A stretch of DNA of 64,000 bases from assembly GCA_963777155.1 (NCBI GenBank), contig CAVZPM010000011.1:25791-89790 (forward strand), written 5' to 3'. The stretch comes from Candidatus Bathyarchaeota archaeon (GTDB lineage: Archaea > Thermoproteota > Bathyarchaeia > Bathyarchaeales > Bathycorpusculaceae). Positions 1-64,000 of this stretch are shown here, in pieces (the stretch's first letter is position 1; every line of letters begins with the position of its first letter). The position numbers and the translations under genes were made by a program. Under the pieces are notes generated by a model. That model searched no databases. It was not told the DNA's origin and was given only the letters and a program-made list of their open reading frames with translations.

Positions 1-1
1 A

Positions 2-2287
2 GGTAGCCCAGATAAAGTTGCCCAGTTCCTGGTCGGCGACAAAAGACCCGTTGAAATTATCAGAACCCCAGTTGCCAAGCTGGTGAAGCTTCAGGTAATC
101 TACCCTAAGCCAACCGAAGAAGATGCCCATTTTGCCTCCAAAATCTATACCCACCCTGAAGTGGGTGCTAGACTGCGCATAATCCGCGACTACATGACCA
201 AACACAAATCGGTGCTTCTTTTTACAAACACTCGGTCGGTTTCGGAGGTTTTGGCTTCCCGCTTCAAAGTTTGGGATGTAGATTTCCCAATTTCAATTCA
301 TCATGGTTCTCTTGCTAAACCTTCACGCATAGCTGCTGAAACTGGTCTCAAAAAAGGAGCACTCAAAGGGCTAATCGCCACCAGTAGCCTTGAACTCGGC
401 ATCGATGTTGGACACATAGACTTAGTAATTCAGTATATGAGTCCAAGACAGGTTTCACGGTTGATTCAGCGGGTTGGCAGGGCAGGGCACACCTACGGGA
501 AGCTGTCTGAAGGCGTAATTATCGGTATGGATTCCGATGACACTCTTGAAGCGTTGGTTATTGCGCGACGGGCTTTGGGCGAAGAGCTAGAACCTCTTTC
601 TATTCCCGACAAGCCCTACGATGTCTTGGCGCATCAAATCGCTGGGCTACTACTTAAAAATCGCCGCTTTGCCTTCAACGAGATTTTGCAGATCGCCAAA
701 AACGCAGCGCCATTCGAAAACCTAACGATAGCTGACGTGGAAAAAATTCTCAAATATATGCACAATCGTTTCCCCCGTTTAGCCTGGGCATCTTTTGAAG
801 ACCAAGTTGTTTTGCGTCCGCAACGGACCAAAGCGTTGTTTGAATACTACTTTGATAACCTCTCTATGATTCCAGAGGAAAAGCAGTTTCTAGTTATAGA
901 TGAATCAACGGATACGTCTATCGGAGTTTTAGATGAAGCCTTCATGGCAGAGTATGGTAAACCTGGGACCAAATTCATTATCCGAGGCAGCCCATGGCAA
1001 ATCATCCATGTAACCGAAGAAAAAGTCTACGTTCGACCTGTCGATGATCCTACAGGCTCAATTCCCAGCTGGATTGGCGAGGAAATTCCTGTTCCATACG
1101 AGATAGCGCAGGAACTGGCCGAAATAAGAGGTTTCGTGGAGGAGAAGACCCAAAGCGGTGCTTCAGGCGAACAAATCAGCGCAATGCTTGCTGAACGTTA
1201 CCCCGCCGACAAAGAGACGATTCTGCATGCTCTTGAAGAAACCTTGGAGCAAGTGCATAGCGGATATCCTGTTCCCACTCCCAAGCGCATTGTCGTTGAG
1301 GATTGGACTGAATTCGTCATTGTCCACTCGAATTTTGGTTCCCTCATAAATCGAGCGTTCGCCCAGTTTTTGGGGCAAATATTATCCGACAAACTTGGAC
1401 GCGGCATAGTGGTTCAGCATGACCCCTACCGTATCTTTGTACAAACCATGGGAGCCATGACAGCAGAGCGACTCGTCGAAGTACTAAAAGAAATACAGGG
1501 TATGAATGAACAAGCAATCAAGAACACGCTAACGTTGTCAACCGTAAAAACTGGATTGTTTAAGCGCCGCGTCATTCAGGTTGCAAGACGTTTTGGTGCA
1601 TTAAAGAAGTGGGCTGATTTTGGTAGCGTAAGCATCCAAAAGCTGATAACGAGTTTTGAAGGAACCCCAATTTATGAGGAAGGGCTCAAAGAAGTTTTCT
1701 CCAAAGACCTCGACGGAGATGGATTAGTAATGGTGCTTGGACGACTACGCGATAGTTTGGTGCGGTTGCAGGTGGTCGAGACAGGCGGTAACGCGACTCC
1801 TGTTGCTCGGGTAGGCATTGAACGAGTCAGCATGAAGACTGATCTTATTCCACCCGAACAGATGCGCGCTGTGCTGGTTGAATCAGCTAAGGCACGGCTG
1901 CTAAACGAGACAGGCAACTTTGTCTGTACCGCTTGCTGGGATTACATGGAGTCAATACGTATCAAAGACCTTCCCGACAAACCCAAGTGCCCAAGATGTG
2001 GATCTTTTGCGATTGGAATGCTGAAGATTGAAGAGGAGAAGGCTTTACCGCTGATTGAAAAACGTGGTGTAAAGTTGGCGAAGAATGAGGAGAAGATGCA
2101 GATGCACGCTCGGCAATCGGCTGAGTTGATTGAAAAATATGGCAAAGCAGCTGCAGTCGCGTTGAGTGGACGAAGAGTTTCCGCGGCAGATGTTAGAGCT
2201 GTCTTGGAGAAGGAGCCTAAGCTTTCAGACAAGCTCTACGAATTAGTTTTGGAAGCTGAAAGAAAGGTACTGAACAAGCGGTTCTGA
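2..2287 (+). CDS. lhr: Lhr-family SF2 ATP-dependent helicase (5'-truncated by window edge)
   Basis: Frame is open from base 2. Motifs FTNTR, HHGSL, ATSSLELGIDVG, QRVGRAGH, IPSWIGE and a C-terminal CxxC...CPRC zinc finger typical of archaeal Lhr. Confidence 0.93.
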   Translation, partial: GSPDKVAQFLVGDKRPVEIIRTPVAKLVKLQVIYPKPTEEDAHFASKIYTHPEVGARLRIIRDYMTKHKSVLLFTNTRSVSEVLASRFKVWDVDFPISIHHGSLAKPSRIAAETGLKKGALKGLIATSSLELGIDVGHIDLVIQYMSPRQVSRLIQRVGRAGHTYGKLSEGVIIGMDSDDTLEALVIARRALGEELEPLSIPDKPYDVLAHQIAGLLLKNRRFAFNEILQIAKNAAPFENLTIADVEKILKYMHNRFPRLAWASFEDQVVLRPQRTKALFEYYFDNLSMIPEEKQFLVIDESTDTSIGVLDEAFMAEYGKPGTKFIIRGSPWQIIHVTEEKVYVRPVDDPTGSIPSWIGEEIPVPYEIAQELAEIRGFVEEKTQSGASGEQISAMLAERYPADKETILHALEETLEQVHSGYPVPTPKRIVVEDWTEFVIVHSNFGSLINRAFAQFLGQILSDKLGRGIVVQHDPYRIFVQTMGAMTAERLVEVLKEIQGMNEQAIKNTLTLSTVKTGLFKRRVIQVARRFGALKKWADFGSVSIQKLITSFEGTPIYEEGLKEVFSKDLDGDGLVMVLGRLRDSLVRLQVVETGGNATPVARVGIERVSMKTDLIPPEQMRAVLVESAKARLLNETGNFVCTACWDYMESIRIKDLPDKPKCPRCGSFAIGMLKIEEEKALPLIEKRGVKLAKNEEKMQMHARQSAELIEKYGKAAAVALSGRRVSAADVRAVLEKEPKLSDKLYELVLEAERKVLNKRF

Positions 2288-2340
2288 GAACACTATTACT
2301 TTTTTATTACACTCAATTTTTGGCAAATTGAGTTTTCTAG

Positions 2341-3270
2341 TTATGAGTTCATATTAGCTTGTATTTGCCTTTGAGATTTTGTTTCACTTAAAAAACGTAC
2401 CTTCAGTCTCTTTTCAAATATCGTAGCTACCTCAAGTACGGATAGTGCTGCGACGGCGATTATAGGAACTAAATCGTATGAATATATCTGTGAGACGATG
2501 TCGCTATTAACTTCGATTCGCAAAAAGTCTAGTCCTATGTTGTAGTAAAAGAAAAAGGGCAAGTTTAACGCCGCAAGAAATGCAACTATACCCACACCGA
2601 ACTTTAGCAGTTTTTGCCTGTTGTACCATAGAAGCAGAGGAAGCGCAAGAAGAGCAACACGTGGATCAAATGCGCCTATTGCAAATAGCAACGCGGAAAG
2701 CCATGGTTTTTTAGAGAACCCAAAATACAAAGCGCCTACGATAAGAGAAGTCTGAATTATATGGGCGTTTGCTTGAGCATAGCCCCAATAGTAACCTGGT
2801 TGGAAAGCAACTAAGATGACGAAGGCTACTACAGCGGCTCCTACAAGCTTTTTGTCTTTAACAATTTTGTAGACAAAAAATGCTAGGGCAAAGATAGAAA
2901 TAAATTGTAGTATGTCAAAAACGTTAAGCGCATTTTGGTAACTTAAACTCAAAAAAGGTGCAAAAAAAACCAGGAAGGAAGGCGTGTACTTGAAGGTTTG
3001 GACGTTTGGGGGAATGTAGTAATCGCCTGGTTGATTGCCGCCTATGTAGATTGTGGTCGGATTGTTGAATAATCTCCACTCTCCGATGTAGTAAGCAGAA
3101 AAATCTCGTGCATAAATTGATGACATCGGCTTAAATGTTTCTGGATAGGCAAGACTAAAAGTGTAAGCGTTTAGCGCCAATGCTATGGTTATGACTGAAA
3201 TGAGGATTAACTTGTTGGTTTTCGACTGCAATTTCCGTTTTACCCAACATTTGGGTGGAAGAGATTTCAT
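2341..3270 (-). CDS. Polytopic membrane glycosyltransferase, GT87/DUF2029-like
   Basis: RDFSAYY near the N-terminus, FKYTPSFL motif and multiple TM helices. Confidence 0.7.
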   Translation of the reverse strand: MKSLPPKCWVKRKLQSKTNKLILISVITIALALNAYTFSLAYPETFKPMSSIYARDFSAYYIGEWRLFNNPTTIYIGGNQPGDYYIPPNVQTFKYTPSFLVFFAPFLSLSYQNALNVFDILQFISIFALAFFVYKIVKDKKLVGAAVVAFVILVAFQPGYYWGYAQANAHIIQTSLIVGALYFGFSKKPWLSALLFAIGAFDPRVALLALPLLLWYNRQKLLKFGVGIVAFLAALNLPFFFYYNIGLDFLRIEVNSDIVSQIYSYDLVPIIAVAALSVLEVATIFEKRLKVRFLSETKSQRQIQANMNS

Positions 3271-3386
3271 TATTTTACCAAAAGTATTGTAACAAGTTAT
3301 TAGCTTTTCGTGAACTCAATAATAAGATATTTCCTTATAATTTTGGAAGTGTTGAGCATCCAAAATCATTTCGTCTTCTCATCCCA

Positions 3387-4835
3387 TCACCTTGGGATAA
3401 CTGCTAGAAATGGTTCGGGGCTCATTTCTACGGTTGCGTACACTGCTAGGGCTATGCTCCAGAAGACGTCGTCATGTGTTCCGTTTGGATGTGAGTAGCC
3501 TATGGCGCCATCCTTCCGCAGGTCATAGCGTTCGACGTTTAGCTCTGTACAGATGTCGCCTCGGTAGGGTCGTTCCCAGTTTAGCAGTGGATAGTAGAAT
3601 TTGCCGTTGGTCATGCGCTGCTTTAGTAGGCTTGCCATCTCGCTTTTTCGTGGCACGCTAAAGTTTACGCCTTCAGCGTTGTCGATTCCAGCGGTTGTCA
3701 TGTCGGCAATTATGCTTGGTCCTTCACGAGTGAAATCTACACGAATTTTTTGGAATCCGCCCCAACGATCTTGAAGCGCCTTGAGATAACCAAGGACTTG
3801 AGCGTACATCGTTGGCTGCTTGAAAATCTCGATGTGCCTCAAAAAAAGGCTGTCGTTCAGCCGCTCAATAACTGAAAGCACGCAGTAATCCCTTGTTTGA
3901 GCCAGGTCTAATCCCGCAAAGAAATCGCCTTCATAGGTGTCTTCAGGATTGTACTCTTGAAGGTCGACGCCGCAATTCTTCTTGGTGCCAATACAGCTAA
4001 CAATTAGGCTTTGAGATAGCCAAACGTCTTCATCCTCAGCCCACTCAGCCTCCATCTCCCGACACCAACGTTGTGGATCATTCCCGAACTGACGCTTAAT
4101 CTTCTCAACCATCGCAGGATTCAAAGGACCATCAGGTGCCATGGCATCGCTCCATCGCACATGAGACCGCGCAAAATCATCAAAATCTTTATGGTTAAAC
4201 ATTCTCCAAAACAAACTATCGGTATTAAAAGGCGTGGAAGTAGCAATCAGTTTGCCGTTGGTCGTTCCAAGCGTAAATAGAACCGAATCATACAAATCCT
4301 CGTCATTTGGAATAAAATTTGCTTCTTCGATCCAGATTACTTTGAAGGTTGGTCCCCTTATTGTATCGGGGTTGTTTGGAAAAGCCTCAATCACGCTACC
4401 ATTGGGTAGAGTTATCCTGGTTTTTTGTATTTGCAATCCTGGTTGCTGAGGAAGCTTTCTAGCGAAACCTCCCATTCGCCTGATGTTTAGTTTTGTTTGG
4501 CGAAAACTGGGTCCAACAATCGCAATATAGCTGTCAGAATGATCCCACGCATATTTCAGAAGCAAAGCTGAAACACAAAAACTCTTGCCCGTTTGACGAG
4601 ACCAGCGGACTGCAGTAAACTGATTCTTATCAAATAAATCTGCCAATTCGAGTTGATACTTAAAGGGAGTAAAACCGAAAATCTCTTCAAAGAACCGTTT
4701 AGCATCTCCCCTTAGGGCGTAAGCTTCAGCGCCCTTTTCTATTTCAATTGCGCATTCATTCTCGAAGAGCCGTGCCCGCTCGGAAAAGAGCCTATTAGGA
4801 CTTAGGGTTCTGCGATTTTTTGATGACTTCAGCAT
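3387..4835 (-). CDS. Terminase large subunit (ATPase + RNase H-like nuclease)
   Basis: Walker A WSRQTGKS, Walker B IWIEEANF, STP coupling motif, nuclease GLDLAQTRD and HDDVFWSIALA. Confidence 0.85.
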   Translation of the reverse strand: MLKSSKNRRTLSPNRLFSERARLFENECAIEIEKGAEAYALRGDAKRFFEEIFGFTPFKYQLELADLFDKNQFTAVRWSRQTGKSFCVSALLLKYAWDHSDSYIAIVGPSFRQTKLNIRRMGGFARKLPQQPGLQIQKTRITLPNGSVIEAFPNNPDTIRGPTFKVIWIEEANFIPNDEDLYDSVLFTLGTTNGKLIATSTPFNTDSLFWRMFNHKDFDDFARSHVRWSDAMAPDGPLNPAMVEKIKRQFGNDPQRWCREMEAEWAEDEDVWLSQSLIVSCIGTKKNCGVDLQEYNPEDTYEGDFFAGLDLAQTRDYCVLSVIERLNDSLFLRHIEIFKQPTMYAQVLGYLKALQDRWGGFQKIRVDFTREGPSIIADMTTAGIDNAEGVNFSVPRKSEMASLLKQRMTNGKFYYPLLNWERPYRGDICTELNVERYDLRKDGAIGYSHPNGTHDDVFWSIALAVYATVEMSPEPFLAVIPR

Positions 4836-5247
4836 ATTTTCTGTTCGACTCCAAAAGTTGAGCTTCTAAACCGCGATAATCAACGTAGTCTGAGAAAAGC
4901 TCCTTGTAGATTTTAACGCCAGAAATGATACTTCTTAACCGTAAAACTTCGTTTTGCTCTAAACCAGGAGTCTCTAATGCAGTTAAAGCCGCACTTAACG
5001 TCTTTAAAGCTGTTTCTACGCTTGGAAGCTCTGCAGGTAAGGACAGCTTTAAGTTAAAAGAAGAAGAAGCACCCTGCACGCGACCTTCTTCTTCTTTTAA
5101 ACCTAAATCAAGCATCTTCTGGTAAATAGCATTCTTAGAATACTTACCCTCAAAACTGAAAACTAGAGAGTCGAGACTAACGCCCATCTCTACCCAATCC
5201 TTAAGCTTCTTTTCATCTTCAATGTCCCATGGTTTGCCTTTAGTCAT
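4795..5247 (-). CDS. Putative small terminase / Myb-HTH-like DNA-binding protein
   Basis: KGKPWDIEDEKKL Myb-like N-terminus and helical C-terminus; overlaps the terminase start. Confidence 0.5.
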   Translation of the reverse strand: MTKGKPWDIEDEKKLKDWVEMGVSLDSLVFSFEGKYSKNAIYQKMLDLGLKEEEGRVQGASSSFNLKLSLPAELPSVETALKTLSAALTALETPGLEQNEVLRLRSIISGVKIYKELFSDYVDYRGLEAQLLESNRKYAEVIKKSQNPKS

Positions 5248-5340
5248 GTTTTTTGCCCCACAAACAACCCAACGACCCTCCGCTCAGTCTAGTAATTGAA
5301 GCGAAAATCTCGGCATTCCACATATGCAATAAAATAGTCA
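5244..5340 (-). pseudogene. Remnant of a small membrane-protein gene upstream of the terminase module
   Basis: Reads ..LHMWNAEIFASITRLSG then, after a one-base shift, VVGLFVGQKT*. Its TGA overlaps the ATG of the next gene (ATGA coupling). Confidence 0.4.
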
Positions 5341-5743
5341 TGGGTACTCTTCGAATCTTTGAAGGATTATCAGATATCATCTTAAGAATACTATAGGGCA
5401 AAACAATCGAAAGACGCTCTAATGCACGCTTGTAGCTTTTGAATTTAGTTTTTGCACCATCTTGGTTATACGTTTCATTCGTTGGCATGAAAATCAATGG
5501 CTGAGTGGGGTAGAAAACTGATATAGCTTATTAGCCCATTTGGGTCAATAACGCTTAAATGGCAATTCAGGCAAAATTTTTACAGCTGTTTTTTGTTGTA
5601 ACTATTTTGAACATTTCTACTGCGTGACCAAAAAGAGGTTGAATAGGTGAACTCGAGCAAATTCTTGGATTTAACAGCAACTTTTTAAGTTTAAAGCCGC
5701 TTATTTTTGCTATCTGCTTGTTATACTTATAGGAGAACAAAAA

Positions 5744-6070
5744 GTGGAAATAAGCCGAAAAAACCTGCGCAACGAAGTTTTGGAACGCGTCAAATACGTC
5801 AAAACATGTGTGATGGCACGAGAACTTTGTTTGCTGGTCCGCACAAACAGAGCAGTTTTAGAACCAAAAGACGTTCAAGAAATCTGCCAGCATATCTCAG
5901 GTCTATGCAAAGAAGAAGGATGCAGTGAACCTAGCGAACTATGCACAAAAGCCGCTCACGCTCTCAGCAAAGCGGAAGAAGAGAAATACCTAGAGTTGTG
6001 TTCGCAGAGTTGCGCTAAATGTGGCGAAGCAAAACGACCGCACCCCAAAAAAGACGCTTACGTGGCATAG
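5744..6070 (+). CDS. Cys-rich small hypothetical protein
   Basis: 108 aa with several CxxxC/CxxC groups; runs into the methyltransferase gene. Confidence 0.65.
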   Translation: MEISRKNLRNEVLERVKYVKTCVMARELCLLVRTNRAVLEPKDVQEICQHISGLCKEEGCSEPSELCTKAAHALSKAEEEKYLELCSQSCAKCGEAKRPHPKKDAYVA

Positions 6071-6103
6071 CAACATGTACGTCTATCTTTTAGAGAAATA
6101 AAG

Positions 6104-6580
6104 ATGTTTATCGCTCCTTTTGTTCCAAGCCCAACACCTGTCGTAGAATACATGCTTAAACTGGCAGATCTAAAAGCAGGCGAAGTCCTCTTTGACATGG
6201 GTTCAGGCGACGGCAGAACCGTGATTATGGCTGCAAAGACTTTTGGCGCTCGAGGCGTAGGCATCGAGATGCGTGAAGATTTAGCCAAAAAAGCAATGTG
6301 TTCAATTCATGAGCAACATCTCGATGACCGCATAACAATCATGAACGATGACATGTTCAACGTAAACCTGTCCGCAGCAGACGTGGTCTACTTGTATCTG
6401 ACAACGAGTGCAAATGAGAAAGTTAAACCCAAACTCGAAAGCGACCTCAAGAAAGGTGCACGCGTGGTTTCCCATGACTATGAGATTATTGGTTGGCGTC
6501 CAACTAAAGTTGAGAACTTCTGCGAAAACCCCCAGCTCGGCTACCCCTCCCACACGATTTACCTCTACAGAAAACCCTAA
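6104..6580 (+). CDS. SAM-dependent methyltransferase (archaeal protein-lysine methyltransferase / DOT1-like)
   Basis: APFVPSP, FDMGSGDGR, VVYLYL and RVVSHDY motifs. Confidence 0.85.
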   Translation: MFIAPFVPSPTPVVEYMLKLADLKAGEVLFDMGSGDGRTVIMAAKTFGARGVGIEMREDLAKKAMCSIHEQHLDDRITIMNDDMFNVNLSAADVVYLYLTTSANEKVKPKLESDLKKGARVVSHDYEIIGWRPTKVENFCENPQLGYPSHTIYLYRKP

Positions 6581-6729
6581 TCCTTCAACGTGTTTTTGAC
6601 CTGGAAAAGCTCTAATAAAACCAGCCCCCTGAGACTGTTTTTAAGTTTTTCTTTGCCTCATCAACGAAAACTGTTTCTTTAGTGGGAATAAATTTAATTC
6701 GCTCTTTATCTTTTTTGAGGTGATTTAAG

Positions 6730-7245
6730 ATGCAGTTTGTTCCATGGCAGAACGTTGCGGATTGGCGTTGCAAAGCTTGCGGTTACTGTTGCAAACTCTA
6801 TAGCGTCGTGCTGGGTTTTCCTGAGTGGTTAAACATCTCTAAAACATTCGGCACAGAAACCACAGTTTCAGGCTTAAACCGCTTCTACATCAAACGCACA
6901 AGCGACGGCTCCTGCGGATTTCTCTGCAACAAAACAAATTCCTACTACTGCGGGTTGCAAGGCATGAAACCGGAAGCCTGTAAAATCTGGCCTTTCAAAG
7001 TTCTCGCTGAACCAAAGTACGGCGAACCCAACCAAGCAGCATACGATTACCATGGAGTGCGACTATATGTTTACGCAGACACCATGTGCAGTGGCTTGCG
7101 ATATGGCGCGCCAACTTGGGATTTTCGCTACACTACAATAAAAGAATTCACAGAACTCGCACTGGGCTTGAGGCAAATACAGTACAAGACCACTCGGGCA
7201 ATCGGCGTTGGTCAGAACCAGTGGGGTAGACAGCTGTTCCAATAG
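6730..7245 (+). CDS. YkgJ-family cysteine-cluster (CxxCxxCC) protein
   Basis: CKACGYCC, CGFL, CGLQGMKPEACKIWPF. Confidence 0.85.
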   Translation: MQFVPWQNVADWRCKACGYCCKLYSVVLGFPEWLNISKTFGTETTVSGLNRFYIKRTSDGSCGFLCNKTNSYYCGLQGMKPEACKIWPFKVLAEPKYGEPNQAAYDYHGVRLYVYADTMCSGLRYGAPTWDFRYTTIKEFTELALGLRQIQYKTTRAIGVGQNQWGRQLFQ

Positions 7246-7309
7246 CTTACAGTTTGGGGAAGGCTTAAAACCTAACCGTGCATCTCTAAAATGGCAAAGA
7301 GGAATTACT

Positions 7310-8191
7310 TTGAAGGTTATCTCTGGTCCAGCATCTAAAGAGCTCGCTGAAGCAGTTTCGGCGCAAACTGGTTACCCAAACGTTCCTGTTGTCGCCAAGA
7401 TTTTCCCAGATGGAGAGTCATATGTCCGCTTAGATGGGAATGTGCAGGGTGAAGAGGTCGCTATTATACAGACTACTTGTCCTCCGGCGCAGGATGGGCG
7501 GCTTTTCCAGTTGGCATTCATGGCTGACTCAGCTAAGCGTGCAGGCGCAAAAAAAGTCACCGCCGTCGTACCTTATTTGGCGTATGCTAGGCAGGACAAA
7601 ATGTTCCTATCAGGCGAGGGCATAAGCGTTGAAACCATCGGGCGCATGCTCAAAGCCGCTGGAATAGACGAGTTTCTAACGGTAAACATCCACTCAGAGA
7701 CAACACTTGGGCAGTTTCCGTTTCCAGCCAAGACACTAAGCGCCATCCCCCTTATTGCAAACTACTTCGTTAAAAAAGGCTACAAAGGTGCATACGCCCT
7801 ATCACCCGACAAAGGTGCCATGTACATCGCACAGCAAGCCCAAACCGTTTTAGGCGGCGACGCTGGGCACCTTAGCAAAAACCGCGACCGCTACACAGGC
7901 CAAACCGTTCAAACCGCTGAAGGCTTAAACGTCAAAGACCAAACCGTCGTAATCCTCGACGACATCATTAGCACAGGCGGCACCATTGTTGGAGCAGCAA
8001 AAATCCTTCGTGAAAACGGCGCCAAACATGTCTTCTGCGGATGCGTCCACGGATTGCTCATCGGAGACGCTGAGAAGCGGATACTTGATGCGGGTGTAGA
8101 AGAGATTGTTGGAACAGATAGTGTCCCTGGAAACATTAGTAAAGTTTCTCTTGCGCCTCTTATTAGTCAAGCTTTGAAAGGCGCTGTTTAG
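7310..8191 (+). CDS. prs: Ribose-phosphate pyrophosphokinase
   Basis: FPDGESYVR, PYLAYARQDK, SPDKGA, ILDDIISTGGT. TTG start at 7310 inferred. Confidence 0.95.
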   Translation: MKVISGPASKELAEAVSAQTGYPNVPVVAKIFPDGESYVRLDGNVQGEEVAIIQTTCPPAQDGRLFQLAFMADSAKRAGAKKVTAVVPYLAYARQDKMFLSGEGISVETIGRMLKAAGIDEFLTVNIHSETTLGQFPFPAKTLSAIPLIANYFVKKGYKGAYALSPDKGAMYIAQQAQTVLGGDAGHLSKNRDRYTGQTVQTAEGLNVKDQTVVILDDIISTGGTIVGAAKILRENGAKHVFCGCVHGLLIGDAEKRILDAGVEEIVGTDSVPGNISKVSLAPLISQALKGAV

Positions 8192-9264
8192 TGCCTAAAC
8201 TCTTCTTTTTACTCTCAGGCGAGAACGAGTCGCTGCCAGCCGCAGAAATTAAGGCAATTTTAGAAACAGAAGGCTACACCTACGAGAATGTAGAAGAGTT
8301 TGATCAGGTTCTGCGGTTAGAAGCCGAACTCGAATGTGTTAGAGTTGTTCCAGTCCGTTCCGCTTTCACGCGAGTCTGTGCACAGGAGCTCTTCGTATCC
8401 AACGCAAACATGAGCGACATCGCCAAAATCGCCGCCGGGACAGACTTCAAAAGTATACTGAAACCTGGCGAAAGCTTTGTAGTCCGCATAAACCGAATCA
8501 AAAACTATGCCGACCAAGCCATAAACACCATGACTCTTGAGGTTGAACTGGGCAAACAAATCCTCAGAGCTACAGAGGGCACAAGAGTAAACCTGAAAAA
8601 CCCTGATAAAACTTTTATTGGCATAATAACTAATGAAAAACTTGTTTTAGGATTAAAACTAACCGATATAACCTCCAAAACCTTCTCGGAGCGGCGTCCA
8701 CGCAAAAAACCCTTCTTCCACCCCTCAGCCATGCCATCTAAAATGGCACGATGCATGGTTAATTTGGCACATGCCAAGGCTGAGTCGATTCTGCTGGACC
8801 CTTTTTGCGGCACAGGGACGTCCCTTATCGAAGCCACCTACATCGGCTGCCGAGCAGTCGGCATAGATGCGCAAAAACGAATGATTTTAGGCACCAAAAA
8901 AAACCTACAATTCTTCAACATCGCCGCAGAAGGTCTGGTACATGCAGATTCTCGCAAAATCCCGTTATTAAAAGTTGACGTCATCGTAACTGATCCACCA
9001 TATGGGCGTTCCTCGAGTACACTCAAATCCACTACCAAACAGCTAGTCCAACAAGTCTTAACTACTTCATATGAGCTTCTGGGTTTGGGACAACGGATTT
9101 GTATAGCTTTGCCTATAATGGTGAACGGAGAAGGTAAAATTTTGCAAATGTCTACTGAAGTAAGCGAACTCGTTGAAAATCTTGGCTTTCGCACAATTGA
9201 ATCTCACAAGGTTTTTGTTCACCGATCTTTAACTAGGGAAATCATGGTTTACGAAAAGGAATAG
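8191..9264 (+). CDS. trm11: tRNA (guanine-10-N2)-methyltransferase, THUMP + MTase (Trm11/TrmG10)
   Basis: RPRKKPFFHPSAM, LDPFCGTG, VTDPPYGRS and C-terminal VHRSLTREI; THUMP-like region before the MTase domain. Confidence 0.9.
   Translation: MPKLFFLLSGENESLPAAEIKAILETEGYTYENVEEFDQVLRLEAELECVRVVPVRSAFTRVCAQELFVSNANMSDIAKIAAGTDFKSILKPGESFVVRINRIKNYADQAINTMTLEVELGKQILRATEGTRVNLKNPDKTFIGIITNEKLVLGLKLTDITSKTFSERRPRKKPFFHPSAMPSKMARCMVNLAHAKAESILLDPFCGTGTSLIEATYIGCRAVGIDAQKRMILGTKKNLQFFNIAAEGLVHADSRKIPLLKVDVIVTDPPYGRSSSTLKSTTKQLVQQVLTTSYELLGLGQRICIALPIMVNGEGKILQMSTEVSELVENLGFRTIESHKVFVHRSLTREIMVYEKE
9088..9264 (+). repeat. trm11 3'-end copy 1 (currently fused in frame to trm11)
   Basis: GQRICIALPIMVNGEGKILQMSTEVSELVENLGFRTIESHKVFVHRSLTREIMVYEKE*, 177 bp. 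Confidence 0.9.
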
Positions 9265-9281
9265 CCATTTCTCCTCTATTT

Positions 9282-10370
9282 CTATTCGATCACTGGTTCA
9301 ACCAATACCAGCTTGCCTTTTTCAGTTTGCAGTGTTTGGAGAATTTTTTCGGGGATTTGGATAATTCCTTTGGCGTTAGATTTTGTGTCGTTTATTGCTC
9401 TAAACTTGCAAATGGTCTTTTTGCCATCCGAGGCTTCGATGTTTACCCTTGTGATTTGTTTGCCCTTATAGAGATCGTTCCATCTTGTTATTACTTCACC
9501 GTCGATCCGCACGGTATCAGTTGGTACAAGTAAACCCATGATTTTTTGAACCAAGAACTGATTTTTGGGCGGCTGTGAATGATTAGGTTCAGAACTTAAA
9601 GATACAGGTAGGTCAGTTTTGGATTCAGGATCAGCTATTTTCCCAGTAGGCACAACTTTTTCCTTGGTCCCTTTACGTTGAGGCGTCGGTTTGTTCATTT
9701 GCTCTCGTATTATCATGCCATCTCGCATCTCAAACACTTTACTAGTCATACTAGCAATTGATGGGTCATGAGTAACTATAATGACTGTTGCGCCCTCATG
9801 GTTGGATAGATCTCGGAGTGCGTTTACAACTTCTTTGCCTGTTTTAGAATCTAAGTCGCCTGTAGGCTCATCTGCCAAGACAATGGAGGGCTTGTTTGCG
9901 AGTGCTCTGACAATTGCTACACGTTGTTGCTCTCCACCGCTCAGTTCATCAGGCCTATGATGAATACGATCTGCTAACCCAACCATTTTCAGTAACTCTT
10001 TTGCTCTATTTTCCCGTTCTTTTGATGTTACACCCGCAATTAACATGGGTAATTCGACGTTTTCAATGGCTGATAAGACAGGAATTAAATTATAAAATTG
10101 AAATATGAATCCGATAGTTCTTCGCCGGAGCTCCGTTAAGTCTCTTTCTTTCAGCAGGGTTAGGTCTATTCCGTCAACATAGATTTTGCCTTGGGTGGGT
10201 TTATCCAAAACACCGATTAAATTGAGAAGGGTTGTTTTGCCTGAACCAGAAGGACCCGTAAAAGCGACAAACTCGCCCTTCTGGAGCTCCAAGTTGACTC
10301 CTCTTAAAGCTTGAACTTGGTTTTCTCCAAGTTTGTATGTTTTTTGGACTTCAACGACTTTGACAGACAT
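9282..10370 (-). CDS. ABC transporter ATPase (LolD/MacB type) with an extra C-terminal domain
   Basis: GPSGSGKT, LSGGEQQRVAI, LADEPTGDLD, VTHD, followed by ~140 aa of linker plus a beta-rich domain. Confidence 0.9.
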   Translation of the reverse strand: MSVKVVEVQKTYKLGENQVQALRGVNLELQKGEFVAFTGPSGSGKTTLLNLIGVLDKPTQGKIYVDGIDLTLLKERDLTELRRRTIGFIFQFYNLIPVLSAIENVELPMLIAGVTSKERENRAKELLKMVGLADRIHHRPDELSGGEQQRVAIVRALANKPSIVLADEPTGDLDSKTGKEVVNALRDLSNHEGATVIIVTHDPSIASMTSKVFEMRDGMIIREQMNKPTPQRKGTKEKVVPTGKIADPESKTDLPVSLSSEPNHSQPPKNQFLVQKIMGLLVPTDTVRIDGEVITRWNDLYKGKQITRVNIEASDGKKTICKFRAINDTKSNAKGIIQIPEKILQTLQTEKGKLVLVEPVIE

Positions 10371-10467
10371 TTTTTTGTCCTCAAAACTGTTAAATATGTA
10401 TTGGTCAACGAGTAATCGTAAGGTTGTTTTGATTAAAAAAGGTTAGGGGAACCGAAAAATTGAAGGC
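10329..10467. repeat. ~140 bp direct repeat, copy A (5' end and upstream region of the ABC ATPase)
   Basis: Near-identical to 12266-12406 by direct comparison. Confidence 0.9.
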
Positions 10468-10572
10468 AGAAAAGTCCTTATGTTCGAAAACGAATTTTTG
10501 TGGAGTAGTAATTCATAAAATATATTAGAAAACTACCATGGAAACTAGTGCTGGCAAAGAATAGGTGAGTAG

Positions 10573-10740
10573 ATGAAAAAGACAAATCAGGAAATTGATT
10601 ACGTTGAAGCCATTCTTGCAATGAGAACAATGCTGTCACTAAACCATGCTCATGTTCATAAATCAGACATGAGAGACTTTGTTTGTATCGAGGCTATTAA
10701 TAATAATTGCATAGAACAATCTATCAAAAAGCAAAATTGA
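10573..10740 (+). CDS. Small hypothetical protein (55 aa)
   Basis: AGGTGA RBS upstream; MKKTNQEIDYVEAILAMRTMLSLNH...KKQN*. Confidence 0.35.
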   Translation: MKKTNQEIDYVEAILAMRTMLSLNHAHVHKSDMRDFVCIEAINNNCIEQSIKKQN

Positions 10741-10882
10741 TTGTACTACTAAAGTAACTGTAAAAACAGTATAATAACGACTTATTACTTCTGTATTTCA
10801 TGTTCTGGAATTTCCGACTATGTAAATGAGACCGCAAGTCCTAAGGGCTTTGTTGCTTAGTTAAGTTACCATTGTTTGTGGT

Positions 10883-12079
10883 TCATTTCCTTTGTTTTTT
10901 GATGACTAATACCACGGTGCTTGTAATGGTCGCTACTGCTACTATGGCTGCTATGGCGTAGATTGTTTCTGGAGGTGTAATGTTTGTTGTTGCGTTTGTA
11001 GTTTCAGGCTTCGTCATTGGAGTTGACGTAGGTGCAAGTTTCGGGGTCGGGGTCAAAGTTAGTGGGGACGTTGGAGTTTTTGTTGGGGTGGGAAGCGGTG
11101 TTGGTTCAGCAATTGGAGTAGGTACTGCTGTCGGAGTTGGTGTTGGAGTGGGTGTTGGGGCTTGAGTTGGGGTAGGCGTAGGTGTAGGTGGTTGCGTAGA
11201 CGTCTGAGTCGGGGTAGGAAATGGAGTTGGTGAAGGCGATTGGAAAAACGAGGACAGAAAAGATAGGACCGCAGATAATGTTTCTTGATGTTGCTGGTCA
11301 ACAGTTATATTCGCTGTTTCGCTGCCTACTATTGGGATAAGAGGATCGACTATTCCTTCAACATTAACCATGTTTTGGTCTAAATATTGAATATGGTTTC
11401 CGCCTTGAAGAATCGTCAAATTCTTGTTTGGAGCTTGAAGTTCAGTATTGTAGTATTGGATTGCTGAACTGTACATCGTTTTTTCTTCGCTTCCTAAAAT
11501 TATTTGTATTGGAACAGAAAATGTGGTTGGTTTTGGAAGCGGATACCCTGAAAGGTCAAATGGTGGAGACCATGCTGAAACCGCTCTAATTCTGTTGTCT
11601 GCGGTCGCCGTTACTAAAGCTGATAAGGCACCCAAACTATGTCCCATAGCTATTATTTTGTCGAAGTCTGCTTTTCCAGCAAGTTGCGATTGCATTTCCA
11701 GTGCACTGATGCAATTGAAAGCGGCAATGTAAACAGAAACTCGCTGTGAAATGTTACCTATTAAGTCTGCAAACATTCCGTCTGGAATTTCAAGCATAAC
11801 AAGAATGTAACCTGCATCAGTGAAGGGCCGATACGTCCAACTATACCACGTGTTTGATGAAGCAAAACCGTGAAGAAACAGGATAACTGGAGCTTTAACC
11901 ATACTTGATTTGTAATAGACAGTTGCGTGTCCTGTAAGATAAGTAAAGTTGAATGATTGGTAAGTACCCTGTGAATATACTGGTTTCACATAGACAAAAG
12001 ACAGAGATGCAATCAAGATAATGAGTAACAAAGCAAGAAGTTTTTCACCTGTCCAGAAAGTGGAAGACGTGTTTTTCAC
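10883..12079 (-). CDS. Surface-anchored alpha/beta hydrolase with Pro/Thr linker
   Basis: N-terminal signal/TM, LHGF, GHSLG nucleophile, GGNH, (PT)n linker, C-terminal TM plus basic tail. Confidence 0.85.
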   Translation of the reverse strand: MKNTSSTFWTGEKLLALLLIILIASLSFVYVKPVYSQGTYQSFNFTYLTGHATVYYKSSMVKAPVILFLHGFASSNTWYSWTYRPFTDAGYILVMLEIPDGMFADLIGNISQRVSVYIAAFNCISALEMQSQLAGKADFDKIIAMGHSLGALSALVTATADNRIRAVSAWSPPFDLSGYPLPKPTTFSVPIQIILGSEEKTMYSSAIQYYNTELQAPNKNLTILQGGNHIQYLDQNMVNVEGIVDPLIPIVGSETANITVDQQHQETLSAVLSFLSSFFQSPSPTPFPTPTQTSTQPPTPTPTPTQAPTPTPTPTPTAVPTPIAEPTPLPTPTKTPTSPLTLTPTPKLAPTSTPMTKPETTNATTNITPPETIYAIAAIVAVATITSTVVLVIKKQRK

Positions 12080-12265
12080 TTCTCTGAAACTTAAGTCAAT
12101 TTACTATTGGCGTCATTCTTATATAAAGTTAAATTTGACAATTGTTATCGCATTCTAGATTCCGACTATACTTATGTTTTAAGGTTTATGCCAAATCATA
12201 AATCGACAAGGAGAATAAGAAACGAGGAATTGCGGGTCAAGTCACTAAATACAATTGGTTTGTCG

Positions 12266-12406
12266 AAGTTTGTATGTTTTTTGGACTTCAACGACTTTGA
12301 CAGACATTTTTTTGTCCTCAAAACTGTTAAATATGTATTGGTCAACGAGTAATCATAAGGCTGTTTTGATTATAGAAGGTTATAGGGGAACAGAAAAAGT
12401 GAAGGC
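12266..12406. repeat. ~140 bp direct repeat, copy B
   Basis: Contains an abortive minus-strand MSVKVVEVQKTYKL start identical to the ABC ATPase. Confidence 0.9.
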
Positions 12407-12806
12407 GTCGAAAGCTGGAACTGTTGAATTATTGTTTATTTTTATTTTTGGAATTTTCCATTTTGCCTTGCCGTTTATTTTGACCCCAAATCCCAATGCA
12501 AAAATTAATTTGTTTGTAACGTTGAATATTTCGGACTTTGTGTTTCCTGGATGCTTTACTTTAGCAATCGTAAGTATCATTTTTTATGTAACACATAACC
12601 GTTATTTTGCAGTACTACTTGCATTCCTATACAGCGGAGGAATTTTTTTTCACTTGTTGTATTTTTTAGGTATTGTTGAATCGGTAATTATTGTTCCAAA
12701 CAATATAATTTTGGCTATCGGCATTCCAGTTGATGCATTTGCGGTTGTGGCTACATATGATTATTACCGTCGGGTTCGCTCAATTCCCATGCTATTGCCT
12801 AATTGA
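12399..12806 (+). CDS. Small four-TM membrane protein
   Basis: GTG start after a GGGGA RBS; four hydrophobic segments. Confidence 0.6.
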   Translation: MKASKAGTVELLFIFIFGIFHFALPFILTPNPNAKINLFVTLNISDFVFPGCFTLAIVSIIFYVTHNRYFAVLLAFLYSGGIFFHLLYFLGIVESVIIVPNNIILAIGIPVDAFAVVATYDYYRRVRSIPMLLPN

Positions 12807-15534
12807 TTCAACAATGTTTTGCTTTGAAGCTTTGTTCGCAGGATAAACTGCGCCAATCACTGCAGTTAAGAGGGCAAGGAACAGTGTAATTGTGATGGCG
12901 TCAACGGGTATTATGAAGGCCATTGGGAAACCAGCGACTCGCATGTAGCTAACTGTAACTCTGTGGAACATTAACCCCACAGTAATTCCCATCGCGAAAC
13001 CTACCACGCCGAGGAATGTTGCTTCACCGATTATTGAGGTTATCACTTGGGCTTTGCTCATACCTTGGGATCTGAATATTCCGATTTCTCGGCGGCGCTC
13101 TGCTACATTCATTATCATTATTGCGGCTACACCTATCCCTGCATTTAAAACAGCAAAGGCAACAACGGCGTAAAGTATGTAAAATATTTGGTCAATAGAA
13201 CTCTTTACGCGTTGAACCGCATCATTGTATGTGGTTATGCTTAGCTTGTATTCTTTTCCATAGGAGTCTTGTATGTTATTTTTGGTTTGTTCGATGTTTG
13301 CGTTCTGGTCAATTTTTACGAAGAAGATATTTGCTGTGTCGTTGTAATCAGTAAAAGAAGTGGGAAACGTTTCGTTAAGATTACTATAAGAAATATAGGA
13401 TGCTTCTGAAAGCATAAAGTTCCCGAAGGACATTATGTCCAGCCAAGCTCCCTGTGCAATGCCAACAACAGTGAAATTTTTCCAAGCAAGAACTGGCACA
13501 GTGTAATTGTAATGTACCACAACTTGTTGAGGCCCATAGGGGGTGGAGATTTCTACAACTTGGTCTGCTACGCGGTTTTCGTAATCTAGGTATCGGATTT
13601 TCACTTCATTGCCGACTGAGGCGTTGAGTGAATTAGCTAGCGGGGAAGTCAAAATTATTGTGTTAGGGTCGTTTAGTTTATCGAAAACATTTGATGGTGT
13701 GTCATCGCTAAAAGTCATTAACATAACTTTGGGATAAGAATACGTGTCAATCGCAAGTACAGTTGAGGAAGAATTTATTGGTGTAGAAGATGCGTTATTT
13801 TGTATTATGGTTTGGTCAGGAACTACAAGAAGCGGCGTAGTGGCGTTTACTGTTGAGAGATTTGTGATATTATCGGCAAAAGATTTTTGGTATCCTGCCA
13901 TCGGAGATAACCGTCAAATCTGAGCTTGAAAAAGAACGAATTACATTTTCAACGCCGGCTACTGTGCCGACTTGTGCTCCGCTCATGACTACAACTAAGC
14001 TCAATGACATACCGATGAGTGCGAAACAAATGGTGCTTCTAAGGAGGTTACGTTCTACGTTTCGCGAAATAATTTTTCTAGTTTTGCCGAATCCGAATAG
14101 GCTGCGTTCTATTACTGGACCGCCGCTCCTCAGTAAGCCAGCTACAAGCAGGGTTACTCCAAGCATGGCTATTGGAGCAAGTGCTGATACCACGTATAGA
14201 CCAATACCGTATTGGGAGAATATGTCAAACCATACAAAGATGAATGCGCCAAAAATTGTGAGAGGTAATCCAATTAGAACAAGTTTTATTGCTGTTCTTT
14301 GTTTACCTGGTTTTCTCATCGATGGACGTAGAGCATTGATTATATCTGTTCTACATGCTGATAATGATGGAAAAAGTCCGCCTATCATTACTGTCAGTAA
14401 ACCTGCTGCAGCGCCTAGGATAAGATGCTGTCCAGTTGTTGACGGCAAAACAAATTTGAATTCGATTCCTGGTGAGAAGGGTTGGAAGATTTTGGAGGTT
14501 AAATAGCGGAAAATGTCTGTTACAAATAATCCTAGAACAAGCCCTATGGCTACGCCAATTAGTCCTAAGATGAGGCTTTCTGAGAAGAATATCCAGAAAA
14601 TCTGTCTTGTTGAGGCGCCTTGCGAACGTAATATGCCGATTTCGTGGGTGCGCTCACCAATGTTCATGTACATAGTGTTTAGAACGATGACTATGGCGAC
14701 ACAAAGCGCCATTACTGACATTATTTGTAGGCCACTTTGTAAACCCACAGTTGCTCTGCTTACGATCGCCAGAACGCTTTCTTTTACTGGGTTAACTATA
14801 TAGTCGCTGCCTAATTTGTTGTTGAGGTCATTAACGATATTGGTTGTTTGTTTTGAATTCAGAAGTTTAATGCTAACAGAGTTGATTTTCTCTGTAGCGT
14901 TTAGCATCGTCTGAGCTTTTGTTAAGTCAACATAAACTCGGTATCCAGTATACCCTTGACCAAATACTCCTCCGTATTGATTTTCAAATTGACTGGAATG
15001 GTATAGGCCTACGACTTTAAGAGTGTAGTTTTCTGATTGAAATGTTGGGAAAGAGCCGGTTTCAACAGTAATTTCAAATTCTTGCCCCATAGTGTAGTTT
15101 AGTCTGTCATCAACTACTGCCTCTGAACTGTTGATTGGCAGATGCAATTGACCAGTGATGTTTGTTGCTAAAGAATCAGAATAGTCAAAGTCAGAGGTGG
15201 TGTTAACCCCTATTAGCGTAGTGCTAACCCAATCTTGAGGTTCAGAAGCGTTGGCTCGGCCATTTAGTCTTCCATAGTAATCTCCAATACCTGCTGTTTG
15301 GTTTATTGTGGTTAAAATTGTTTGGTTGAAGGGCAAATTTAAGCCTGATCTGACGCTTATGTCAACGTTTCCTATGGCTTGATTGACGGTGGAGCCGAAT
15401 TGGTCATAGACGCTGTCAAAAGCTATGTTGACGCCTACTATTAACGTAACACCCAGGATTACGGCAATAATTGTTAAGGAGTTACGGAGTTTACGCTTGG
15501 GAATGTTCCTTAAAGCTATTGTAGTAAAGGACAA
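12792..15534 (-). CDS. FtsX/MacB-like ABC permease (double FtsX), one frameshift near 13885
   Basis: Two ERxxEIGxxRSQG motifs. ORFs 13870-15534 and 12792-13901 join at a homopolymer run (DGRIPK/SFADN). Confidence 0.88.
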
Positions 15535-15706
15535 AGGGGTTTCCTCCTTTCCCTGTTATAATGTGGATCAGTTTTCAGTTATTGAAAGTGGTATTTTGTT
15601 ATATTTAAGAGTTAAATACTAAGATTTATATAGTAAATTTGGGGAGCGAGGAAGCTAATTGCTTCCTTAGTGATGCTTTGGCTTTGAAAGGGGTAGTTTG
15701 TAGAAG

Positions 15707-16702
15707 ATGTTTACGAACCTTAAAATCGGAACGTATGATTTTCTTGGAAAACGTGAATACTTCAAAAACAGACAATTGAAGAAACAGTGGACTTCAATGG
15801 CTCTCATCGGGGAGGATGGCGATGCTATTGAAACTGTAACTCGATGTCCCACGTGGTTTTCTTCTCTTATTTCGGGAGCAACAACTTATTTTCTTAGAGG
15901 TCAAGGTGTTGCTGGATTGGTTGATTTAGCTTATCCTATGGCGAATCCACTATTTGGTGATTTATTTGTTAGCCAATTTAAAATTGGCAAGGTCGATGCG
16001 ACATTGGTGCCTAGTTTTGTGCCCCTTGCGGTTACAGAGGTAAAACCTCTCGAAAAGAGTGTCGTGGTGTCCTACAAGGGAATAGGTGGAGGACCTGATT
16101 TGATTAAATTAATGTCAAGTGGCGCTTTAAGTTGTACTGAACGACCTTCAAATCCAAATGGCAGAGCGTTTGATACTGAATATAGACTTTACAGGAAGGT
16201 TGTTATTGGTGTAGATGATACCGATTCAGCGGCTAAGGGTGCAACTTTTAACACAGCAGTGCAATTGGCTTCGATTCTAGATAGGGCATCTAGTGATTAT
16301 CATTTTCTGAGGTTAACGTTGTCATTTAATTGGCCTGCTAATCCTGTAAAGACTACCAATAATGCCTCTTCAGGGTTGGTTTTTGCTGTTACTCCAGGAA
16401 AAGAAGAGGAGTTAATTCGAGATTTTGAAGGGTTAATTAGAAAACATTCGATTTCCAAGGAAACTGGAATGGTTGTTAATAAAAATGTTCGTGCACCTGA
16501 GGTTCTTAAGAATTATTCGAGGAAGGTTAAGAGAGAGCAAGTTAGTGTTTCTGAAGCGTTCAAAGCAGCAGAGCAAGCTGGTGTTAGAGCCATACCAATA
16601 ACTGGTGAGCGGGGTTTAATTGGAGCGTTATCAGTGGTAGGTTTAGTTGATGATACTGAAGAGGCTATTACCCCAGTCACGAAGGATGTACCAGTTGGAT
16701 AG
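15707..16702 (+). CDS. Divergent methanogenesis-marker-11-like protein with TiaS-type GxDDTD domain
   Basis: SYKGIGGG, VVIGVDDTDSAAKGAT, KTTNNAS and TGERGLIGAL follow the Mmp11/DUF1743 pattern. Confidence 0.7.
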   Translation: MFTNLKIGTYDFLGKREYFKNRQLKKQWTSMALIGEDGDAIETVTRCPTWFSSLISGATTYFLRGQGVAGLVDLAYPMANPLFGDLFVSQFKIGKVDATLVPSFVPLAVTEVKPLEKSVVVSYKGIGGGPDLIKLMSSGALSCTERPSNPNGRAFDTEYRLYRKVVIGVDDTDSAAKGATFNTAVQLASILDRASSDYHFLRLTLSFNWPANPVKTTNNASSGLVFAVTPGKEEELIRDFEGLIRKHSISKETGMVVNKNVRAPEVLKNYSRKVKREQVSVSEAFKAAEQAGVRAIPITGERGLIGALSVVGLVDDTEEAITPVTKDVPVG

Positions 16703-17356
16703 GTGTGTCAAATGAGGTTTCCAAGAGGCAAATGGATAACCGCTGCCATAATCTACTTGTCTTGGCAAGTGGTTTTTTCTATAGCCGTTTCCCCTCTTGG
16801 TTTTGGGATTTTGTCAGCAAAACAGATGGGTTTTACTCTTGATACAGTGTGGCTTGGGCTTCTGGTTGCCGCTGTAGTGTTAGCTTTAACAACATTGCTT
16901 GCTCGAACAAGTTTGGCTTACGGTTTATACACTAAAGGTCTAAGGTACATTAAAACAAAAGAGGATTTTGAAAAATTCTGGAGTACTTCTCTTAGAGGAT
17001 GTGACGATGGTGTAATAGCTGAAACACATTGGAGCGGTGCAGTATTGCCGCTTTTAATGGTGGGTTTCTCAGTTATAGGTATCCCTTTTCCGTTTAATGC
17101 GATTCCAGCTATTTTTACTAGGTGGGGGATTCATGTAGGGGCGCATATGGCTTTTCCAAAGGAAAAGTCTGGTGAGCGAATGTTTGGTGGCATGAACTTT
17201 ATCGCTAAAGGTCTTGCCTATGAGGATACTGTGGCCTCAATTAGTTTTCTGTTATCAGGGAACATTATTGCACCAGTATTACTCCATCATTTAGGCGCTT
17301 ACATTTCGACTTTTGCTGGGAACAAAGAGCGGATTGCAAAACACATAGGTTTATGA
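16703..17356 (+). CDS. Degenerate CPBP (CAAX protease/Abi)-like intramembrane protein
   Basis: Multi-TM; GVIAETHW in place of EExxxR, VGAH, and SGNIIAPVLLHH motif-4-like end. Confidence 0.55.
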   Translation: MCQMRFPRGKWITAAIIYLSWQVVFSIAVSPLGFGILSAKQMGFTLDTVWLGLLVAAVVLALTTLLARTSLAYGLYTKGLRYIKTKEDFEKFWSTSLRGCDDGVIAETHWSGAVLPLLMVGFSVIGIPFPFNAIPAIFTRWGIHVGAHMAFPKEKSGERMFGGMNFIAKGLAYEDTVASISFLLSGNIIAPVLLHHLGAYISTFAGNKERIAKHIGL

Positions 17357-17368
17357 TCCTAAGAAGAG

Positions 17369-18561
17369 ATGGTTAAAATGAAAACGAAACCAATAATGCT
17401 TCTGTTAATTCTTTCTATAAGTTGCTTTTTCTTAGTACAGCAACCGAATACTAAGGCTCAGTCTAGCTCCAACATTGTAGACGTTCCATTGACTTTTCAC
17501 AGTCATTCTTTGCTTCTTAGAGATCCAAATGGTTCCTTTTGTGTTTACGATGGAGCTGATGGTGCCGCACCTACCTCGGCGACTCCGACACAAACAAATT
17601 TAGTGGCACAAATTTCGGGTCAACAGTCTGGTTTCAGTTACTGGTCTGCCAGTATCCTCTGGACAATTAAGCTGCAAAGCGATTTACATGTTGTAGGTAC
17701 TGTTAACGTCAAAGCTTACATTAGTAGCACCTTTCAACTAAGCGGATTATTCAGCGGCGGAGGATACGGAATGGGGTTGGTTGATATTGACGAGAACAAC
17801 AATGAAATCAAACAATTCATAACGCAAGGTCCAATATCAATCGGTAGTAACCCCTTTACTGCCTCACCTGCGGAGTACAGCCTAAATACTAATGTTGATT
17901 ATATTTTTAAGAAGGATCACTCGATAGGTTTTGCCGTTGGCTTAGGCGCAACGGTTCAAGGGTTCACTGCGACAGTATTTTTTGACTCCTTAGACAGAAA
18001 CTCAGGGGCTACATTACCTGTTGAAGACAAATCGCAAAGCAACAGTTTCACCGCTATCACGAACGGCACCTCACAAAACATTGTAGTTGTAAGTGACTCA
18101 GCTATCTCGAACTACGAATTCAATTCCGCTTCAAATAGCATTCGGTTTAAAGCTCAAGGAATCAACTTCACCACAGGATACTGCTACGCTAGTGCTTCCA
18201 AAAACACTCATGCAAACACCATTCACAGTAACCTCAGGTTCCCACACAATAACAGCAACTTTAACTGAAAACTCAACCTACTACCAACTCTACTTCACTC
18301 ATGCACGTGATTCCAACCCCATTCAAATAACTGGGAGATCCATTTCTACTCAACCAACAACTCAACCCACAACATCAACGATGCCATCATTGTCGACGAC
18401 TCCAGTGACGACCTCTCCAGGTGAAACATCAGCAACTTCACCAGATGCGAGCTCACAACAAGGATCAATTCCAGAATACCAACTTCTAGCTCATCCCCGT
18501 GATTATAATTGCAGCTGCCGCAGTATTTGCAGTAATACTAAAGAAAAAGCTCAAAAAATGA
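17369..18561 (+). CDS. Secreted surface protein with PEF-CTERM-like sorting tail (two frameshifts)
   Basis: Signal peptide; ORFs 17369-18268 and 18093-18662 join. S/T-rich linker, then IPEYQLL / LIPVIIIAAAAVFAVILKKKLKK* in the shifted frame. Confidence 0.65.
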
Positions 18562-18594
18562 AACGCAGCCTATTTTTTACTTTTTCTAAAGGAA

Positions 18595-18771
18595 AGGCAA
18601 GAGATTTGTACAGCACTTCCCATAACGGTGAACGGAATAGCAAAAGTAAACCGCATGTCTGAAGACGTGGCAGAGTTTGTTAAGGGTTTAGGATATAAGA
18701 CGATTGAGTCACACATGGTGTATATTCATCGGTCTTTAACACGTGAAATAATGGTTTACGAAAAAACTTAG
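18595..18771 (+). pseudogene. trm11 3'-end copy 2 (orphan replacement C-terminus)
   Basis: RQEICTALPITVNGIAKVNRMSEDVAEFVKGLGYKTIESHMVYIHRSLTREIMVYEKT*. Same 177 bp length as copy 1; 37/58 aa identical by manual count. Confidence 0.92.
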
Positions 18772-18892
18772 CTTCCTGAAGTTAATTGCCCTGGTGGCAG
18801 GTACAAGGGAGTTGAAAACTGCGATGCTATCTCTTTAATTTGAACGGTTAAAAGCCTTACGATTATACTCTGCGCTGAGGTGGGGCACCAAA

Positions 18893-19246
18893 TTATTTCA
18901 GATAGATATCCAGATTTGTTTCTCCTACTGTAAGCTCAGGAAATGTCGCGATCAGCTGTTTTGCTAATTCAGCTATTATCATTTTAACTCCCTCTGTTTT
19001 CTCAACTTCAATCTTTGGATAAAGCCTAACGACAACTCCATCGTTTCTTCCAGATATCATTGTAAGGAAAACGGTCTTCTTGCCAGCATCAATAGCTAAC
19101 GAATCTATAAGTATCACGTTTTTTTCTCGCTCAAGATAAACATCCGTTGTCTTTAGAATGCTGTTTTCATTTCTCATCATCAACGGTTTTAATTCTTTGA
19201 AAATGTCCTCGATTGCAGCTTCACCATTTAAAACAACATGAGGCAA
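18893..19246 (-). CDS. Hypothetical protein
   Basis: TTG start after GGAGGAG; LPHVVLNG...VVRLYPKIEVEKTEGVK. Confidence 0.6.
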   Translation of the reverse strand: MPHVVLNGEAAIEDIFKELKPLMMRNENSILKTTDVYLEREKNVILIDSLAIDAGKKTVFLTMISGRNDGVVVRLYPKIEVEKTEGVKMIIAELAKQLIATFPELTVGETNLDIYLK

Positions 19247-19417
19247 AACAACTCCTCCATTTTTAAAATGATAAGGGGAAGCAAATATTAGATTTTCCAA
19301 TCTTAAAAACAAATAACCAAACAAACAACACAAGACGTGGCTAGATAAGAAGGCTTAAGAAACAGGCACACCTCTCCTTTTTCAATCATCAACTCGAGAG
19401 CATATCGAGGGCGTTAG

Positions 19418-20401
19418 ATGAGGGAATTCTCGAAACCTGTTGTAGTAGTTTCAAAATGTATTACTTTTGAACCTGTTAGATGGAATGGCCAAATAATAGC
19501 TAGCGAATTCGTGGAAAAACTTAAGCCCTATGTAAATTTTATCCCTGTTTGTCCAGAAGTTGAAATAGGACTTGGCGTGCCCCGCGACCCTGTCAGAATA
19601 GTATTAGTAAACGGAGAAAAAAAACTCCTGCAACCAGCAACAGGTTTCGACTTCACAGACAAAATGACAAAGTTCTCGGAGTCTTTCTTGGATTCCTTGG
19701 ATGCAGTTGACGGTTTCATACTCAAGAGTGTCTCTCCGAGCAGTGGTTTTAAAAATGTAAAAGTTTATCCAAGCATCGAAAGAGTCTCGTCAATAGAGAA
19801 AGCCCCTGGCTTCTTTGGGGGAGCAGTTCTTCAGAAATTTCCAAATTTGGCAATTGAAGATGAGCGCCGCCTGCTTAATCCAAGGATAAGAGAACATTTT
19901 CTTACGAAACTTTTCACTTTAGCTAGTTTTAGAGAAGTAAAAAAATCTGGGAAAATCAGAGATCTGGTCAAATTTCAATCCGATAACAAATACTTGTTTA
20001 CGGCTTACAATCAAACAGAGCTAAGAATCTTGGGAAAGTTGGTGGCAAACCAGGAACACAAAGCTTTTGATGAAACAATGATGAGTTATGAGACTCACTT
20101 GTATTCTGCTTTGGCGCGTACTCCCAGTGCTGGCGCGAACATAAATGTCATGTTAAAGATAATGGGTTATTTCTCACATCAACTTTCAAAGGATGAGAAA
20201 TCCTTCTTCCTTAATTCTGTCGATAATTACAGGGCAGGAAGGTTGCCCTTGAGTGCATGCTTGAACGTTTTGAAGGCTTGGATAGTTAGGTTCAAACAAG
20301 AATACTTATCGAGTCAGACTGTGCTTGAACCTTATCCTGAACAGCTTGCAGAACTGGAAACTGTTTTCTCAGAGGTTGATGGAAAGAACTATTGGAAATA
20401 G
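19418..20401 (+). CDS. DUF523 (TudS)-DUF1722 fusion, YbgA/RudS-like thiouridine desulfidase family
   Basis: SKC, VCPEVEIGLGVPRDP, KSVSPSSG, EDERRL, GYFS and YLSSQTVLEPYP. Confidence 0.88.
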   Translation: MREFSKPVVVVSKCITFEPVRWNGQIIASEFVEKLKPYVNFIPVCPEVEIGLGVPRDPVRIVLVNGEKKLLQPATGFDFTDKMTKFSESFLDSLDAVDGFILKSVSPSSGFKNVKVYPSIERVSSIEKAPGFFGGAVLQKFPNLAIEDERRLLNPRIREHFLTKLFTLASFREVKKSGKIRDLVKFQSDNKYLFTAYNQTELRILGKLVANQEHKAFDETMMSYETHLYSALARTPSAGANINVMLKIMGYFSHQLSKDEKSFFLNSVDNYRAGRLPLSACLNVLKAWIVRFKQEYLSSQTVLEPYPEQLAELETVFSEVDGKNYWK

Positions 20402-20423
20402 AAAACATGAATGAATAGGCAAC

Positions 20424-21345
20424 TTAATCAAAGTTATTTTTCAAAAAATTGTGCACTCGCTCGTCTTTTATTGCCAAGTTAATTGCTTTGATGGCGCTTT
20501 TTTCTTTATCTTTGATCTCCAACATTATATCGAAGTCGAAGGGTTCAGTTTCTTTCAATAACAGGTCAAAATCTTCTATATCAATTGTCTCGGAATGTTG
20601 TCTTGGCAATCCATTAGGTTCTTGAGAGCTGTAGTCAACCATTGGAATTCCATCTCTTTTTTCATTCCATGTCTTTGTAGTAAGCTTGAAAGATTCCTCA
20701 GTTGTCTGGTTCCCTGAATTGTTGAGTTTGTGATGAAAGACATCAAAAAGAATTGGAATTTGGATTTGTGCATTTATTTTTAGGCAGTCGTTCAAATCGT
20801 ACAAGTTTATCGTCGTTCTCGATTACTAAGCGGCGAATTATTGAATCATCAAGCACACCGAATCTTGTTACAAATCTCTCCATGCTTTTCTCTTTGTCTC
20901 CGTAAGCTCCGCCGACGTGGATTTGAATCTTTGCCGATGTATCTAGTTTCATCAAGTCAAGTATTTGGGCGTGATATTTGAGTTCATTTTTGCTTCTTTC
21001 GAAAATATCCTCTTTAATTGAGTTAATTAGGGTGAACTGGTCTGGATGCATTGAGATTCGCATTCTATTTTTGGTAATGAACTCGCCGATTTCTTCAAAC
21101 TCTTCTTGGAAATGCTCTTGCCAGTTGAACTTATTTATTGGATGAGACGCAAAAGGGACTAAGTCTGAGGAAATTCTAAAAAAGAATAGCCTATGCTCAA
21201 GATTGAACTGCAAGATTCTTCTCAAGCAGTCTAGGTTATTTTTCACTGTCTGCTTAAGTCGGGTTTCAGAGTAAGATTTTAGCCGAAAAGTGCTGTTTGC
21301 GGTGCAGTCAATAGTTCTATTGATACAAGGATAACCTATTCTCAT
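20424..21345 (-). CDS. uvsE: UV DNA damage endonuclease (frameshift near 20803)
   Basis: RIGYPCIN, FFRISSDLVPFASHP, SMHPDQFT, IENDD, FDVFHH and DIMLEIKDKE, split over two ORFs. Confidence 0.92.
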
Positions 21346-21471
21346 TACTCATCCTTCTTCCTTAAACTTAATTGATCATCTGTCTTAAAGCTCTCCATTT
21401 TCGTAGTCAACGCAGAATAATCTTGCCTGGATGATGAGTACTCTAAAAAAGGAGAAGGGATAATTTAGTAA

Positions 21472-21960
21472 TTGCTGGTGTTAGAAATGACGAAGGTAGA
21501 GATGCCGAAAATGAAAGAAAACGAGATCGAAGAACTAATTAGAGAACAATTCCTTTGTCGAATAGCTTTCAAAGGTGACTTGCAGCCTTACATCGCTCCT
21601 TTTCAATACGCTTATGTTAATGGTATTCTTTACTTTCATTTCACTGATTATGGGAAGAAGATGAGTTTTTTCAAGCAAGAAACTCCAGTTTGCGTGGAAA
21701 TTGAACGATATACTCCAAATCTTAGCGAATATGGGTTCGTGGTGCTTACTGGAAAACTAAGATTGGTGGAGAATCGAGAAGAAAGGAAACTGGCTATTGA
21801 AAAGATGGCTGAAGTGGGCAAACAGAAAATTTCAAAAAACTTTCTGTTGGCTCATGGCTTTTCCATGGGTTCCGATTGGAGCGATTTTACTGTAGACAAA
21901 CCGATTTTGATAATAAAGCTTGATGAAGTGACTGAAAAGATAGGGCTCAAGTCACCTTAG
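21472..21960 (+). CDS. Pyridoxamine 5'-phosphate oxidase-like FMN-binding protein (NimA-like)
   Basis: CRIAF, PYIAP, LYFH, GKK, PVCVEI split-barrel pattern. Confidence 0.8.
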   Translation: MLVLEMTKVEMPKMKENEIEELIREQFLCRIAFKGDLQPYIAPFQYAYVNGILYFHFTDYGKKMSFFKQETPVCVEIERYTPNLSEYGFVVLTGKLRLVENREERKLAIEKMAEVGKQKISKNFLLAHGFSMGSDWSDFTVDKPILIIKLDEVTEKIGLKSP

Positions 21961-22063
21961 CTTACCACTAAAACTATTGTAAGCCAGAGCTCGCAAACTA
22001 AAATTTGTGCATTATCATATTTCAAAAGAGCGCAAAAGTATTTGAGAATCAAGTTTTGACTTA

Positions 22064-22975
22064 TTGATGAATGTTCTTGCAGGAGCTATGACCATGAACG
22101 AAATGAAAGGGAAAATATGCATTATAACTGGGAGTAATTCTGGAATAGGGAAAGAAACTGCAATAAGTTTGGCAGAGATGAGTGCATCCGTTGTCATGGT
22201 CGTGCGTGATCAAGAACGAGGTGAGAAAGCTCGAAGAGAAATAGTCAAACAAACCGGAAACAATTCAATCGATTTAATGATCTGTGACTTATCTTCTATG
22301 GATTCAATCAGGCGCTTCGCAAAGGAATTCAAAAGGAAATACGACAGACTCGATGTGCTAGTTAACAATGCTGGAGCGATATTCAATAAGCGAGAGGTTA
22401 CTTCAGAGGGCTTTGAACGAACCCTTGCCGTTAATTATTTAGGGCCGTTCCTGCTCACGCATGAGCTGCTGGATTTGCTGAAATCAAGTGCTCCTTCCAG
22501 AATAATCAATGTAAGTTCTGGACTTGCCAAAAATGGCAAGGTAGATCTTGAAGATCTCCAGAGTGAAAAGAACTATGCGGGAACGAAAGCTTATGCACGC
22601 GTGCGGGCACCAGTTTACGCTAACACTAAACTGATGCTAATGATGTTCACTTATGAACTAGCTAGGCGGCTGAAAGGATCAGGGGTAACAGCAAACGTGC
22701 TCATGCCTGGTTTTGTAGCAACAAATCTTGGGAAAAACAGTGGCAGACTAAGTTCGTCTCTTATGTTCAAAATGGTCCGTCCAATGCAGGTAAGTGCCAA
22801 GAAGGGAGCGGAAACGTCTGTTTACTTAGCCTCCTCAGACGACGTAAGGGATGTAACCGGAAAATGCTTGGTTAAGAAAAAGGAAGTAATGACTTGCCCT
22901 GCATCATACGATGAAGGACTGCAAAAACACTTGTGGAAAAAGACGGAGAGCATGCTCGGATTAGCTCCGGAATAG
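22064..22975 (+). CDS. SDR oxidoreductase (retinol dehydrogenase/WWOX-like subgroup)
   Basis: TGSNSGIG, CDLSS, NNAG, VNYLGPFLLT, catalytic YANTK, PGFVAT. Confidence 0.9.
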   Translation: MMNVLAGAMTMNEMKGKICIITGSNSGIGKETAISLAEMSASVVMVVRDQERGEKARREIVKQTGNNSIDLMICDLSSMDSIRRFAKEFKRKYDRLDVLVNNAGAIFNKREVTSEGFERTLAVNYLGPFLLTHELLDLLKSSAPSRIINVSSGLAKNGKVDLEDLQSEKNYAGTKAYARVRAPVYANTKLMLMMFTYELARRLKGSGVTANVLMPGFVATNLGKNSGRLSSSLMFKMVRPMQVSAKKGAETSVYLASSDDVRDVTGKCLVKKKEVMTCPASYDEGLQKHLWKKTESMLGLAPE

Positions 22976-23019
22976 AAAAGGGGAGCGTTAGGACTAAACA
23001 TAAGAAATATTAGTTTAAT

Positions 23020-23301
23020 TTGAAAGCAGTAGATATGGAGAAAACAGAAATGACCAAAGGGAAATTAGAGAAAACAATTGTCGATCCCTACTTACCCAGC
23101 AAGATTGTTCCTCCTGAGTATATTCGGGATGTTTTGCATGAAGCAAATAACGATTTTCCATCAATTGAGTTTGAATATGAACTACCCCACAAATGGAAAG
23201 ACGAAGAGTACAAGAATCGATACGAGGAATTGGAGCGCCAAATGATGGAAGTTTTAAACTGGCGGTCTCGTTGGTTCGGAAAGCTGGATGCAAACAAATA
23301 G
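23020..23301 (+). CDS. Small hypothetical protein
   Basis: Charged 93 aa ORF with protein-like composition. Confidence 0.5.
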   Translation: MKAVDMEKTEMTKGKLEKTIVDPYLPSKIVPPEYIRDVLHEANNDFPSIEFEYELPHKWKDEEYKNRYEELERQMMEVLNWRSRWFGKLDANK

Positions 23302-23348
23302 GCGAAACGCAGCTTTATTTTTAAACTCGACTAATATGCTTAAAGAAA

Positions 23349-23855
23349 TCAGTTCACGTTGAGTGTTTGCCGTGGGATGTAGCCTATTTTTTTCAAGGAC
23401 ATGTCGATGAATTCGATCTTCTCAGGCTCAACTCTTACTAGTTCTACCCCTGTCTCTGGGAATGTCTTAAGGCCAAGTTCCCTAGCAGTTTTTTCCCATT
23501 GATATGCTGCCAAGCCTTCTTTAAATTCGATCGAGTTCTCTCTGAAAATTATCTTTGCTTTTCCTGTGATTTGTGCTCCTTTGGCGCTGTCCCAACCTTT
23601 GTATGGGAAGAAAATGCCGATGCTGACGTTGGGGTTCTTCTTCATATTTTCCAGTTTTGTGCCTGGTTCACCCACGAAGTAAATAGTGATTCCTTTGGAG
23701 CGATACTCAATCGGTGTAGCCCTAGGACGCCCATCGCCACATGTCGCAAGCACACACATATTCTGTGCCTTAAGAAACTCAATAATGCGCTCCTCCAAAA
23801 CTTTGGTTGGCATGGATTTCTTAACGAATGTTTGACCTCTTGATTCAGAACTCAT
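23349..23855 (-). CDS. Pyridoxamine 5'-phosphate oxidase-like protein
   Basis: CVLATCGDGRPRATP, TKLENMKKNPNVS, GAQITG. Confidence 0.85.
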   Translation of the reverse strand: MSSESRGQTFVKKSMPTKVLEERIIEFLKAQNMCVLATCGDGRPRATPIEYRSKGITIYFVGEPGTKLENMKKNPNVSIGIFFPYKGWDSAKGAQITGKAKIIFRENSIEFKEGLAAYQWEKTARELGLKTFPETGVELVRVEPEKIEFIDMSLKKIGYIPRQTLNVN

Positions 23856-24055
23856 AACACTACACCCTACATTTTCTTATTTAGCAATTTTTTCTATTTA
23901 GGGATAGCGATTCCGAATGGACTCGCAGGATTATTCGCACTGCTAACCTATCTACAAAAAGTAAACAGACTCTAAATCAAAGGTATTGCGTCGTCTGTCA
24001 CAAAAAGAAGCCTTTTAGCCTTAGAAAGCAGCTTAATGAATAGGAGAAGGTGTAA

Positions 24056-24793
24056 TTGCGTAGACGCTACAAAATACTGATAATTGTTCTGCTTGTTGCC
24101 TTAGTGATTTTCACAGGGTTCATTGTGTGGGCTGAAACCCCCCCATCGCCAATGAAGCAAGCCATCAACGCATTACAATCCGATTCAAACGTCACAGTGA
24201 TAAGTGGTCAATGGTTGACTTTTAAACCCACAACCACCAATTACACTACAGGCTTGATTATTTATCCCGGTGGAAGGGTAGATTACCGTTCATATGCACC
24301 GCTTGCTCATGCAATAGCTAATGAAGGATACTTGACAATTATTGTGCCTATGCCTCTTAATTTAGCGGTCTTTGGGGCTAATGCAGCAAACGACGTAATC
24401 GCATCTCACCCAGAGATTACCTCTTGGGCCATAGGCGGTCACTCTTTAGGTGGAACCATGGCTGCACAGTATACCTATCAGAACCCATCGAAAGTACAAG
24501 GACTTGTACTCTGGGCGGCATATCCTGCATCGGGAAATAACCTATCAAAATACGATCTGCTAGTAACTACTGTTCACGGTAGTAACGATGGATTGGTCAG
24601 TACTTCCCAAATACAGACTTCTCTGGAGATGCTTCCCCCAACAACAGTTTATGTTGAAATAGCGGGAGGAAACCATGCGCAATTCGGATATTATGGCGAT
24701 CAATCAGGAGACAATCAGGCGATAATAACAAGAGAAGCTCAACAAAGCCAAACGTTAAACGTGACAGTAGAATTATTGCAGAAAATCAAGTAA
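24056..24793 (+). CDS. Membrane-anchored alpha/beta hydrolase
   Basis: YPGGRV, GGHSLGG, GSNDG, GGNHAQFGYYG. Confidence 0.9.
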   Translation: MRRRYKILIIVLLVALVIFTGFIVWAETPPSPMKQAINALQSDSNVTVISGQWLTFKPTTTNYTTGLIIYPGGRVDYRSYAPLAHAIANEGYLTIIVPMPLNLAVFGANAANDVIASHPEITSWAIGGHSLGGTMAAQYTYQNPSKVQGLVLWAAYPASGNNLSKYDLLVTTVHGSNDGLVSTSQIQTSLEMLPPTTVYVEIAGGNHAQFGYYGDQSGDNQAIITREAQQSQTLNVTVELLQKIK

Positions 24794-24849
24794 CTTCAAG
24801 GGCAGGAATTCATCTAAACATGCCTTGTTGACACGCTTGATTTTGAAGG

Positions 24850-25362
24850 CTAAAGTTCTACTTCTATGGCTACTTCGTTTCTGCGCACAAACCAAGGGGT
24901 AAAAGGTCCATTGTATCGCATCGTAAACACTTGACCAACAGTTTTAATTCCTGCTTTTGTGAGCTCTTCAAGCATTTCTTTAGATTTCTTTTTGAATATT
25001 GAATTTGACCAACGACCTGAAAACTTTAGCGCAGCAACGACTCTTTCAGGTATTTCCACAATTTTAACACGTTCATCAAGTGGCTCAGGCGTGGTTTCAA
25101 GCGTTAACCCTTCAGGCATCACAAAACCTATTGAATCAGATTCAGACAAAACCGGTGCCGTCATGGCTATTTGCTCCGAAACAACAGGCGCTGTCATCGC
25201 AATTTTAGACTTTTGCCTGTTATTGCCCGTGATGAAACTAAAGAGAAGGTTAAAGCCACCATCGCCGTAACCATCAACCCTAGCGATCACCAAACTTGGA
25301 TAACGTCTAATCTCAACAATGTTGATTTCTCTTAGAACTTCATATTTTGCCTGCTCAACCAT
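24850..25362 (-). CDS. SOUL heme-binding protein
   Basis: EIRRYP, FITGNN, KIAMTAPV repeat, FVMP, PWFVRRNEV. Confidence 0.9.
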   Translation of the reverse strand: MVEQAKYEVLREINIVEIRRYPSLVIARVDGYGDGGFNLLFSFITGNNRQKSKIAMTAPVVSEQIAMTAPVLSESDSIGFVMPEGLTLETTPEPLDERVKIVEIPERVVAALKFSGRWSNSIFKKKSKEMLEELTKAGIKTVGQVFTMRYNGPFTPWFVRRNEVAIEVEL

Positions 25363-25557
25363 AATCCCATACTAGAAACCATCTAAATATATTGATTTTC
25401 TTGAGCGTTCTAGCTTGGACAAAAATAAGAGACCTGAATTAAACAGAGACGTAGCTGATTTTAAATTTCCGCCAGAAGCTTCCTCAGCTTCAGAAGCGAC
25501 CGTTAGGCTAATTAATCTAAAACACCGAAAGAGAAACAGGAGAAAGGAGGAATAATT

Positions 25558-26389
25558 ATAAATTACAAAGAAAGACAGGAAATAATTGCCAAATCGCCCA
25601 TATCTCTTGGGTATCTGAAAAAGTTCAACTTAGGCGCAGGAACACTGCAACTGATAAATGGTATTGTAATTCTGGCATTGACTTTTCTTTTAACTTGGCC
25701 TAAAGGAACAGACATCTACACCTTCTACCTCACATTCGCCCATGTTAGTCCAACAAACCCCGCAATTTTCGCAGCACCAAACCCACAAGTCCTCTTCACC
25801 GTAACTCATCTGGGGCTGTTACTTGCAGCTTTCCCGCTTATCTCAGCACTTGCACATTTCACTGATTGCTTTTCCAAAGAACAAAGCATACAACGAAAAC
25901 CTCAAAAAAGGCATGAACCCCTACCGATGGTACGAATATGCTTTCTCAAGTTCGATAATGATCTGGATAATTGCCACCTTCGTGGGAATCTGGGACTTCT
26001 GGTCACTCGCAATGATATTTGTGCTCAACGCCATGATGATAATGTTTGGCTACCTCATGGAACTGGTAAATCAGAAAACGGAGAAAACAAACTGGTCATC
26101 GTTCCTTCTGGGTTGCATATCTGGCGGTTTTCCCTGGGTTGTTCTGTTTGCTTACTTCGGAGGAGCTGTAGCCTCAAGTGCAGGCAGTGTTCCAAACTTC
26201 GTTTATGTGATATTCGTTGTATATCTGGCGCTTTTCATGAGTTTCGCGGTCAATCAAGTTCTGCAGTACAAGGCTGTTGGAAAATGGAGAGATTATCTTT
26301 ATGGCGAAAGAACCTACATTGTCCTTAGTTTCGTAGCGAAAACATTTCTGGTTTGGTTAGTGTTTATTGGTTTATTCAGACCATTCTAA
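25558..26389 (+). CDS. heR: Heliorhodopsin (frameshift near 25861; non-ATG start)
   Basis: NPYRWYEYAFSSSIM, FGYLME, LQY, GERTYIVLSFVAK (retinal Lys). The N-terminal part reads ..KKFNLGAG..SALAHF after an AGGAGG RBS. Confidence 0.92.
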
Positions 26390-26599
26390 CCTCCCCACTT
26401 TCTTTTTAATAAATAGAAGCATAATTCAACTAACCTATGGGGAAAAACTGGTTATTCTACCAAGTATTACGCTCTATTGCCATTTGCCGTTTGCTAGTTT
26501 AAACCGAATCTGAACTACACGTCAGTCCTCACACCCAATCCTGCACATCTTTGAGAGAAGACTGTCATGTGTATCTTTTGGTGCAATGAAGAATTAGTG

Positions 26600-26749
26600 G
26601 GGCAACTTATTTGTATCGCTTCCCCCAAAACATTAAACATAACCCGTCTTGGCGCCGAATTGGGCTTTAGACATGTTGAATCCCACTTTGCCTATGTCCA
26701 TCGGAGCTTGACGCGAGAGATTGCAGTGTTTGAAAAGGTGACAGAATGA
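26600..26749 (+). pseudogene. trm11 3'-end copy 3 (likely ancestral, coupled to rnz)
   Basis: GQLICIASPKTLNITRLGAELGFRHVESHFAYVHRSLTREIAVFEKVTE*; its stop overlaps the rnz ATG (ATGA). Confidence 0.92.
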
Positions 26750-27666
26750 GCATACGTGTAGTGTTTTTGGGAACCAGTGGTAGTGTACCGACTCTGAAGC
26801 GAAGTTTGCCAGCGGTAACGGTGCTGTGTCCCAGGGAACAGTTGATGTTTGACTGCGGTGAAAACGTCCAGCGTCAAATGATGCAAGCGAAGACAAGTTT
26901 TCATAAAAAAACGAAAATTTTAATCACCCACTTACACGGTGACCATGTGCTTGGCTTGCCTGGGCTTCTGCAAACCATGGCGTTAATGGACCGCAAAGAG
27001 CCCGTTCAAGTCTATGGACCAGTCGGACTAAAAGACTTCCTTGACTGTACAAGAAAAGCCCTGAATTTTGGGTTAACATTTCCAGTAGAAATCAGCGAAA
27101 TCCTATCTGAAGGCCTCGTCTGCGACACCGAAGAATACCGCATTATTGCAAAAAAAACTAACCACGCAATAGAAAGCTACGCTTTTGCGTTTGAGGAGAA
27201 ACCGCGTCCAGGCAAGTTTTATCCCAAAAAGGCATTAGCGCTCGGAGTTGTAGTTGGTGAGTTGTGGTCTCGATTGCAGCGCGGTGAAGAAATCACATTA
27301 GCTGATGGCAAAGTGGTTAAGCCTGCGGATGTGATGGGACCGATGCGGACTGGAAGAAAAATTGTTTATACGGGTGATACGAGGCCCTTTGAGGCGTTCG
27401 CAAAATTCGCTGAAGATGCTGATTTAGTTATTCATGACTGCACTTTTGATGATTCGCTCACTGAAAAGGCAGCGCTAGATGGGCATTCAACGCCAACTCA
27501 AGCGGCAACTCAAGCGAAGCTAGCAGGGGTAAAACAGCTGATCCTATCGCATATCAGTGCAAGGTACCCAAACGCTGGGTTGCTTTTGGATCAAGCAAAA
27601 AAAGTATTCCCCAATACCCTGTTGGCTGAGGATTTTATGGAACTAGAATTGCCGCTAAGCGAGTAG
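26746..27666 (+). CDS. rnz: Ribonuclease Z
   Basis: FLGTSGSVPT, DCGE, THLHGDHVLG, exosite, YTGDTRP, HST, LSHISARY. Confidence 0.96.
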   Translation: MSIRVVFLGTSGSVPTLKRSLPAVTVLCPREQLMFDCGENVQRQMMQAKTSFHKKTKILITHLHGDHVLGLPGLLQTMALMDRKEPVQVYGPVGLKDFLDCTRKALNFGLTFPVEISEILSEGLVCDTEEYRIIAKKTNHAIESYAFAFEEKPRPGKFYPKKALALGVVVGELWSRLQRGEEITLADGKVVKPADVMGPMRTGRKIVYTGDTRPFEAFAKFAEDADLVIHDCTFDDSLTEKAALDGHSTPTQAATQAKLAGVKQLILSHISARYPNAGLLLDQAKKVFPNTLLAEDFMELELPLSE

Positions 27667-28437
27667 ATGCTTTAGTTTCTGGATGCTTTCAGGTACCTTA
27701 TGCATAGATTCCACTATGACGCTTTTATCGTAGCCGATTTTTTCAAGCGTTTCAGCAAACCAGTTGTAGTCGATGTTGCCGTCTTCAACCCCGAAGTGTT
27801 GGTCTTCTGAGCCATCGTTGTTACTGGCGTGAATGTGAACTATTTTGTCGGCGAGTTGGTTAAAGAAGGGCTGGATTTGTCCCTCGAGATTGGCATGTCC
27901 AAGATCCAACGTTATACCGATGGGTAAGTTAGTTTCCTTGTACATTTTCTGGAATTCTTCAGGAGTATTCATCAAGAACCAATATTTCGCAGGCAAGTTC
28001 TCCAGGGCGATGTTTATGCCGTATTCTTCCGCTTTAGCGTAGAGCTGCTCGATGCTTTGGCACATCTGTTTGAAGTCAGCACCCGGATAGAATTGGCCTA
28101 TTCCAGTGCGTTGTCCCGGGTGGAAGACCCACATTTTAGCGTCTATTGCGTTGGCATTTGCCAGCGATTGGGTTAGGCGTTTTAGTGAAGCGTTTAGCAG
28201 GGGCTTAACTGGTGAGGCGATGTTGACGTCGGCGAAGGGTGCATGCAGGGAGTATGTTAGGTTGTATGATTTTGCGGCTTCTTTGAGTAGCGTGATGCGT
28301 TGTTTGTCGAGGTCATGAGTGCCGTCATCTAGAATTTCAATGTACTTTGTATCCATGGTGCCTAAGCGTTTTACCATGCGCTTGAAGGGTTCGCCTAGGC
28401 AGTAGAGCATTGAAACGCCGATTTTTGCTTTAGACAT
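27655..28437 (-). CDS. Sugar phosphate isomerase/epimerase (AP endonuclease 2 TIM barrel)
   Basis: LHAPFADVNIAS, ALENLP, TLDLGHA, HIHASNN, DQH, IVE. Confidence 0.85.
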   Translation of the reverse strand: MSKAKIGVSMLYCLGEPFKRMVKRLGTMDTKYIEILDDGTHDLDKQRITLLKEAAKSYNLTYSLHAPFADVNIASPVKPLLNASLKRLTQSLANANAIDAKMWVFHPGQRTGIGQFYPGADFKQMCQSIEQLYAKAEEYGINIALENLPAKYWFLMNTPEEFQKMYKETNLPIGITLDLGHANLEGQIQPFFNQLADKIVHIHASNNDGSEDQHFGVEDGNIDYNWFAETLEKIGYDKSVIVESMHKVPESIQKLKHLLA

Positions 28438-28564
28438 AAGGGTTCCTCAGTGTGAATTGGAATGTTTCTGGTAGAAAGCTAAGCTACCTAAATAACTTAA
28501 TCCCTAAAACTTCAAGAACTGTTTAAAAACCCAAGTCAGCAACCATTTGAGGCAGAAAATTTAA

Positions 28565-28785
28565 TTATTTTAGAAGTTTTTGAAACTCTTTCTTAGTTCA
28601 AACCTGCTTCTTCTATAATCGCCATCAACAAACCTCTCTTTATCTGCGTTATGTTTTGGAACAGGCACAATTCTCTCATTTTTTACAAGAATTAAATGGC
28701 TGCCTATTTGTCGCTCGACTTGGAAAGCCATGCCTTGTTAGAGCTTAATTACTTCACGCCATGAGATCAGAGGGAGCTTCGACAA
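28565..28785 (-). pseudogene. hicA: HicA toxin, frameshifted
   Basis: Manual translation across shifts: MSKLPLISWREVIK..GFQVERQIGSHLILVKNERIVPVPKH..IKRGLLMAIIEEAGL. Confidence 0.75.
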
Positions 28786-28805
28786 TTACTTCAGCCTTTT
28801 CGCCT

Positions 28806-28994
28806 TTAGTTTTTTTGGTCAAGAAGTTTTGCTTTACCTTCCAAGTAGCCTTCGATGGCTTCTTTAATGTTGCTCAACGCTTCTTCTTTGGTTTCGCCTT
28901 GTGTTGCTACTGGCAGCTCCAAGGCTTTAACTATAAAACCGCCTTCTTCAGCTGGTTCAAGTAAAACTGTGAATTTACGGGCAACCATATGCAA
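28806..28994 (-). CDS. hicB: HicB-like antitoxin
   Basis: EEGGF, LP, TQGETKEEALSNIKEAIEGYL. Confidence 0.85.
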   Translation of the reverse strand: MHMVARKFTVLLEPAEEGGFIVKALELPVATQGETKEEALSNIKEAIEGYLEGKAKLLDQKN

Positions 28995-29135
28995 CGCACC
29001 GCATAACTCTTACCTTATACCTAGCATAAGAAGATATTCCAAAATGTAGGTTAATTTCTTAACTCTTGCCAAGATTGCATAACAGTTTTAAGCTTAACCG
29101 CAATCTCCCATAAGAGAAGGATTGACTGAACTGAC

Positions 29136-29918
29136 ATGGATACTTGGCGTTTGCTTCCATTAGAAACCAACAATGCGTCTATGAACATGGCAATCGACGA
29201 GGCAATCTTAAATGCACGCGTCGCTGGGCAGGTTCCCAATACCCTACGCTTTTACCGCTGGAAACCCTCCGCAGTGAGCATCGGCAAAAACCAAAACCCC
29301 GAGAACGAGGTTTACCTTGATACCTGCAAAAAACTCGGCGTAGATGTAGTTCGACGCATCAGCGGTGGGGGCACTGTTTACCATGATTTCGAGGGGGAAG
29401 TAACCTATAGCGTCGTAGCCAAAACATCCGACTTGGGCACCGCAGACATAACCACCGTTTATTACAAAATCTACGAAGCCATAACTGATGGGCTCCGTCT
29501 TTTGGGGGTTCCAGCAGACTTCAGCGGTGGAGATGCCAAAAACTGCCCAAACCTCACCGTTGGCGGCAAAAAAATCTCAGGCAGCAGCCAAACCATCACC
29601 CACGGGGTTGTCCTCCAACATGGTACCATTTTGAGAAGTCTTGATTTACCTAAAATGTTCCAGCTCCTAAAACTTAGAGACATAAGCTGCAGCGTCGCGG
29701 CGGATATTGGGAAGCGTAAAATCACCAGCATCCAAAACGAGCTCGGCCACGAAATCAGCCCCGACACTATCTCCAATGCTTTGATTCAAGGATTCAAGGC
29801 TATCCTTAAAATCCAGCTCGAATCAGGCGAACTCTCCGAAACCGAAAAAGAAACTGCGGACAAGCTCTGCAAAGAAAAATACGCATCAAAAGAATGGAAT
29901 TTTAGCGGCAAAACCTAA
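29136..29918 (+). CDS. lplA: Lipoate-protein ligase A family protein
   Basis: NMAIDEA, RRISGGGTVYHD, KKISGSSQ, LQHGT. Confidence 0.88.
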   Translation: MDTWRLLPLETNNASMNMAIDEAILNARVAGQVPNTLRFYRWKPSAVSIGKNQNPENEVYLDTCKKLGVDVVRRISGGGTVYHDFEGEVTYSVVAKTSDLGTADITTVYYKIYEAITDGLRLLGVPADFSGGDAKNCPNLTVGGKKISGSSQTITHGVVLQHGTILRSLDLPKMFQLLKLRDISCSVAADIGKRKITSIQNELGHEISPDTISNALIQGFKAILKIQLESGELSETEKETADKLCKEKYASKEWNFSGKT

Positions 29919-31340
29919 GTTTTCTCTTTGTGCCACCTTACACCTTGCGCAGTGTCTTCAAGCACTATACCCATAGCTTTCAGCTGCGTCCGTATTCCAT
30001 CTGCTTCTTTCCAGTTTTTTGTTTTGCGGGCTTCTTCACGTTTTTGTACCAATGCATCAATGTCAGCGGATAATGTTTCTTCAACTTCAACCTTGCCTAT
30101 AACGCCCAAAACCGCATCAAACTTCATCATCAAACCACCGACGTCAGCAGCTTCAGATTTACTTACCGAGTTAGCATCGAGCAAATTGTTGATTTCACGG
30201 ACAAAATCAAACAGCGAAGCCAACGCTATACCAATGTTTAAGTCGTCATCCATCGAACCGCCAAAACAAGCCTCAACTTTGTCCATGAAGTTGGCTACTT
30301 TTCCGCCGCTTTCCTTACCATCCGCTTCATGTAGGCGCCTGACAAAGTTTCGGAGCCGGTCTACTGCACCCTTTGCAGATTCCAAACCTTCAAAGGTGAA
30401 GTTGAATTGCTGACGATAATGCGTTGACATTAACAAATAGCGAATCGCAATCGGGTCATATCCCTTCGCCAACAAATCGCGGAGGGTGTAGAAGTTGCCG
30501 AGGCTTTTGGACATTTTTTTGCCCTCCACCTGTAAGTGCTCGTTGTGCATCCAGTAATTCACGAATTTCTTGCCCGTTGCCGCTTCGCATTGTGCTATTT
30601 CGTTTTCGTGGTGGGGGAACATATTGTCGACACCGCCGCAGTGAATGTCGAAGGTTTCGCCCAGATACTTCATGCTCATAGCACTGCATTCGATGTGCCA
30701 GCCCGGTCTGCCTTTACCCAGTTCAGTTTCCCAAAACACATCGCCGTCTTCTGGTGTCCAAGCTTTCCAAAGCGCAAAATCCTGCGCTTCCTCTTTGGCA
30801 TATTCATCTTGGCTCACTCTTGCCCCAACCTTCAGTTCACCTACTTTGATGTTGGACATTTTGCCGTAATCTGGGAATTTGCATACGGAGAAGTAGATTG
30901 AGCCGTCTTCGCCCTTGTAAGCGATGCCTTTAGCCATCAGTGTTTTGATTAGTGCCAACCATTTCGGGGATGTGGTCGGTGGCTTTTGGGTAAACATCTG
31001 CAGGCTCAATGTTTAGGACTTTTATGTCTTCAAAGAAGGCTTTAACGTAGAAATCGGTGAATTGCTGTAGCGGCACTCCTTGTTTTTGGCTGCCTTTTAT
31101 GGTTTTGTCATCGATGTCAGTTAGGTTCATGACATGGGTTACTTTGAAGCCCCGCTGAATCAACCAACGTTTAAGCAAATCCTCAAAAAGAAAAGCCCGA
31201 AAATTTCCAATATGCGCAAAATCATAAACCGTGGGGCCGCAAGTGTACATTTTTACTTTGTTCTCTTCCAATGGTTTAAAAATTTCTTTTTTGCGTGTTA
31301 GTGTGTTAAAAAAGCAGATGCTTGATTGTGTGTTGATCAC
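29915..31340 (-). CDS. cysS: Cysteine-tRNA ligase (frameshift near 30955)
   Basis: CGPTVY, HIGN, DFALWK, GRPGWHIECSAM and KMSKS across two ORFs. Confidence 0.95.
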
Positions 31341-31514
31341 TTTCTCAGCCGAACAAAATACAGAGCCGAAATTATTTAAGTATTCACATAAGAATGGAAA
31401 ACAGGTTATTTTTTTCTCGACCTGAGGAGGTGTGTCGCCGCTAAGAAGTCGTAAGGATTTCAACACAGCACAAGTTTCGATTCTATATTAATGGTTATAG
31501 CCAGGAATTAGCAA

Positions 31515-32810
31515 CTAATTTTCGTGGAGTTCTCCTTTCAGATAGGTTCCCAAAGCCTCAACCACCTTAACCTGCAAGGTTTTGCCAAGCAATTTATCGT
31601 TGCTTTTTATGACAATTGGTTTGTAGGCGAAGTTGCGTCCAATCCATGAACCCTCCACTTTTCCCTTCTCATCCACAAACACTTCCCCACTCCAACCAAC
31701 CCAACGAAGGTTTCGCTCAGCCGAAAGCCGCTTCGCTAACTCCGACGCAACGGTGCTTCTCCGCTTGATTTCTTCCTTCTCAACTACACATTCTTTCATT
31801 CTGGCTGCCACAGTCTTTGGTCTGGCGAAAAACTTGGAAACATTAACTATGTCAGGTTTAACTTCTTCTAGAAGCTTGAGCGTATTCTCAAAGGCTTCTT
31901 TTGTTTCGCCTGGAAAACCAACGATAACGTCGGTTGCCAACGTTAACTGTGAAAATTCACCTCTAAAAGTATCCACGATTCCTTTGAACTCTGCTGCCGT
32001 ATAGAATCTACGCATGTGTTGGAGCACTGTATCATCGCCACTTTGCACTGGAAGATGCAGAAACTTGAAGATCTTCGGGTTGTCAAACGCAGTGATCAGT
32101 CGGGTTTGCATTTCGGTAACCAAGTTTGGCGTCATCATGCCAACCCTGACCCGAAAATCCCCTTGTAATCTGCCTATCTCTGACAGCAGGTCTGCGAGGT
32201 CAATGTATAACTCCCTGCCATAGCTTGCTGTATCCTGTGAAGTAAGCCAAAATTCTCTGACTCCAGCAACATAGTCACTTTTTACACGTTCCACTATTTC
32301 TTTTATGCTATAGCTTCTTAGGTGCCCCCGTGCGAAAACGACGCAGCAGTAGCTGCAGCTGCCCAAGCAACCAAAGTTTATGGGAACGATGCTTATGACT
32401 GGATTGGCTGTCTGCCTTGGAAGACTCAGAAGCGGTTTCTCTTTAACTGAATCTAAATCCACCACTTTCTCGCCAGCCAAAACACGTTTGACAACGTTAA
32501 CGATTTCACCGCCAACCGCTGGACCAACCGCACCATCAAAATGCACCTCGCGCAGTAGTCGCTCAAAACTAATCTTGGGCAAGCAGCCTGAAACCACGAT
32601 TTTTTTATCTGTTGGCGCGTGTTTTAAATCGTCGATTATGCGGTTCTCAGTTGGTCCTTTAACTGCGCAAGTGTTGAAGATTATCAAGTCAGCTTCTGCT
32701 TCTGAGCTGGTTAATTGAAATCCTGCTTCGGCTAGACAACCGGCTATGACTTCGCCGTCAGCCGTATTGGCGGAACAGCCATAGTTTTTTATGAAGACCT
32801 GCCAGACCAT
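31515..32810 (-). CDS. mtaB: tRNA t6A37 methylthiotransferase (archaeal e-MtaB/CDKAL1 type)
   Basis: YGCSAN, NTCAVK, GCLP, radical SAM CLGSCSYC, HLPVQSG, C-terminal TRAM domain. Confidence 0.88.
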   Translation of the reverse strand: MVWQVFIKNYGCSANTADGEVIAGCLAEAGFQLTSSEAEADLIIFNTCAVKGPTENRIIDDLKHAPTDKKIVVSGCLPKISFERLLREVHFDGAVGPAVGGEIVNVVKRVLAGEKVVDLDSVKEKPLLSLPRQTANPVISIVPINFGCLGSCSYCCVVFARGHLRSYSIKEIVERVKSDYVAGVREFWLTSQDTASYGRELYIDLADLLSEIGRLQGDFRVRVGMMTPNLVTEMQTRLITAFDNPKIFKFLHLPVQSGDDTVLQHMRRFYTAAEFKGIVDTFRGEFSQLTLATDVIVGFPGETKEAFENTLKLLEEVKPDIVNVSKFFARPKTVAARMKECVVEKEEIKRRSTVASELAKRLSAERNLRWVGWSGEVFVDEKGKVEGSWIGRNFAYKPIVIKSNDKLLGKTLQVKVVEALGTYLKGELHEN

Positions 32811-33019
32811 GGTTTATTCGCAAGTTAGTTGCTTCAACAAGGCATAAAAACGTAATCCTTACAGAGCTTGAATTGACAGATACCTGTCATCAAGCATCTT
32901 TCTAACTTTATAAGTAGTGGAACGAACATGTTATAAGCATATTTACAGTATGATATATAGAAGTATAACCAAGAATACATGTTTTAGATATTCATCCAGA
33001 AGTTACGGGAGAACCCTCT

Positions 33020-33175
33020 ATGAAACTAATCACTCTGTATTTACCTGAAACGTATATAAAAGCTTTGGACCAGTTGGTTGACGAACGGTTCTATCCGAAT
33101 CGTGCGGAAGCCATCAGGGTCGCAATCCGGGATCTAATTAGTGCTGAAGTTTGGAGGCGTAAAGGCGTTGACTAA
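33020..33175 (+). CDS. Ribbon-helix-helix regulator, CdrS-like (51 aa; not in ORF track)
   Basis: MKLITLYLPETYIKALDQLVDERFYPNRAEAIRVAIRDLI, with the xPNRxEAIR signature. Confidence 0.85.
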   Translation: MKLITLYLPETYIKALDQLVDERFYPNRAEAIRVAIRDLISAEVWRRKGVD

Positions 33176-33522
33176 ACATCTGCATGATGATGCTTTGAAA
33201 TGTCCATTAGGCATCGATGATGTCAAGATGGAAGTTGTTCCAGAAAGCATCAACCCAACTATGGTTCTTGCTTCGATCAAACATAAACCGTAAACCTAAA
33301 GGAAAAATGAAAGTCAGGATGGTTAAATCTAAAGTGACATCTAGAAAAAGCCGTTTGGAAAAAGCTACCAGTCACCTCTATGACCTTGAAGACTGCAGTG
33401 GACCAGAAAAAACCTTAAACATCGATTTCGGTCTGTATCAAATGGAAGAGTATTGAGTTACTTTTTTTCCCTTTTTACATTGATTTTGTTTTTGGAAAAG
33501 CTATTATTTCCCCGAACGCCAA

Positions 33523-34242
33523 TTGTTAGCCATGACCAATGTCCTAGAACAAATTAGAGCTGACCTAAAAGCTGCCACTGACCTAAAAACACAGCAGAGT
33601 TTTCAGCGTTTCTTCAAAGAACAAGTAAAATACTACGGCGTCAAGACAGAAACTGTTGGCAAAATCGCTAAGAAATATTGGCCTCAGGTAAAAGATTTGA
33701 GTAAACAGAAGCTTTTTGGGTTATGCGAGGAGCTTTATGGTTCCGATTACACCGAGGAAGCGTTCATTGTGTCATTCTGGCTCCCAAACTACATCGATCA
33801 CCTTGAACCAAATGATTTATCGACGTTCAAGCGTTGGATTGAATGTTACATCAACAACTGGGCTAAATGCGACGGGTTCTGCAACCACACCATCGGCGAC
33901 CTCATCCAAAAATATCCCCAAGCTATTGGCGAAATAAAGAGTTGGGCTAAAAGCAAAAACCGCTGGCTCAAACGTGCCTCCGCCGTATCGCTCATCGTTC
34001 CTGCAAAAAAAGGCTTGTTTCTGAAGGATGCCCTTGAAATCTGCGATACCTTGCTGGTAGATGGCGACGATATGGTGCAGAAGGGTTATGGATGGCTGCT
34101 CAAGGAGGAAAGCAGGAAGCATCAGAAAGAAATCTTCGACTATGTGGTTCGTAACCGAATGGTTATGCCGCGAACAGCCTTGCGGTATGCTATTGAGTTA
34201 ATGCCTAAAGAGCTTAAAGCAGAAGCCATGAAAAAAGACTAA
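33523..34242 (+). CDS. DNA alkylation repair protein (AlkD-like)
   Basis: FFKE, INNWAKCD, WLKRAS, DMVQKGYGWLLKE, PRTALRYAIE. Confidence 0.88.
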   Translation: MLAMTNVLEQIRADLKAATDLKTQQSFQRFFKEQVKYYGVKTETVGKIAKKYWPQVKDLSKQKLFGLCEELYGSDYTEEAFIVSFWLPNYIDHLEPNDLSTFKRWIECYINNWAKCDGFCNHTIGDLIQKYPQAIGEIKSWAKSKNRWLKRASAVSLIVPAKKGLFLKDALEICDTLLVDGDDMVQKGYGWLLKEESRKHQKEIFDYVVRNRMVMPRTALRYAIELMPKELKAEAMKKD

Positions 34243-34359
34243 CAGTCAAACATCGTTCAAGTAAACCTTAACTTAGGCATATTCTCCACGAATATCAATT
34301 TTAAATATAATCAGCAATTACAATTATCTTAAAGCAAAACTGTTCTGTGAGGTTAAGCG

Positions 34360-34914
34360 ATGAAGGTTGAACTTGGAGCAAAAAACTGTCTGTACCCTCT
34401 TCCCACCATATTAGTTGGTGCCTTAGTAAACGACAAACCCAACTACATCACCATAGCCCACGTTGGCATAGCTGAACCCGCCGCTGTATCGTTAGGCATG
34501 AACAAAATCCATTACACCAACCAAGGCATAAAAACCAACAAAACCTTCAGCATCAACATACCTTCAACTGCGATGGTTAAAGAAACCGATTACTGCGGCT
34601 TGGTCTCCGGCAAAGACGAAAACAAATCAGACATGTTTAAAACGTTTTATGGACAACTAAAAACAGCCCCCATGATTGAAGAATGCAGCATAAACATGGA
34701 ATGTGAACTAATCCAAACCGTTGATTTCCCAAACCACGACCTGTTCATCGGCAAAGTCGTTGCCACCCACTGCGACGAAGCTGTTCTCACCAACGGCGTT
34801 GTAGATTTAGGGAAGGTGCAGCCGATTCTGTTTGCGATGAATGATCGCAGCTACTGGAGCATCGGCAAGAAATTGGCGAAGGCTTGGAGCGTAGGTAAAG
34901 AGTATAAAAAATAG
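34360..34914 (+). CDS. Flavin reductase-like (flavoredoxin) protein
   Basis: LYPLP, FSINIP, DYCGLVSG, APMIEEC, HDLFIG. Confidence 0.88.
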   Translation: MKVELGAKNCLYPLPTILVGALVNDKPNYITIAHVGIAEPAAVSLGMNKIHYTNQGIKTNKTFSINIPSTAMVKETDYCGLVSGKDENKSDMFKTFYGQLKTAPMIEECSINMECELIQTVDFPNHDLFIGKVVATHCDEAVLTNGVVDLGKVQPILFAMNDRSYWSIGKKLAKAWSVGKEYKK

Positions 34915-34981
34915 TCGCCGCCACTTTTTTCTATTAATGAATTCAAAAACTGCTCTTTCCTCAACCCTTACGTCTGTACAG

Positions 34982-35987
34982 CTAACGTTGTTTGTTGCCG
35001 ACTCTGAGTTTTTCAACTTCTGTTCTTGCAGGCGGCGAAACCGTGACAGATTTGTCTAATTGAACTTTGCCATAATTCACCGTGACTTCGCCGTTTTTGG
35101 CATCTGAATAGGACTGCCGTCAATTCAGCAGCCGTCTTAATTGCTCCTTTGGTTTTTGGACCCTGCAAAAGGGTGACTGGACCCACAACCTTGGCTAACT
35201 CAAAGCAGAAGTCACTCGGCAACTTGTTGGCGCTTAAAAACTTGTTTTCTGCTTCGTTTCTGCCGACTATAAACTTGTTCTTACCCATGCGGAAATGTCT
35301 ACCGACCCGCAGCAACGCCACATCCGCCATGGAAATCCTTTTCTTGTTTTCGAAGAGGTCGCGGAGTTTTTTAGCGTATTCTTCACATGTCAAAAGGCAA
35401 CCGCCAGCAGGAGAAGGATACGTGGTGATACCGTATTCTTTAGCTAATTCAAACTGAGGCTTACGAGACCTACCCTGAATACTCAACAGTCTACTTCTAT
35501 CAACCAACCCCTTCTTTTCTGCAACCGTTTCAGCCAACAACTTTGCCGACAACGGACGCAAAAGCTTCCCCTTCAACCCGGCTTCTACTGCAATGGTCTT
35601 TAATGCAGGGCCATGTTGAGACATAGGGCGTTCACCTAAAACTTCGCCAGTGAAGAGAAATTCTGCGCCGATTTCTTTCGCATATTTTTTTGCCTGTTTT
35701 AAGATGAAGATTTTGCAGTCAACGCAGGGATTAAGGTTTTTGCCATAACCATGTTTAGGTTTGCGTAGCATCCGCAAATAATCATAATCGACAGCTACAA
35801 TTTTTAGAGGCACTTTAAGTTGTTCGGCTGCTTGGGCGGCTTCACTTGTGCCGTCTTTTTTGGGGATGCCAAACGGAGTCTTCACGTTGAAAGCTATAAC
35901 TTCGATGCCTTGTCTGCGGATTAGTTCTGTGGCAAGTATGCTGTCTAATCCACCTGATAGCAAACTGATGGCTTTAACGCGAGTCAT
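34982..35987 (-). CDS. ThiI/MnmA-like PP-loop tRNA thiolation protein with DUF814-like tail (frameshift near 35110)
   Basis: LLSGGLDS, NPCVDCK, TGEVLGERPMSQ, PAGGCLLT, GRHFR, VGRNEAEN. Confidence 0.8.
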
Positions 35988-36105
35988 AACGGTGATATAG
36001 TTTGTCACGGCAAATAATAATTTACCTATTAACAACAGTCAAAAGGCCAGGAAAAAACATGGGATATGAATAATTTTATTTATTGCTTCGTCAACTTGGA
36101 AAGGC

Positions 36106-36975
36106 ATGATTGGCGTAGCGTTGGCGATTCTTTCAGCGGTAACATCTGCCTTCTCGGTTGTCCTAGTTAGGAAATGCTCCAATCAATCAAGCTCCTTCAA
36201 CATTAGCTTAGCCATCACTTGGGTTGGCATGCTGTTTCTTTGGCCCTTTGCATTGTTCCTGACTGATTTTTCTGCAGCAAACCTCCCAAGCATCCTTCTC
36301 TTTGCCCTAAGCGGAATCCTAACCCCCGGCTTTGTAAGGTTACTATACTATCAGGGCATGAATAAGCTTGGGGCAGCAGTAAACTCTTCATTCTTCTCAG
36401 CTTATCCCCTCTACACTTCTCTCTTAGCAGTGTTTTTCTTAAGTGAATTCTTGGCGCCAGGCAACTGGGCGGGTATCCTACTAGTGTTTTTCGGCGGGAT
36501 TCTTGTGGAGTGGAGTACCCGCGGAGCCAGCCAAAACAAACATTCACGAAAAGACCACATCTATCCATTGCTAGGTGGCATAGTTTTGGGTGTCAGCAGC
36601 ATACTTCGCAAGTCTGCCTTAAACCAGTTTGATGCCCCCCTTCTTGGAGTCGCCATTGCATACACTGTTTCTCTTCTACCCTTCCTTATAATGCTGGCAT
36701 TTTCAGCGCAGACACGCAAAGAACTATCTTTGAAACGAGACACGCGTTTGTTCTGGGCCGCTGGAATCGGACAAGCAATAACTTGGCTGCTAAGTTTTTA
36801 CGCTTTAACTTTCGAGGACGTGTCAATAATAACGCCACTTGTCTCGATAGAACCTGTGTTTGTGGCGATATTTGCTTTCTTATACCTTCGAAAGATAGAG
36901 AGCGTATCTTCCAAACTGATTGTAAGCATAATTCTAACTGTGCTCGGCGTAGTGCTAGTTACCTGGAAATTCTAG
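36106..36975 (+). CDS. EamA/DMT-family transporter
   Basis: About ten TM helices in two repeats. Confidence 0.85.
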   Translation: MIGVALAILSAVTSAFSVVLVRKCSNQSSSFNISLAITWVGMLFLWPFALFLTDFSAANLPSILLFALSGILTPGFVRLLYYQGMNKLGAAVNSSFFSAYPLYTSLLAVFFLSEFLAPGNWAGILLVFFGGILVEWSTRGASQNKHSRKDHIYPLLGGIVLGVSSILRKSALNQFDAPLLGVAIAYTVSLLPFLIMLAFSAQTRKELSLKRDTRLFWAAGIGQAITWLLSFYALTFEDVSIITPLVSIEPVFVAIFAFLYLRKIESVSSKLIVSIILTVLGVVLVTWKF

Positions 36976-37083
36976 CTTTCACCATGCCTAGAAGGCCTTT
37001 TTTGACTCGACTGTAGAATAATTTAAAAAGCAATCTGTGAATATTTCCATTGGACTTTATAGAAATCTGCTTGAGGTTAAGAC

Positions 37084-38199
37084 GTGGACATCAGCATCTT
37101 CATCCCCGTTTACAAAGAATCCAACCAAATAGCAGGCGCTCTAAAAGAACTCGGCTCACAGAACGTTTCAAAGGAAATTTTTGTAACCGTAGATCAGCCA
37201 ACCGAAGGCTTTCTTGAAACCTTAAAAGATCTTAAACAAGAGAATCCGGACGTAAAGTTTATCGTTAACAAGGAACGGATAGGAAAAGCAAACGCATGCA
37301 ACCAAACTGTACAACTCTCAACCGGCAAGATTCTGCTTTTCCTCGACTCAGACGTAGCAATTCCAAAAGACCCTGACTACATCCGAAAAATAATCATGGA
37401 AATGCAACACATCGACATATTAGACATCAAAAAGAGAGTCACCAAAGACAAATCCTTCCTGTCAAAAATGACGTATTACGAGTACCTAACCTTCAACATA
37501 AGCTCGTGGCTGGCGTCAAGGTACATGCATAAGTGTCCAGCTGTAAATGGAGCTGCCTTCGCGATTAAACGGGAAATGTTCGAGAAAGTCCATGGGTTCC
37601 GAACCGTTGTAGCTGAAGACATCGACCTTGCCACACGCGCTTTTCTGGAGGAAAGCAGCTTTGCCTACACGACTGACGTAGAAGTAAAAAATGAAGTCTA
37701 CTCTGACTGGCATAAATGGTTCACTCAACGTCGAAGATGGGCAATTGGACAGGCTCTCTGGCTCAAAGATTGGTATAAACAGCTTGCCAGACGCTTCATC
37801 AAAAAACCGCAGGTATTCTTGCCTAGCATCTTTTTCCTCTACCCATCAGTTGTCGTATTTGTCTTAAGCGCGGTGATCCCAAGCATGTGGATGTACAATT
37901 CCTTCCTAGTTTTTTCATTGTTTCTCTCTGTAAAATTCAATATTGCCTTGCCCATTTTCCTGTTTTCGCTAGCCACAGCGGACTTGCTTAAAGTTTTAGT
38001 GATTTCGTTGAGTGGGTTTGCTATAACAGCGGGGATTTTCTATGGGTTTGGAAGAAAACTAGGCTTTAACCAAATAAAACTTCATGAACTATTCGTCTAC
38101 TACTTCTTCTATTCATCTATATGGTTCATAATCATTATTGTTGGGCACATCCAAGTGTTTGCTTTAGGCAAAAAAGCTGGACCAGGCTGGAAAACCTAA
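37084..38199 (+). CDS. GT2 glycosyltransferase with C-terminal TM helices
   Basis: IPVYKE, GKANA, FLDSD, AEDID, QRRRW. Confidence 0.9.
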   Translation: MDISIFIPVYKESNQIAGALKELGSQNVSKEIFVTVDQPTEGFLETLKDLKQENPDVKFIVNKERIGKANACNQTVQLSTGKILLFLDSDVAIPKDPDYIRKIIMEMQHIDILDIKKRVTKDKSFLSKMTYYEYLTFNISSWLASRYMHKCPAVNGAAFAIKREMFEKVHGFRTVVAEDIDLATRAFLEESSFAYTTDVEVKNEVYSDWHKWFTQRRRWAIGQALWLKDWYKQLARRFIKKPQVFLPSIFFLYPSVVVFVLSAVIPSMWMYNSFLVFSLFLSVKFNIALPIFLFSLATADLLKVLVISLSGFAITAGIFYGFGRKLGFNQIKLHELFVYYFFYSSIWFIIIIVGHIQVFALGKKAGPGWKT

Positions 38200-38381
38200 G
38201 GTACCTCCTTTGTCTTGGGGGTTTCTGCAAGGGGATTTCTTTAGGGTTATATGAACGTGCATTTCTTTTTTTGGCGTCTTTTGTGTAGTAGTCTGCAGCG
38301 CAGATGTTTGGTGGATATGTTTTGGTGGAAACCGATAGGTAAAATTATATTTGTAAGCGTCTCATTAAAGGTGCCCTAAGT

Positions 38382-38459
38382 GGGTCCGTGACGCAGTACG
38401 GATAGCGTGTCAGCCTTCTAAGCTGAAAGTCAAGGGTTCAAATCCCTTCGGACCCGCCA
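38382..38459 (+). tRNA. tRNA-Arg(TCT)
   Basis: Acceptor GGGTCCG/CGGACCC, anticodon arm TCAGC-CTTCTAA-GCTGA, T arm AAGGG-TTCAAAT-CCCTT, encoded CCA, no intron. Confidence 0.95.
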
Positions 38460-38536
38460 CTATTCTTAATTTGGTACCTTTTTCTATTACATTTTGATCA
38501 ATGGATTTGTTATTTGAGTCTTGACAAGGTTCAATG

Positions 38537-38781
38537 TTAGCTGTTTCTAAGTTTTCTATTGATATATTCCACGCTTTGTTGGTGATAGTAGAACTTCTTA
38601 TCTACTCCATAATGCCTTGCCTAGCATAGGGCGCTTCTCCATTCTTCCTAAAGAAAACTTGGATACTACAGACAACCGAATTATTACAGACTTCACATGG
38701 AAATCTATAACCTTGATTTTCATTCTTGACCAATCCTTCAGTTTGGAGCCCAGACTGGTCAACTTCAGATCTAAAGACCAT
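38537..38781 (-). pseudogene. Small zinc-binding protein next to the tRNA, frameshifted
   Basis: ..FPCEVC..IQVFFRKNG..YAR / ARHYGVDKKFYYHQQS.., a Cys/His pattern across one shift. Confidence 0.4.
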
Positions 38782-38844
38782 TAGAAAAAGTTCTTTAGTG
38801 TAAAGAAGCGTAAATTTTAAATTCTCACATTAAGGAGCTATATT

Positions 38845-39105
38845 TTGAGGATTGGTAGTTTGGCTATTTACTCAATTCCTTTTGAGAGGGCTGTTGAGTT
38901 GTGCAAACGTTACAGAGAAGAGCATATGGTACGCATGTTTAGTCAATGCTGGGGTTGTATTAGATTTTCTAAAGGCAATCCAGAGAAGATGTGCTTTTTC
39001 AGACCAAATGACAACAGAGGCTGTAAGTTCGTTAATCAACTCTACAAAGAAACACTTGAATGCATTACTCCAATAATCTGCAAATATCAAGAACTAATTT
39101 TGTAG
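38845..39105 (+). CDS. Small Cys-rich hypothetical protein
   Basis: AAGGAG RBS; QCWGC..MC..GC. Confidence 0.55.
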   Translation: MRIGSLAIYSIPFERAVELCKRYREEHMVRMFSQCWGCIRFSKGNPEKMCFFRPNDNRGCKFVNQLYKETLECITPIICKYQELIL

Positions 39106-39136
39106 CGTAAAAAACTAAATAAAAAATGAAAAAAAA

Positions 39137-39382
39137 CTAGTTGTTTTTGAATATTTTTAAAATCCTATTATCTGTCTTCTTCATTTCTCGGTTTACGATC
39201 TTCAATCTTTCCCTCAAGGATTCTATTGTCTTTAACTTATCAGAGGTTATTGTGATAACATTGGCGACCATTAGAGACTCATATAACTTAAGAATCTCAT
39301 GTTCTACTTCCAGTTTTTCAACACTCAACGTTTTATACTGTTTAAGCAATCTGTTGAATTCATCTTTTGAGAGTTTTTTCAT
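39137..39382 (-). CDS. Small basic coiled-coil hypothetical protein
   Basis: AGGTG RBS; 81 aa helical ORF. Confidence 0.45.
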   Translation of the reverse strand: MKKLSKDEFNRLLKQYKTLSVEKLEVEHEILKLYESLMVANVITITSDKLKTIESLRERLKIVNREMKKTDNRILKIFKNN

Positions 39383-39525
39383 TCACATCACACCTGTACT
39401 TGACCACAGTTTAGTCTGTTTGTATATTTGTATTTTTAGAAAAGACAACCCAAATAGAGGCTATATGCAATAAAGATGCAATTTAGCTAGGACAGTTATA
39501 GTGTTCTAAACGCTAGTTTGGAGTG

Positions 39526-39666
39526 TTAATGGGTTGATTGATAAATTCCAACTTGGAAGCTTTGGTGGCATTTATGGCAATAGTAGGTTTGAATATTGAA
39601 GGAGTAGTTTTCTAACGTTTTTGAGGGTTTGCTAACTTCTCTGCCACAACTTGGACAATGAGGCAT
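39526..39666 (-). CDS. Zinc-ribbon microprotein (46 aa; not in ORF track)
   Basis: MPHCPSCGREVSKPSKTLENYSFNIQTYYCHKCHQSFQVGIYQSTH*. Confidence 0.6.
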   Translation of the reverse strand: MPHCPSCGREVSKPSKTLENYSFNIQTYYCHKCHQSFQVGIYQSTH

Positions 39667-40451
39667 ATGCATCTATCTTTCTCTTTGCTGAAAATAGAAT
39701 ATTAGGGTTATGAACTCAGAGTAAGTAAGGTATTACGTCTCAATGGTTACATTATGTTTTTGAATATTGAAATGTGTACAGCAACCACCACAGACATACG
39801 CTTCAAGAACAAAGAAATGATTACTCAGTGTCCTTACAGGCTTCTCTATTTCTCTGCAACAATTAGGACATTTAGCCAAGTAATTCAAATCCAATCATTG
39901 ACAAACTCAAATTAAAGATAAGAACTTGTGTGACTGCAAAAAGAAGCTACAATTTTATTGTTGCTTTTTTTTACTCAGTTGTTACATGGACTGTTTGGAG
40001 TGAAAAATAAGTGGAAGTAATGCTTGCACCCATTTGTAAGAGGTGGGGAATTGGAAGTTGGGCGCAAGCATCACACTATTTTTTCCCTAAACATTATTCC
40101 TTCGTTATCTTCACTTAACACTTTTTGAGAAGACAATTTTACTATTTTGCAAAGAAGAAAGAGAAATCTAAACCTATTCATGGAATATCTTTGAAGCGAT
40201 TTAGCAAACTCGGTCTTTAGCTTAAACTTTTACGTGTTAACCAAGTCATTAATTTTATTTGGCTGCAATCCTCCAATAGCGTCATTAGATCAACAACTTT
40301 CATTTTTTAAAAATAGCCTTATTATGGTTAGAAAGTTTGCTAAAAAACAATTTTTAGCTAATTATTCATCCTAATGATTTGTCTGTTTGGAAAATTATAA
40401 ATACTAAGAGATAAAGAGATGGAAAGATAAAATTATAGGAGAGAAAAATTC

Positions 40452-43142
40452 TTGAAACAAATAAGAAATAAAACGTTGTCTTTTTTGATTGCAATTGTCT
40501 TAACTATCTCGATTGGAGCTTCAACAATACTAATACCCAACACCACTGCTCACACTCCCCCACAGCAGATTCCTACTTATGCCTATGTGCAGGCTGTACC
40601 TAACCCTGTCGGGATCGGTCAGGCAGCACTTATCTACATGTGGGTTGACAAAATACCGGACGGAGCACAACTAGGCAACAGCATCCGATTCCAGAACTAC
40701 CAACTCAAAATTACCGCACCCGACGGAACAGTTCAAACACAAACCTTCCCAGTCGTCCAAGACCCAACATCAAACCAACACTATTCTTTCACTCCCACCC
40801 AAATCGGCACATACATCCTTAACTTTACATTCCCAGGATACACATACACTTACACAGGTCTTATTCCAGGCTTCTTTGGTCCCCCAGCGCCAAGTGCATA
40901 CGTAGGTGATACCTATGTTGCCAGCACTGCATCAGCAACAATGACTGTTCAGGAAGCAGCAATTCCAACAATCCCAACCGTTCCACTTCCAGAATCATAC
41001 TGGACACGCCCAATATACGGAGAGAACCCTAACTGGTTCACGATTTCGTCAAACTGGCTAGGAATCCAAGCACCAGGATATACAAGCGGTTTCCCAGGGG
41101 ATGCTGTCGGCCCCCTAACTGGACACGTGATGTGGACTAAACCGATTCAGAGCGGCGGAGTCGTCGGCGGAAACAACTTCGAAATTCAAGGAGCCACTTT
41201 CTTCGAAGGTTCAGCATACGCTCAAAGATTCGAAGTACCAATAATAATGGACGGAAAACTCTACTACACAGAACCACTATCGTTCGGAGGAGTTCCAGGA
41301 GCAATGAGTGGGCAGCCTTATGGCCCAACAAACTGTGTTGATCTACGCACAGGACAGGTCATTTGGTCTCGCTCCGATGTACCTGCGCCATCCTTCGGCT
41401 ACATATACGACGTTCATGAACCCAACCAACATGGAACTTACCCACCAATACTATTCTATGCTGTTGGACAAAGCTTCTTTGCCACTGCATCTGAATGGCG
41501 AGCTTATGATGGAGACACAGGAGATGCATTATTCAACGTAACTAACATTCCATCAGGCACAAAGGCTATGGGTCCAAACGGTGAATACCTGATATACGTC
41601 TTGGCAAATTGTGGACCAACAACAATGACACCTTTTGGCCCTGTTCCTAGCGGTCCAGCACAGTATTATCTGGCTCAATGGAACTCATCTAACCTCTGGA
41701 CTGGTCAATACTCAGGCGCCTCAACAACACCATCCGTAGTACCACCTATAACCAACGGAGCAGACCCACGCATGTACGACTGGAACATTTCAATACCCGC
41801 ACTAAACACTATGGCCTCATCACCTTCAATAGTTGACGCCTTCACCAACAACATGTTAATTGGCATGAGCGGCTCCTACCCGGGAGTTGCAGGTGCATTC
41901 GGTGGAGGAGGCTCATCTCCCTACACGTACTTCGGTGTCAACCTCAACGCAACAAAAGGCGCAGTCGGTACCATACTATTCACAAATACACTTCAAGCAC
42001 CAGCAGGCAACATCACTGTCTCATACGCCGGAGCTGATCCAGCAACCGGAGTCTTCGCTGAAACATACAAAGAAACCATGCAACGAGTAGGCTTTAGCAT
42101 GGCAACAGGTCAGAAGATGTGGGGTCCAGTTGGCGATCAAGTGGCCTTCCAATACTACAGCACTACCGGATACTACAGCGGTGGACTAGGAGGATGCATA
42201 CTTGCATACGGCAAACTATACAGCGCTGGATACGGAGGAATAATCTACGCTTACGATCTGCATACTGGAAACCTACTGTGGACTTACGGCAATGGCGGCG
42301 CAGGCAACAGCACAAGCATGGGCTACGGAGTACGCGGCAACTATCCAACCACCATGTACGCCATCGGCAACGGAGTAATATACACAATTACTACCGAGCA
42401 CACTGTCCAAACACCAATCTACAAAGGCGCAGAGACACGAGGCATTAACGCAACTGACGGAACCGAAATCTTTACTCTTAATGACTACTGCGGCTCTTTC
42501 GCTACTGCAACAGCTGCAATCGCAGACGGCTTTGCAACAGTCTTCAACGGCTATGACAACCAAATCTACAGCATAGGCAGAGGACCAAGCGCACTAACAG
42601 TGGAAGCACCAAAAACATCAAACGAACTAGGCAAATCACTCGTCATTGACGGCACAGTAATGGACGTTTCAGCCGGCACAAAGCAAGTCGCGCAAGCATC
42701 AAACTTCCCCAATGGAGTCCCAGTATCATCTGACGTATCTATGAAGGATTGGATGGGCTATGTCTACCAGCAGAAACCGCTTCCAAGCAGCTTCACTGGT
42801 GTTGACGTAACAGTCGACGTTATCGACTCAAATGGCAACTTCCGAAACATCGGCACAGCACAGACTGACCAAACCGGCATGTACAGCTTCACATGGAAGC
42901 CTGACATATCCGGCAGCTACAAGGTCATCGCAACTTTCCACGGCACCAACGGATACTGGCCATCATACTCAGAAACAACCTTCGTAGTAGATGAAGCAGC
43001 AGCAACACCATCACCAGTCGCAACCACTCCAGCAAACCTAGCAACAACCTCAGACCTAATGATGTACATAGTCGGCGCAACAATCGCAATAATCATTGCA
43101 ATAGCTATAGTCGGCTTACTACTGCTCAGGAAACACCCATAG
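40452..43142 (+). CDS. Large secreted PQQ-like beta-propeller surface protein with C-terminal membrane anchor
   Basis: Signal peptide, PNPVGIGQ, LPESYWTRPI, propeller repeats (YAYDLHTGNLLW), Ig-like C-terminus, TM plus RKHP. Confidence 0.85.
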   Translation: MKQIRNKTLSFLIAIVLTISIGASTILIPNTTAHTPPQQIPTYAYVQAVPNPVGIGQAALIYMWVDKIPDGAQLGNSIRFQNYQLKITAPDGTVQTQTFPVVQDPTSNQHYSFTPTQIGTYILNFTFPGYTYTYTGLIPGFFGPPAPSAYVGDTYVASTASATMTVQEAAIPTIPTVPLPESYWTRPIYGENPNWFTISSNWLGIQAPGYTSGFPGDAVGPLTGHVMWTKPIQSGGVVGGNNFEIQGATFFEGSAYAQRFEVPIIMDGKLYYTEPLSFGGVPGAMSGQPYGPTNCVDLRTGQVIWSRSDVPAPSFGYIYDVHEPNQHGTYPPILFYAVGQSFFATASEWRAYDGDTGDALFNVTNIPSGTKAMGPNGEYLIYVLANCGPTTMTPFGPVPSGPAQYYLAQWNSSNLWTGQYSGASTTPSVVPPITNGADPRMYDWNISIPALNTMASSPSIVDAFTNNMLIGMSGSYPGVAGAFGGGGSSPYTYFGVNLNATKGAVGTILFTNTLQAPAGNITVSYAGADPATGVFAETYKETMQRVGFSMATGQKMWGPVGDQVAFQYYSTTGYYSGGLGGCILAYGKLYSAGYGGIIYAYDLHTGNLLWTYGNGGAGNSTSMGYGVRGNYPTTMYAIGNGVIYTITTEHTVQTPIYKGAETRGINATDGTEIFTLNDYCGSFATATAAIADGFATVFNGYDNQIYSIGRGPSALTVEAPKTSNELGKSLVIDGTVMDVSAGTKQVAQASNFPNGVPVSSDVSMKDWMGYVYQQKPLPSSFTGVDVTVDVIDSNGNFRNIGTAQTDQTGMYSFTWKPDISGSYKVIATFHGTNGYWPSYSETTFVVDEAAATPSPVATTPANLATTSDLMMYIVGATIAIIIAIAIVGLLLLRKHP

Positions 43143-43397
43143 AAAGAAGCAAATATCAAAACAACTTTCCCTTTTTATTTTTTTTATTTGAAAAATTTTA
43201 CGGCATAGCATAATCAATGTCTACTGTGTATATTCGCATAGCATTCAACACATCTATCAATCTCTTGAAGATTTCAAGATAATTTTTGTTTTTATCTGGT
43301 CATACTGAAACAATCGGGTCTGTGACGAACGACTAGAGAGTTAAATTTATTAGTGGTAACTTAATCTTAATTGAAAACACAAAGGAAGTAAGAAAAA

Positions 43398-46093
43398 ATG
43401 CAATTTAAAAATAAAGCATCAATTTTGATCGCAACTTTTCTGATATTGACAATGGTTATACCAGCTTTCATGGTAGACCCCACTGCCGCACAAACTTCAG
43501 GCCAAATGACATCATACGCATACCTTATCGTAGAACCCAACCCAGTAGGTGTAGGACAAACCACCTACATCGCAATGATCGTTGACGTACCACTACCTAG
43601 CGCATCAGAAGCCAACGATATTAGACGACATGACTACACACTCACTATCACAGCACCAGATGGTACAGTAGAAACAAAAACTTGGGCAAGAGTTGCAGAC
43701 ACAACAGGTGTCCAATCAACCTCATTCACACCAGATCAAGTAGGAACATACACCTTCACCTTCAACTACCCAGACCAAAAATACACATGGACAACAGCTC
43801 AAGGCGGAAGCGCAGCATATGCAAACGTAACCTTCCTAGGCACCAGTGCAACAGCAACCCTGACCGTCCAACAAGACCCAGTAGCTGCAACAGCAGACTC
43901 ACCACTACCAACTGAATATTGGACAAGACCAATCTATCGGTGAAGACTCTAACTGGTACACAATCGGCTCACACTGGCTAGGCAGCGCAGCACTTACTTA
44001 GGAACATTCCAACAAAGCGGCTATGAACCTATGGCAAACAAGGCGGAACTGGACCAGAAAGTTCACACATCGTCTGGACAACTCCACTTGAAGACGGAGG
44101 AGTCGTCGGCGGAATAAACACAGGCATCACTGGCGCAACCTTCTACTCAGGCGGTTCATATGAAGGCAGATTCCAAAACGCAATCATCATGAACGGCAGA
44201 CTCTACTACAAAGCACCACTAGGTGACCAAGTTAGCGCAGCTAGCAACCGGCGGCAGGCGCCTACACATGCAGAGACTTACGCACAGGCGAAATCCTCTG
44301 GACAAACGACAACATTCAACCCAACATTCGGCGAACTCTACTGCTACGAATCACCAAACCAGCACGGTGTAGTTCCAAACGGCTACCTATGGCAAACAGT
44401 TACTCCAGTCAGGTCAACAACCCAAACATGGATTGCATGGGACTCATTAACTGGCAAATGGCTATTCAACCTCACCGATGTACCATCAACAGGCACAATC
44501 GCATACACAAGCCAAGGTGAAATCGTCAAATACATACTAAACTACAACAACACCGCAAAATCAGGCTGGCTAGCACTCTGGAACTGGACAAGTGCAAACG
44601 GAGTACCAGCAAGCTCTACAACCGCTAACGGTGTACAACTAAACGGACCCGGATCAGGCACTAACTACCTACAGTTCAGACCAGTCGGCAGAGTCATCAA
44701 CGCCAGCACCGCATACTCATGGAACGTTACATCGGCGATTATGGGCCGCAGACTTAATCACGGCAGTGCTATCACACACAAAACCCAACAATACAGTACG
44801 TACTTCCAGGCGATTTACTATTTGGCACAACACCCAACATAGCACCAGGTGTTCTATCATTAAGAGGCACACCTAACCCATACACAGTTTGGACAATAAG
44901 CTTAGCAGACAGCAACAAAGGCAGCACTCATATGGAAGAAAACATATCGATGCACCATCAGGTAACATGACACGCAACCTCGGTCCACTAGACCCAGTTA
45001 ACCGCGTTTGGACAATGACGACCGCTGAAGACATTCCAATGACTCAAGGTTACAGTCTAGCAGACGGAAGCCAAACTGTGGGGTCCAACCAACAACAGTA
45101 CATACGCCCAATGCAATGGTTCAGCAGCGGCTCAGGTGCAGGTCAAAGAGCAGTAACTGCATACGGAAACATCTATACCCAAGGCTTCGGTGGAGAAATG
45201 TTCTGCTATGACTACATCCAGACGGTGACACTACTCTGGAAATTCAACAACACAGACAGCGGCGTCGACACATCTTGGGGTCTTGATCCCAATATTCATC
45301 GCAGCAATCGCTGACGGCAAAGTCTACGCATTCAACAACGAACACTCACCAAACAGCCCACTATACAAAGGCTACAGCATCTACTGTCTAAACGCTACCA
45401 CAGGTGAAGAAATCTACAAGATGCTCAGTTGGTCAGGCCAAACCGGCGGACAAGGTCTACAGCACAGCAATCCTAGCAGACGGAACACTAGTCTACTACA
45501 ACTACTACGACAACCAAATCTACGCTATCGCAAAAGGTCCAAGCCAAACCACAGTGACAGCTTCACCGAAAGTCTCAGACATTACGGCGACAAAGTCCTA
45601 GTCGAAGGTACAGTCATCGACATATCAGCAGGTACACAACAGAACGAGCAAGCAGCACGTTTCCCCGCAGGTGTCCCAGCAGTCTCCGATGCAAGCCAAG
45701 CAGCATGGATGGAATACGTCTACATGAAACAAGAGAAGCCAACAAACGCCACAGGTGTTTCAGTAATTGTAAGCGTAGTCGACCCCAACGGCAACTATTA
45801 CAACTGTCGGCACAACCACAAGTGACGCAAGCGGCGCATTCAAACTGGCATTCGATCCGCAAGTACCAGGCGAATACACAATCATGGCAAGCTTTGCAGG
45901 TTCCGGCTCATACTATGGATCATCGGCAGAAACCGCAGTCTACGTTGGCGAAGCACACGCTACAGTAGCACCAACAGCAGCACCAGTAGAATCAATTGCC
46001 GATCAATACTTTGTCCCAGCCGTCGTAGGCATAATAGTAGCCATCGTTGTCTGCTTTGCCATCACGATAGTTTTGCTAAGAAAACGACCATAA
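43398..46093 (+). pseudogene. Paralogous beta-propeller surface protein, heavily frameshifted
   Basis: Fragments carry the same motifs (PNPVGVGQ, LPTEYWTRPI, SPNQHG, EHSPNSPLYKG, FPAGVPAVSD, LLRKRP) in many frames. Confidence 0.8.
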
Positions 46094-46284
46094 GAAAAGA
46101 CAAAAAACAATTTCCCCTCTTTCCTTTTTTTGATCATCCTTTTAGAGACGAGAGTGTTGAGTTTCTTATCTTGTTCTGCAAGAAAACAAAAAATATGTTT
46201 TTTATTCTGTTTTATTTGGTCTTTGCCAATTCGAAAACCAGTTGGTTTATATCTCTTAGTGTGGCTTGAAACGCTGAAATTCAG

Positions 46285-46437
46285 ATGTCAAGAAAGAACC
46301 CTCTGGAAAAAACTTGCCCCGAATGCGAAGAAGAAATGAACCCTGTCTACGACAAGAGCAAGAAACTCACCTGTTGGGAATGCACCGAATGCGGCACAGT
46401 TCTAACCGCAGATAAAGAAAAGCCTAAGCTACCATAA
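46285..46437 (+). CDS. Zinc-finger microprotein (50 aa; not in ORF track)
   Basis: MSRKNPLEKTCPECEEEM...WECTECGTVL... Confidence 0.65.
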   Translation: MSRKNPLEKTCPECEEEMNPVYDKSKKLTCWECTECGTVLTADKEKPKLP

Positions 46438-46448
46438 TTGGTAAACAC

Positions 46449-46952
46449 TTAGTTTCTGTCTATTTTTTCTTCAGCCCGAAAGTCGATCTTGCCACATTTT
46501 GGACACAAGTAAACTATTACCGGCAACTCTTTTTCATCAAGCTGCATCGAGCTAGCGGGTTTTTGCTCTTTCCATCCATCAATCTTAAGCTTGGTTCGAG
46601 TTTGAAGCGTCTCAGCGTTGCATGCGGTGCAGTAGGTTACTGGGGCGTTTTCTGTTATGTCCTCTTCAGGTTTTTCCTCATTTACTGTTGAGCTGTTGAT
46701 GGGGGTTTCATATTGATCTATTTGTCGGGGCTCATTCTCGCCGCTTCCTAAGAATTTGCAGGGAGTGGGGCAGTCTAACACAAACATGCAAAGATAGCAA
46801 CAGGTCATCTTCTCATCATTTCTGCATCGAACATTTCTGCTTGTCCTTGCTTTCTCACTCTCAGAAACAGCCAAACATGTTTTCTCACTAGTTAAGTATT
46901 CACAGCTACTGGCTAAGTCCGACATGTTATTCTCTTCCCAATATACAATCAA
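46449..46952 (-). CDS. Cys-rich protein with C-terminal zinc ribbon
   Basis: CEYL, CCYLC, CTAC...CPKCGK. Confidence 0.65.
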   Translation of the reverse strand: MIVYWEENNMSDLASSCEYLTSEKTCLAVSESEKARTSRNVRCRNDEKMTCCYLCMFVLDCPTPCKFLGSGENEPRQIDQYETPINSSTVNEEKPEEDITENAPVTYCTACNAETLQTRTKLKIDGWKEQKPASSMQLDEKELPVIVYLCPKCGKIDFRAEEKIDRN

Positions 46953-46999
46953 AGTTGCTGGTTTTGCCTATTTGCGTTTTGGTCAGGAACCATGTGTGA

Positions 47000-47057
47000 T
47001 TGTTGCAACTGGAGCGCAGTGTTCAGTTGCAACAACAATAACAACAACAACTTCTCC
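47000..47057. repeat. Palindromic repeat-family copy 1 (12-12-12 inverted repeat + (CAA)n)
   Basis: TTGTTGCAACTG-gagcgcagtgtt-CAGTTGCAACAA, then CAA repeats and CTTCTC. Confidence 0.7.
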
Positions 47058-47134
47058 CCATTGCAGGATGCCATCTAACTTCTGTTTAACTTAAAAATAA
47101 AAGGACGTATACTACAATTAGTCAGATGATCTGA

Positions 47135-47467
47135 ATGCTAAATTGGACAGTTGTGGACTCAGATGGTAGCCTCTTTTCAAGGGGAAAACACGATTATTAC
47201 GCCATAGTTGTCCGAGGAATTCCGCAAGATCACCCTGAAGACTGCATCGTAGAACTCTATGTGACAGATAAAGAAATGACAATTAACGAGATCAAGACCA
47301 GCGCATACCATGAAAAAATTACTCTATTATCGCGGTCACTGGTTTTAGGGGACTTGTTGCCCTTGGCAAGTATAGGTCGGGTGGTTGATGAAATGAAGGA
47401 AACTGCTGAGAAAAGAGAGAAAGAGTATCCCTACGGCTCAATCTCAAGCGCTTATAGGTCAAAATAA
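47135..47467 (+). CDS. Hypothetical protein
   Basis: 110 aa ORF with protein-like composition. Confidence 0.55.
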   Translation: MLNWTVVDSDGSLFSRGKHDYYAIVVRGIPQDHPEDCIVELYVTDKEMTINEIKTSAYHEKITLLSRSLVLGDLLPLASIGRVVDEMKETAEKREKEYPYGSISSAYRSK

Positions 47468-47530
47468 AATATGCGGCTTTGGGCTTTCAACAAGTCTTAA
47501 ATCTGCATGGCGTAGAAATAATCAAGCGAG

Positions 47531-48064
47531 TTGCGATTGAATATGCCGATGGACTGTGAAGTTTTTGAGCCAAGTGACGAAAACATAGCTCAGCTTATTG
47601 TAAGAATTCTTGAGGAAAAAGGATACAGTGCGGGCTATCAACTCGGTTACCCACATAATAAAGTCTTCATAAAAGTTGACGTTAAAGAAGAAGCAGACAG
47701 AATTTCAGGCATAATCAGGAAGTTCATGAAAAAATCCAATTTAACAGAGAGGGCAATGACAACTTCCAAATTTAACACATTAACAAGTAATCTTGGCAGC
47801 TTAATACCCGAACCACCAAACAGAAAGCTGGAAAGACCCGCAGAGATTATAGAAAAGAAACCTGAAAACATCGACATTTATCACTCGGAAAAATCTGAAA
47901 GTGAAGTTTACGGCAATGTCAAGTTTGAAGAATTGAGAAGCAAAATCTCTGAAAAGCTTAATCAAATAAATACTCTAATCGCGGAAAATCCCAAGGATCG
48001 CTCAAACGAGAAAAGAAGAATCGAAAGAGATACTCTGGTTTGGGTTCTTCAGAACATGCCGTGA
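47531..48064 (+). CDS. Hypothetical protein
   Basis: 177 aa ORF with protein-like composition. Confidence 0.55.
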   Translation: MRLNMPMDCEVFEPSDENIAQLIVRILEEKGYSAGYQLGYPHNKVFIKVDVKEEADRISGIIRKFMKKSNLTERAMTTSKFNTLTSNLGSLIPEPPNRKLERPAEIIEKKPENIDIYHSEKSESEVYGNVKFEELRSKISEKLNQINTLIAENPKDRSNEKRRIERDTLVWVLQNMP

Positions 48065-48103
48065 ATAACTCAGTTCAGCATTTCAGGGTGTTGGCAGGTT
48101 GAA

Positions 48104-48706
48104 TTAGCTCATTCTGGAATAGCTTAATTCAACGGCGCCTGAATTAAATGTCCTTGTGCCGATTAGTTTCAGGTTCTGTCTGAAATTTAGGTCTTTTAAC
48201 AAAAGTTTTCCTTCACCTAAAATCACTGGATGAACAACCATCAGATATTCATCAATCAACCCCAATTTCGCAAAAGTCTGCGCTACAGTTGCGCCGCCTG
48301 CAACAATCAGGTTCTTTCCCGGTTGCTGCTTTAGTTTTTGGATCTCTTCAGCGATATTATCTTTAATTAGCACAGTGTTTTTCCATTCAACTCTATTCAA
48401 GGTACTTGAGACAACAACTTTTTTTGCTTCATCAGCAAACCTTGAAAACCTTTTGTCGCTTTCCGTGCTTTGGAGATTGTTTGCAGCTGCTGGCCAATAT
48501 TTCTCCCATATCTGGTAGGTTCTTCGTCCAAGAATAAAAGTGTCAGCGGCTTCGAGATTTTTCCACATTTCCTCGTGAAGATCTTTCCACATCATTTCAT
48601 TGGTGAAAGGTGGAAGATAATCCATTTCATCGTTTGGTCCAGTCGAAAAGCCATCCAACGTCATCTGCATTGACAAAATCACTTTTCTCATAATCTTTCC
48701 CTCCAT
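48104..48706 (-). CDS. Dihydrofolate reductase family (RibD C-terminal-like) protein
   Basis: MTLDGF, LGRRTY, KVVVS, GGATVA, IDEY, HPVILGEG. Confidence 0.9.
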   Translation of the reverse strand: MEGKIMRKVILSMQMTLDGFSTGPNDEMDYLPPFTNEMMWKDLHEEMWKNLEAADTFILGRRTYQIWEKYWPAAANNLQSTESDKRFSRFADEAKKVVVSSTLNRVEWKNTVLIKDNIAEEIQKLKQQPGKNLIVAGGATVAQTFAKLGLIDEYLMVVHPVILGEGKLLLKDLNFRQNLKLIGTRTFNSGAVELSYSRMS

Positions 48707-48927
48707 TTATTTTCCATAAAAGTCATTTCTTCAAAAAACTTTGATAATGAAGGAAAAGAACATTGTAATTTAAACCTATCTAAAAACCAAACATGCCTGA
48801 CTATTTGTTGTCTAATTCTGGGATCCGCTGAGATTAAGGGGGTTGTTAACATTCCGATTGCCTGTTTTGTTTAGAAATGCGTATAAGCAACTTATGACAC
48901 GTGTCATATTAAGGTGAAATGAAAGAA

Positions 48928-49050
48928 ATGTTATCCCGAGATTGTGATGGATGCCCAAACCAACTCCACGAATGCAAACCTCGGTTTGCAAAAGTCACTA
49001 TGGGCGAAAAAGTTTTCTGCCCAGACGGCACAGCACATCTAGTTAGATAG
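48928..49050 (+). CDS. Cys/His microprotein (40 aa; not in ORF track)
   Basis: AGGTGA upstream; MLSRDCDGCPNQLHECKPRFAKVTMGEKVFCPDGTAHLVR*. Confidence 0.5.
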   Translation: MLSRDCDGCPNQLHECKPRFAKVTMGEKVFCPDGTAHLVR

Positions 49051-49377
49051 TTAGTAACCAAAGCAGCCAGTTAAAATCGCTGCGAACAAAGGTTTTTCTT
49101 ATCAAGATTTTTTTAATCTTAAATGTAGTGAGAACGCTAACGAAAAGGTAGGTTGAATGAGAAATTTTCATCTCTCCTTGCAATGGAAGGCTAAGTTGTA
49201 TAATTTGGGTTTAGCTCTGATAGAATGCAGCAGTTGTTCAAAAAGCTGTTTCTCAGCAGCATCTTCTCTTCAAGAGACTGTTTTTTGTGGTTTTTAGGCT
49301 AAAGCTTTATTTGGGGAAAACATGTTCAGGTTTTGTAGACGTTAGGTCGACTTATCGTTAAGTTAGGTGATTGGCAA

Positions 49378-51969
49378 ATGAGTTTGAACAATTTTACGGT
49401 TAAATCACAAGAAGCTTTCCAGAAGGCTTTAGAAATCGCCTCAGCAGGAAGCAATCAAGCAGTTGAACCACTCCATCTTTTAAAGGGCATCTTGCTTGTT
49501 GATGAAAACGTGGTTCCTTTTTTGTTTGGAAAACTCGGGGTTAATTTCAATTCTTTTTCTGGCTTGCTTGATAAGGAAATTGGTTGTTTGCCTAAAGTTA
49601 GCGGTGGAGAGCCGTATCTTTCTTCAAATTCAAATAAGGTTCTTCGTAAGGCTCAAGAATTGGCTTCTGCTGCCAAGGACGAGTTTGTTTCCATAGAACA
49701 GTTATTGTTGGCTATACTGTCGCTAGATGATCCAGCTGCGCGTTTGCTAAAAAGCAGTGGAGTTAACGAAAAAGACCTCAAATCCGCAATCGGCCAGCTA
49801 CGCAAGGGATCCTCGGTTAATTCGCCCACAGCAGAGGAAACCTACAATGCCCTCAACAAGTTTGCAATAAACCTAAACAACATGGCTAGGGCAGGGAAAC
49901 TGGATCCAGTCATAGGACGCGAAAGCGAAATCCGCCGGGTCCTTCAAATATTGTCAAGAAGAACCAAGAATAACCCTCTTCTTATCGGCGAACCGGGCGT
50001 TGGTAAGACTGCCATAGCTGAAGGTCTAGCGCAGCGCATAATCAATGGAGATGTGCCTGAGAATTTGAAGTCAAAGCAGATTTTCTCGCTTGATATGGGA
50101 GCTTTGATTGCAGGTGCCAAGTACAAAGGAGAGTTCGAGGAGCGCCTTAAGAGCGTAATTAAGGAAGTTGTCGGAGCAGAAGGAGAAATCCTGCTCTTTA
50201 TCGATGAAATTCACACCCTTGTGGGTGCAGGCGGCGGTGAGGGCGCTATGGATGCAGCAAACATTCTTAAGCCAGCGTTAGCGCGAGGTGAGCTTCGTGC
50301 TATTGGCGCGACAACTTTGAAGGAGTATCAGAAGTATTTTGAGAAAGACAAGGCTTTGGAGAGGCGTTTTCAACCGGTTATGGTGAATGAGCCTGATGCT
50401 TTAGATGCTATCTCTATCCTTCGAGGTCTAAAAGAGCGTTATGAAGTGTACCATCATGTTCGAATAAGAGACGACGCGATAATTTCGGCTGTCGAGTTGT
50501 CTCAGCGGTATATTACGGAGCGATTTCTGCCAGACAAAGCAATTGACTTGATTGATGAAGCAGCCTCAAAGTTGGAGCTTGAAATCAATTCTCAGCCTCA
50601 AGAACTTGAAGATGTTGATCGGAAGATTCGGCAGTTAGAGATTGAACGTGAAGCCATCAAACGTGAAAAAGACGAGGTTAAACTTAAGTCGTTAAATCAG
50701 GAAATCGCCAATTTGACTGAGCAACGGAATAGTCTGCGGGCTAAGTGGCATGCTGAAAAGGAAATCGTTGATAAGATCCAGGCTAAGAAAAATGAGATTG
50801 AGCAGTTGAAGTTTGAAGAAGAAAATGCTAACCGTCAAGGAGATCTTGGAAAGATCGCGGAGATTCGATACGGCAGAATACCCGATGCGAACAAAGCGAT
50901 TGAAAGTCTGAAAAAGAAACTAACTGAATTGCAGAAGGAATCGGCGTTGGTTAATGAGGAGATAGGCGCGGAGGAGATCGCTGAAGTCGTTTCAAGCTGG
51001 ACTGGGATTCCTGTTAGTCGTATGTTGCAGACGGAGAAGCAAAAGCTACTAAACATCGAAACTGAGCTTCATATGCGGGTTGTTGGGCAAGATGAGGCGA
51101 TCCAGGCTGTTTCTGATGCGTTGCGGCGGAGTCGTGCTGGCCTACAAGATCCCAAGCGCCCAATTGGGTCTTTTATCTTCTTAGGCACAACTGGAGTTGG
51201 CAAAACCGAGCTAGTCAAAGCCTTAGCAGAGTTTCTCTTCAACAACGAGAACAACATGGTTCGAATTGACATGTCAGAATATCAAGAGCGGCACACCGTT
51301 TCAAGACTCGTGGGTGCTCCGCCCGGCTACGTTGGCTATGAAGAAAGCGGACAGTTAACTGAAGCAGTGAGAAGAAAGCCCTACTCGGTTGTTTTGCTTG
51401 ATGAAATCGAGAAGGCACATCCAGACGTCTTCAACATTCTACTTCAGGTCCTAGACGATGGTCGATTGACAGATAACAAAGGTCGAACAGTCGATTTCAA
51501 AAACACAATCATCATAATGACTTCCAACATAGGCTCTCACCTCATTCAAGAAAACCTGGAAAAAATTAACTCTGAAAACCGAGAGCAAATCCTAAACCAG
51601 ACCAAAGAGCAGGTCTTTGAGTTACTCAAGAAGAGTATCAAACCAGAATTCCTCAACCGCATCGACGAAATAATAATGTTCCAACCCCTAACCCAAGAAG
51701 AAGTTCGCAAAATAGTGGAGCTGCAACTGCAAAAAGTTCAACAAATGCTTGAAAAAACCAACATCAAACTCTCAGCCACCAAAAAAGCCGTAGACTACAT
51801 CGCAAACGTTGGATTTGACCCGCAATTCGGCGCAAGACCAATAAAACGAGTCATCCAAAAAGAAATCTTAAATGAACTATCAAAAATGCTCCTTTCTGAA
51901 AAAATCAACAAAGAAACAACGATCATCGTGGATGAAAAAAACAGCCAACTGATATTCAAAAACAAATAA
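49378..51969 (+). CDS. clpB: ATP-dependent disaggregase ClpB
   Basis: Clp-N repeats, two AAA+ modules (GEPGVGKT; GTTGVGKT), coiled-coil M domain, [14 protein letters not shown]. Confidence 0.96.
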
Positions 51970-52082
51970 GTCTTCTCTATTTTTTTATTTCTCTTGAAGT
52001 TGTTGGTTTTTGTTTGGTGTTTGGTTGTGACGTGGGGGTTTTTTGCTTCACTAATACGTTGGTTTGGAATTGTGGAACTTTT

Positions 52083-52610
52083 TTAGTTAGCTTTTCTTTG
52101 GTTTATGATTTCGCACACTCTGTCAGGGTTTTTAGAGGAAAAGACAAACACTCTGCCCTCCTTGGGAGTGACCTCGACAGCGGTGGCAAACGAAGTCGTG
52201 TATGCTATTGAACCGTCAAGTCCAGCCCTAACACCTACTCCTAAGTATCTGCCAAACGCTTTGGTTTTTTTGCAGGAAGAAATATCTTTGAGTAAGAAGG
52301 CCTTTTTGTCGAATCGTCCATAATTAACAGAGAGGCTTTCGTCATTAATTTTTATTTGAAGGCCTCGGTAATTCCAGAATACAAGCACCAGGACAGCTAA
52401 AATCACCCAAGCAAACGAAACCCCCAGAAAATCCTCAAACAATAATCCTTCGCTGAAAATGAAAAGCGAAAAAGTCACAACGACAACAATTAAACTAACC
52501 ATTAAAAATAAACCCTTAACAAGAGCTCCTGCAGGAACCCACTCGCTATATTCGAGATTTTCCATGTCTAAGTTATCAAACAGGCAACAAATAAATTTTC
52601 GCCAAAGCAC
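52083..52610 (-). CDS. Two-TM membrane protein with PH-like soluble domain
   Basis: Two TM helices, then YLGVGVR...FVFSSKNPD. Confidence 0.6.
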   Translation of the reverse strand: MLWRKFICCLFDNLDMENLEYSEWVPAGALVKGLFLMVSLIVVVVTFSLFIFSEGLLFEDFLGVSFAWVILAVLVLVFWNYRGLQIKINDESLSVNYGRFDKKAFLLKDISSCKKTKAFGRYLGVGVRAGLDGSIAYTTSFATAVEVTPKEGRVFVFSSKNPDRVCEIINQRKAN

Positions 52611-52715
52611 AAAGAGCCAACAAACATTACAAAATGGTCAAACTTAAAACTCGGGAAGATAGAAATTAACTTCGCATGCTAAACTTTTTAGGCAGAGACT
52701 ATACTAGTTTTAATT

Positions 52716-52988
52716 ATGAGAAAAAAGTTTCTAATCTTAATCTTTCTGGCAATCTGGATTTTTGTAACGGGTTTGGCGCTGCTATTTGGTTTCGACTATA
52801 ACTGGCCCGATAATGTTCACGTAGACTATGGTTTGCCCTTAACATGGGGAACAAATACGTTGAGCACTTTTGTAGGACCCGTTGACAATTGGAGTGTTAA
52901 CATTTTGAACTTGTTAGTCGACCTGATATTCTGGTTAGGAATAATGACTGCAGGCGTTGCAGTACTATTATACAAACTTCAAAATTAG
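52716..52988 (+). CDS. Small two-TM membrane protein
   Basis: YGLPLTW and LLVDLIFW pattern. Confidence 0.6.
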   Translation: MRKKFLILIFLAIWIFVTGLALLFGFDYNWPDNVHVDYGLPLTWGTNTLSTFVGPVDNWSVNILNLLVDLIFWLGIMTAGVAVLLYKLQN

Positions 52989-53192
52989 AAAATAGACACA
53001 CCAGAAAAATCTATTTAGGGAGAATCCGGAGCTTAAATCTATCCGTCAAGACTACCCATAACACAAAGTGCGAGAAACGGTGCCCTCAGAGTTTTTTTCC
53101 AATTTTAATATACCAATAACTCCAACTCGCAGACCGTTTGAATGGGGATTTTCACCTCTCCATGCAACAAAGGGTTAATTGTTTGATTTGAG

Positions 53193-53290
53193 TTTAATTC
53201 TGAAAGATAACACTGCCGCGCAAAATTCAGTTGCATCATCATCACCATCATCATCTTCTCTTTGTAGGCTAAGTGGAAAGAGCAACAAAC
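53193..53290. repeat. ~100 bp direct repeat (palindromic repeat-family copy 2)
   Basis: tttaattctgaaagataacactgccgcgcaaaattcagttgcatcatcatcaccatcatcatcttctc; matches 54240-54338. Confidence 0.85.
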
Positions 53291-53376
53291 CAGTTTTTCA
53301 AACTGTTGTTCTACTATCTTAACTATCCAAGTTATCAAGTAGGCGTGTAGAAAAGAGAGTCATCAGAAAAAATTAT

Positions 53377-53784
53377 CTAATTATTCAGTGCGTCCAGCAT
53401 TTCATCAACAGTTAGGATTCTTATCCCTTTGAAATGTTTCAATACAAGCAGATGTCTATCGCCCGAAATAATATAGTTAGCTTTACTATCGTAAGCCGCT
53501 CGCACAATAGCGTCATCATCAGGATCCTCCTTAACAGCCTTGAACTTGGATTTCACTTGCACTATAGTTGCCGCATTCTTCAGTGTGTTAAGAAAGACGG
53601 TTGCATCCTTTTCACTCGTGTACTTTGCTATCTTGGGGTCATCTATTATCTCAAGGAACTCTTCGAGGATAGCTCTGGACAAGACTAGCTGTTGATCTTT
53701 TACTAATTTGTTGAAGAGGTCACGTGGTTTACCTGCCTTTATCAAAGCTGAAACCAAGACGTTTGTATCAAGGACTACTTTCAT
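53377..53784 (-). CDS. PIN-domain toxin
   Basis: VVLDTNVLVSA, DPDDD, IISGDRHL. Confidence 0.9.
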   Translation of the reverse strand: MKVVLDTNVLVSALIKAGKPRDLFNKLVKDQQLVLSRAILEEFLEIIDDPKIAKYTSEKDATVFLNTLKNAATIVQVKSKFKAVKEDPDDDAIVRAAYDSKANYIISGDRHLLVLKHFKGIRILTVDEMLDALNN

Positions 53785-54085
53785 TCTTGGTTTGACTCTT
53801 TGAGCTTCTTTTCATTTGTCTATGCTCGTGGATTATTTGATTTATCTCATCGTTTGAGAGTTCGCCATATTTTGCGATTTTTTCATCGACCCTTTTATAC
53901 ATGGCTTCAAGTTCTTTTGACAAGTCAGGTTCTTCAAGTTTCTTTAGTACTACCGAGTCGTTGAATTCATAAACAAGGAATTTAGTTTTAGGTTTCAAGC
54001 CCATTCGTGACCTTATTTTTGCAGGAATAACAACTTGACCTTTTTCACTGAGGATCGTAAGATCAGCTTTTTCGCTCTGAGGCAT
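53768..54085 (-). CDS. AbrB/MazE-type antitoxin
   Basis: SEKGQVVIPAKIR; overlaps the PIN gene. Confidence 0.88.
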   Translation of the reverse strand: MPQSEKADLTILSEKGQVVIPAKIRSRMGLKPKTKFLVYEFNDSVVLKKLEEPDLSKELEAMYKRVDEKIAKYGELSNDEINQIIHEHRQMKRSSKSQTKNESSP

Positions 54086-54239
54086 TTAGATTACCGAATA
54101 CTATCTTACTTTCTTACCCTAAAAAAGATATCTTTTTAATTATAGTAAATGAAAAAATTGTTTTGATGAGTTGGGCTATCAATGCTGGACTTAATGTTTT
54201 TGAGTCGGAGTCAGCAGAGGTTTTTCGATTTTTTGCTTA

Positions 54240-54338
54240 TTTAATTCTGAAAGATGACACTGTTGTGCAAAATTTAGTTGCATTATCATCACCATCATCA
54301 GTATCTTCTCTTGGCGGTTAGTTGAAAGAATAACAAAC
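54240..54338. repeat. ~100 bp direct repeat (palindromic repeat-family copy 3)
   Basis: tttaattctgaaagatgacactgttgtgcaaaatttagttgcattatcatcaccatcatcagtatcttctc. Confidence 0.85.
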
Positions 54339-54480
54339 GATTTTTCGCCCGCGACCCTGGAATTCAAATTTTAAGAAAGAATCCATGGAATAATTTTCCG
54401 GGATTCGAAATAGTAATGAAACAAGTTACTCCTATTTGGGTGGTGTTCAACTTTGTTCTTGTGGCTTCTTGAGGGCATTG

Positions 54481-54825
54481 TTATTTTTGGTCTTTTTCGA
54501 TTTTTTGAATTGTCTGTTTAAGAAGTGGAATGTTATGTTTGACTGTTTGCCAGATGGTTTCGGTGTCCATGCCGAAGTACGCGTGGATGAGTTTGTCTCG
54601 CATCCCTGTAATTTCTTTCCAAGGAAGCTCAGCATATTTTGCCTTAAGGGCATCGGGAAGTTTTTTGGATGCTTCTCCGATGATTTCGATGCTACGTACA
54701 ACGGCATTGAGTGTTTTTCTATCTTTAATGAATTCTTCGTATGTGATATTAGCGATGAAATTCTCAATATCGGTTATGGAGTCCAATATGTCTTGTAAGT
54801 AATCCCGTATATCGCGGTCCTTCAA
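54481..54825 (-). CDS. HEPN toxin (DUF86)
   Basis: AVVRSIEIIGEA, PWKEITGMRDKLIHAY (RX4H). Confidence 0.92.
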   Translation of the reverse strand: MKDRDIRDYLQDILDSITDIENFIANITYEEFIKDRKTLNAVVRSIEIIGEASKKLPDALKAKYAELPWKEITGMRDKLIHAYFGMDTETIWQTVKHNIPLLKQTIQKIEKDQK

Positions 54826-55115
54826 ATCATGATAACTTCCTGCAGTATGTGTTCGCCAATGTGAGGTTTGAGTGCCTTTTTGGAAACTAAGTCGACTTTG
54901 ACTCCTAGCAAATCTGACAAGTAGTTTTCTAGCTTCATGAATTCGAACAAGCCAACGGGCTCCTCAAACTCCACGAGAATATCGACATCGCTACTCCGAT
55001 TCTGTTCGCGTCGTACATAGGAGCCAAAAACACCTATTGTTTTCACTCTGAACTTCTCGGTAAGCTCAGTCTTATGCTGCGATAGAGTACGTTTGACAGT
55101 CTCAACATCTCTCAT
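54822..55115 (-). CDS. Minimal nucleotidyltransferase (MNT) antitoxin
   Basis: FGSYVR, SDVDILVEF, KVDLV. Confidence 0.92.
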   Translation of the reverse strand: MRDVETVKRTLSQHKTELTEKFRVKTIGVFGSYVRREQNRSSDVDILVEFEEPVGLFEFMKLENYLSDLLGVKVDLVSKKALKPHIGEHILQEVIMI

Positions 55116-55329
55116 AGTTTAAGATATGCTGGCTCTGAACTTAAAGCCTTTTCACAAAACTAATCTAAATGGACAGCATATCCTTGCTTGGGCGAAAAAA
55201 GTCTTCTGCCCACAGCATAGCCCTCTGAATTAAAATATAGTTTAGCTGAATTATGCCTAAATCTTTGCTCCGCTTTGCAACTCAGCAAAGAGATAGAAGA
55301 TGAATTCGGTAGAGGTGTGCTTGAACCCA

Positions 55330-55434
55330 GGTGACTGCATAATTGCAGCAACAGCAATAGCCAACCAAGCAGCCATTTTGTCTGATGACCCTCATTTTGA
55401 CGTTATACAGGACACGAAAAGAACCTGAATCTAA
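55330..55434 (+). pseudogene. VapC/PIN C-terminal remnant
   Basis: GDCIIAATAIANQAAILSDDPHFDVIQDTKRT*I*; no intact 5' half. Confidence 0.7.
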
Positions 55435-55525
55435 GAGCCTCTCGGGACTTCCCACGATTTCTAGCAATATTATCTAAAAAGATTCAAGAAAATTAATTGT
55501 TGAAGTGCGAAGAAGTTGAGCGCTT

Positions 55526-55804
55526 TTAATTCTTGTCGACCTTGACTTTGGTAACTTCAACTATGGAGTCAGCAGGGAAGTTAATCTTCTTAAGCGCCTC
55601 TTCGAGAGCCTTTTTTGATGGGGCTTCAAACTCGATAATCGCTTTTTCCACGTCAGCGTTCGACTCAGGAGCACAACAATAACAGGTTTTCAAATAGACA
55701 TCTTTAATCCCTGTCCTCTCAAAAACGTTGGTTGTACCTATAATGCAGGTAAGCCTGTTAAGCTGGATTTGAGGTACCTTCGAGTTGACTATGAAGCGTT
55801 TCAT
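55526..55804 (-). CDS. Small hypothetical protein (DUF4242-like)
   Basis: EFEAPSKKAL...PADSIVEV; CYCC. Confidence 0.55.
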   Translation of the reverse strand: MKRFIVNSKVPQIQLNRLTCIIGTTNVFERTGIKDVYLKTCYCCAPESNADVEKAIIEFEAPSKKALEEALKKINFPADSIVEVTKVKVDKN

Positions 55805-55931
55805 GGTTCGTTTCTCTCGGACTTAATAAAACCTAAAGTTTCATATAAGTTATGTGTAAAGGCGATGATGTTTAGTTTGTCAAGCGTTTCCAGTTCGCCT
55901 GAAAACAAATAGTATGCAACGTTGCCAATGT

Positions 55932-56351
55932 TTACTCGGATTTACCTATCCAAATTGTTTCGGCCAGGTTCTTAAAGTGCTCATCTCCAGTAACAATTTT
56001 TGATTTTGATAGCCTGCCCGTAGCTAATACTATAGCATCAAACAAGCTTGGAGTATTCAGTTTGGATTTCTTCGCACAGGTAGTTAATTCTAAGTAGCAT
56101 CTTGAGGCCTCCAAAGCAATTCCAGCGTCGATATGAGTTATGTTTGAAGCCGAAACAATTACTTCCAGTCTTGCATCAATTGTCTTTTCATCAACTCCCT
56201 CTCGAATATATTTGCGTGCGATCTCAGCCAAGACAGTTCCAGGAGTATAGATTTCGTCAGCGTCTTCCATTAGTTCCTTCACGTCAAGCCCTTTTCCACT
56301 GCCTATGAAAAATTCAATCCACGCATAAGCATCAATCACGATCTTCGCCAC
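55932..56351 (-). CDS. vapC: VapC PIN toxin
   Basis: IVIDAYAWIE, LAEI, SLFDAIVLA, VTGDEHF. Confidence 0.9.
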   Translation of the reverse strand: MAKIVIDAYAWIEFFIGSGKGLDVKELMEDADEIYTPGTVLAEIARKYIREGVDEKTIDARLEVIVSASNITHIDAGIALEASRCYLELTTCAKKSKLNTPSLFDAIVLATGRLSKSKIVTGDEHFKNLAETIWIGKSE

Positions 56352-56598
56352 GATCTCCCTCCGAAAAAGGCTTAATTCTCCCCTCATCTACACTGAAAGC
56401 TTTTTCTAAAATAGACTTTCTTTGTTTCTTGACAAGAGATTGTATTGCTTCGTCAAGGCTTTCTGCGTTTAGTTTTTCTCTAATATGTTCAAGCGTTTCA
56501 GCTGTTTTCTTTGAGACTCTTATGGTGGTTGTTTCATTCAAAACAGCATCATCAACTAGTATAGTTGTATGCAAGTTAATAAGCATACATGTATACAT
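56332..56598 (-). CDS. VapB-like antitoxin
   Basis: TTTIRVSKKT..SLDEAIQ RHH-like segment; acidic tail overlapping vapC. True start probably internal. Confidence 0.75.
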   Translation of the reverse strand: MYTCMLINLHTTILVDDAVLNETTTIRVSKKTAETLEHIREKLNAESLDEAIQSLVKKQRKSILEKAFSVDEGRIKPFSEGDRGEDRD

Positions 56599-56651
56599 AT
56601 ACGTTTTTGGAAATTAGATTATTTTTCAAAGAAATCTTGTGGGTGCCAGAC

Positions 56652-56677
56652 TGGAGCTGGGAATGGGAGTTGAACCC
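56652..56677 (-). other. tRNA 3'-end fragment (att-like; probably Thr)
   Basis: Minus strand GGGTTCAACTCCCATTCCCAGCTCCA = T-loop, 3' acceptor strand and CCA, with no 5' half. Confidence 0.7.
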
Positions 56678-56779
56678 CCGATCTACTCGTGATTTTACTC
56701 GCAAAACCCCTCTTTTTTTGATTTTAGCTTAGAACAGCTTAACTCAAATGGCGTAGACAGCTTTTTTCACTTTTAAATA

Positions 56780-57070
56780 TTAAAGAAAGGGTATTTCTTC
56801 AAGAGTGTGGAACAACTCAATTTTCCCTAACGAAAGTTTTAGCGGTCCATATTTCTCTGAGTAAGTTTTGTACATCTGAAGTACTTTTTCGTACATAGGC
56901 ACATTCCAAACTATCACGTAGTGCCACTCATTTGTTGGAATAAATATCCCAAGGAGACTGACGTCTTCAACTCTGCCAACTTGGCTCTTCAATTGACTGG
57001 CAAATTCTTTAAACTCTCCAGATGTACCAGCCCAATTCAAATAGTGAAGTACCAACAAAAATTTTCGCAT
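56780..57070 (-). CDS. Small hypothetical protein
   Basis: 96 aa ORF, alpha/beta pattern. Confidence 0.55.
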   Translation of the reverse strand: MRKFLLVLHYLNWAGTSGEFKEFASQLKSQVGRVEDVSLLGIFIPTNEWHYVIVWNVPMYEKVLQMYKTYSEKYGPLKLSLGKIELFHTLEEIPFL

Positions 57071-57103
57071 CCAACCTAAAATGGGTCCTTTTGTAGACTA
57101 GAT

Positions 57104-57406
57104 TTACTTTTGAATTCCTATGTTCTTAGCCCAGTCACTGCCTTCTTTAAAGAATTTCAATACTGGAATAACCATTACTTCTCCAACAAGCCTAAGAGGT
57201 TCCACAGCATTATTGAGAGCAGCGCTATCCTCTGTTTCGAGAACAAAATAGAAAACATGCCCGGGTGCATTCATATATGCATCTATAAACTTTACTCCAG
57301 ACTTCTTAATGCTCTCCTCAGTCTTTTTTATAAATTCCTTATCAGGTCTTACATTTCCACCCGGACAGAATTCCGGTTTGTGTTTAGCTACAACCATAAA
57401 AAGCAA
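57104..57406 (-). CDS. Small GYD/DUF3303-like protein
   Basis: HKPEFCP and PGHVFYFVLE motifs. Confidence 0.6.
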   Translation of the reverse strand: MLFMVVAKHKPEFCPGGNVRPDKEFIKKTEESIKKSGVKFIDAYMNAPGHVFYFVLETEDSAALNNAVEPLRLVGEVMVIPVLKFFKEGSDWAKNIGIQK

Positions 57407-57598
57407 CCAAAATCACCTTAACTTTAATAATAATATTTTTGCCTCTTTAAGATATGTGACTGTTGACAAACAATTACAATTCAAAGTATTAGTCTAAAAA
57501 TGAAAAGAAGCACTTGCACATGTCTCTCGAACGTAACGCATTGAATCAATTTAAGCATATTTTTAGGTCTGTTTAATCTTCTTTAAGATGGTGCTGCA

Positions 57599-57790
57599 GT
57601 GGTAACGGAAAAAAAGATTGGAGAGAAAACAGTTTTTCTCTGCGATATTTGTGGTCTTGGATACTCGGAAAGGAGCATTGCTCAAGAATGCGAAGATTAT
57701 TGCCGAACTCATGCTGGCTCATGTAGCGCTGAGATTAGTAAAAAAGCGGTATATCTTCCAAATGCACAAATGTTGCCAGAGAAAGAATAA
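57599..57790 (+). CDS. Small zinc-finger protein
   Basis: CDICGLGY..AQECEDYC..SCSAEI. Confidence 0.7.
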   Translation: MVTEKKIGEKTVFLCDICGLGYSERSIAQECEDYCRTHAGSCSAEISKKAVYLPNAQMLPEKE

Positions 57791-57842
57791 TTTGGATATC
57801 TTCCACTGAAGGTTAATATTGAAATTGAGTAGAAATCGATAG

Positions 57843-58415
57843 GTGAATACATTGAAGATTCGGGAGAGCGGCATGCCCAAAGAGGAGCTGTGGACTGAAT
57901 TTTTTGATCCAGAAAAAACCCTGAAATTAATGGGTCTAAATTCAAGAACTTCAAATGTTGTTGACTTTGGCTGTGGCTATGGCACTTTCACTATACCTGC
58001 TGCAAGAATAATTCGGGGGAAAATCTATGCTTTTGACATTGAACCTGAAATGATTAAAACTGTAAAGCAGAAAGCAAAAGCACTATCCCTTCTCAATGTG
58101 GATGCTATCCTTCGGGACTTCGTTTCAAGGGGTTCTGGGCTAAAGGATTCAAGCGTTGATTATGTTTTTCTTTTCAACATTTTACATATCGAAAAACCAG
58201 AGTCTCTCTTAAGCGAATCTTACCGAATTTTGAAGGTTGGTGGAAGGGTTGGAATTATCCACTGGAATTATGACCCAGCAACACCCAGAGGTCCGTCAAT
58301 AGAAATCCGCCCCAGACCTGAACAACTTGAGAGTTGCGCTGAGTCGGTTGGGTTCATTTTTGAAAAGAGACTTGACCTCAAACCATATCATTATGCACTT
58401 GTTTTAAAAAAGTAA
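57843..58415 (+). CDS. Class I SAM-dependent methyltransferase
   Basis: VDFGCGYG, FDIE, SVDYV, ILKVGG. Confidence 0.88.
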   Translation: MNTLKIRESGMPKEELWTEFFDPEKTLKLMGLNSRTSNVVDFGCGYGTFTIPAARIIRGKIYAFDIEPEMIKTVKQKAKALSLLNVDAILRDFVSRGSGLKDSSVDYVFLFNILHIEKPESLLSESYRILKVGGRVGIIHWNYDPATPRGPSIEIRPRPEQLESCAESVGFIFEKRLDLKPYHYALVLKK

Positions 58416-58525
58416 GCAGAATTTTTTTCCCGGAGCACCCAGAAAAACTGTTTCAAAACTGTTTCACATTTGTTTCAGCCAACTATCATATCATTCGAAT
58501 ACTATAATATAGTTCAGACAAAAAA

Positions 58526-59371
58526 TTGGAGGCAAAAAAATTGAAAACTTTAAAAATATTTGCCATAACGGGCGTAGTTCTCGTTGCAGCTTTGCTGCTT
58601 GTTTCCACAGTAGCCGCAATGGGGCCTTTTGGGTCCAACGTATTTGGCGGTTACGGGGGCATGATGGGAGGTCGCGGCGGCGGAGGAATGATGGGGGGCT
58701 ACGGATATGGATATAACAACTCACCCTACTCAAACCAACCCAGCACAACCGTACCCTCAACACAGTATTACCAGCCAGTCTACCCCTACCAGTTCGGAGG
58801 AGGATGCATGGGTAGATTGGGCTTAAACACAGGCTTTGGCTCAACAGCACCCTACACCAACACTGGAACACCTCTTACATTAACAGACGCAAAGACAATA
58901 GCGCAAAACTATGTTGCAGCACTTGGAAATCTTGACTTGACCGTAAAGCAAGTTGAGGAGTATTCGGCGAACTTTTACGTCCAAGTTAACGAGAAAAGTA
59001 CAGGCAACGGAGCATTCGAGCTACTGGTTAACAAGTTCTCTGGCAGTATCTATCCTGAGATGGGACCTAACATGATGTGGAACACCAAATACGGCATGAT
59101 GCGAAGCGGTATCCTTGGCGGAATCTATGGAACCCCAACCACAACTATGACAGTAACCGCAACACAAGCAACAGCTAACGCACAAACATACCTAAACACC
59201 TACATATCTGGGGCAACAACAGGAGACGTAACAACGTTCTACGGCTACTACACAATCGAAATATTGAATGGGACAACAACTTATGGGATGCTAAGCGTTA
59301 ACGGCTACACAGGACAAGTCTGGTACCATACATGGCATGGGACCTTCATCTCAGAACTTCAAGTGACATAG
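58526..59371 (+). CDS. Secreted Gly/Met-rich protein with PepSY-like repeats
   Basis: Signal peptide, GGMMGG repeats, ELLVNKFSG, PEMGPNMMWNTKYG, SVNGYTGQVWYHTWHG. Confidence 0.75.
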   Translation: MEAKKLKTLKIFAITGVVLVAALLLVSTVAAMGPFGSNVFGGYGGMMGGRGGGGMMGGYGYGYNNSPYSNQPSTTVPSTQYYQPVYPYQFGGGCMGRLGLNTGFGSTAPYTNTGTPLTLTDAKTIAQNYVAALGNLDLTVKQVEEYSANFYVQVNEKSTGNGAFELLVNKFSGSIYPEMGPNMMWNTKYGMMRSGILGGIYGTPTTTMTVTATQATANAQTYLNTYISGATTGDVTTFYGYYTIEILNGTTTYGMLSVNGYTGQVWYHTWHGTFISELQVT

Positions 59372-59499
59372 TGATGCAGTAGATAACTAGACCAACAATT
59401 GCAGAACAATTTTTTCTTTTTTTGTTTATACACTTCAGGTTTGCCAAGAATTCGATCAAGGCTAATTTGATGGATTTGATGCGAACTCAACTCTGATTG

Positions 59500-59958
59500 C
59501 TATGTCTCTTTTTTCCAGTTTCTCGTAACTGATTGTTTGTAGAAACGCTTACCTGTTGTGTTGATGCTTATCACCACAAGTGTTGCCCAAATAATTCCGC
59601 AAATCGTTGCTAAATAATTCAAGTCGTAGAGCAGAAACATGAAAATGGTTGAGGTTCCGAATAGATAAAAAATTAGAAGCAGGTTGAAGAAGGGGCGAAT
59701 TTTCAGCGTTAAGGGCGGAATATTTTTGATGTAGTGGAAGGCCATTTCAAGGTTATCTAAGAGTGTGTATAGCGAGAAGTAGAAGACCAGGGTGAGGAAT
59801 AGTATTGTGGCTTGCCCAAGTATTCCTCCTCTGTTTTGAAGTGTAGTTAACAGAAGGGTGATTGATGTGAAGAGGAAACCGCAGAATAAAGACAACACCA
59901 CTATGATGCGTTCGTTCTGCGCAAAGTACTCGGAAAACTGTTTTTCATCTTTGGACAT
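59500..59958 (-). CDS. Four-TM membrane protein
   Basis: Four hydrophobic segments. Confidence 0.6.
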   Translation of the reverse strand: MSKDEKQFSEYFAQNERIIVVLSLFCGFLFTSITLLLTTLQNRGGILGQATILFLTLVFYFSLYTLLDNLEMAFHYIKNIPPLTLKIRPFFNLLLIFYLFGTSTIFMFLLYDLNYLATICGIIWATLVVISINTTGKRFYKQSVTRNWKKET

Positions 59959-59973
59959 TTTACTTCTCCCCCT

Positions 59974-60495
59974 TCATGAAAACAGCCAAGCTTTGTGTTT
60001 CTTTGATTGTTCAGGATTTTTCTTCCTTCAGTTTAGTTGCGATTTGCGTTGCATAGTCTTTTGCTCGGTCAATTTCTCCTTCAACAAGAGGTCCCTTTTG
60101 CCCCAACACAAGCGCTTTAGAACAGGCAGGAGTTGCTTCATGTTCTTCTCTTTGAGCTTTATGGCGATCTTTTCGGCAGCGCTCCACTCTTTATTTTGGA
60201 TACGTGATTGCTCGACGTTCTCAGGGTTTTCAGTGTCGAAGGCTGCGAAAGGCTTGTTCATCCATTCCTCGCTTTTCACCTTGCCTAGAAAGAATTTGAT
60301 TGCAAAGCTCATTGTGCCAAATTTAGTTGGAGACCCCAGAACAAGGAAGTTGTAGTCGGTTGTGCTTAACTTTTTTACTTCTTTAACGTCGAAGAGGTCA
60401 ACGTCTAATTCAGAAGCTTTTAGTGTTTCAGTGATTGTTTCTGCGATTTTCTTTGTGTTTCCATGTGAAGTGTCATAGATGATTATGCCCTTCAT
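59974..60495 (-). CDS. Flavodoxin-like protein (frameshift near 60115)
   Basis: YDTSHGNTKKIA, LGSPT, AAFDT; shifted frame gives KGPLVEGEIDRA. Confidence 0.85.
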
Positions 60496-60633
60496 TTTCA
60501 AACCCCAGTTTCCCCAAAATTGTTCGATTCTAATCTAAAGCGTTAGGCATTTAAGACTTTGCAGGCATCTGAAATGGCTGATTCAAAACCGTGCAAATTA
60601 AAGCTATCATAAATCTAAAACTTTCTCTCTGTT

Positions 60634-61291
60634 CTAAATCTTCTGGAATACCAGTTCCCTTCCCTTCTTTCCAGCTAACTGAACAACGCCGCCTTTTCTT
60701 AAACAGTAAGTTATTTGCCGTGCAGTCCTAACTGAAATCTTTGCTAATTTTGCTAATTCTCTGTTAGTGAACACTTCATTTAGGCCTTCGGGCAATATTT
60801 TGAGGTAATCAGCCTTGGTTTGGAAGAGAATTCTATCGTTCACCTTCAACAGTTTCCTTTCTATAATACTGACACCTCTTCTTCTCCAGCTTCCTCTTCC
60901 ATCATCGCACCTAACCTCCTCCTCATCGATGAACAAGACTTCCAAAGAAAAGTTCTCTTCGCCGATCATATGCGGGATCATAACCAGCTCACGAAACAGA
61001 TCAGTTAACCTTCCCTTTTTTGGGGATTTACGTCTATTCAAGACTACCTGATCTTTTGTAACGTGTGTAATCCACTTCTTTTCCGCCAAAGGATAAACTA
61101 ACCTCACCTGGTGATTTTCAGTAAGCACTCTGAAGTTTTTCCTTAAGAGCAGAAAAATTCTTTGTCTGAACTTCGATGAGTAAATTTTCCCTCAAGATAT
61201 CGACAATGTAGTTGTCTAATTTAACCTCAAATTGATCTCCAGGAAGTGAGTAAACTTTTTTGATTTCTGAATGAAGAGAGCACTCGTTCAT
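60634..61291 (-). CDS. PD-(D/E)xK nuclease-like hypothetical protein with C-terminal HTH (frameshifted near 61150)
   Basis: MNECSLHSEIK..YIVDI..LIEVQT lies upstream of the track ORF; C-terminal FTNRELAK..ITYCL. Confidence 0.6.
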
Positions 61292-61463
61292 TATTCTTCA
61301 ATAGAATAATTAGCAATTAATAAGCCTACTTTTTAGTCATCTAGTTGTCAGAGGAAAAATTGATTTAAGGAAATACTTTTTTGCTAAAGCTAGGTTCCAT
61401 TATTTTGAAATAGGATGTAAGTTTTTCAATCTTATGGAACTGACGGAAAAATCGCCGCCTAAA

Positions 61464-61685
61464 CTATATGTCGTTGTAGAGGTTGCAGGTTGGACACTTT
61501 AACACAACATTCTTGAATTTTCCTTCGATGATATTCTCGCCTATCTTTGCTCCACAATTACCACATAGATAAGTAGTATTACCACCCTTGCTTTTTATAA
61601 CTGGCAACGTTTTGGATGCAAAAACGGTTCGGGTTCCCTTTTTCGGTTCGGGTATAGTTTTTAGTTTTCTGTCCATTTTATCCAC
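61464..61685 (-). CDS. Zinc-ribbon small protein
   Basis: YLCGNCG...LKCPTC. Confidence 0.65.
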   Translation of the reverse strand: MDKMDRKLKTIPEPKKGTRTVFASKTLPVIKSKGGNTTYLCGNCGAKIGENIIEGKFKNVVLKCPTCNLYNDI

Positions 61686-62107
61686 TTACTTCGGCTTTTA
61701 TTGGTTTGACTTGGATTATAAGTTTATTGCTTTCTGCTTTTTTCGATTATATGTTTAGCAACTGGAGGATCGGTAAGGGGCGAGTAGTTCACTTTTCATC
61801 CTTCAAAACGAACTTGTAACATTCACATTTAGGTTTATTACATACTCTATCTAAAAAATACGAATGTTCACTTTTGAGGTGCTCACACGTGCACACTTCA
61901 TCTTTAATTTTAGCTTTATCCATCATGATTTATCCTTGTTAAATGAACAACTAACCTTCAAAAAGTTTTAGGTGTGGGACTAAATTCTAATGCACACACA
62001 CAATTTTTTTCTACCAAACTTGGCGAAATTGCAGAACTCTCTTTAATCGTTTTTATATGCAATGGTGTATTGTATTAGGCATAACGTTTGTTGAAATGGT
62101 GATTGAA

Positions 62108-62395
62108 ATGGCTGAAAAATCAGGAATTGTATTCGTTGGAAATAAAATGCCCATGGACTATGTGCTAGCGATAATTACAGGAATGTCGGCGAGCAATGCC
62201 AAAGAAATAACTTTGAAGGCCAGAGGACAAGCAATAACTACAGCAGTTGACGCAGCTGAAATAACGAGAAATCGCTTCCTAAAAGACCTCAAAGTGAAAA
62301 AAATCGCGATAGGAACAGAAGAGATGCCGGCAAGAGAAGGCGAAACTAGATCACGAATGGTTTCAACAATTGAAATAGTGCTTACAAAAGGATAG
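62108..62395 (+). CDS. albA: DNA/RNA-binding protein Alba
   Basis: VFVGNKMPMDYV, LKARGQAITTAVDAAE, VSTIEI. Confidence 0.92.
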   Translation: MAEKSGIVFVGNKMPMDYVLAIITGMSASNAKEITLKARGQAITTAVDAAEITRNRFLKDLKVKKIAIGTEEMPAREGETRSRMVSTIEIVLTKG

Positions 62396-62924
62396 GAAAC
62401 CTAAATTTCCATATTCTAATTTTCTTAAAGATTGAGAAATAGTGTAATTTTACCTCTATGTGGTTCGAGCGTTTTTTTGTTCGCCACGTTAAGCCGCTAT
62501 AGATTGTAAACGCTAAAAGAACCACAAAAACCGCTGCTTTGACAACTGTGAAATCTATGAGCGCAGAGTAAAGCGCGAATGTTGCTGGAAACGCCCCGAT
62601 ATACAGCGTGAAGAGTATTGCTGTGGGCAGTTTGTAGCTGTATTTGTAGTCTTTGAAGATGCGCCTGCCAAAGTACAATGCTGCCAACCGTCCCATGCCA
62701 TGAGTGCATTTTATGCAGTTATAGCATGGCCGCAGACAACCGAGAAAGTGCAGTAAACCATAAATTAAGACCAGCGTCACCACAAGAAATACAATACCGT
62801 CCGTTATGTTAAATAGCAGAAAAGCGGCTGCGTCAAGCATAATCCATACGAAAAGGGCGAGGTTGCCGAAAATAACCAAGTTTTCGGGGAAGAAGATTGG
62901 TCGACCGTTTTTTGGCTCTGCCAT
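62382..62924 (-). CDS. Membrane protein with Cys cluster
   Basis: TM helices around CLRPCYNCIKCTHGMG. Confidence 0.65.
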   Translation of the reverse strand: MAEPKNGRPIFFPENLVIFGNLALFVWIMLDAAAFLLFNITDGIVFLVVTLVLIYGLLHFLGCLRPCYNCIKCTHGMGRLAALYFGRRIFKDYKYSYKLPTAILFTLYIGAFPATFALYSALIDFTVVKAAVFVVLLAFTIYSGLTWRTKKRSNHIEVKLHYFSIFKKIRIWKFRFPILL

Positions 62925-63157
62925 GTAAGCCTATTTCAGTGAATGGGATATAAGGGTTCTTTCAATAACAACCAAGGCGATTTTAGTATCAAGCGGGCAA
63001 CAACCCGATTTGTATTTGTGTTATTTTGCCGACCAGATGGATAATGGGTCGTGGGTCTTGCACACTTGATGTGGGGTGTGGTGGGTGGTTGTAGTTCTGT
63101 TTCTTGCTCTGTTTCCATAAGGTATATATTGTTTATTAAGATACATGCAATTAAACA

Positions 63158-63790
63158 GTGACCGAAATGGAAAGCAATCAACAAGTCGCAAAAAAATCTG
63201 TTTTTAACAAAAAAATCATTGGCTTAATAATGGTTGTCATAGCAGTTGTTGCAGTCGTCTCTACTGCGGCGGTTTTGACGGCAGGTAACCAATCACCCAG
63301 TAGCCAAACTAACGATCAGAATGGAATAACAAATGACCAGAACAGCCCACAATCCTGGATCAAAAAGGGCACTTATGCAACCTATGCAGGCCACGCTGAA
63401 ATCTTATCAATGAGCATCACCTTCAACGCAAGAATGGAGATTGTCGACGTAAACCAAACCCACATGCAACTATCAACAAACTACAACATGTCAACACCTT
63501 TCGGCGCAACAGAAAACACAACCACAACCTGGGTAAGCAGAGAAGACATGAATTTCCAACCAGAAAACCTAACACTAAACAAAACATATACCACACAAAT
63601 AACCATACCGAACCTTGGAACAAGAACCTGCACTGTATACGAATATAGCAGCGAAGGAATCAGCGCAGCATACTACGTTGACAACACTGTCCAATGGCCA
63701 ATCAAAATGGTAATGACCTCTCCAACAATTGAAGGGCAATCCTACAACATGGACATAAACCTGATAGATACAAACATACCGGGCCTCTAA
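63158..63790 (+). CDS. Membrane-anchored extracellular hypothetical protein
   Basis: N-terminal TM, WIKKGTYATY, beta-rich, ends DTNIPGL. Confidence 0.65.
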   Translation: MTEMESNQQVAKKSVFNKKIIGLIMVVIAVVAVVSTAAVLTAGNQSPSSQTNDQNGITNDQNSPQSWIKKGTYATYAGHAEILSMSITFNARMEIVDVNQTHMQLSTNYNMSTPFGATENTTTTWVSREDMNFQPENLTLNKTYTTQITIPNLGTRTCTVYEYSSEGISAAYYVDNTVQWPIKMVMTSPTIEGQSYNMDINLIDTNIPGL

Positions 63791-64000
63791 AAATTAGGCT
63801 AAGTTGAGTCTCATTTTTTTCCCTGATACTTAACCTCACTCGGTTGTTCTATTTGCGTGGTTGTGGATTTTTGTATGATGATCCATGCTGGTTGAACAGG
63901 TGAGAAGGCTCTTTCAGCAAGGTGCCTTTCAGAAAGTAAGTTTGACTCTTCTTGAACAAAAACTTAGGGGAAAAGATTAAGTTAATATTTAATGGCTGTA

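Follow-up and report, generated by a model that had tools for sequence, protein, structure and literature searches.

The window, a stretch of 64,000 nucleotides, comes from the genome of a member of the Bathyarchaeia (designated G000), a metagenome bin of 39 contigs and 2.29 Mb with 90.6% completeness and 3.8% estimated contamination. Within it, trm11 and rnz are separated by an interval of 17.3 kb that holds two gene cassettes and two additional copies of the 3' end of trm11 (Table 1). The gene on the left, prs, adjoins trm11 at every locus read that extends upstream of trm11. The trm11 product possesses THUMP, UPF0020 and N6_N4_Mtase domains by profile scan; its best solved relative is the Trm11 of T. 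kodakarensis (5e71, E 2.7e-31), and 6zxw also matches (E 7.7e-26). The TIGR01177 model gave 251 bits, under its cut-off of 316.55, and the DPPYG motif is invariant in the Trm11 sequences compared. Judged by domains and homology, the protein is predicted to be an archaeal Trm11 (tRNA guanine-10 N2 methyltransferase). Its body shares 70-84% identity with the bodies of relatives.

Table 1. Features of the trm11-rnz region, in window positions
Feature	Position	Strand	Remarks
prs (ribose-phosphate pyrophosphokinase)	7208-8191	+	conserved left neighbour of trm11
trm11	8191-9264	+	open frame, 357 codons; sole full copy in the window
trm11 body (codons 1-299)	8191-9087	+	host-derived
Tail 1 (attL)	9088-9264	+	58 codons, element type, fused to trm11
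Cassette 1	9265-18594	both	9.3 kb; without integrase
Orphan tail 2	18595-18771	+	58 codons, element type, frame still open; junction of cassettes 1 and 2
Cassette 2	18772-26599	both	7.8 kb; without integrase
36-nt motif	18786-18821	+	left edge of cassette 2
Right arm of cassette 2	26475-26590	+	truncated copy of a repeat of about 205 nt dispersed in the genus; abuts the att core
Orphan tail 3 (attR)	26600-26749	+	ancestral 49-codon host end, frame still open
rnz (RNase Z)	26746-27666	+	ancestral right neighbour of trm11

Tails 1 and 2 are each 177 nt long with the stop included and are identical at 37 of 58 residues and 117 of 177 bases (66% in DNA), and tail 3, with 150 nt, is nine codons shorter. 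A core ATTTGTAY is common to all three at the junction, reading ATTTGTAT at 9097-9104 in tail 1 and at 26609-26616 in tail 3, and ATTTGTAC at 18604-18611 in orphan tail 2. Upstream of the core, similarity to the trm11 body vanishes. The motif HRSLTRE is written with different codons in the three tails, and orphan tail 3 ends in ATGA, through which it overlaps the start of rnz. The positions, lengths and residue identity of the tails, their common junction, the overlap with rnz and the motif had been reported in a preliminary description of this DNA and were reproduced here. No further copy of the tail was found beyond the three places in a search of the whole 2.29-Mb assembly. The 8-mer core is by itself common, with six plus-strand matches in the window; the protein-level tail matches extend over 150-177 nt with E values of 1e-18 and 3e-6, far beyond chance.

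Cargo and edges of the two cassettes

The cassettes contain 8-10 ORFs each, on both strands. Cassette 1 encodes a MacB-type ABC ATPase, a PT-rich alpha/beta hydrolase, two FtsX permeases, a TiaS/Mmp11-like protein, a membrane protein and a secreted protein. Encoded in cassette 2 are a DUF523/DUF1722 protein, a split UvdE, two PNPOx-like proteins, an SDR, an alpha/beta hydrolase, a SOUL protein and a frameshifted heliorhodopsin. Note that the frameshifts in UvdE and heliorhodopsin may be assembly errors instead of decay. The block of cassette 1 was found at loci other than trm11 in at least 12 genomes (68-88% nucleotide identity) and that of cassette 2 elsewhere in at least 12 genomes (82-96%), and the ends of the relatives' blocks nearly coincide with the ends of the G000 cassettes. 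To judge from these sequence matches, the cargo consists of accessory gene blocks that appear to be exchanged between species at other loci as well. When it was compared with the cargo of four intact elements from relatives, only the ABC ATPase and the FtsX protein matched, at 36-43%.

The 36-nt motif of cassette 2 recurs in a gene-less mini-cassette of the relative G109 and also beside two copies of the dispersed repeat, and contigs from two metagenome runs leave the window sequence exactly at 18786, as loose ends. On the other side, the right arm is a piece of the dispersed repeat, and no integrase start is present there. No inverted repeat was detected at the cassette boundaries among the 25 longest of 99 pairs.

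The trm11-rnz interval and its integrase in related genomes

The preliminary description had proposed comparing the trm11-rnz interval across relatives. We carried this out with 119 other genomes of the genus, all Bathyarchaeia MAGs, and found the outcome it had named as support: some alleles are uninterrupted, and others have orphan tails that differ in number and start at one shared junction. The ancestral order, as given by the comparison within the genus, is prs-trm11-rnz with a 49-codon tail. Of the 24 other genus genomes in the first sample, 17 have rnz directly after a short-tailed trm11, as do all five loci read in other families of the order. Orphan tail 3 is 69-86% identical to the short tails fused to trm11 in uninterrupted alleles, which bears out its earlier reading as the ancestral trm11 end. 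Across the genus, a tail match was obtained in 111 of 120 genomes; the short tail lies in a frame of at least 300 aa in 68 and the long tail in one of at least 350 aa in 35. In at least 35 genomes the 58-codon tail is fused to trm11 and followed by an island, as expected if each element repairs the gene with the tail that it brings. An island of 0.2-31 kb is present at every one of the 19 occupied loci read, in 18 genomes. The displaced short tail, predicted to remain downstream, is still recognisable ahead of rnz in 17 of the 19; none was seen in G015 and G096. Three tails are present at seven loci (G000, G128, G076, G096, G124, G109 and G117). Insertion at one fixed site, as first suggested, is supported by the core, which lies at the same place in 17 of 20 orphan tails (17 genomes); G013 and the third orphan of G096 begin the core differently, and the third orphan of G124 has none. 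The sequence upstream of the core in orphan tails is unrelated to trm11. Islands that are small (0.4-4.6 kb), lack an integrase and have a tail of their own occur in G010, G023, G013, G015, G019, G130 and G109, and in G020 the element tail is still fused to trm11 with the element almost entirely gone.

No recombinase was found in either cassette by Pfam scans of their 20 ORFs, in agreement with the preliminary description; PF00589 had no match in the whole G000 assembly, and the relatives' integrase gave no tblastn match in the window and none in the whole genome at E <= 1e-5. In seven relatives, however, a tyrosine recombinase of about 420-460 aa is encoded directly beside the short orphan tail, next to attR. 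It is intact, with an ORF of 434-459 aa, in G122, G093, G066, G128 and G076 and truncated or stopped in G107 and G046, and integrase pseudogene pieces lie beside both orphans of G124 and of G117. Where intact, the integrase gene occupies the right end of the element; its start lies some 45 nt from the core, and transcription runs away from the core. PF00589 scored 28.5 bits against the protein of G122 (cut-off 27.1) and only 18 bits against that of G128, and the archaeal XerA model gave E 2.4e-8, far below that model's cut-off. Nine integrase sequences share invariant R, K, HxxR, W and Y columns. A sequence search of the PDB returned no match; the top Foldseek matches of a predicted model (mean pLDDT 69.8) are XerA, Cre and lambda Int, with E 2e-6. 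Catalytic residues, profiles and the fold match of the model together identify the protein as a tyrosine recombinase.

Long and short tails form two distinct classes, nine codons apart by an insert, and element and host tails share about 45-50% of their residues. Among fused long tails dN/dS is 0.17, and tails 1 and 2 differ by dN 0.30 and dS 1.49. The claim that each tail has been selected as protein therefore stands for their past as fused ends; it fails for the orphans of relatives, of which five of the seven read contain stops or frame breaks. The tail has a history separate from that of the gene it completes. Tail 1 is most similar to the tails of G130, G019, G020 and G076 (69-81%), the closest fused tails being those of G130 (81%) and G019 (76%), and the trm11 bodies of these four genomes are among the five least like that of G000 out of 18 compared (70-74%). 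G022 pairs with G000 on the rnz tree, yet has an uninterrupted allele. Occupied and uninterrupted alleles are interspersed on this tree, where well-supported branches force at least three changes and parsimony gives 10; in this hand-chosen sample, enriched for occupied loci, the allele label was no more clustered than in 99 of 500 shuffles. Independent gains and precise excision would each fit this scatter. No excision junction and no free or circular form was seen in metagenome-run contigs, among which no run holds the organism (best word share 0.18), and no tail was found in viral contigs.

Origin of the array

We consider the trm11-rnz interval of G000 to be the remains of two site-specific integrative elements that lie in tandem at one att site, with a probability of roughly 80%. 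The att site lies most likely inside codons 302-305 of trm11, with the core ATTTGTAT. Elements of this family would carry their own 58-codon trm11 end just right of the core, so that recombination at the core would join the host trm11 body to the element tail and keep the frame open. The 49-codon host tail would be moved to the far end of the element and stay ahead of rnz. Another round of recombination at this core, using either hybrid site, would give three tails and two cassettes. The recombining enzyme would be a tyrosine recombinase of about 435-460 aa, of the kind found in the relatives. The G000 cassettes are classed as remnants rather than complete members, since an integrase lies next to an att site in relatives and none was found in the window. 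Both would have lost it and would therefore now be fixed or dependent on help. That they are integrase-less remains of integrative elements is the most likely reading because of the pattern across the 119 relatives. The preliminary description had left it open whether the integrase was lost or mobilisation occurred in trans; loss fits best, because the relatives form a series from intact through truncated integrases to scraps.

Several observations speak against this reading. The G000 cassettes contain neither an integrase nor a recognisable scrap of one, and we therefore infer from the relatives that they descend from integrase-bearing elements; the route of their cargo is likewise inferred. 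The cargo has almost nothing in common with that of the intact elements, the right arm of cassette 2 is a repeat piece and not an integrase start, and no free form or excision junction was seen. Moreover, the cargo consists of blocks that are present at other chromosomal loci of many relatives, which simple decay does not predict. The time order once proposed for the array is not supported: in G128 and G076 an intact integrase-bearing element adjoins rnz and a small integrase-less cassette adjoins trm11. The position of a cassette does not date it, since a newcomer at attL or at attR yields the same final map.

Alternatively, the integrase-less cassettes would be non-autonomous units moved in trans by an integrase encoded elsewhere, and trm11 a platform that collects them, a functional analogue of an integron. 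Each unit would combine the 58-codon tail with a short motif on the left and, on the right, an arm from the dispersed repeat; modules such as the heliorhodopsin/UV block of G000 or the urease island of G121 would be acquired through the repeat, and the integrases would be those of resident or visiting full elements. The right arm might act as a promoter that keeps rnz expressed once it is severed from trm11. Consistent with this are the many occupied loci with small integrase-less islands, each with its own tail, and the adjoining of such a cassette and an intact integrase-bearing one in G128 and G076. The same right arm, joined identically to the core, is found at G000, G121, G109 and G011 with unrelated cargo, and the gene-less cassette of G109 (0.38 kb) has both the left motif and the right arm of G000 cassette 2. 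However, this arm belongs to a repeat present at many unrelated loci and may be irrelevant to recombination, and the left motif is present at only two of 19 trm11 loci. G000 has neither a PF00589 match nor a homologue of the family's integrase, and therefore nothing on hand that could move the cassettes now. The integrase scraps beside the orphans of G124 and G117 show that decay occurs, and the frequent breaks in host orphans beside small islands point to old events. We regard both movement in trans and the composite unit as unlikely.

Less probable still is an origin of the array by ordinary rearrangement. The end of trm11 could have been partially duplicated in tandem in place, with later divergence or gene conversion, and the DNA between the tails could have entered by ordinary rearrangement that involves no site-specific recombination; the cargo blocks are ordinary accessory blocks of the chromosome that are found elsewhere in relatives, and the repeat at block edges could support homologous recombination. 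Nevertheless, 17 genomes whose islands differ share one stretch of nucleotides as the junction, and an integrase is located there in seven genomes. The dS of about 1.5 between tails 1 and 2 is as large as that between tails of different species, the insert sets long and short tails apart as classes, and on the tree uninterrupted alleles are intermingled with occupied ones. Slightly less credible still is a chimeric assembly of trm11 ends from co-occurring strains, although the fragmentation and estimated contamination of the bin (39 contigs, 3.8%) would allow for one. The tail copies are only 66% alike in DNA and therefore too divergent for an assembler to join. Moreover, two- or three-tail architectures are found at 18 other loci, including contigs of 0.36-2.5 Mb, and an independent metagenome-run contig bridges orphan tail 2 into cassette 2 (18587-18960).

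Comparison with known systems and significance

The preliminary description had called the array integron-like. Both line up several cargo units at one recombination site by a fixed gene, but integrons do so with an intI/attI/Pc platform and attC sites, which the trm11 array lacks. At its head are prs and the trm11 body, and PF00589 has no match in the genome. Integron cassettes end in attC sites and are mostly single promoterless ORFs in one orientation, whereas the boundaries at trm11, and so its repeat unit, are coding gene ends and the cassettes are multi-gene (7.8-9.3 kb), run in both orientations and have their own recombinase when intact. The two G000 cassettes are not an integron. Closer is the tandem accretion of islands and proviruses at one att site in a tRNA gene, where each brings a copy of the gene end and older elements lose the integrase and decay. 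Re-use of the site, an own gene-end copy per element and integrase loss in older ones are common to both. In contrast to a tRNA gene, trm11 encodes a protein, and the swap may also alter the host enzyme; the duplicated segment is therefore under protein constraint while fused (dN/dS 0.17).

In E. coli, e14 integrates within the 3' part of icd, an alternative end keeps the gene open, and the original end is the icdC fragment, according to PMC13626634, which cites Hill et al. 1989. On this account, e14 and phage 21 at icd and the trm11 elements are alike in that a tyrosine-recombinase element lies inside the 3' part of a housekeeping gene, with a supplied end that keeps the gene open and the original end left downstream as a pseudogene fragment. 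The e14 replacement makes two substitutions according to PMC13626634, whereas the trm11 tails share about 45-50% of residues and differ by the nine-codon insert. The trm11 case further differs in its archaeal host, its target, up to three stacked tails, and the presence of the element version in about a third of the genus species. Of 68 integrated elements of thaumarchaea, 14 occupy the 3' end of a protein gene, and arrays formed at a single site have been noted (PMC6563490). These elements resemble those at trm11 in their tyrosine recombinases, in insertion at gene 3' ends with the frame rebuilt by element sequence, and in arrays that arise from re-use of one site. Their att sites are described there as short exact repeats (13 bp in the example) with a few nucleotides and the stop replaced, whereas at trm11 the replaced coding sequence amounts to 175 nt. 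The target genes named in the passage of PMC6563490 consulted do not include trm11. The trm11 array is a new example of this known kind, represented by e14 at icd and the thaumarchaeal 3'-end elements.

The genus comprises widespread soil and peat Bathyarchaeia, and in about a third of its species an element family has replaced the final sixth of a conserved enzyme of tRNA modification. We know of no genetic tools for this class of archaea, for which the elements offer a defined att core together with the corresponding integrase family. Accessory traits collect in the trm11-rnz interval, a hotspot that holds heliorhodopsin and UV repair in G000; relatives have urease, defence genes, surface proteins and a thermosome there. 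If the platform reading were true, it would constitute an archaeal functional analogue of the integron, based on a protein-coding gene. The long and short tails make up a natural experiment on the C-terminal strands of Trm11.

The trm11 gene, its tails and the locus in relatives

Three copies of the trm11 tail were found in the window, and a search of the whole G000 assembly revealed no further copy. All of them open with an ATTTGTAY core, at 9097, 18604 and 26609, upstream of which the likeness to trm11 ends. The complete gene matches Trm11 of T. kodakarensis (5e71) with an E value of 2.7e-31 up to the final residue; its predicted model is poor (mean pLDDT 66.7, below 50 in the methyltransferase core), with the tail modelled as a strand, a helix and a final hairpin. 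Orphan tail 3 lies within a 60-codon ORF (26567-26749) that has its own ATG and ends in the overlap with rnz. This ORF could still be translated, which would keep translational coupling to rnz. No tRNA gene was detected in the trm11-rnz interval, and among seven related loci two hold a tRNA-Ser that has no connection with the site and the rest hold none; a tRNA target is therefore excluded. An Rfam scan of window 7000-29000 gave no match at E <= 1.

Coordinates of trm11, its tails and the dispersed repeat (window positions unless a genome and contig are named)
Feature	Position	Strand	Remark
Complete trm11	8191-9264	+	THUMP and class I methyltransferase domains
Tail 1, last 58 codons of trm11	9088-9264	+	recurs as orphan
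Orphan tail 2	18595-18771	+	copy of the closing 58 codons of trm11
Orphan tail 3, 49-codon version	26600-26749	+	stop overlaps rnz start in ATGA
Copies of the ~205-nt repeat	L096-L107, e.g. G093:C6:1417950-1418950, G114:C6:367500-368500

The order prs-trm11-rnz, followed by a TIM-barrel gene in reverse, is kept across the order. A 345-codon trm11 with the tail type of copy 3 and rnz directly behind it, which is the uninterrupted site, is present in all five loci of other families and, within the genus, in 17 of the first 24 other genomes sampled. A tail match was obtained in 111 of 120 genus genomes surveyed. Full-length frames among the 120, counted as survey rows, number 35 for the long (58-codon) tail and 68 for the short (49-codon) tail. 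The island follows the long tail in all 19 occupied loci read (18 genomes), with size ranging from 0.2 kb in G020 to ~31 kb in G128. The short tail is orphaned immediately before rnz in 17 of these 19 loci, and no old short tail was seen there in G015 or G096. Seven loci are three-tailed (G000, G128, G076, G096, G124, G109 and G117). The 20 orphans from 17 genomes do not resemble trm11 to the left of the core; the core is at the same place in 17, starts differently in G013 and in the orphan G096_o3, and is absent from G124_o3. The preliminary description of the window was accurate in each detail checked (among them the three tails, their lengths, the shared junction and the ATGA overlap), and the comparison of the interval across relatives that it proposed as a check brought out both uninterrupted alleles and variable numbers of orphan tails at one junction.

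Several loci display particular arrangements. On contig C25 of G020 (L044, 1720-2057) a long element-type tail is fused to trm11 and rnz is only 337 nt away, a gap that includes a 22-codon scrap of the old tail; here the element is gone and its tail is retained on trm11. G015 possesses two whole prs-trm11-island-rnz copies, on contigs C23 and C21 (L042, L043), with 92% identical trm11 products and identical rnz products, denoting either a strain mix in the bin or a large duplication. Long-type orphan tails away from the trm11 body, prs and rnz were found in G118:C12 (L086), G072:C4 (L087), G088:C2 (L088), G002:C4 (L045) and G012:C13 (L046), and may be what rearrangements between att sites left behind, or remains of arrays that the assembly broke up. 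In G121 (C8:153000-169500, L059) the trm11 locus has a 12.8-kb island that apparently encodes urease subunits and accessory proteins together with membrane proteins like ammonium and urea transporters, gene calls that are based on ORF sizes and N-terminal sequences only.

The integrase of related elements

Both cassettes of G000 lack an integrase as well as the backbone genes of the intact elements. PF00589, matched in 113 of 120 genus genomes, has no match in the G000 genome, and a homologue of the relatives' integrase is also absent from it. Among five large-island genomes examined, weak PF00589 matches exactly adjoin the short orphan in G122, G093 and G128, and the matching ORFs are homologous proteins of 434-459 aa. 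Genus-wide searches and searches of fetched loci found this integrase intact beside an orphan in these three genomes and in G066 and G076, truncated in G107 and disrupted in G046; integrase fragments with stops flank both orphans in G124 and in G117. The gene starts ~45 nt from the core and is directed away from it. The archaeal XerA model (E 2.4e-8) identifies the protein as a tyrosine recombinase, as do the conserved R, K, HxxR, W and Y columns of its alignment and a predicted fold (model pLDDT 69.8) that corresponds to those of XerA, Cre and lambda Int (Foldseek E 2e-6). Against PDB sequences the integrase profile gave 0 matches.

Four intact elements share the 3-5 kb next to the integrase and differ in the remainder. 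The cargo of the G128 element includes GmrSD-like, ATPase, GNAT, NUDIX, thermosome and type I restriction genes. Four paralogous integrases (46-48%) were found in genus genomes, two of them with one common flank. Five predicted viral contigs from IMG/VR carry further paralogues (46-53% identity) close to their ends, with no trm11 tails beside them; nor did any long tail turn up when viral contigs were scanned with an eight-sequence long-tail alignment. Among the sequencing runs searched, all in the form of contigs, none has more than 0.18 of the words of window 8800-18790. The contigs of four runs are short pieces from relatives, with no tail-tail joint and no circle; they bear neither on excision nor on the assembly, except for one contig that bridges window 18587-18960.

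Contents of the two cassettes

Cassette 1, between tails 1 and 2, encodes an ABC exporter, a hydrolase, a TiaS/Mmp11-like protein and two further proteins, one of the membrane and one secreted. The block that these genes form also occurs at loci other than trm11 in at least 12 genomes with 68-88% nucleotide identity, and the block of cassette 2 (DUF523/DUF1722 to heliorhodopsin) occurs elsewhere in at least 12 genomes with 82-96%. The genes flanking these copies match G000 at only 66-80%, so that the blocks have the look of recent exchange or of unusual conservation. The block in G091 ends within ~50 nt of the left end of cassette 2, and its right arm stops ~10-15 nt short of the core.

Cassette 2 ends on the right in an arm (26475-26590) that is a truncated copy of a sharply bounded ~205-nt repeat. 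By blastn this repeat occurs at dispersed sites in 13 of 120 genus genomes, in as many as five copies per genome, and the copies are ~80% identical to one another. At least two variants exist, one of which runs on into the 36-nt motif opening cassette 2; the part of the repeat within the window has no Rfam match, and the repeat may be a MITE, an RNA or a recombination site. The same truncated arm adjoins the core in G121, G109 and G011 with unrelated cargo, and in G109 a gene-less 0.38-kb cassette combines the left motif of cassette 2 with its right arm. Block copies at other loci, the shared arm and this mini-cassette are not predicted by simple decay of integrated elements, and it is on such facts that two less likely readings are based, namely that the units were mobilised in trans and that trm11 serves as a platform for collecting cassettes.

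A direct repeat of 124 nt with 95% identity (10322-10445 and 12259-12382) brackets a PT-rich hydrolase gene in cassette 1. The stretch 10850-12248 is absent from one metagenome contig, and the order of ATPase and hydrolase is reversed in G119; the hydrolase gene looks like a nested insertion or a rearrangement within the cassette. The 362-aa ABC ATPase ends in 96 codons (9283-9571, minus strand) that lie outside the ABC domain and are missing from the G119 copy of the block. With a 76% nucleotide paralogue on contig C1 and matches of 74-83% in at least 13 genomes, they may be an ordinary domain, and their interpretation as a captured host fragment is not favoured. In cassette 2, UvdE (20424-21345, minus strand) is encoded in two overlapping ORFs that correspond to Pfam positions 15-187 and 189-266, split by either a frameshift or an assembly error. 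Heliorhodopsin (25678-26389) is in two frames with a shift near 25861-25870; its G091 copy is one ORF of 236 aa, and one base at 25861 is missing from some metagenome contigs. It is either a pseudogene or the product of an assembly indel.

History of the tails and order of arrival

The median dN/dS is 0.17 for fused long tails (17 sequences; dS near saturation) and 0.09 for short tails (11 sequences). Long tails fused to trm11 are under purifying selection. Orphan tails decay: five of the seven read in relatives have stops or frame breaks, and the reading frame is still intact in both G000 orphans and in four further long ones. Tails 1 and 2 differ by a dN of 0.30 and a dS of 1.49, a distance like that between tails of different species, and are not recent duplicates. 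The tails closest to tail 1 belong to G130, G019, G020 and G076 (69-81%), of which the trm11 bodies are among the five least similar to that of G000 in 18 compared (70-74%). Only this ranking was used, as body and tail identities gave Spearman coefficients of -0.29 for tail 1 and +0.33 for tail 2, neither significant with n=18 related rows. On the rnz tree the partner of G000, G022, has an uninterrupted allele, and the two kinds of allele, occupied and uninterrupted, are mixed across the tree; at least three changes are required by well-supported branches and parsimony counts 10, in a sample enriched for occupied loci that gives no frequency estimate.

With a host site B-O-B' and an element site P-O-P', a second element may enter at attL (B-O-P'1), at trm11, or at attR (P1-O-B'), before rnz. 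Either entry gives one element behind its own B-O-P', a P-O-P' hybrid between the two elements, and P-O-B' behind the other. Position in the array is no clock, because the two entries yield identical maps. The rnz-proximal element is the intact one in G128 and G076, which suggests that newcomers always enter at attR; however, small units mobilised in trans and entering at attL would explain both loci equally well. The observation of the preliminary description is confirmed and its interpretation partly supported: uninterrupted alleles and orphan tails at one junction agree with it, and neither the integron-like character nor the time order of the array is supported.

The mechanism is like that described for e14 and phage 21 at icd and for thaumarchaeal elements in gene 3' ends, and arrays at a single site are already known (PMC13626634, PMC6563490). 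Among the papers searched none gives trm11 as a target of integration, though a listing in a supplementary table is possible; the one MGE paper among them that contains 'Trm11' (PMC11529989) mentions an unrelated ParB-Trm11 fusion. The novelty lies in the host class and target gene, in the integrase subfamily, in how long and divergent the replaced end is, and in how far it has spread through the genus.
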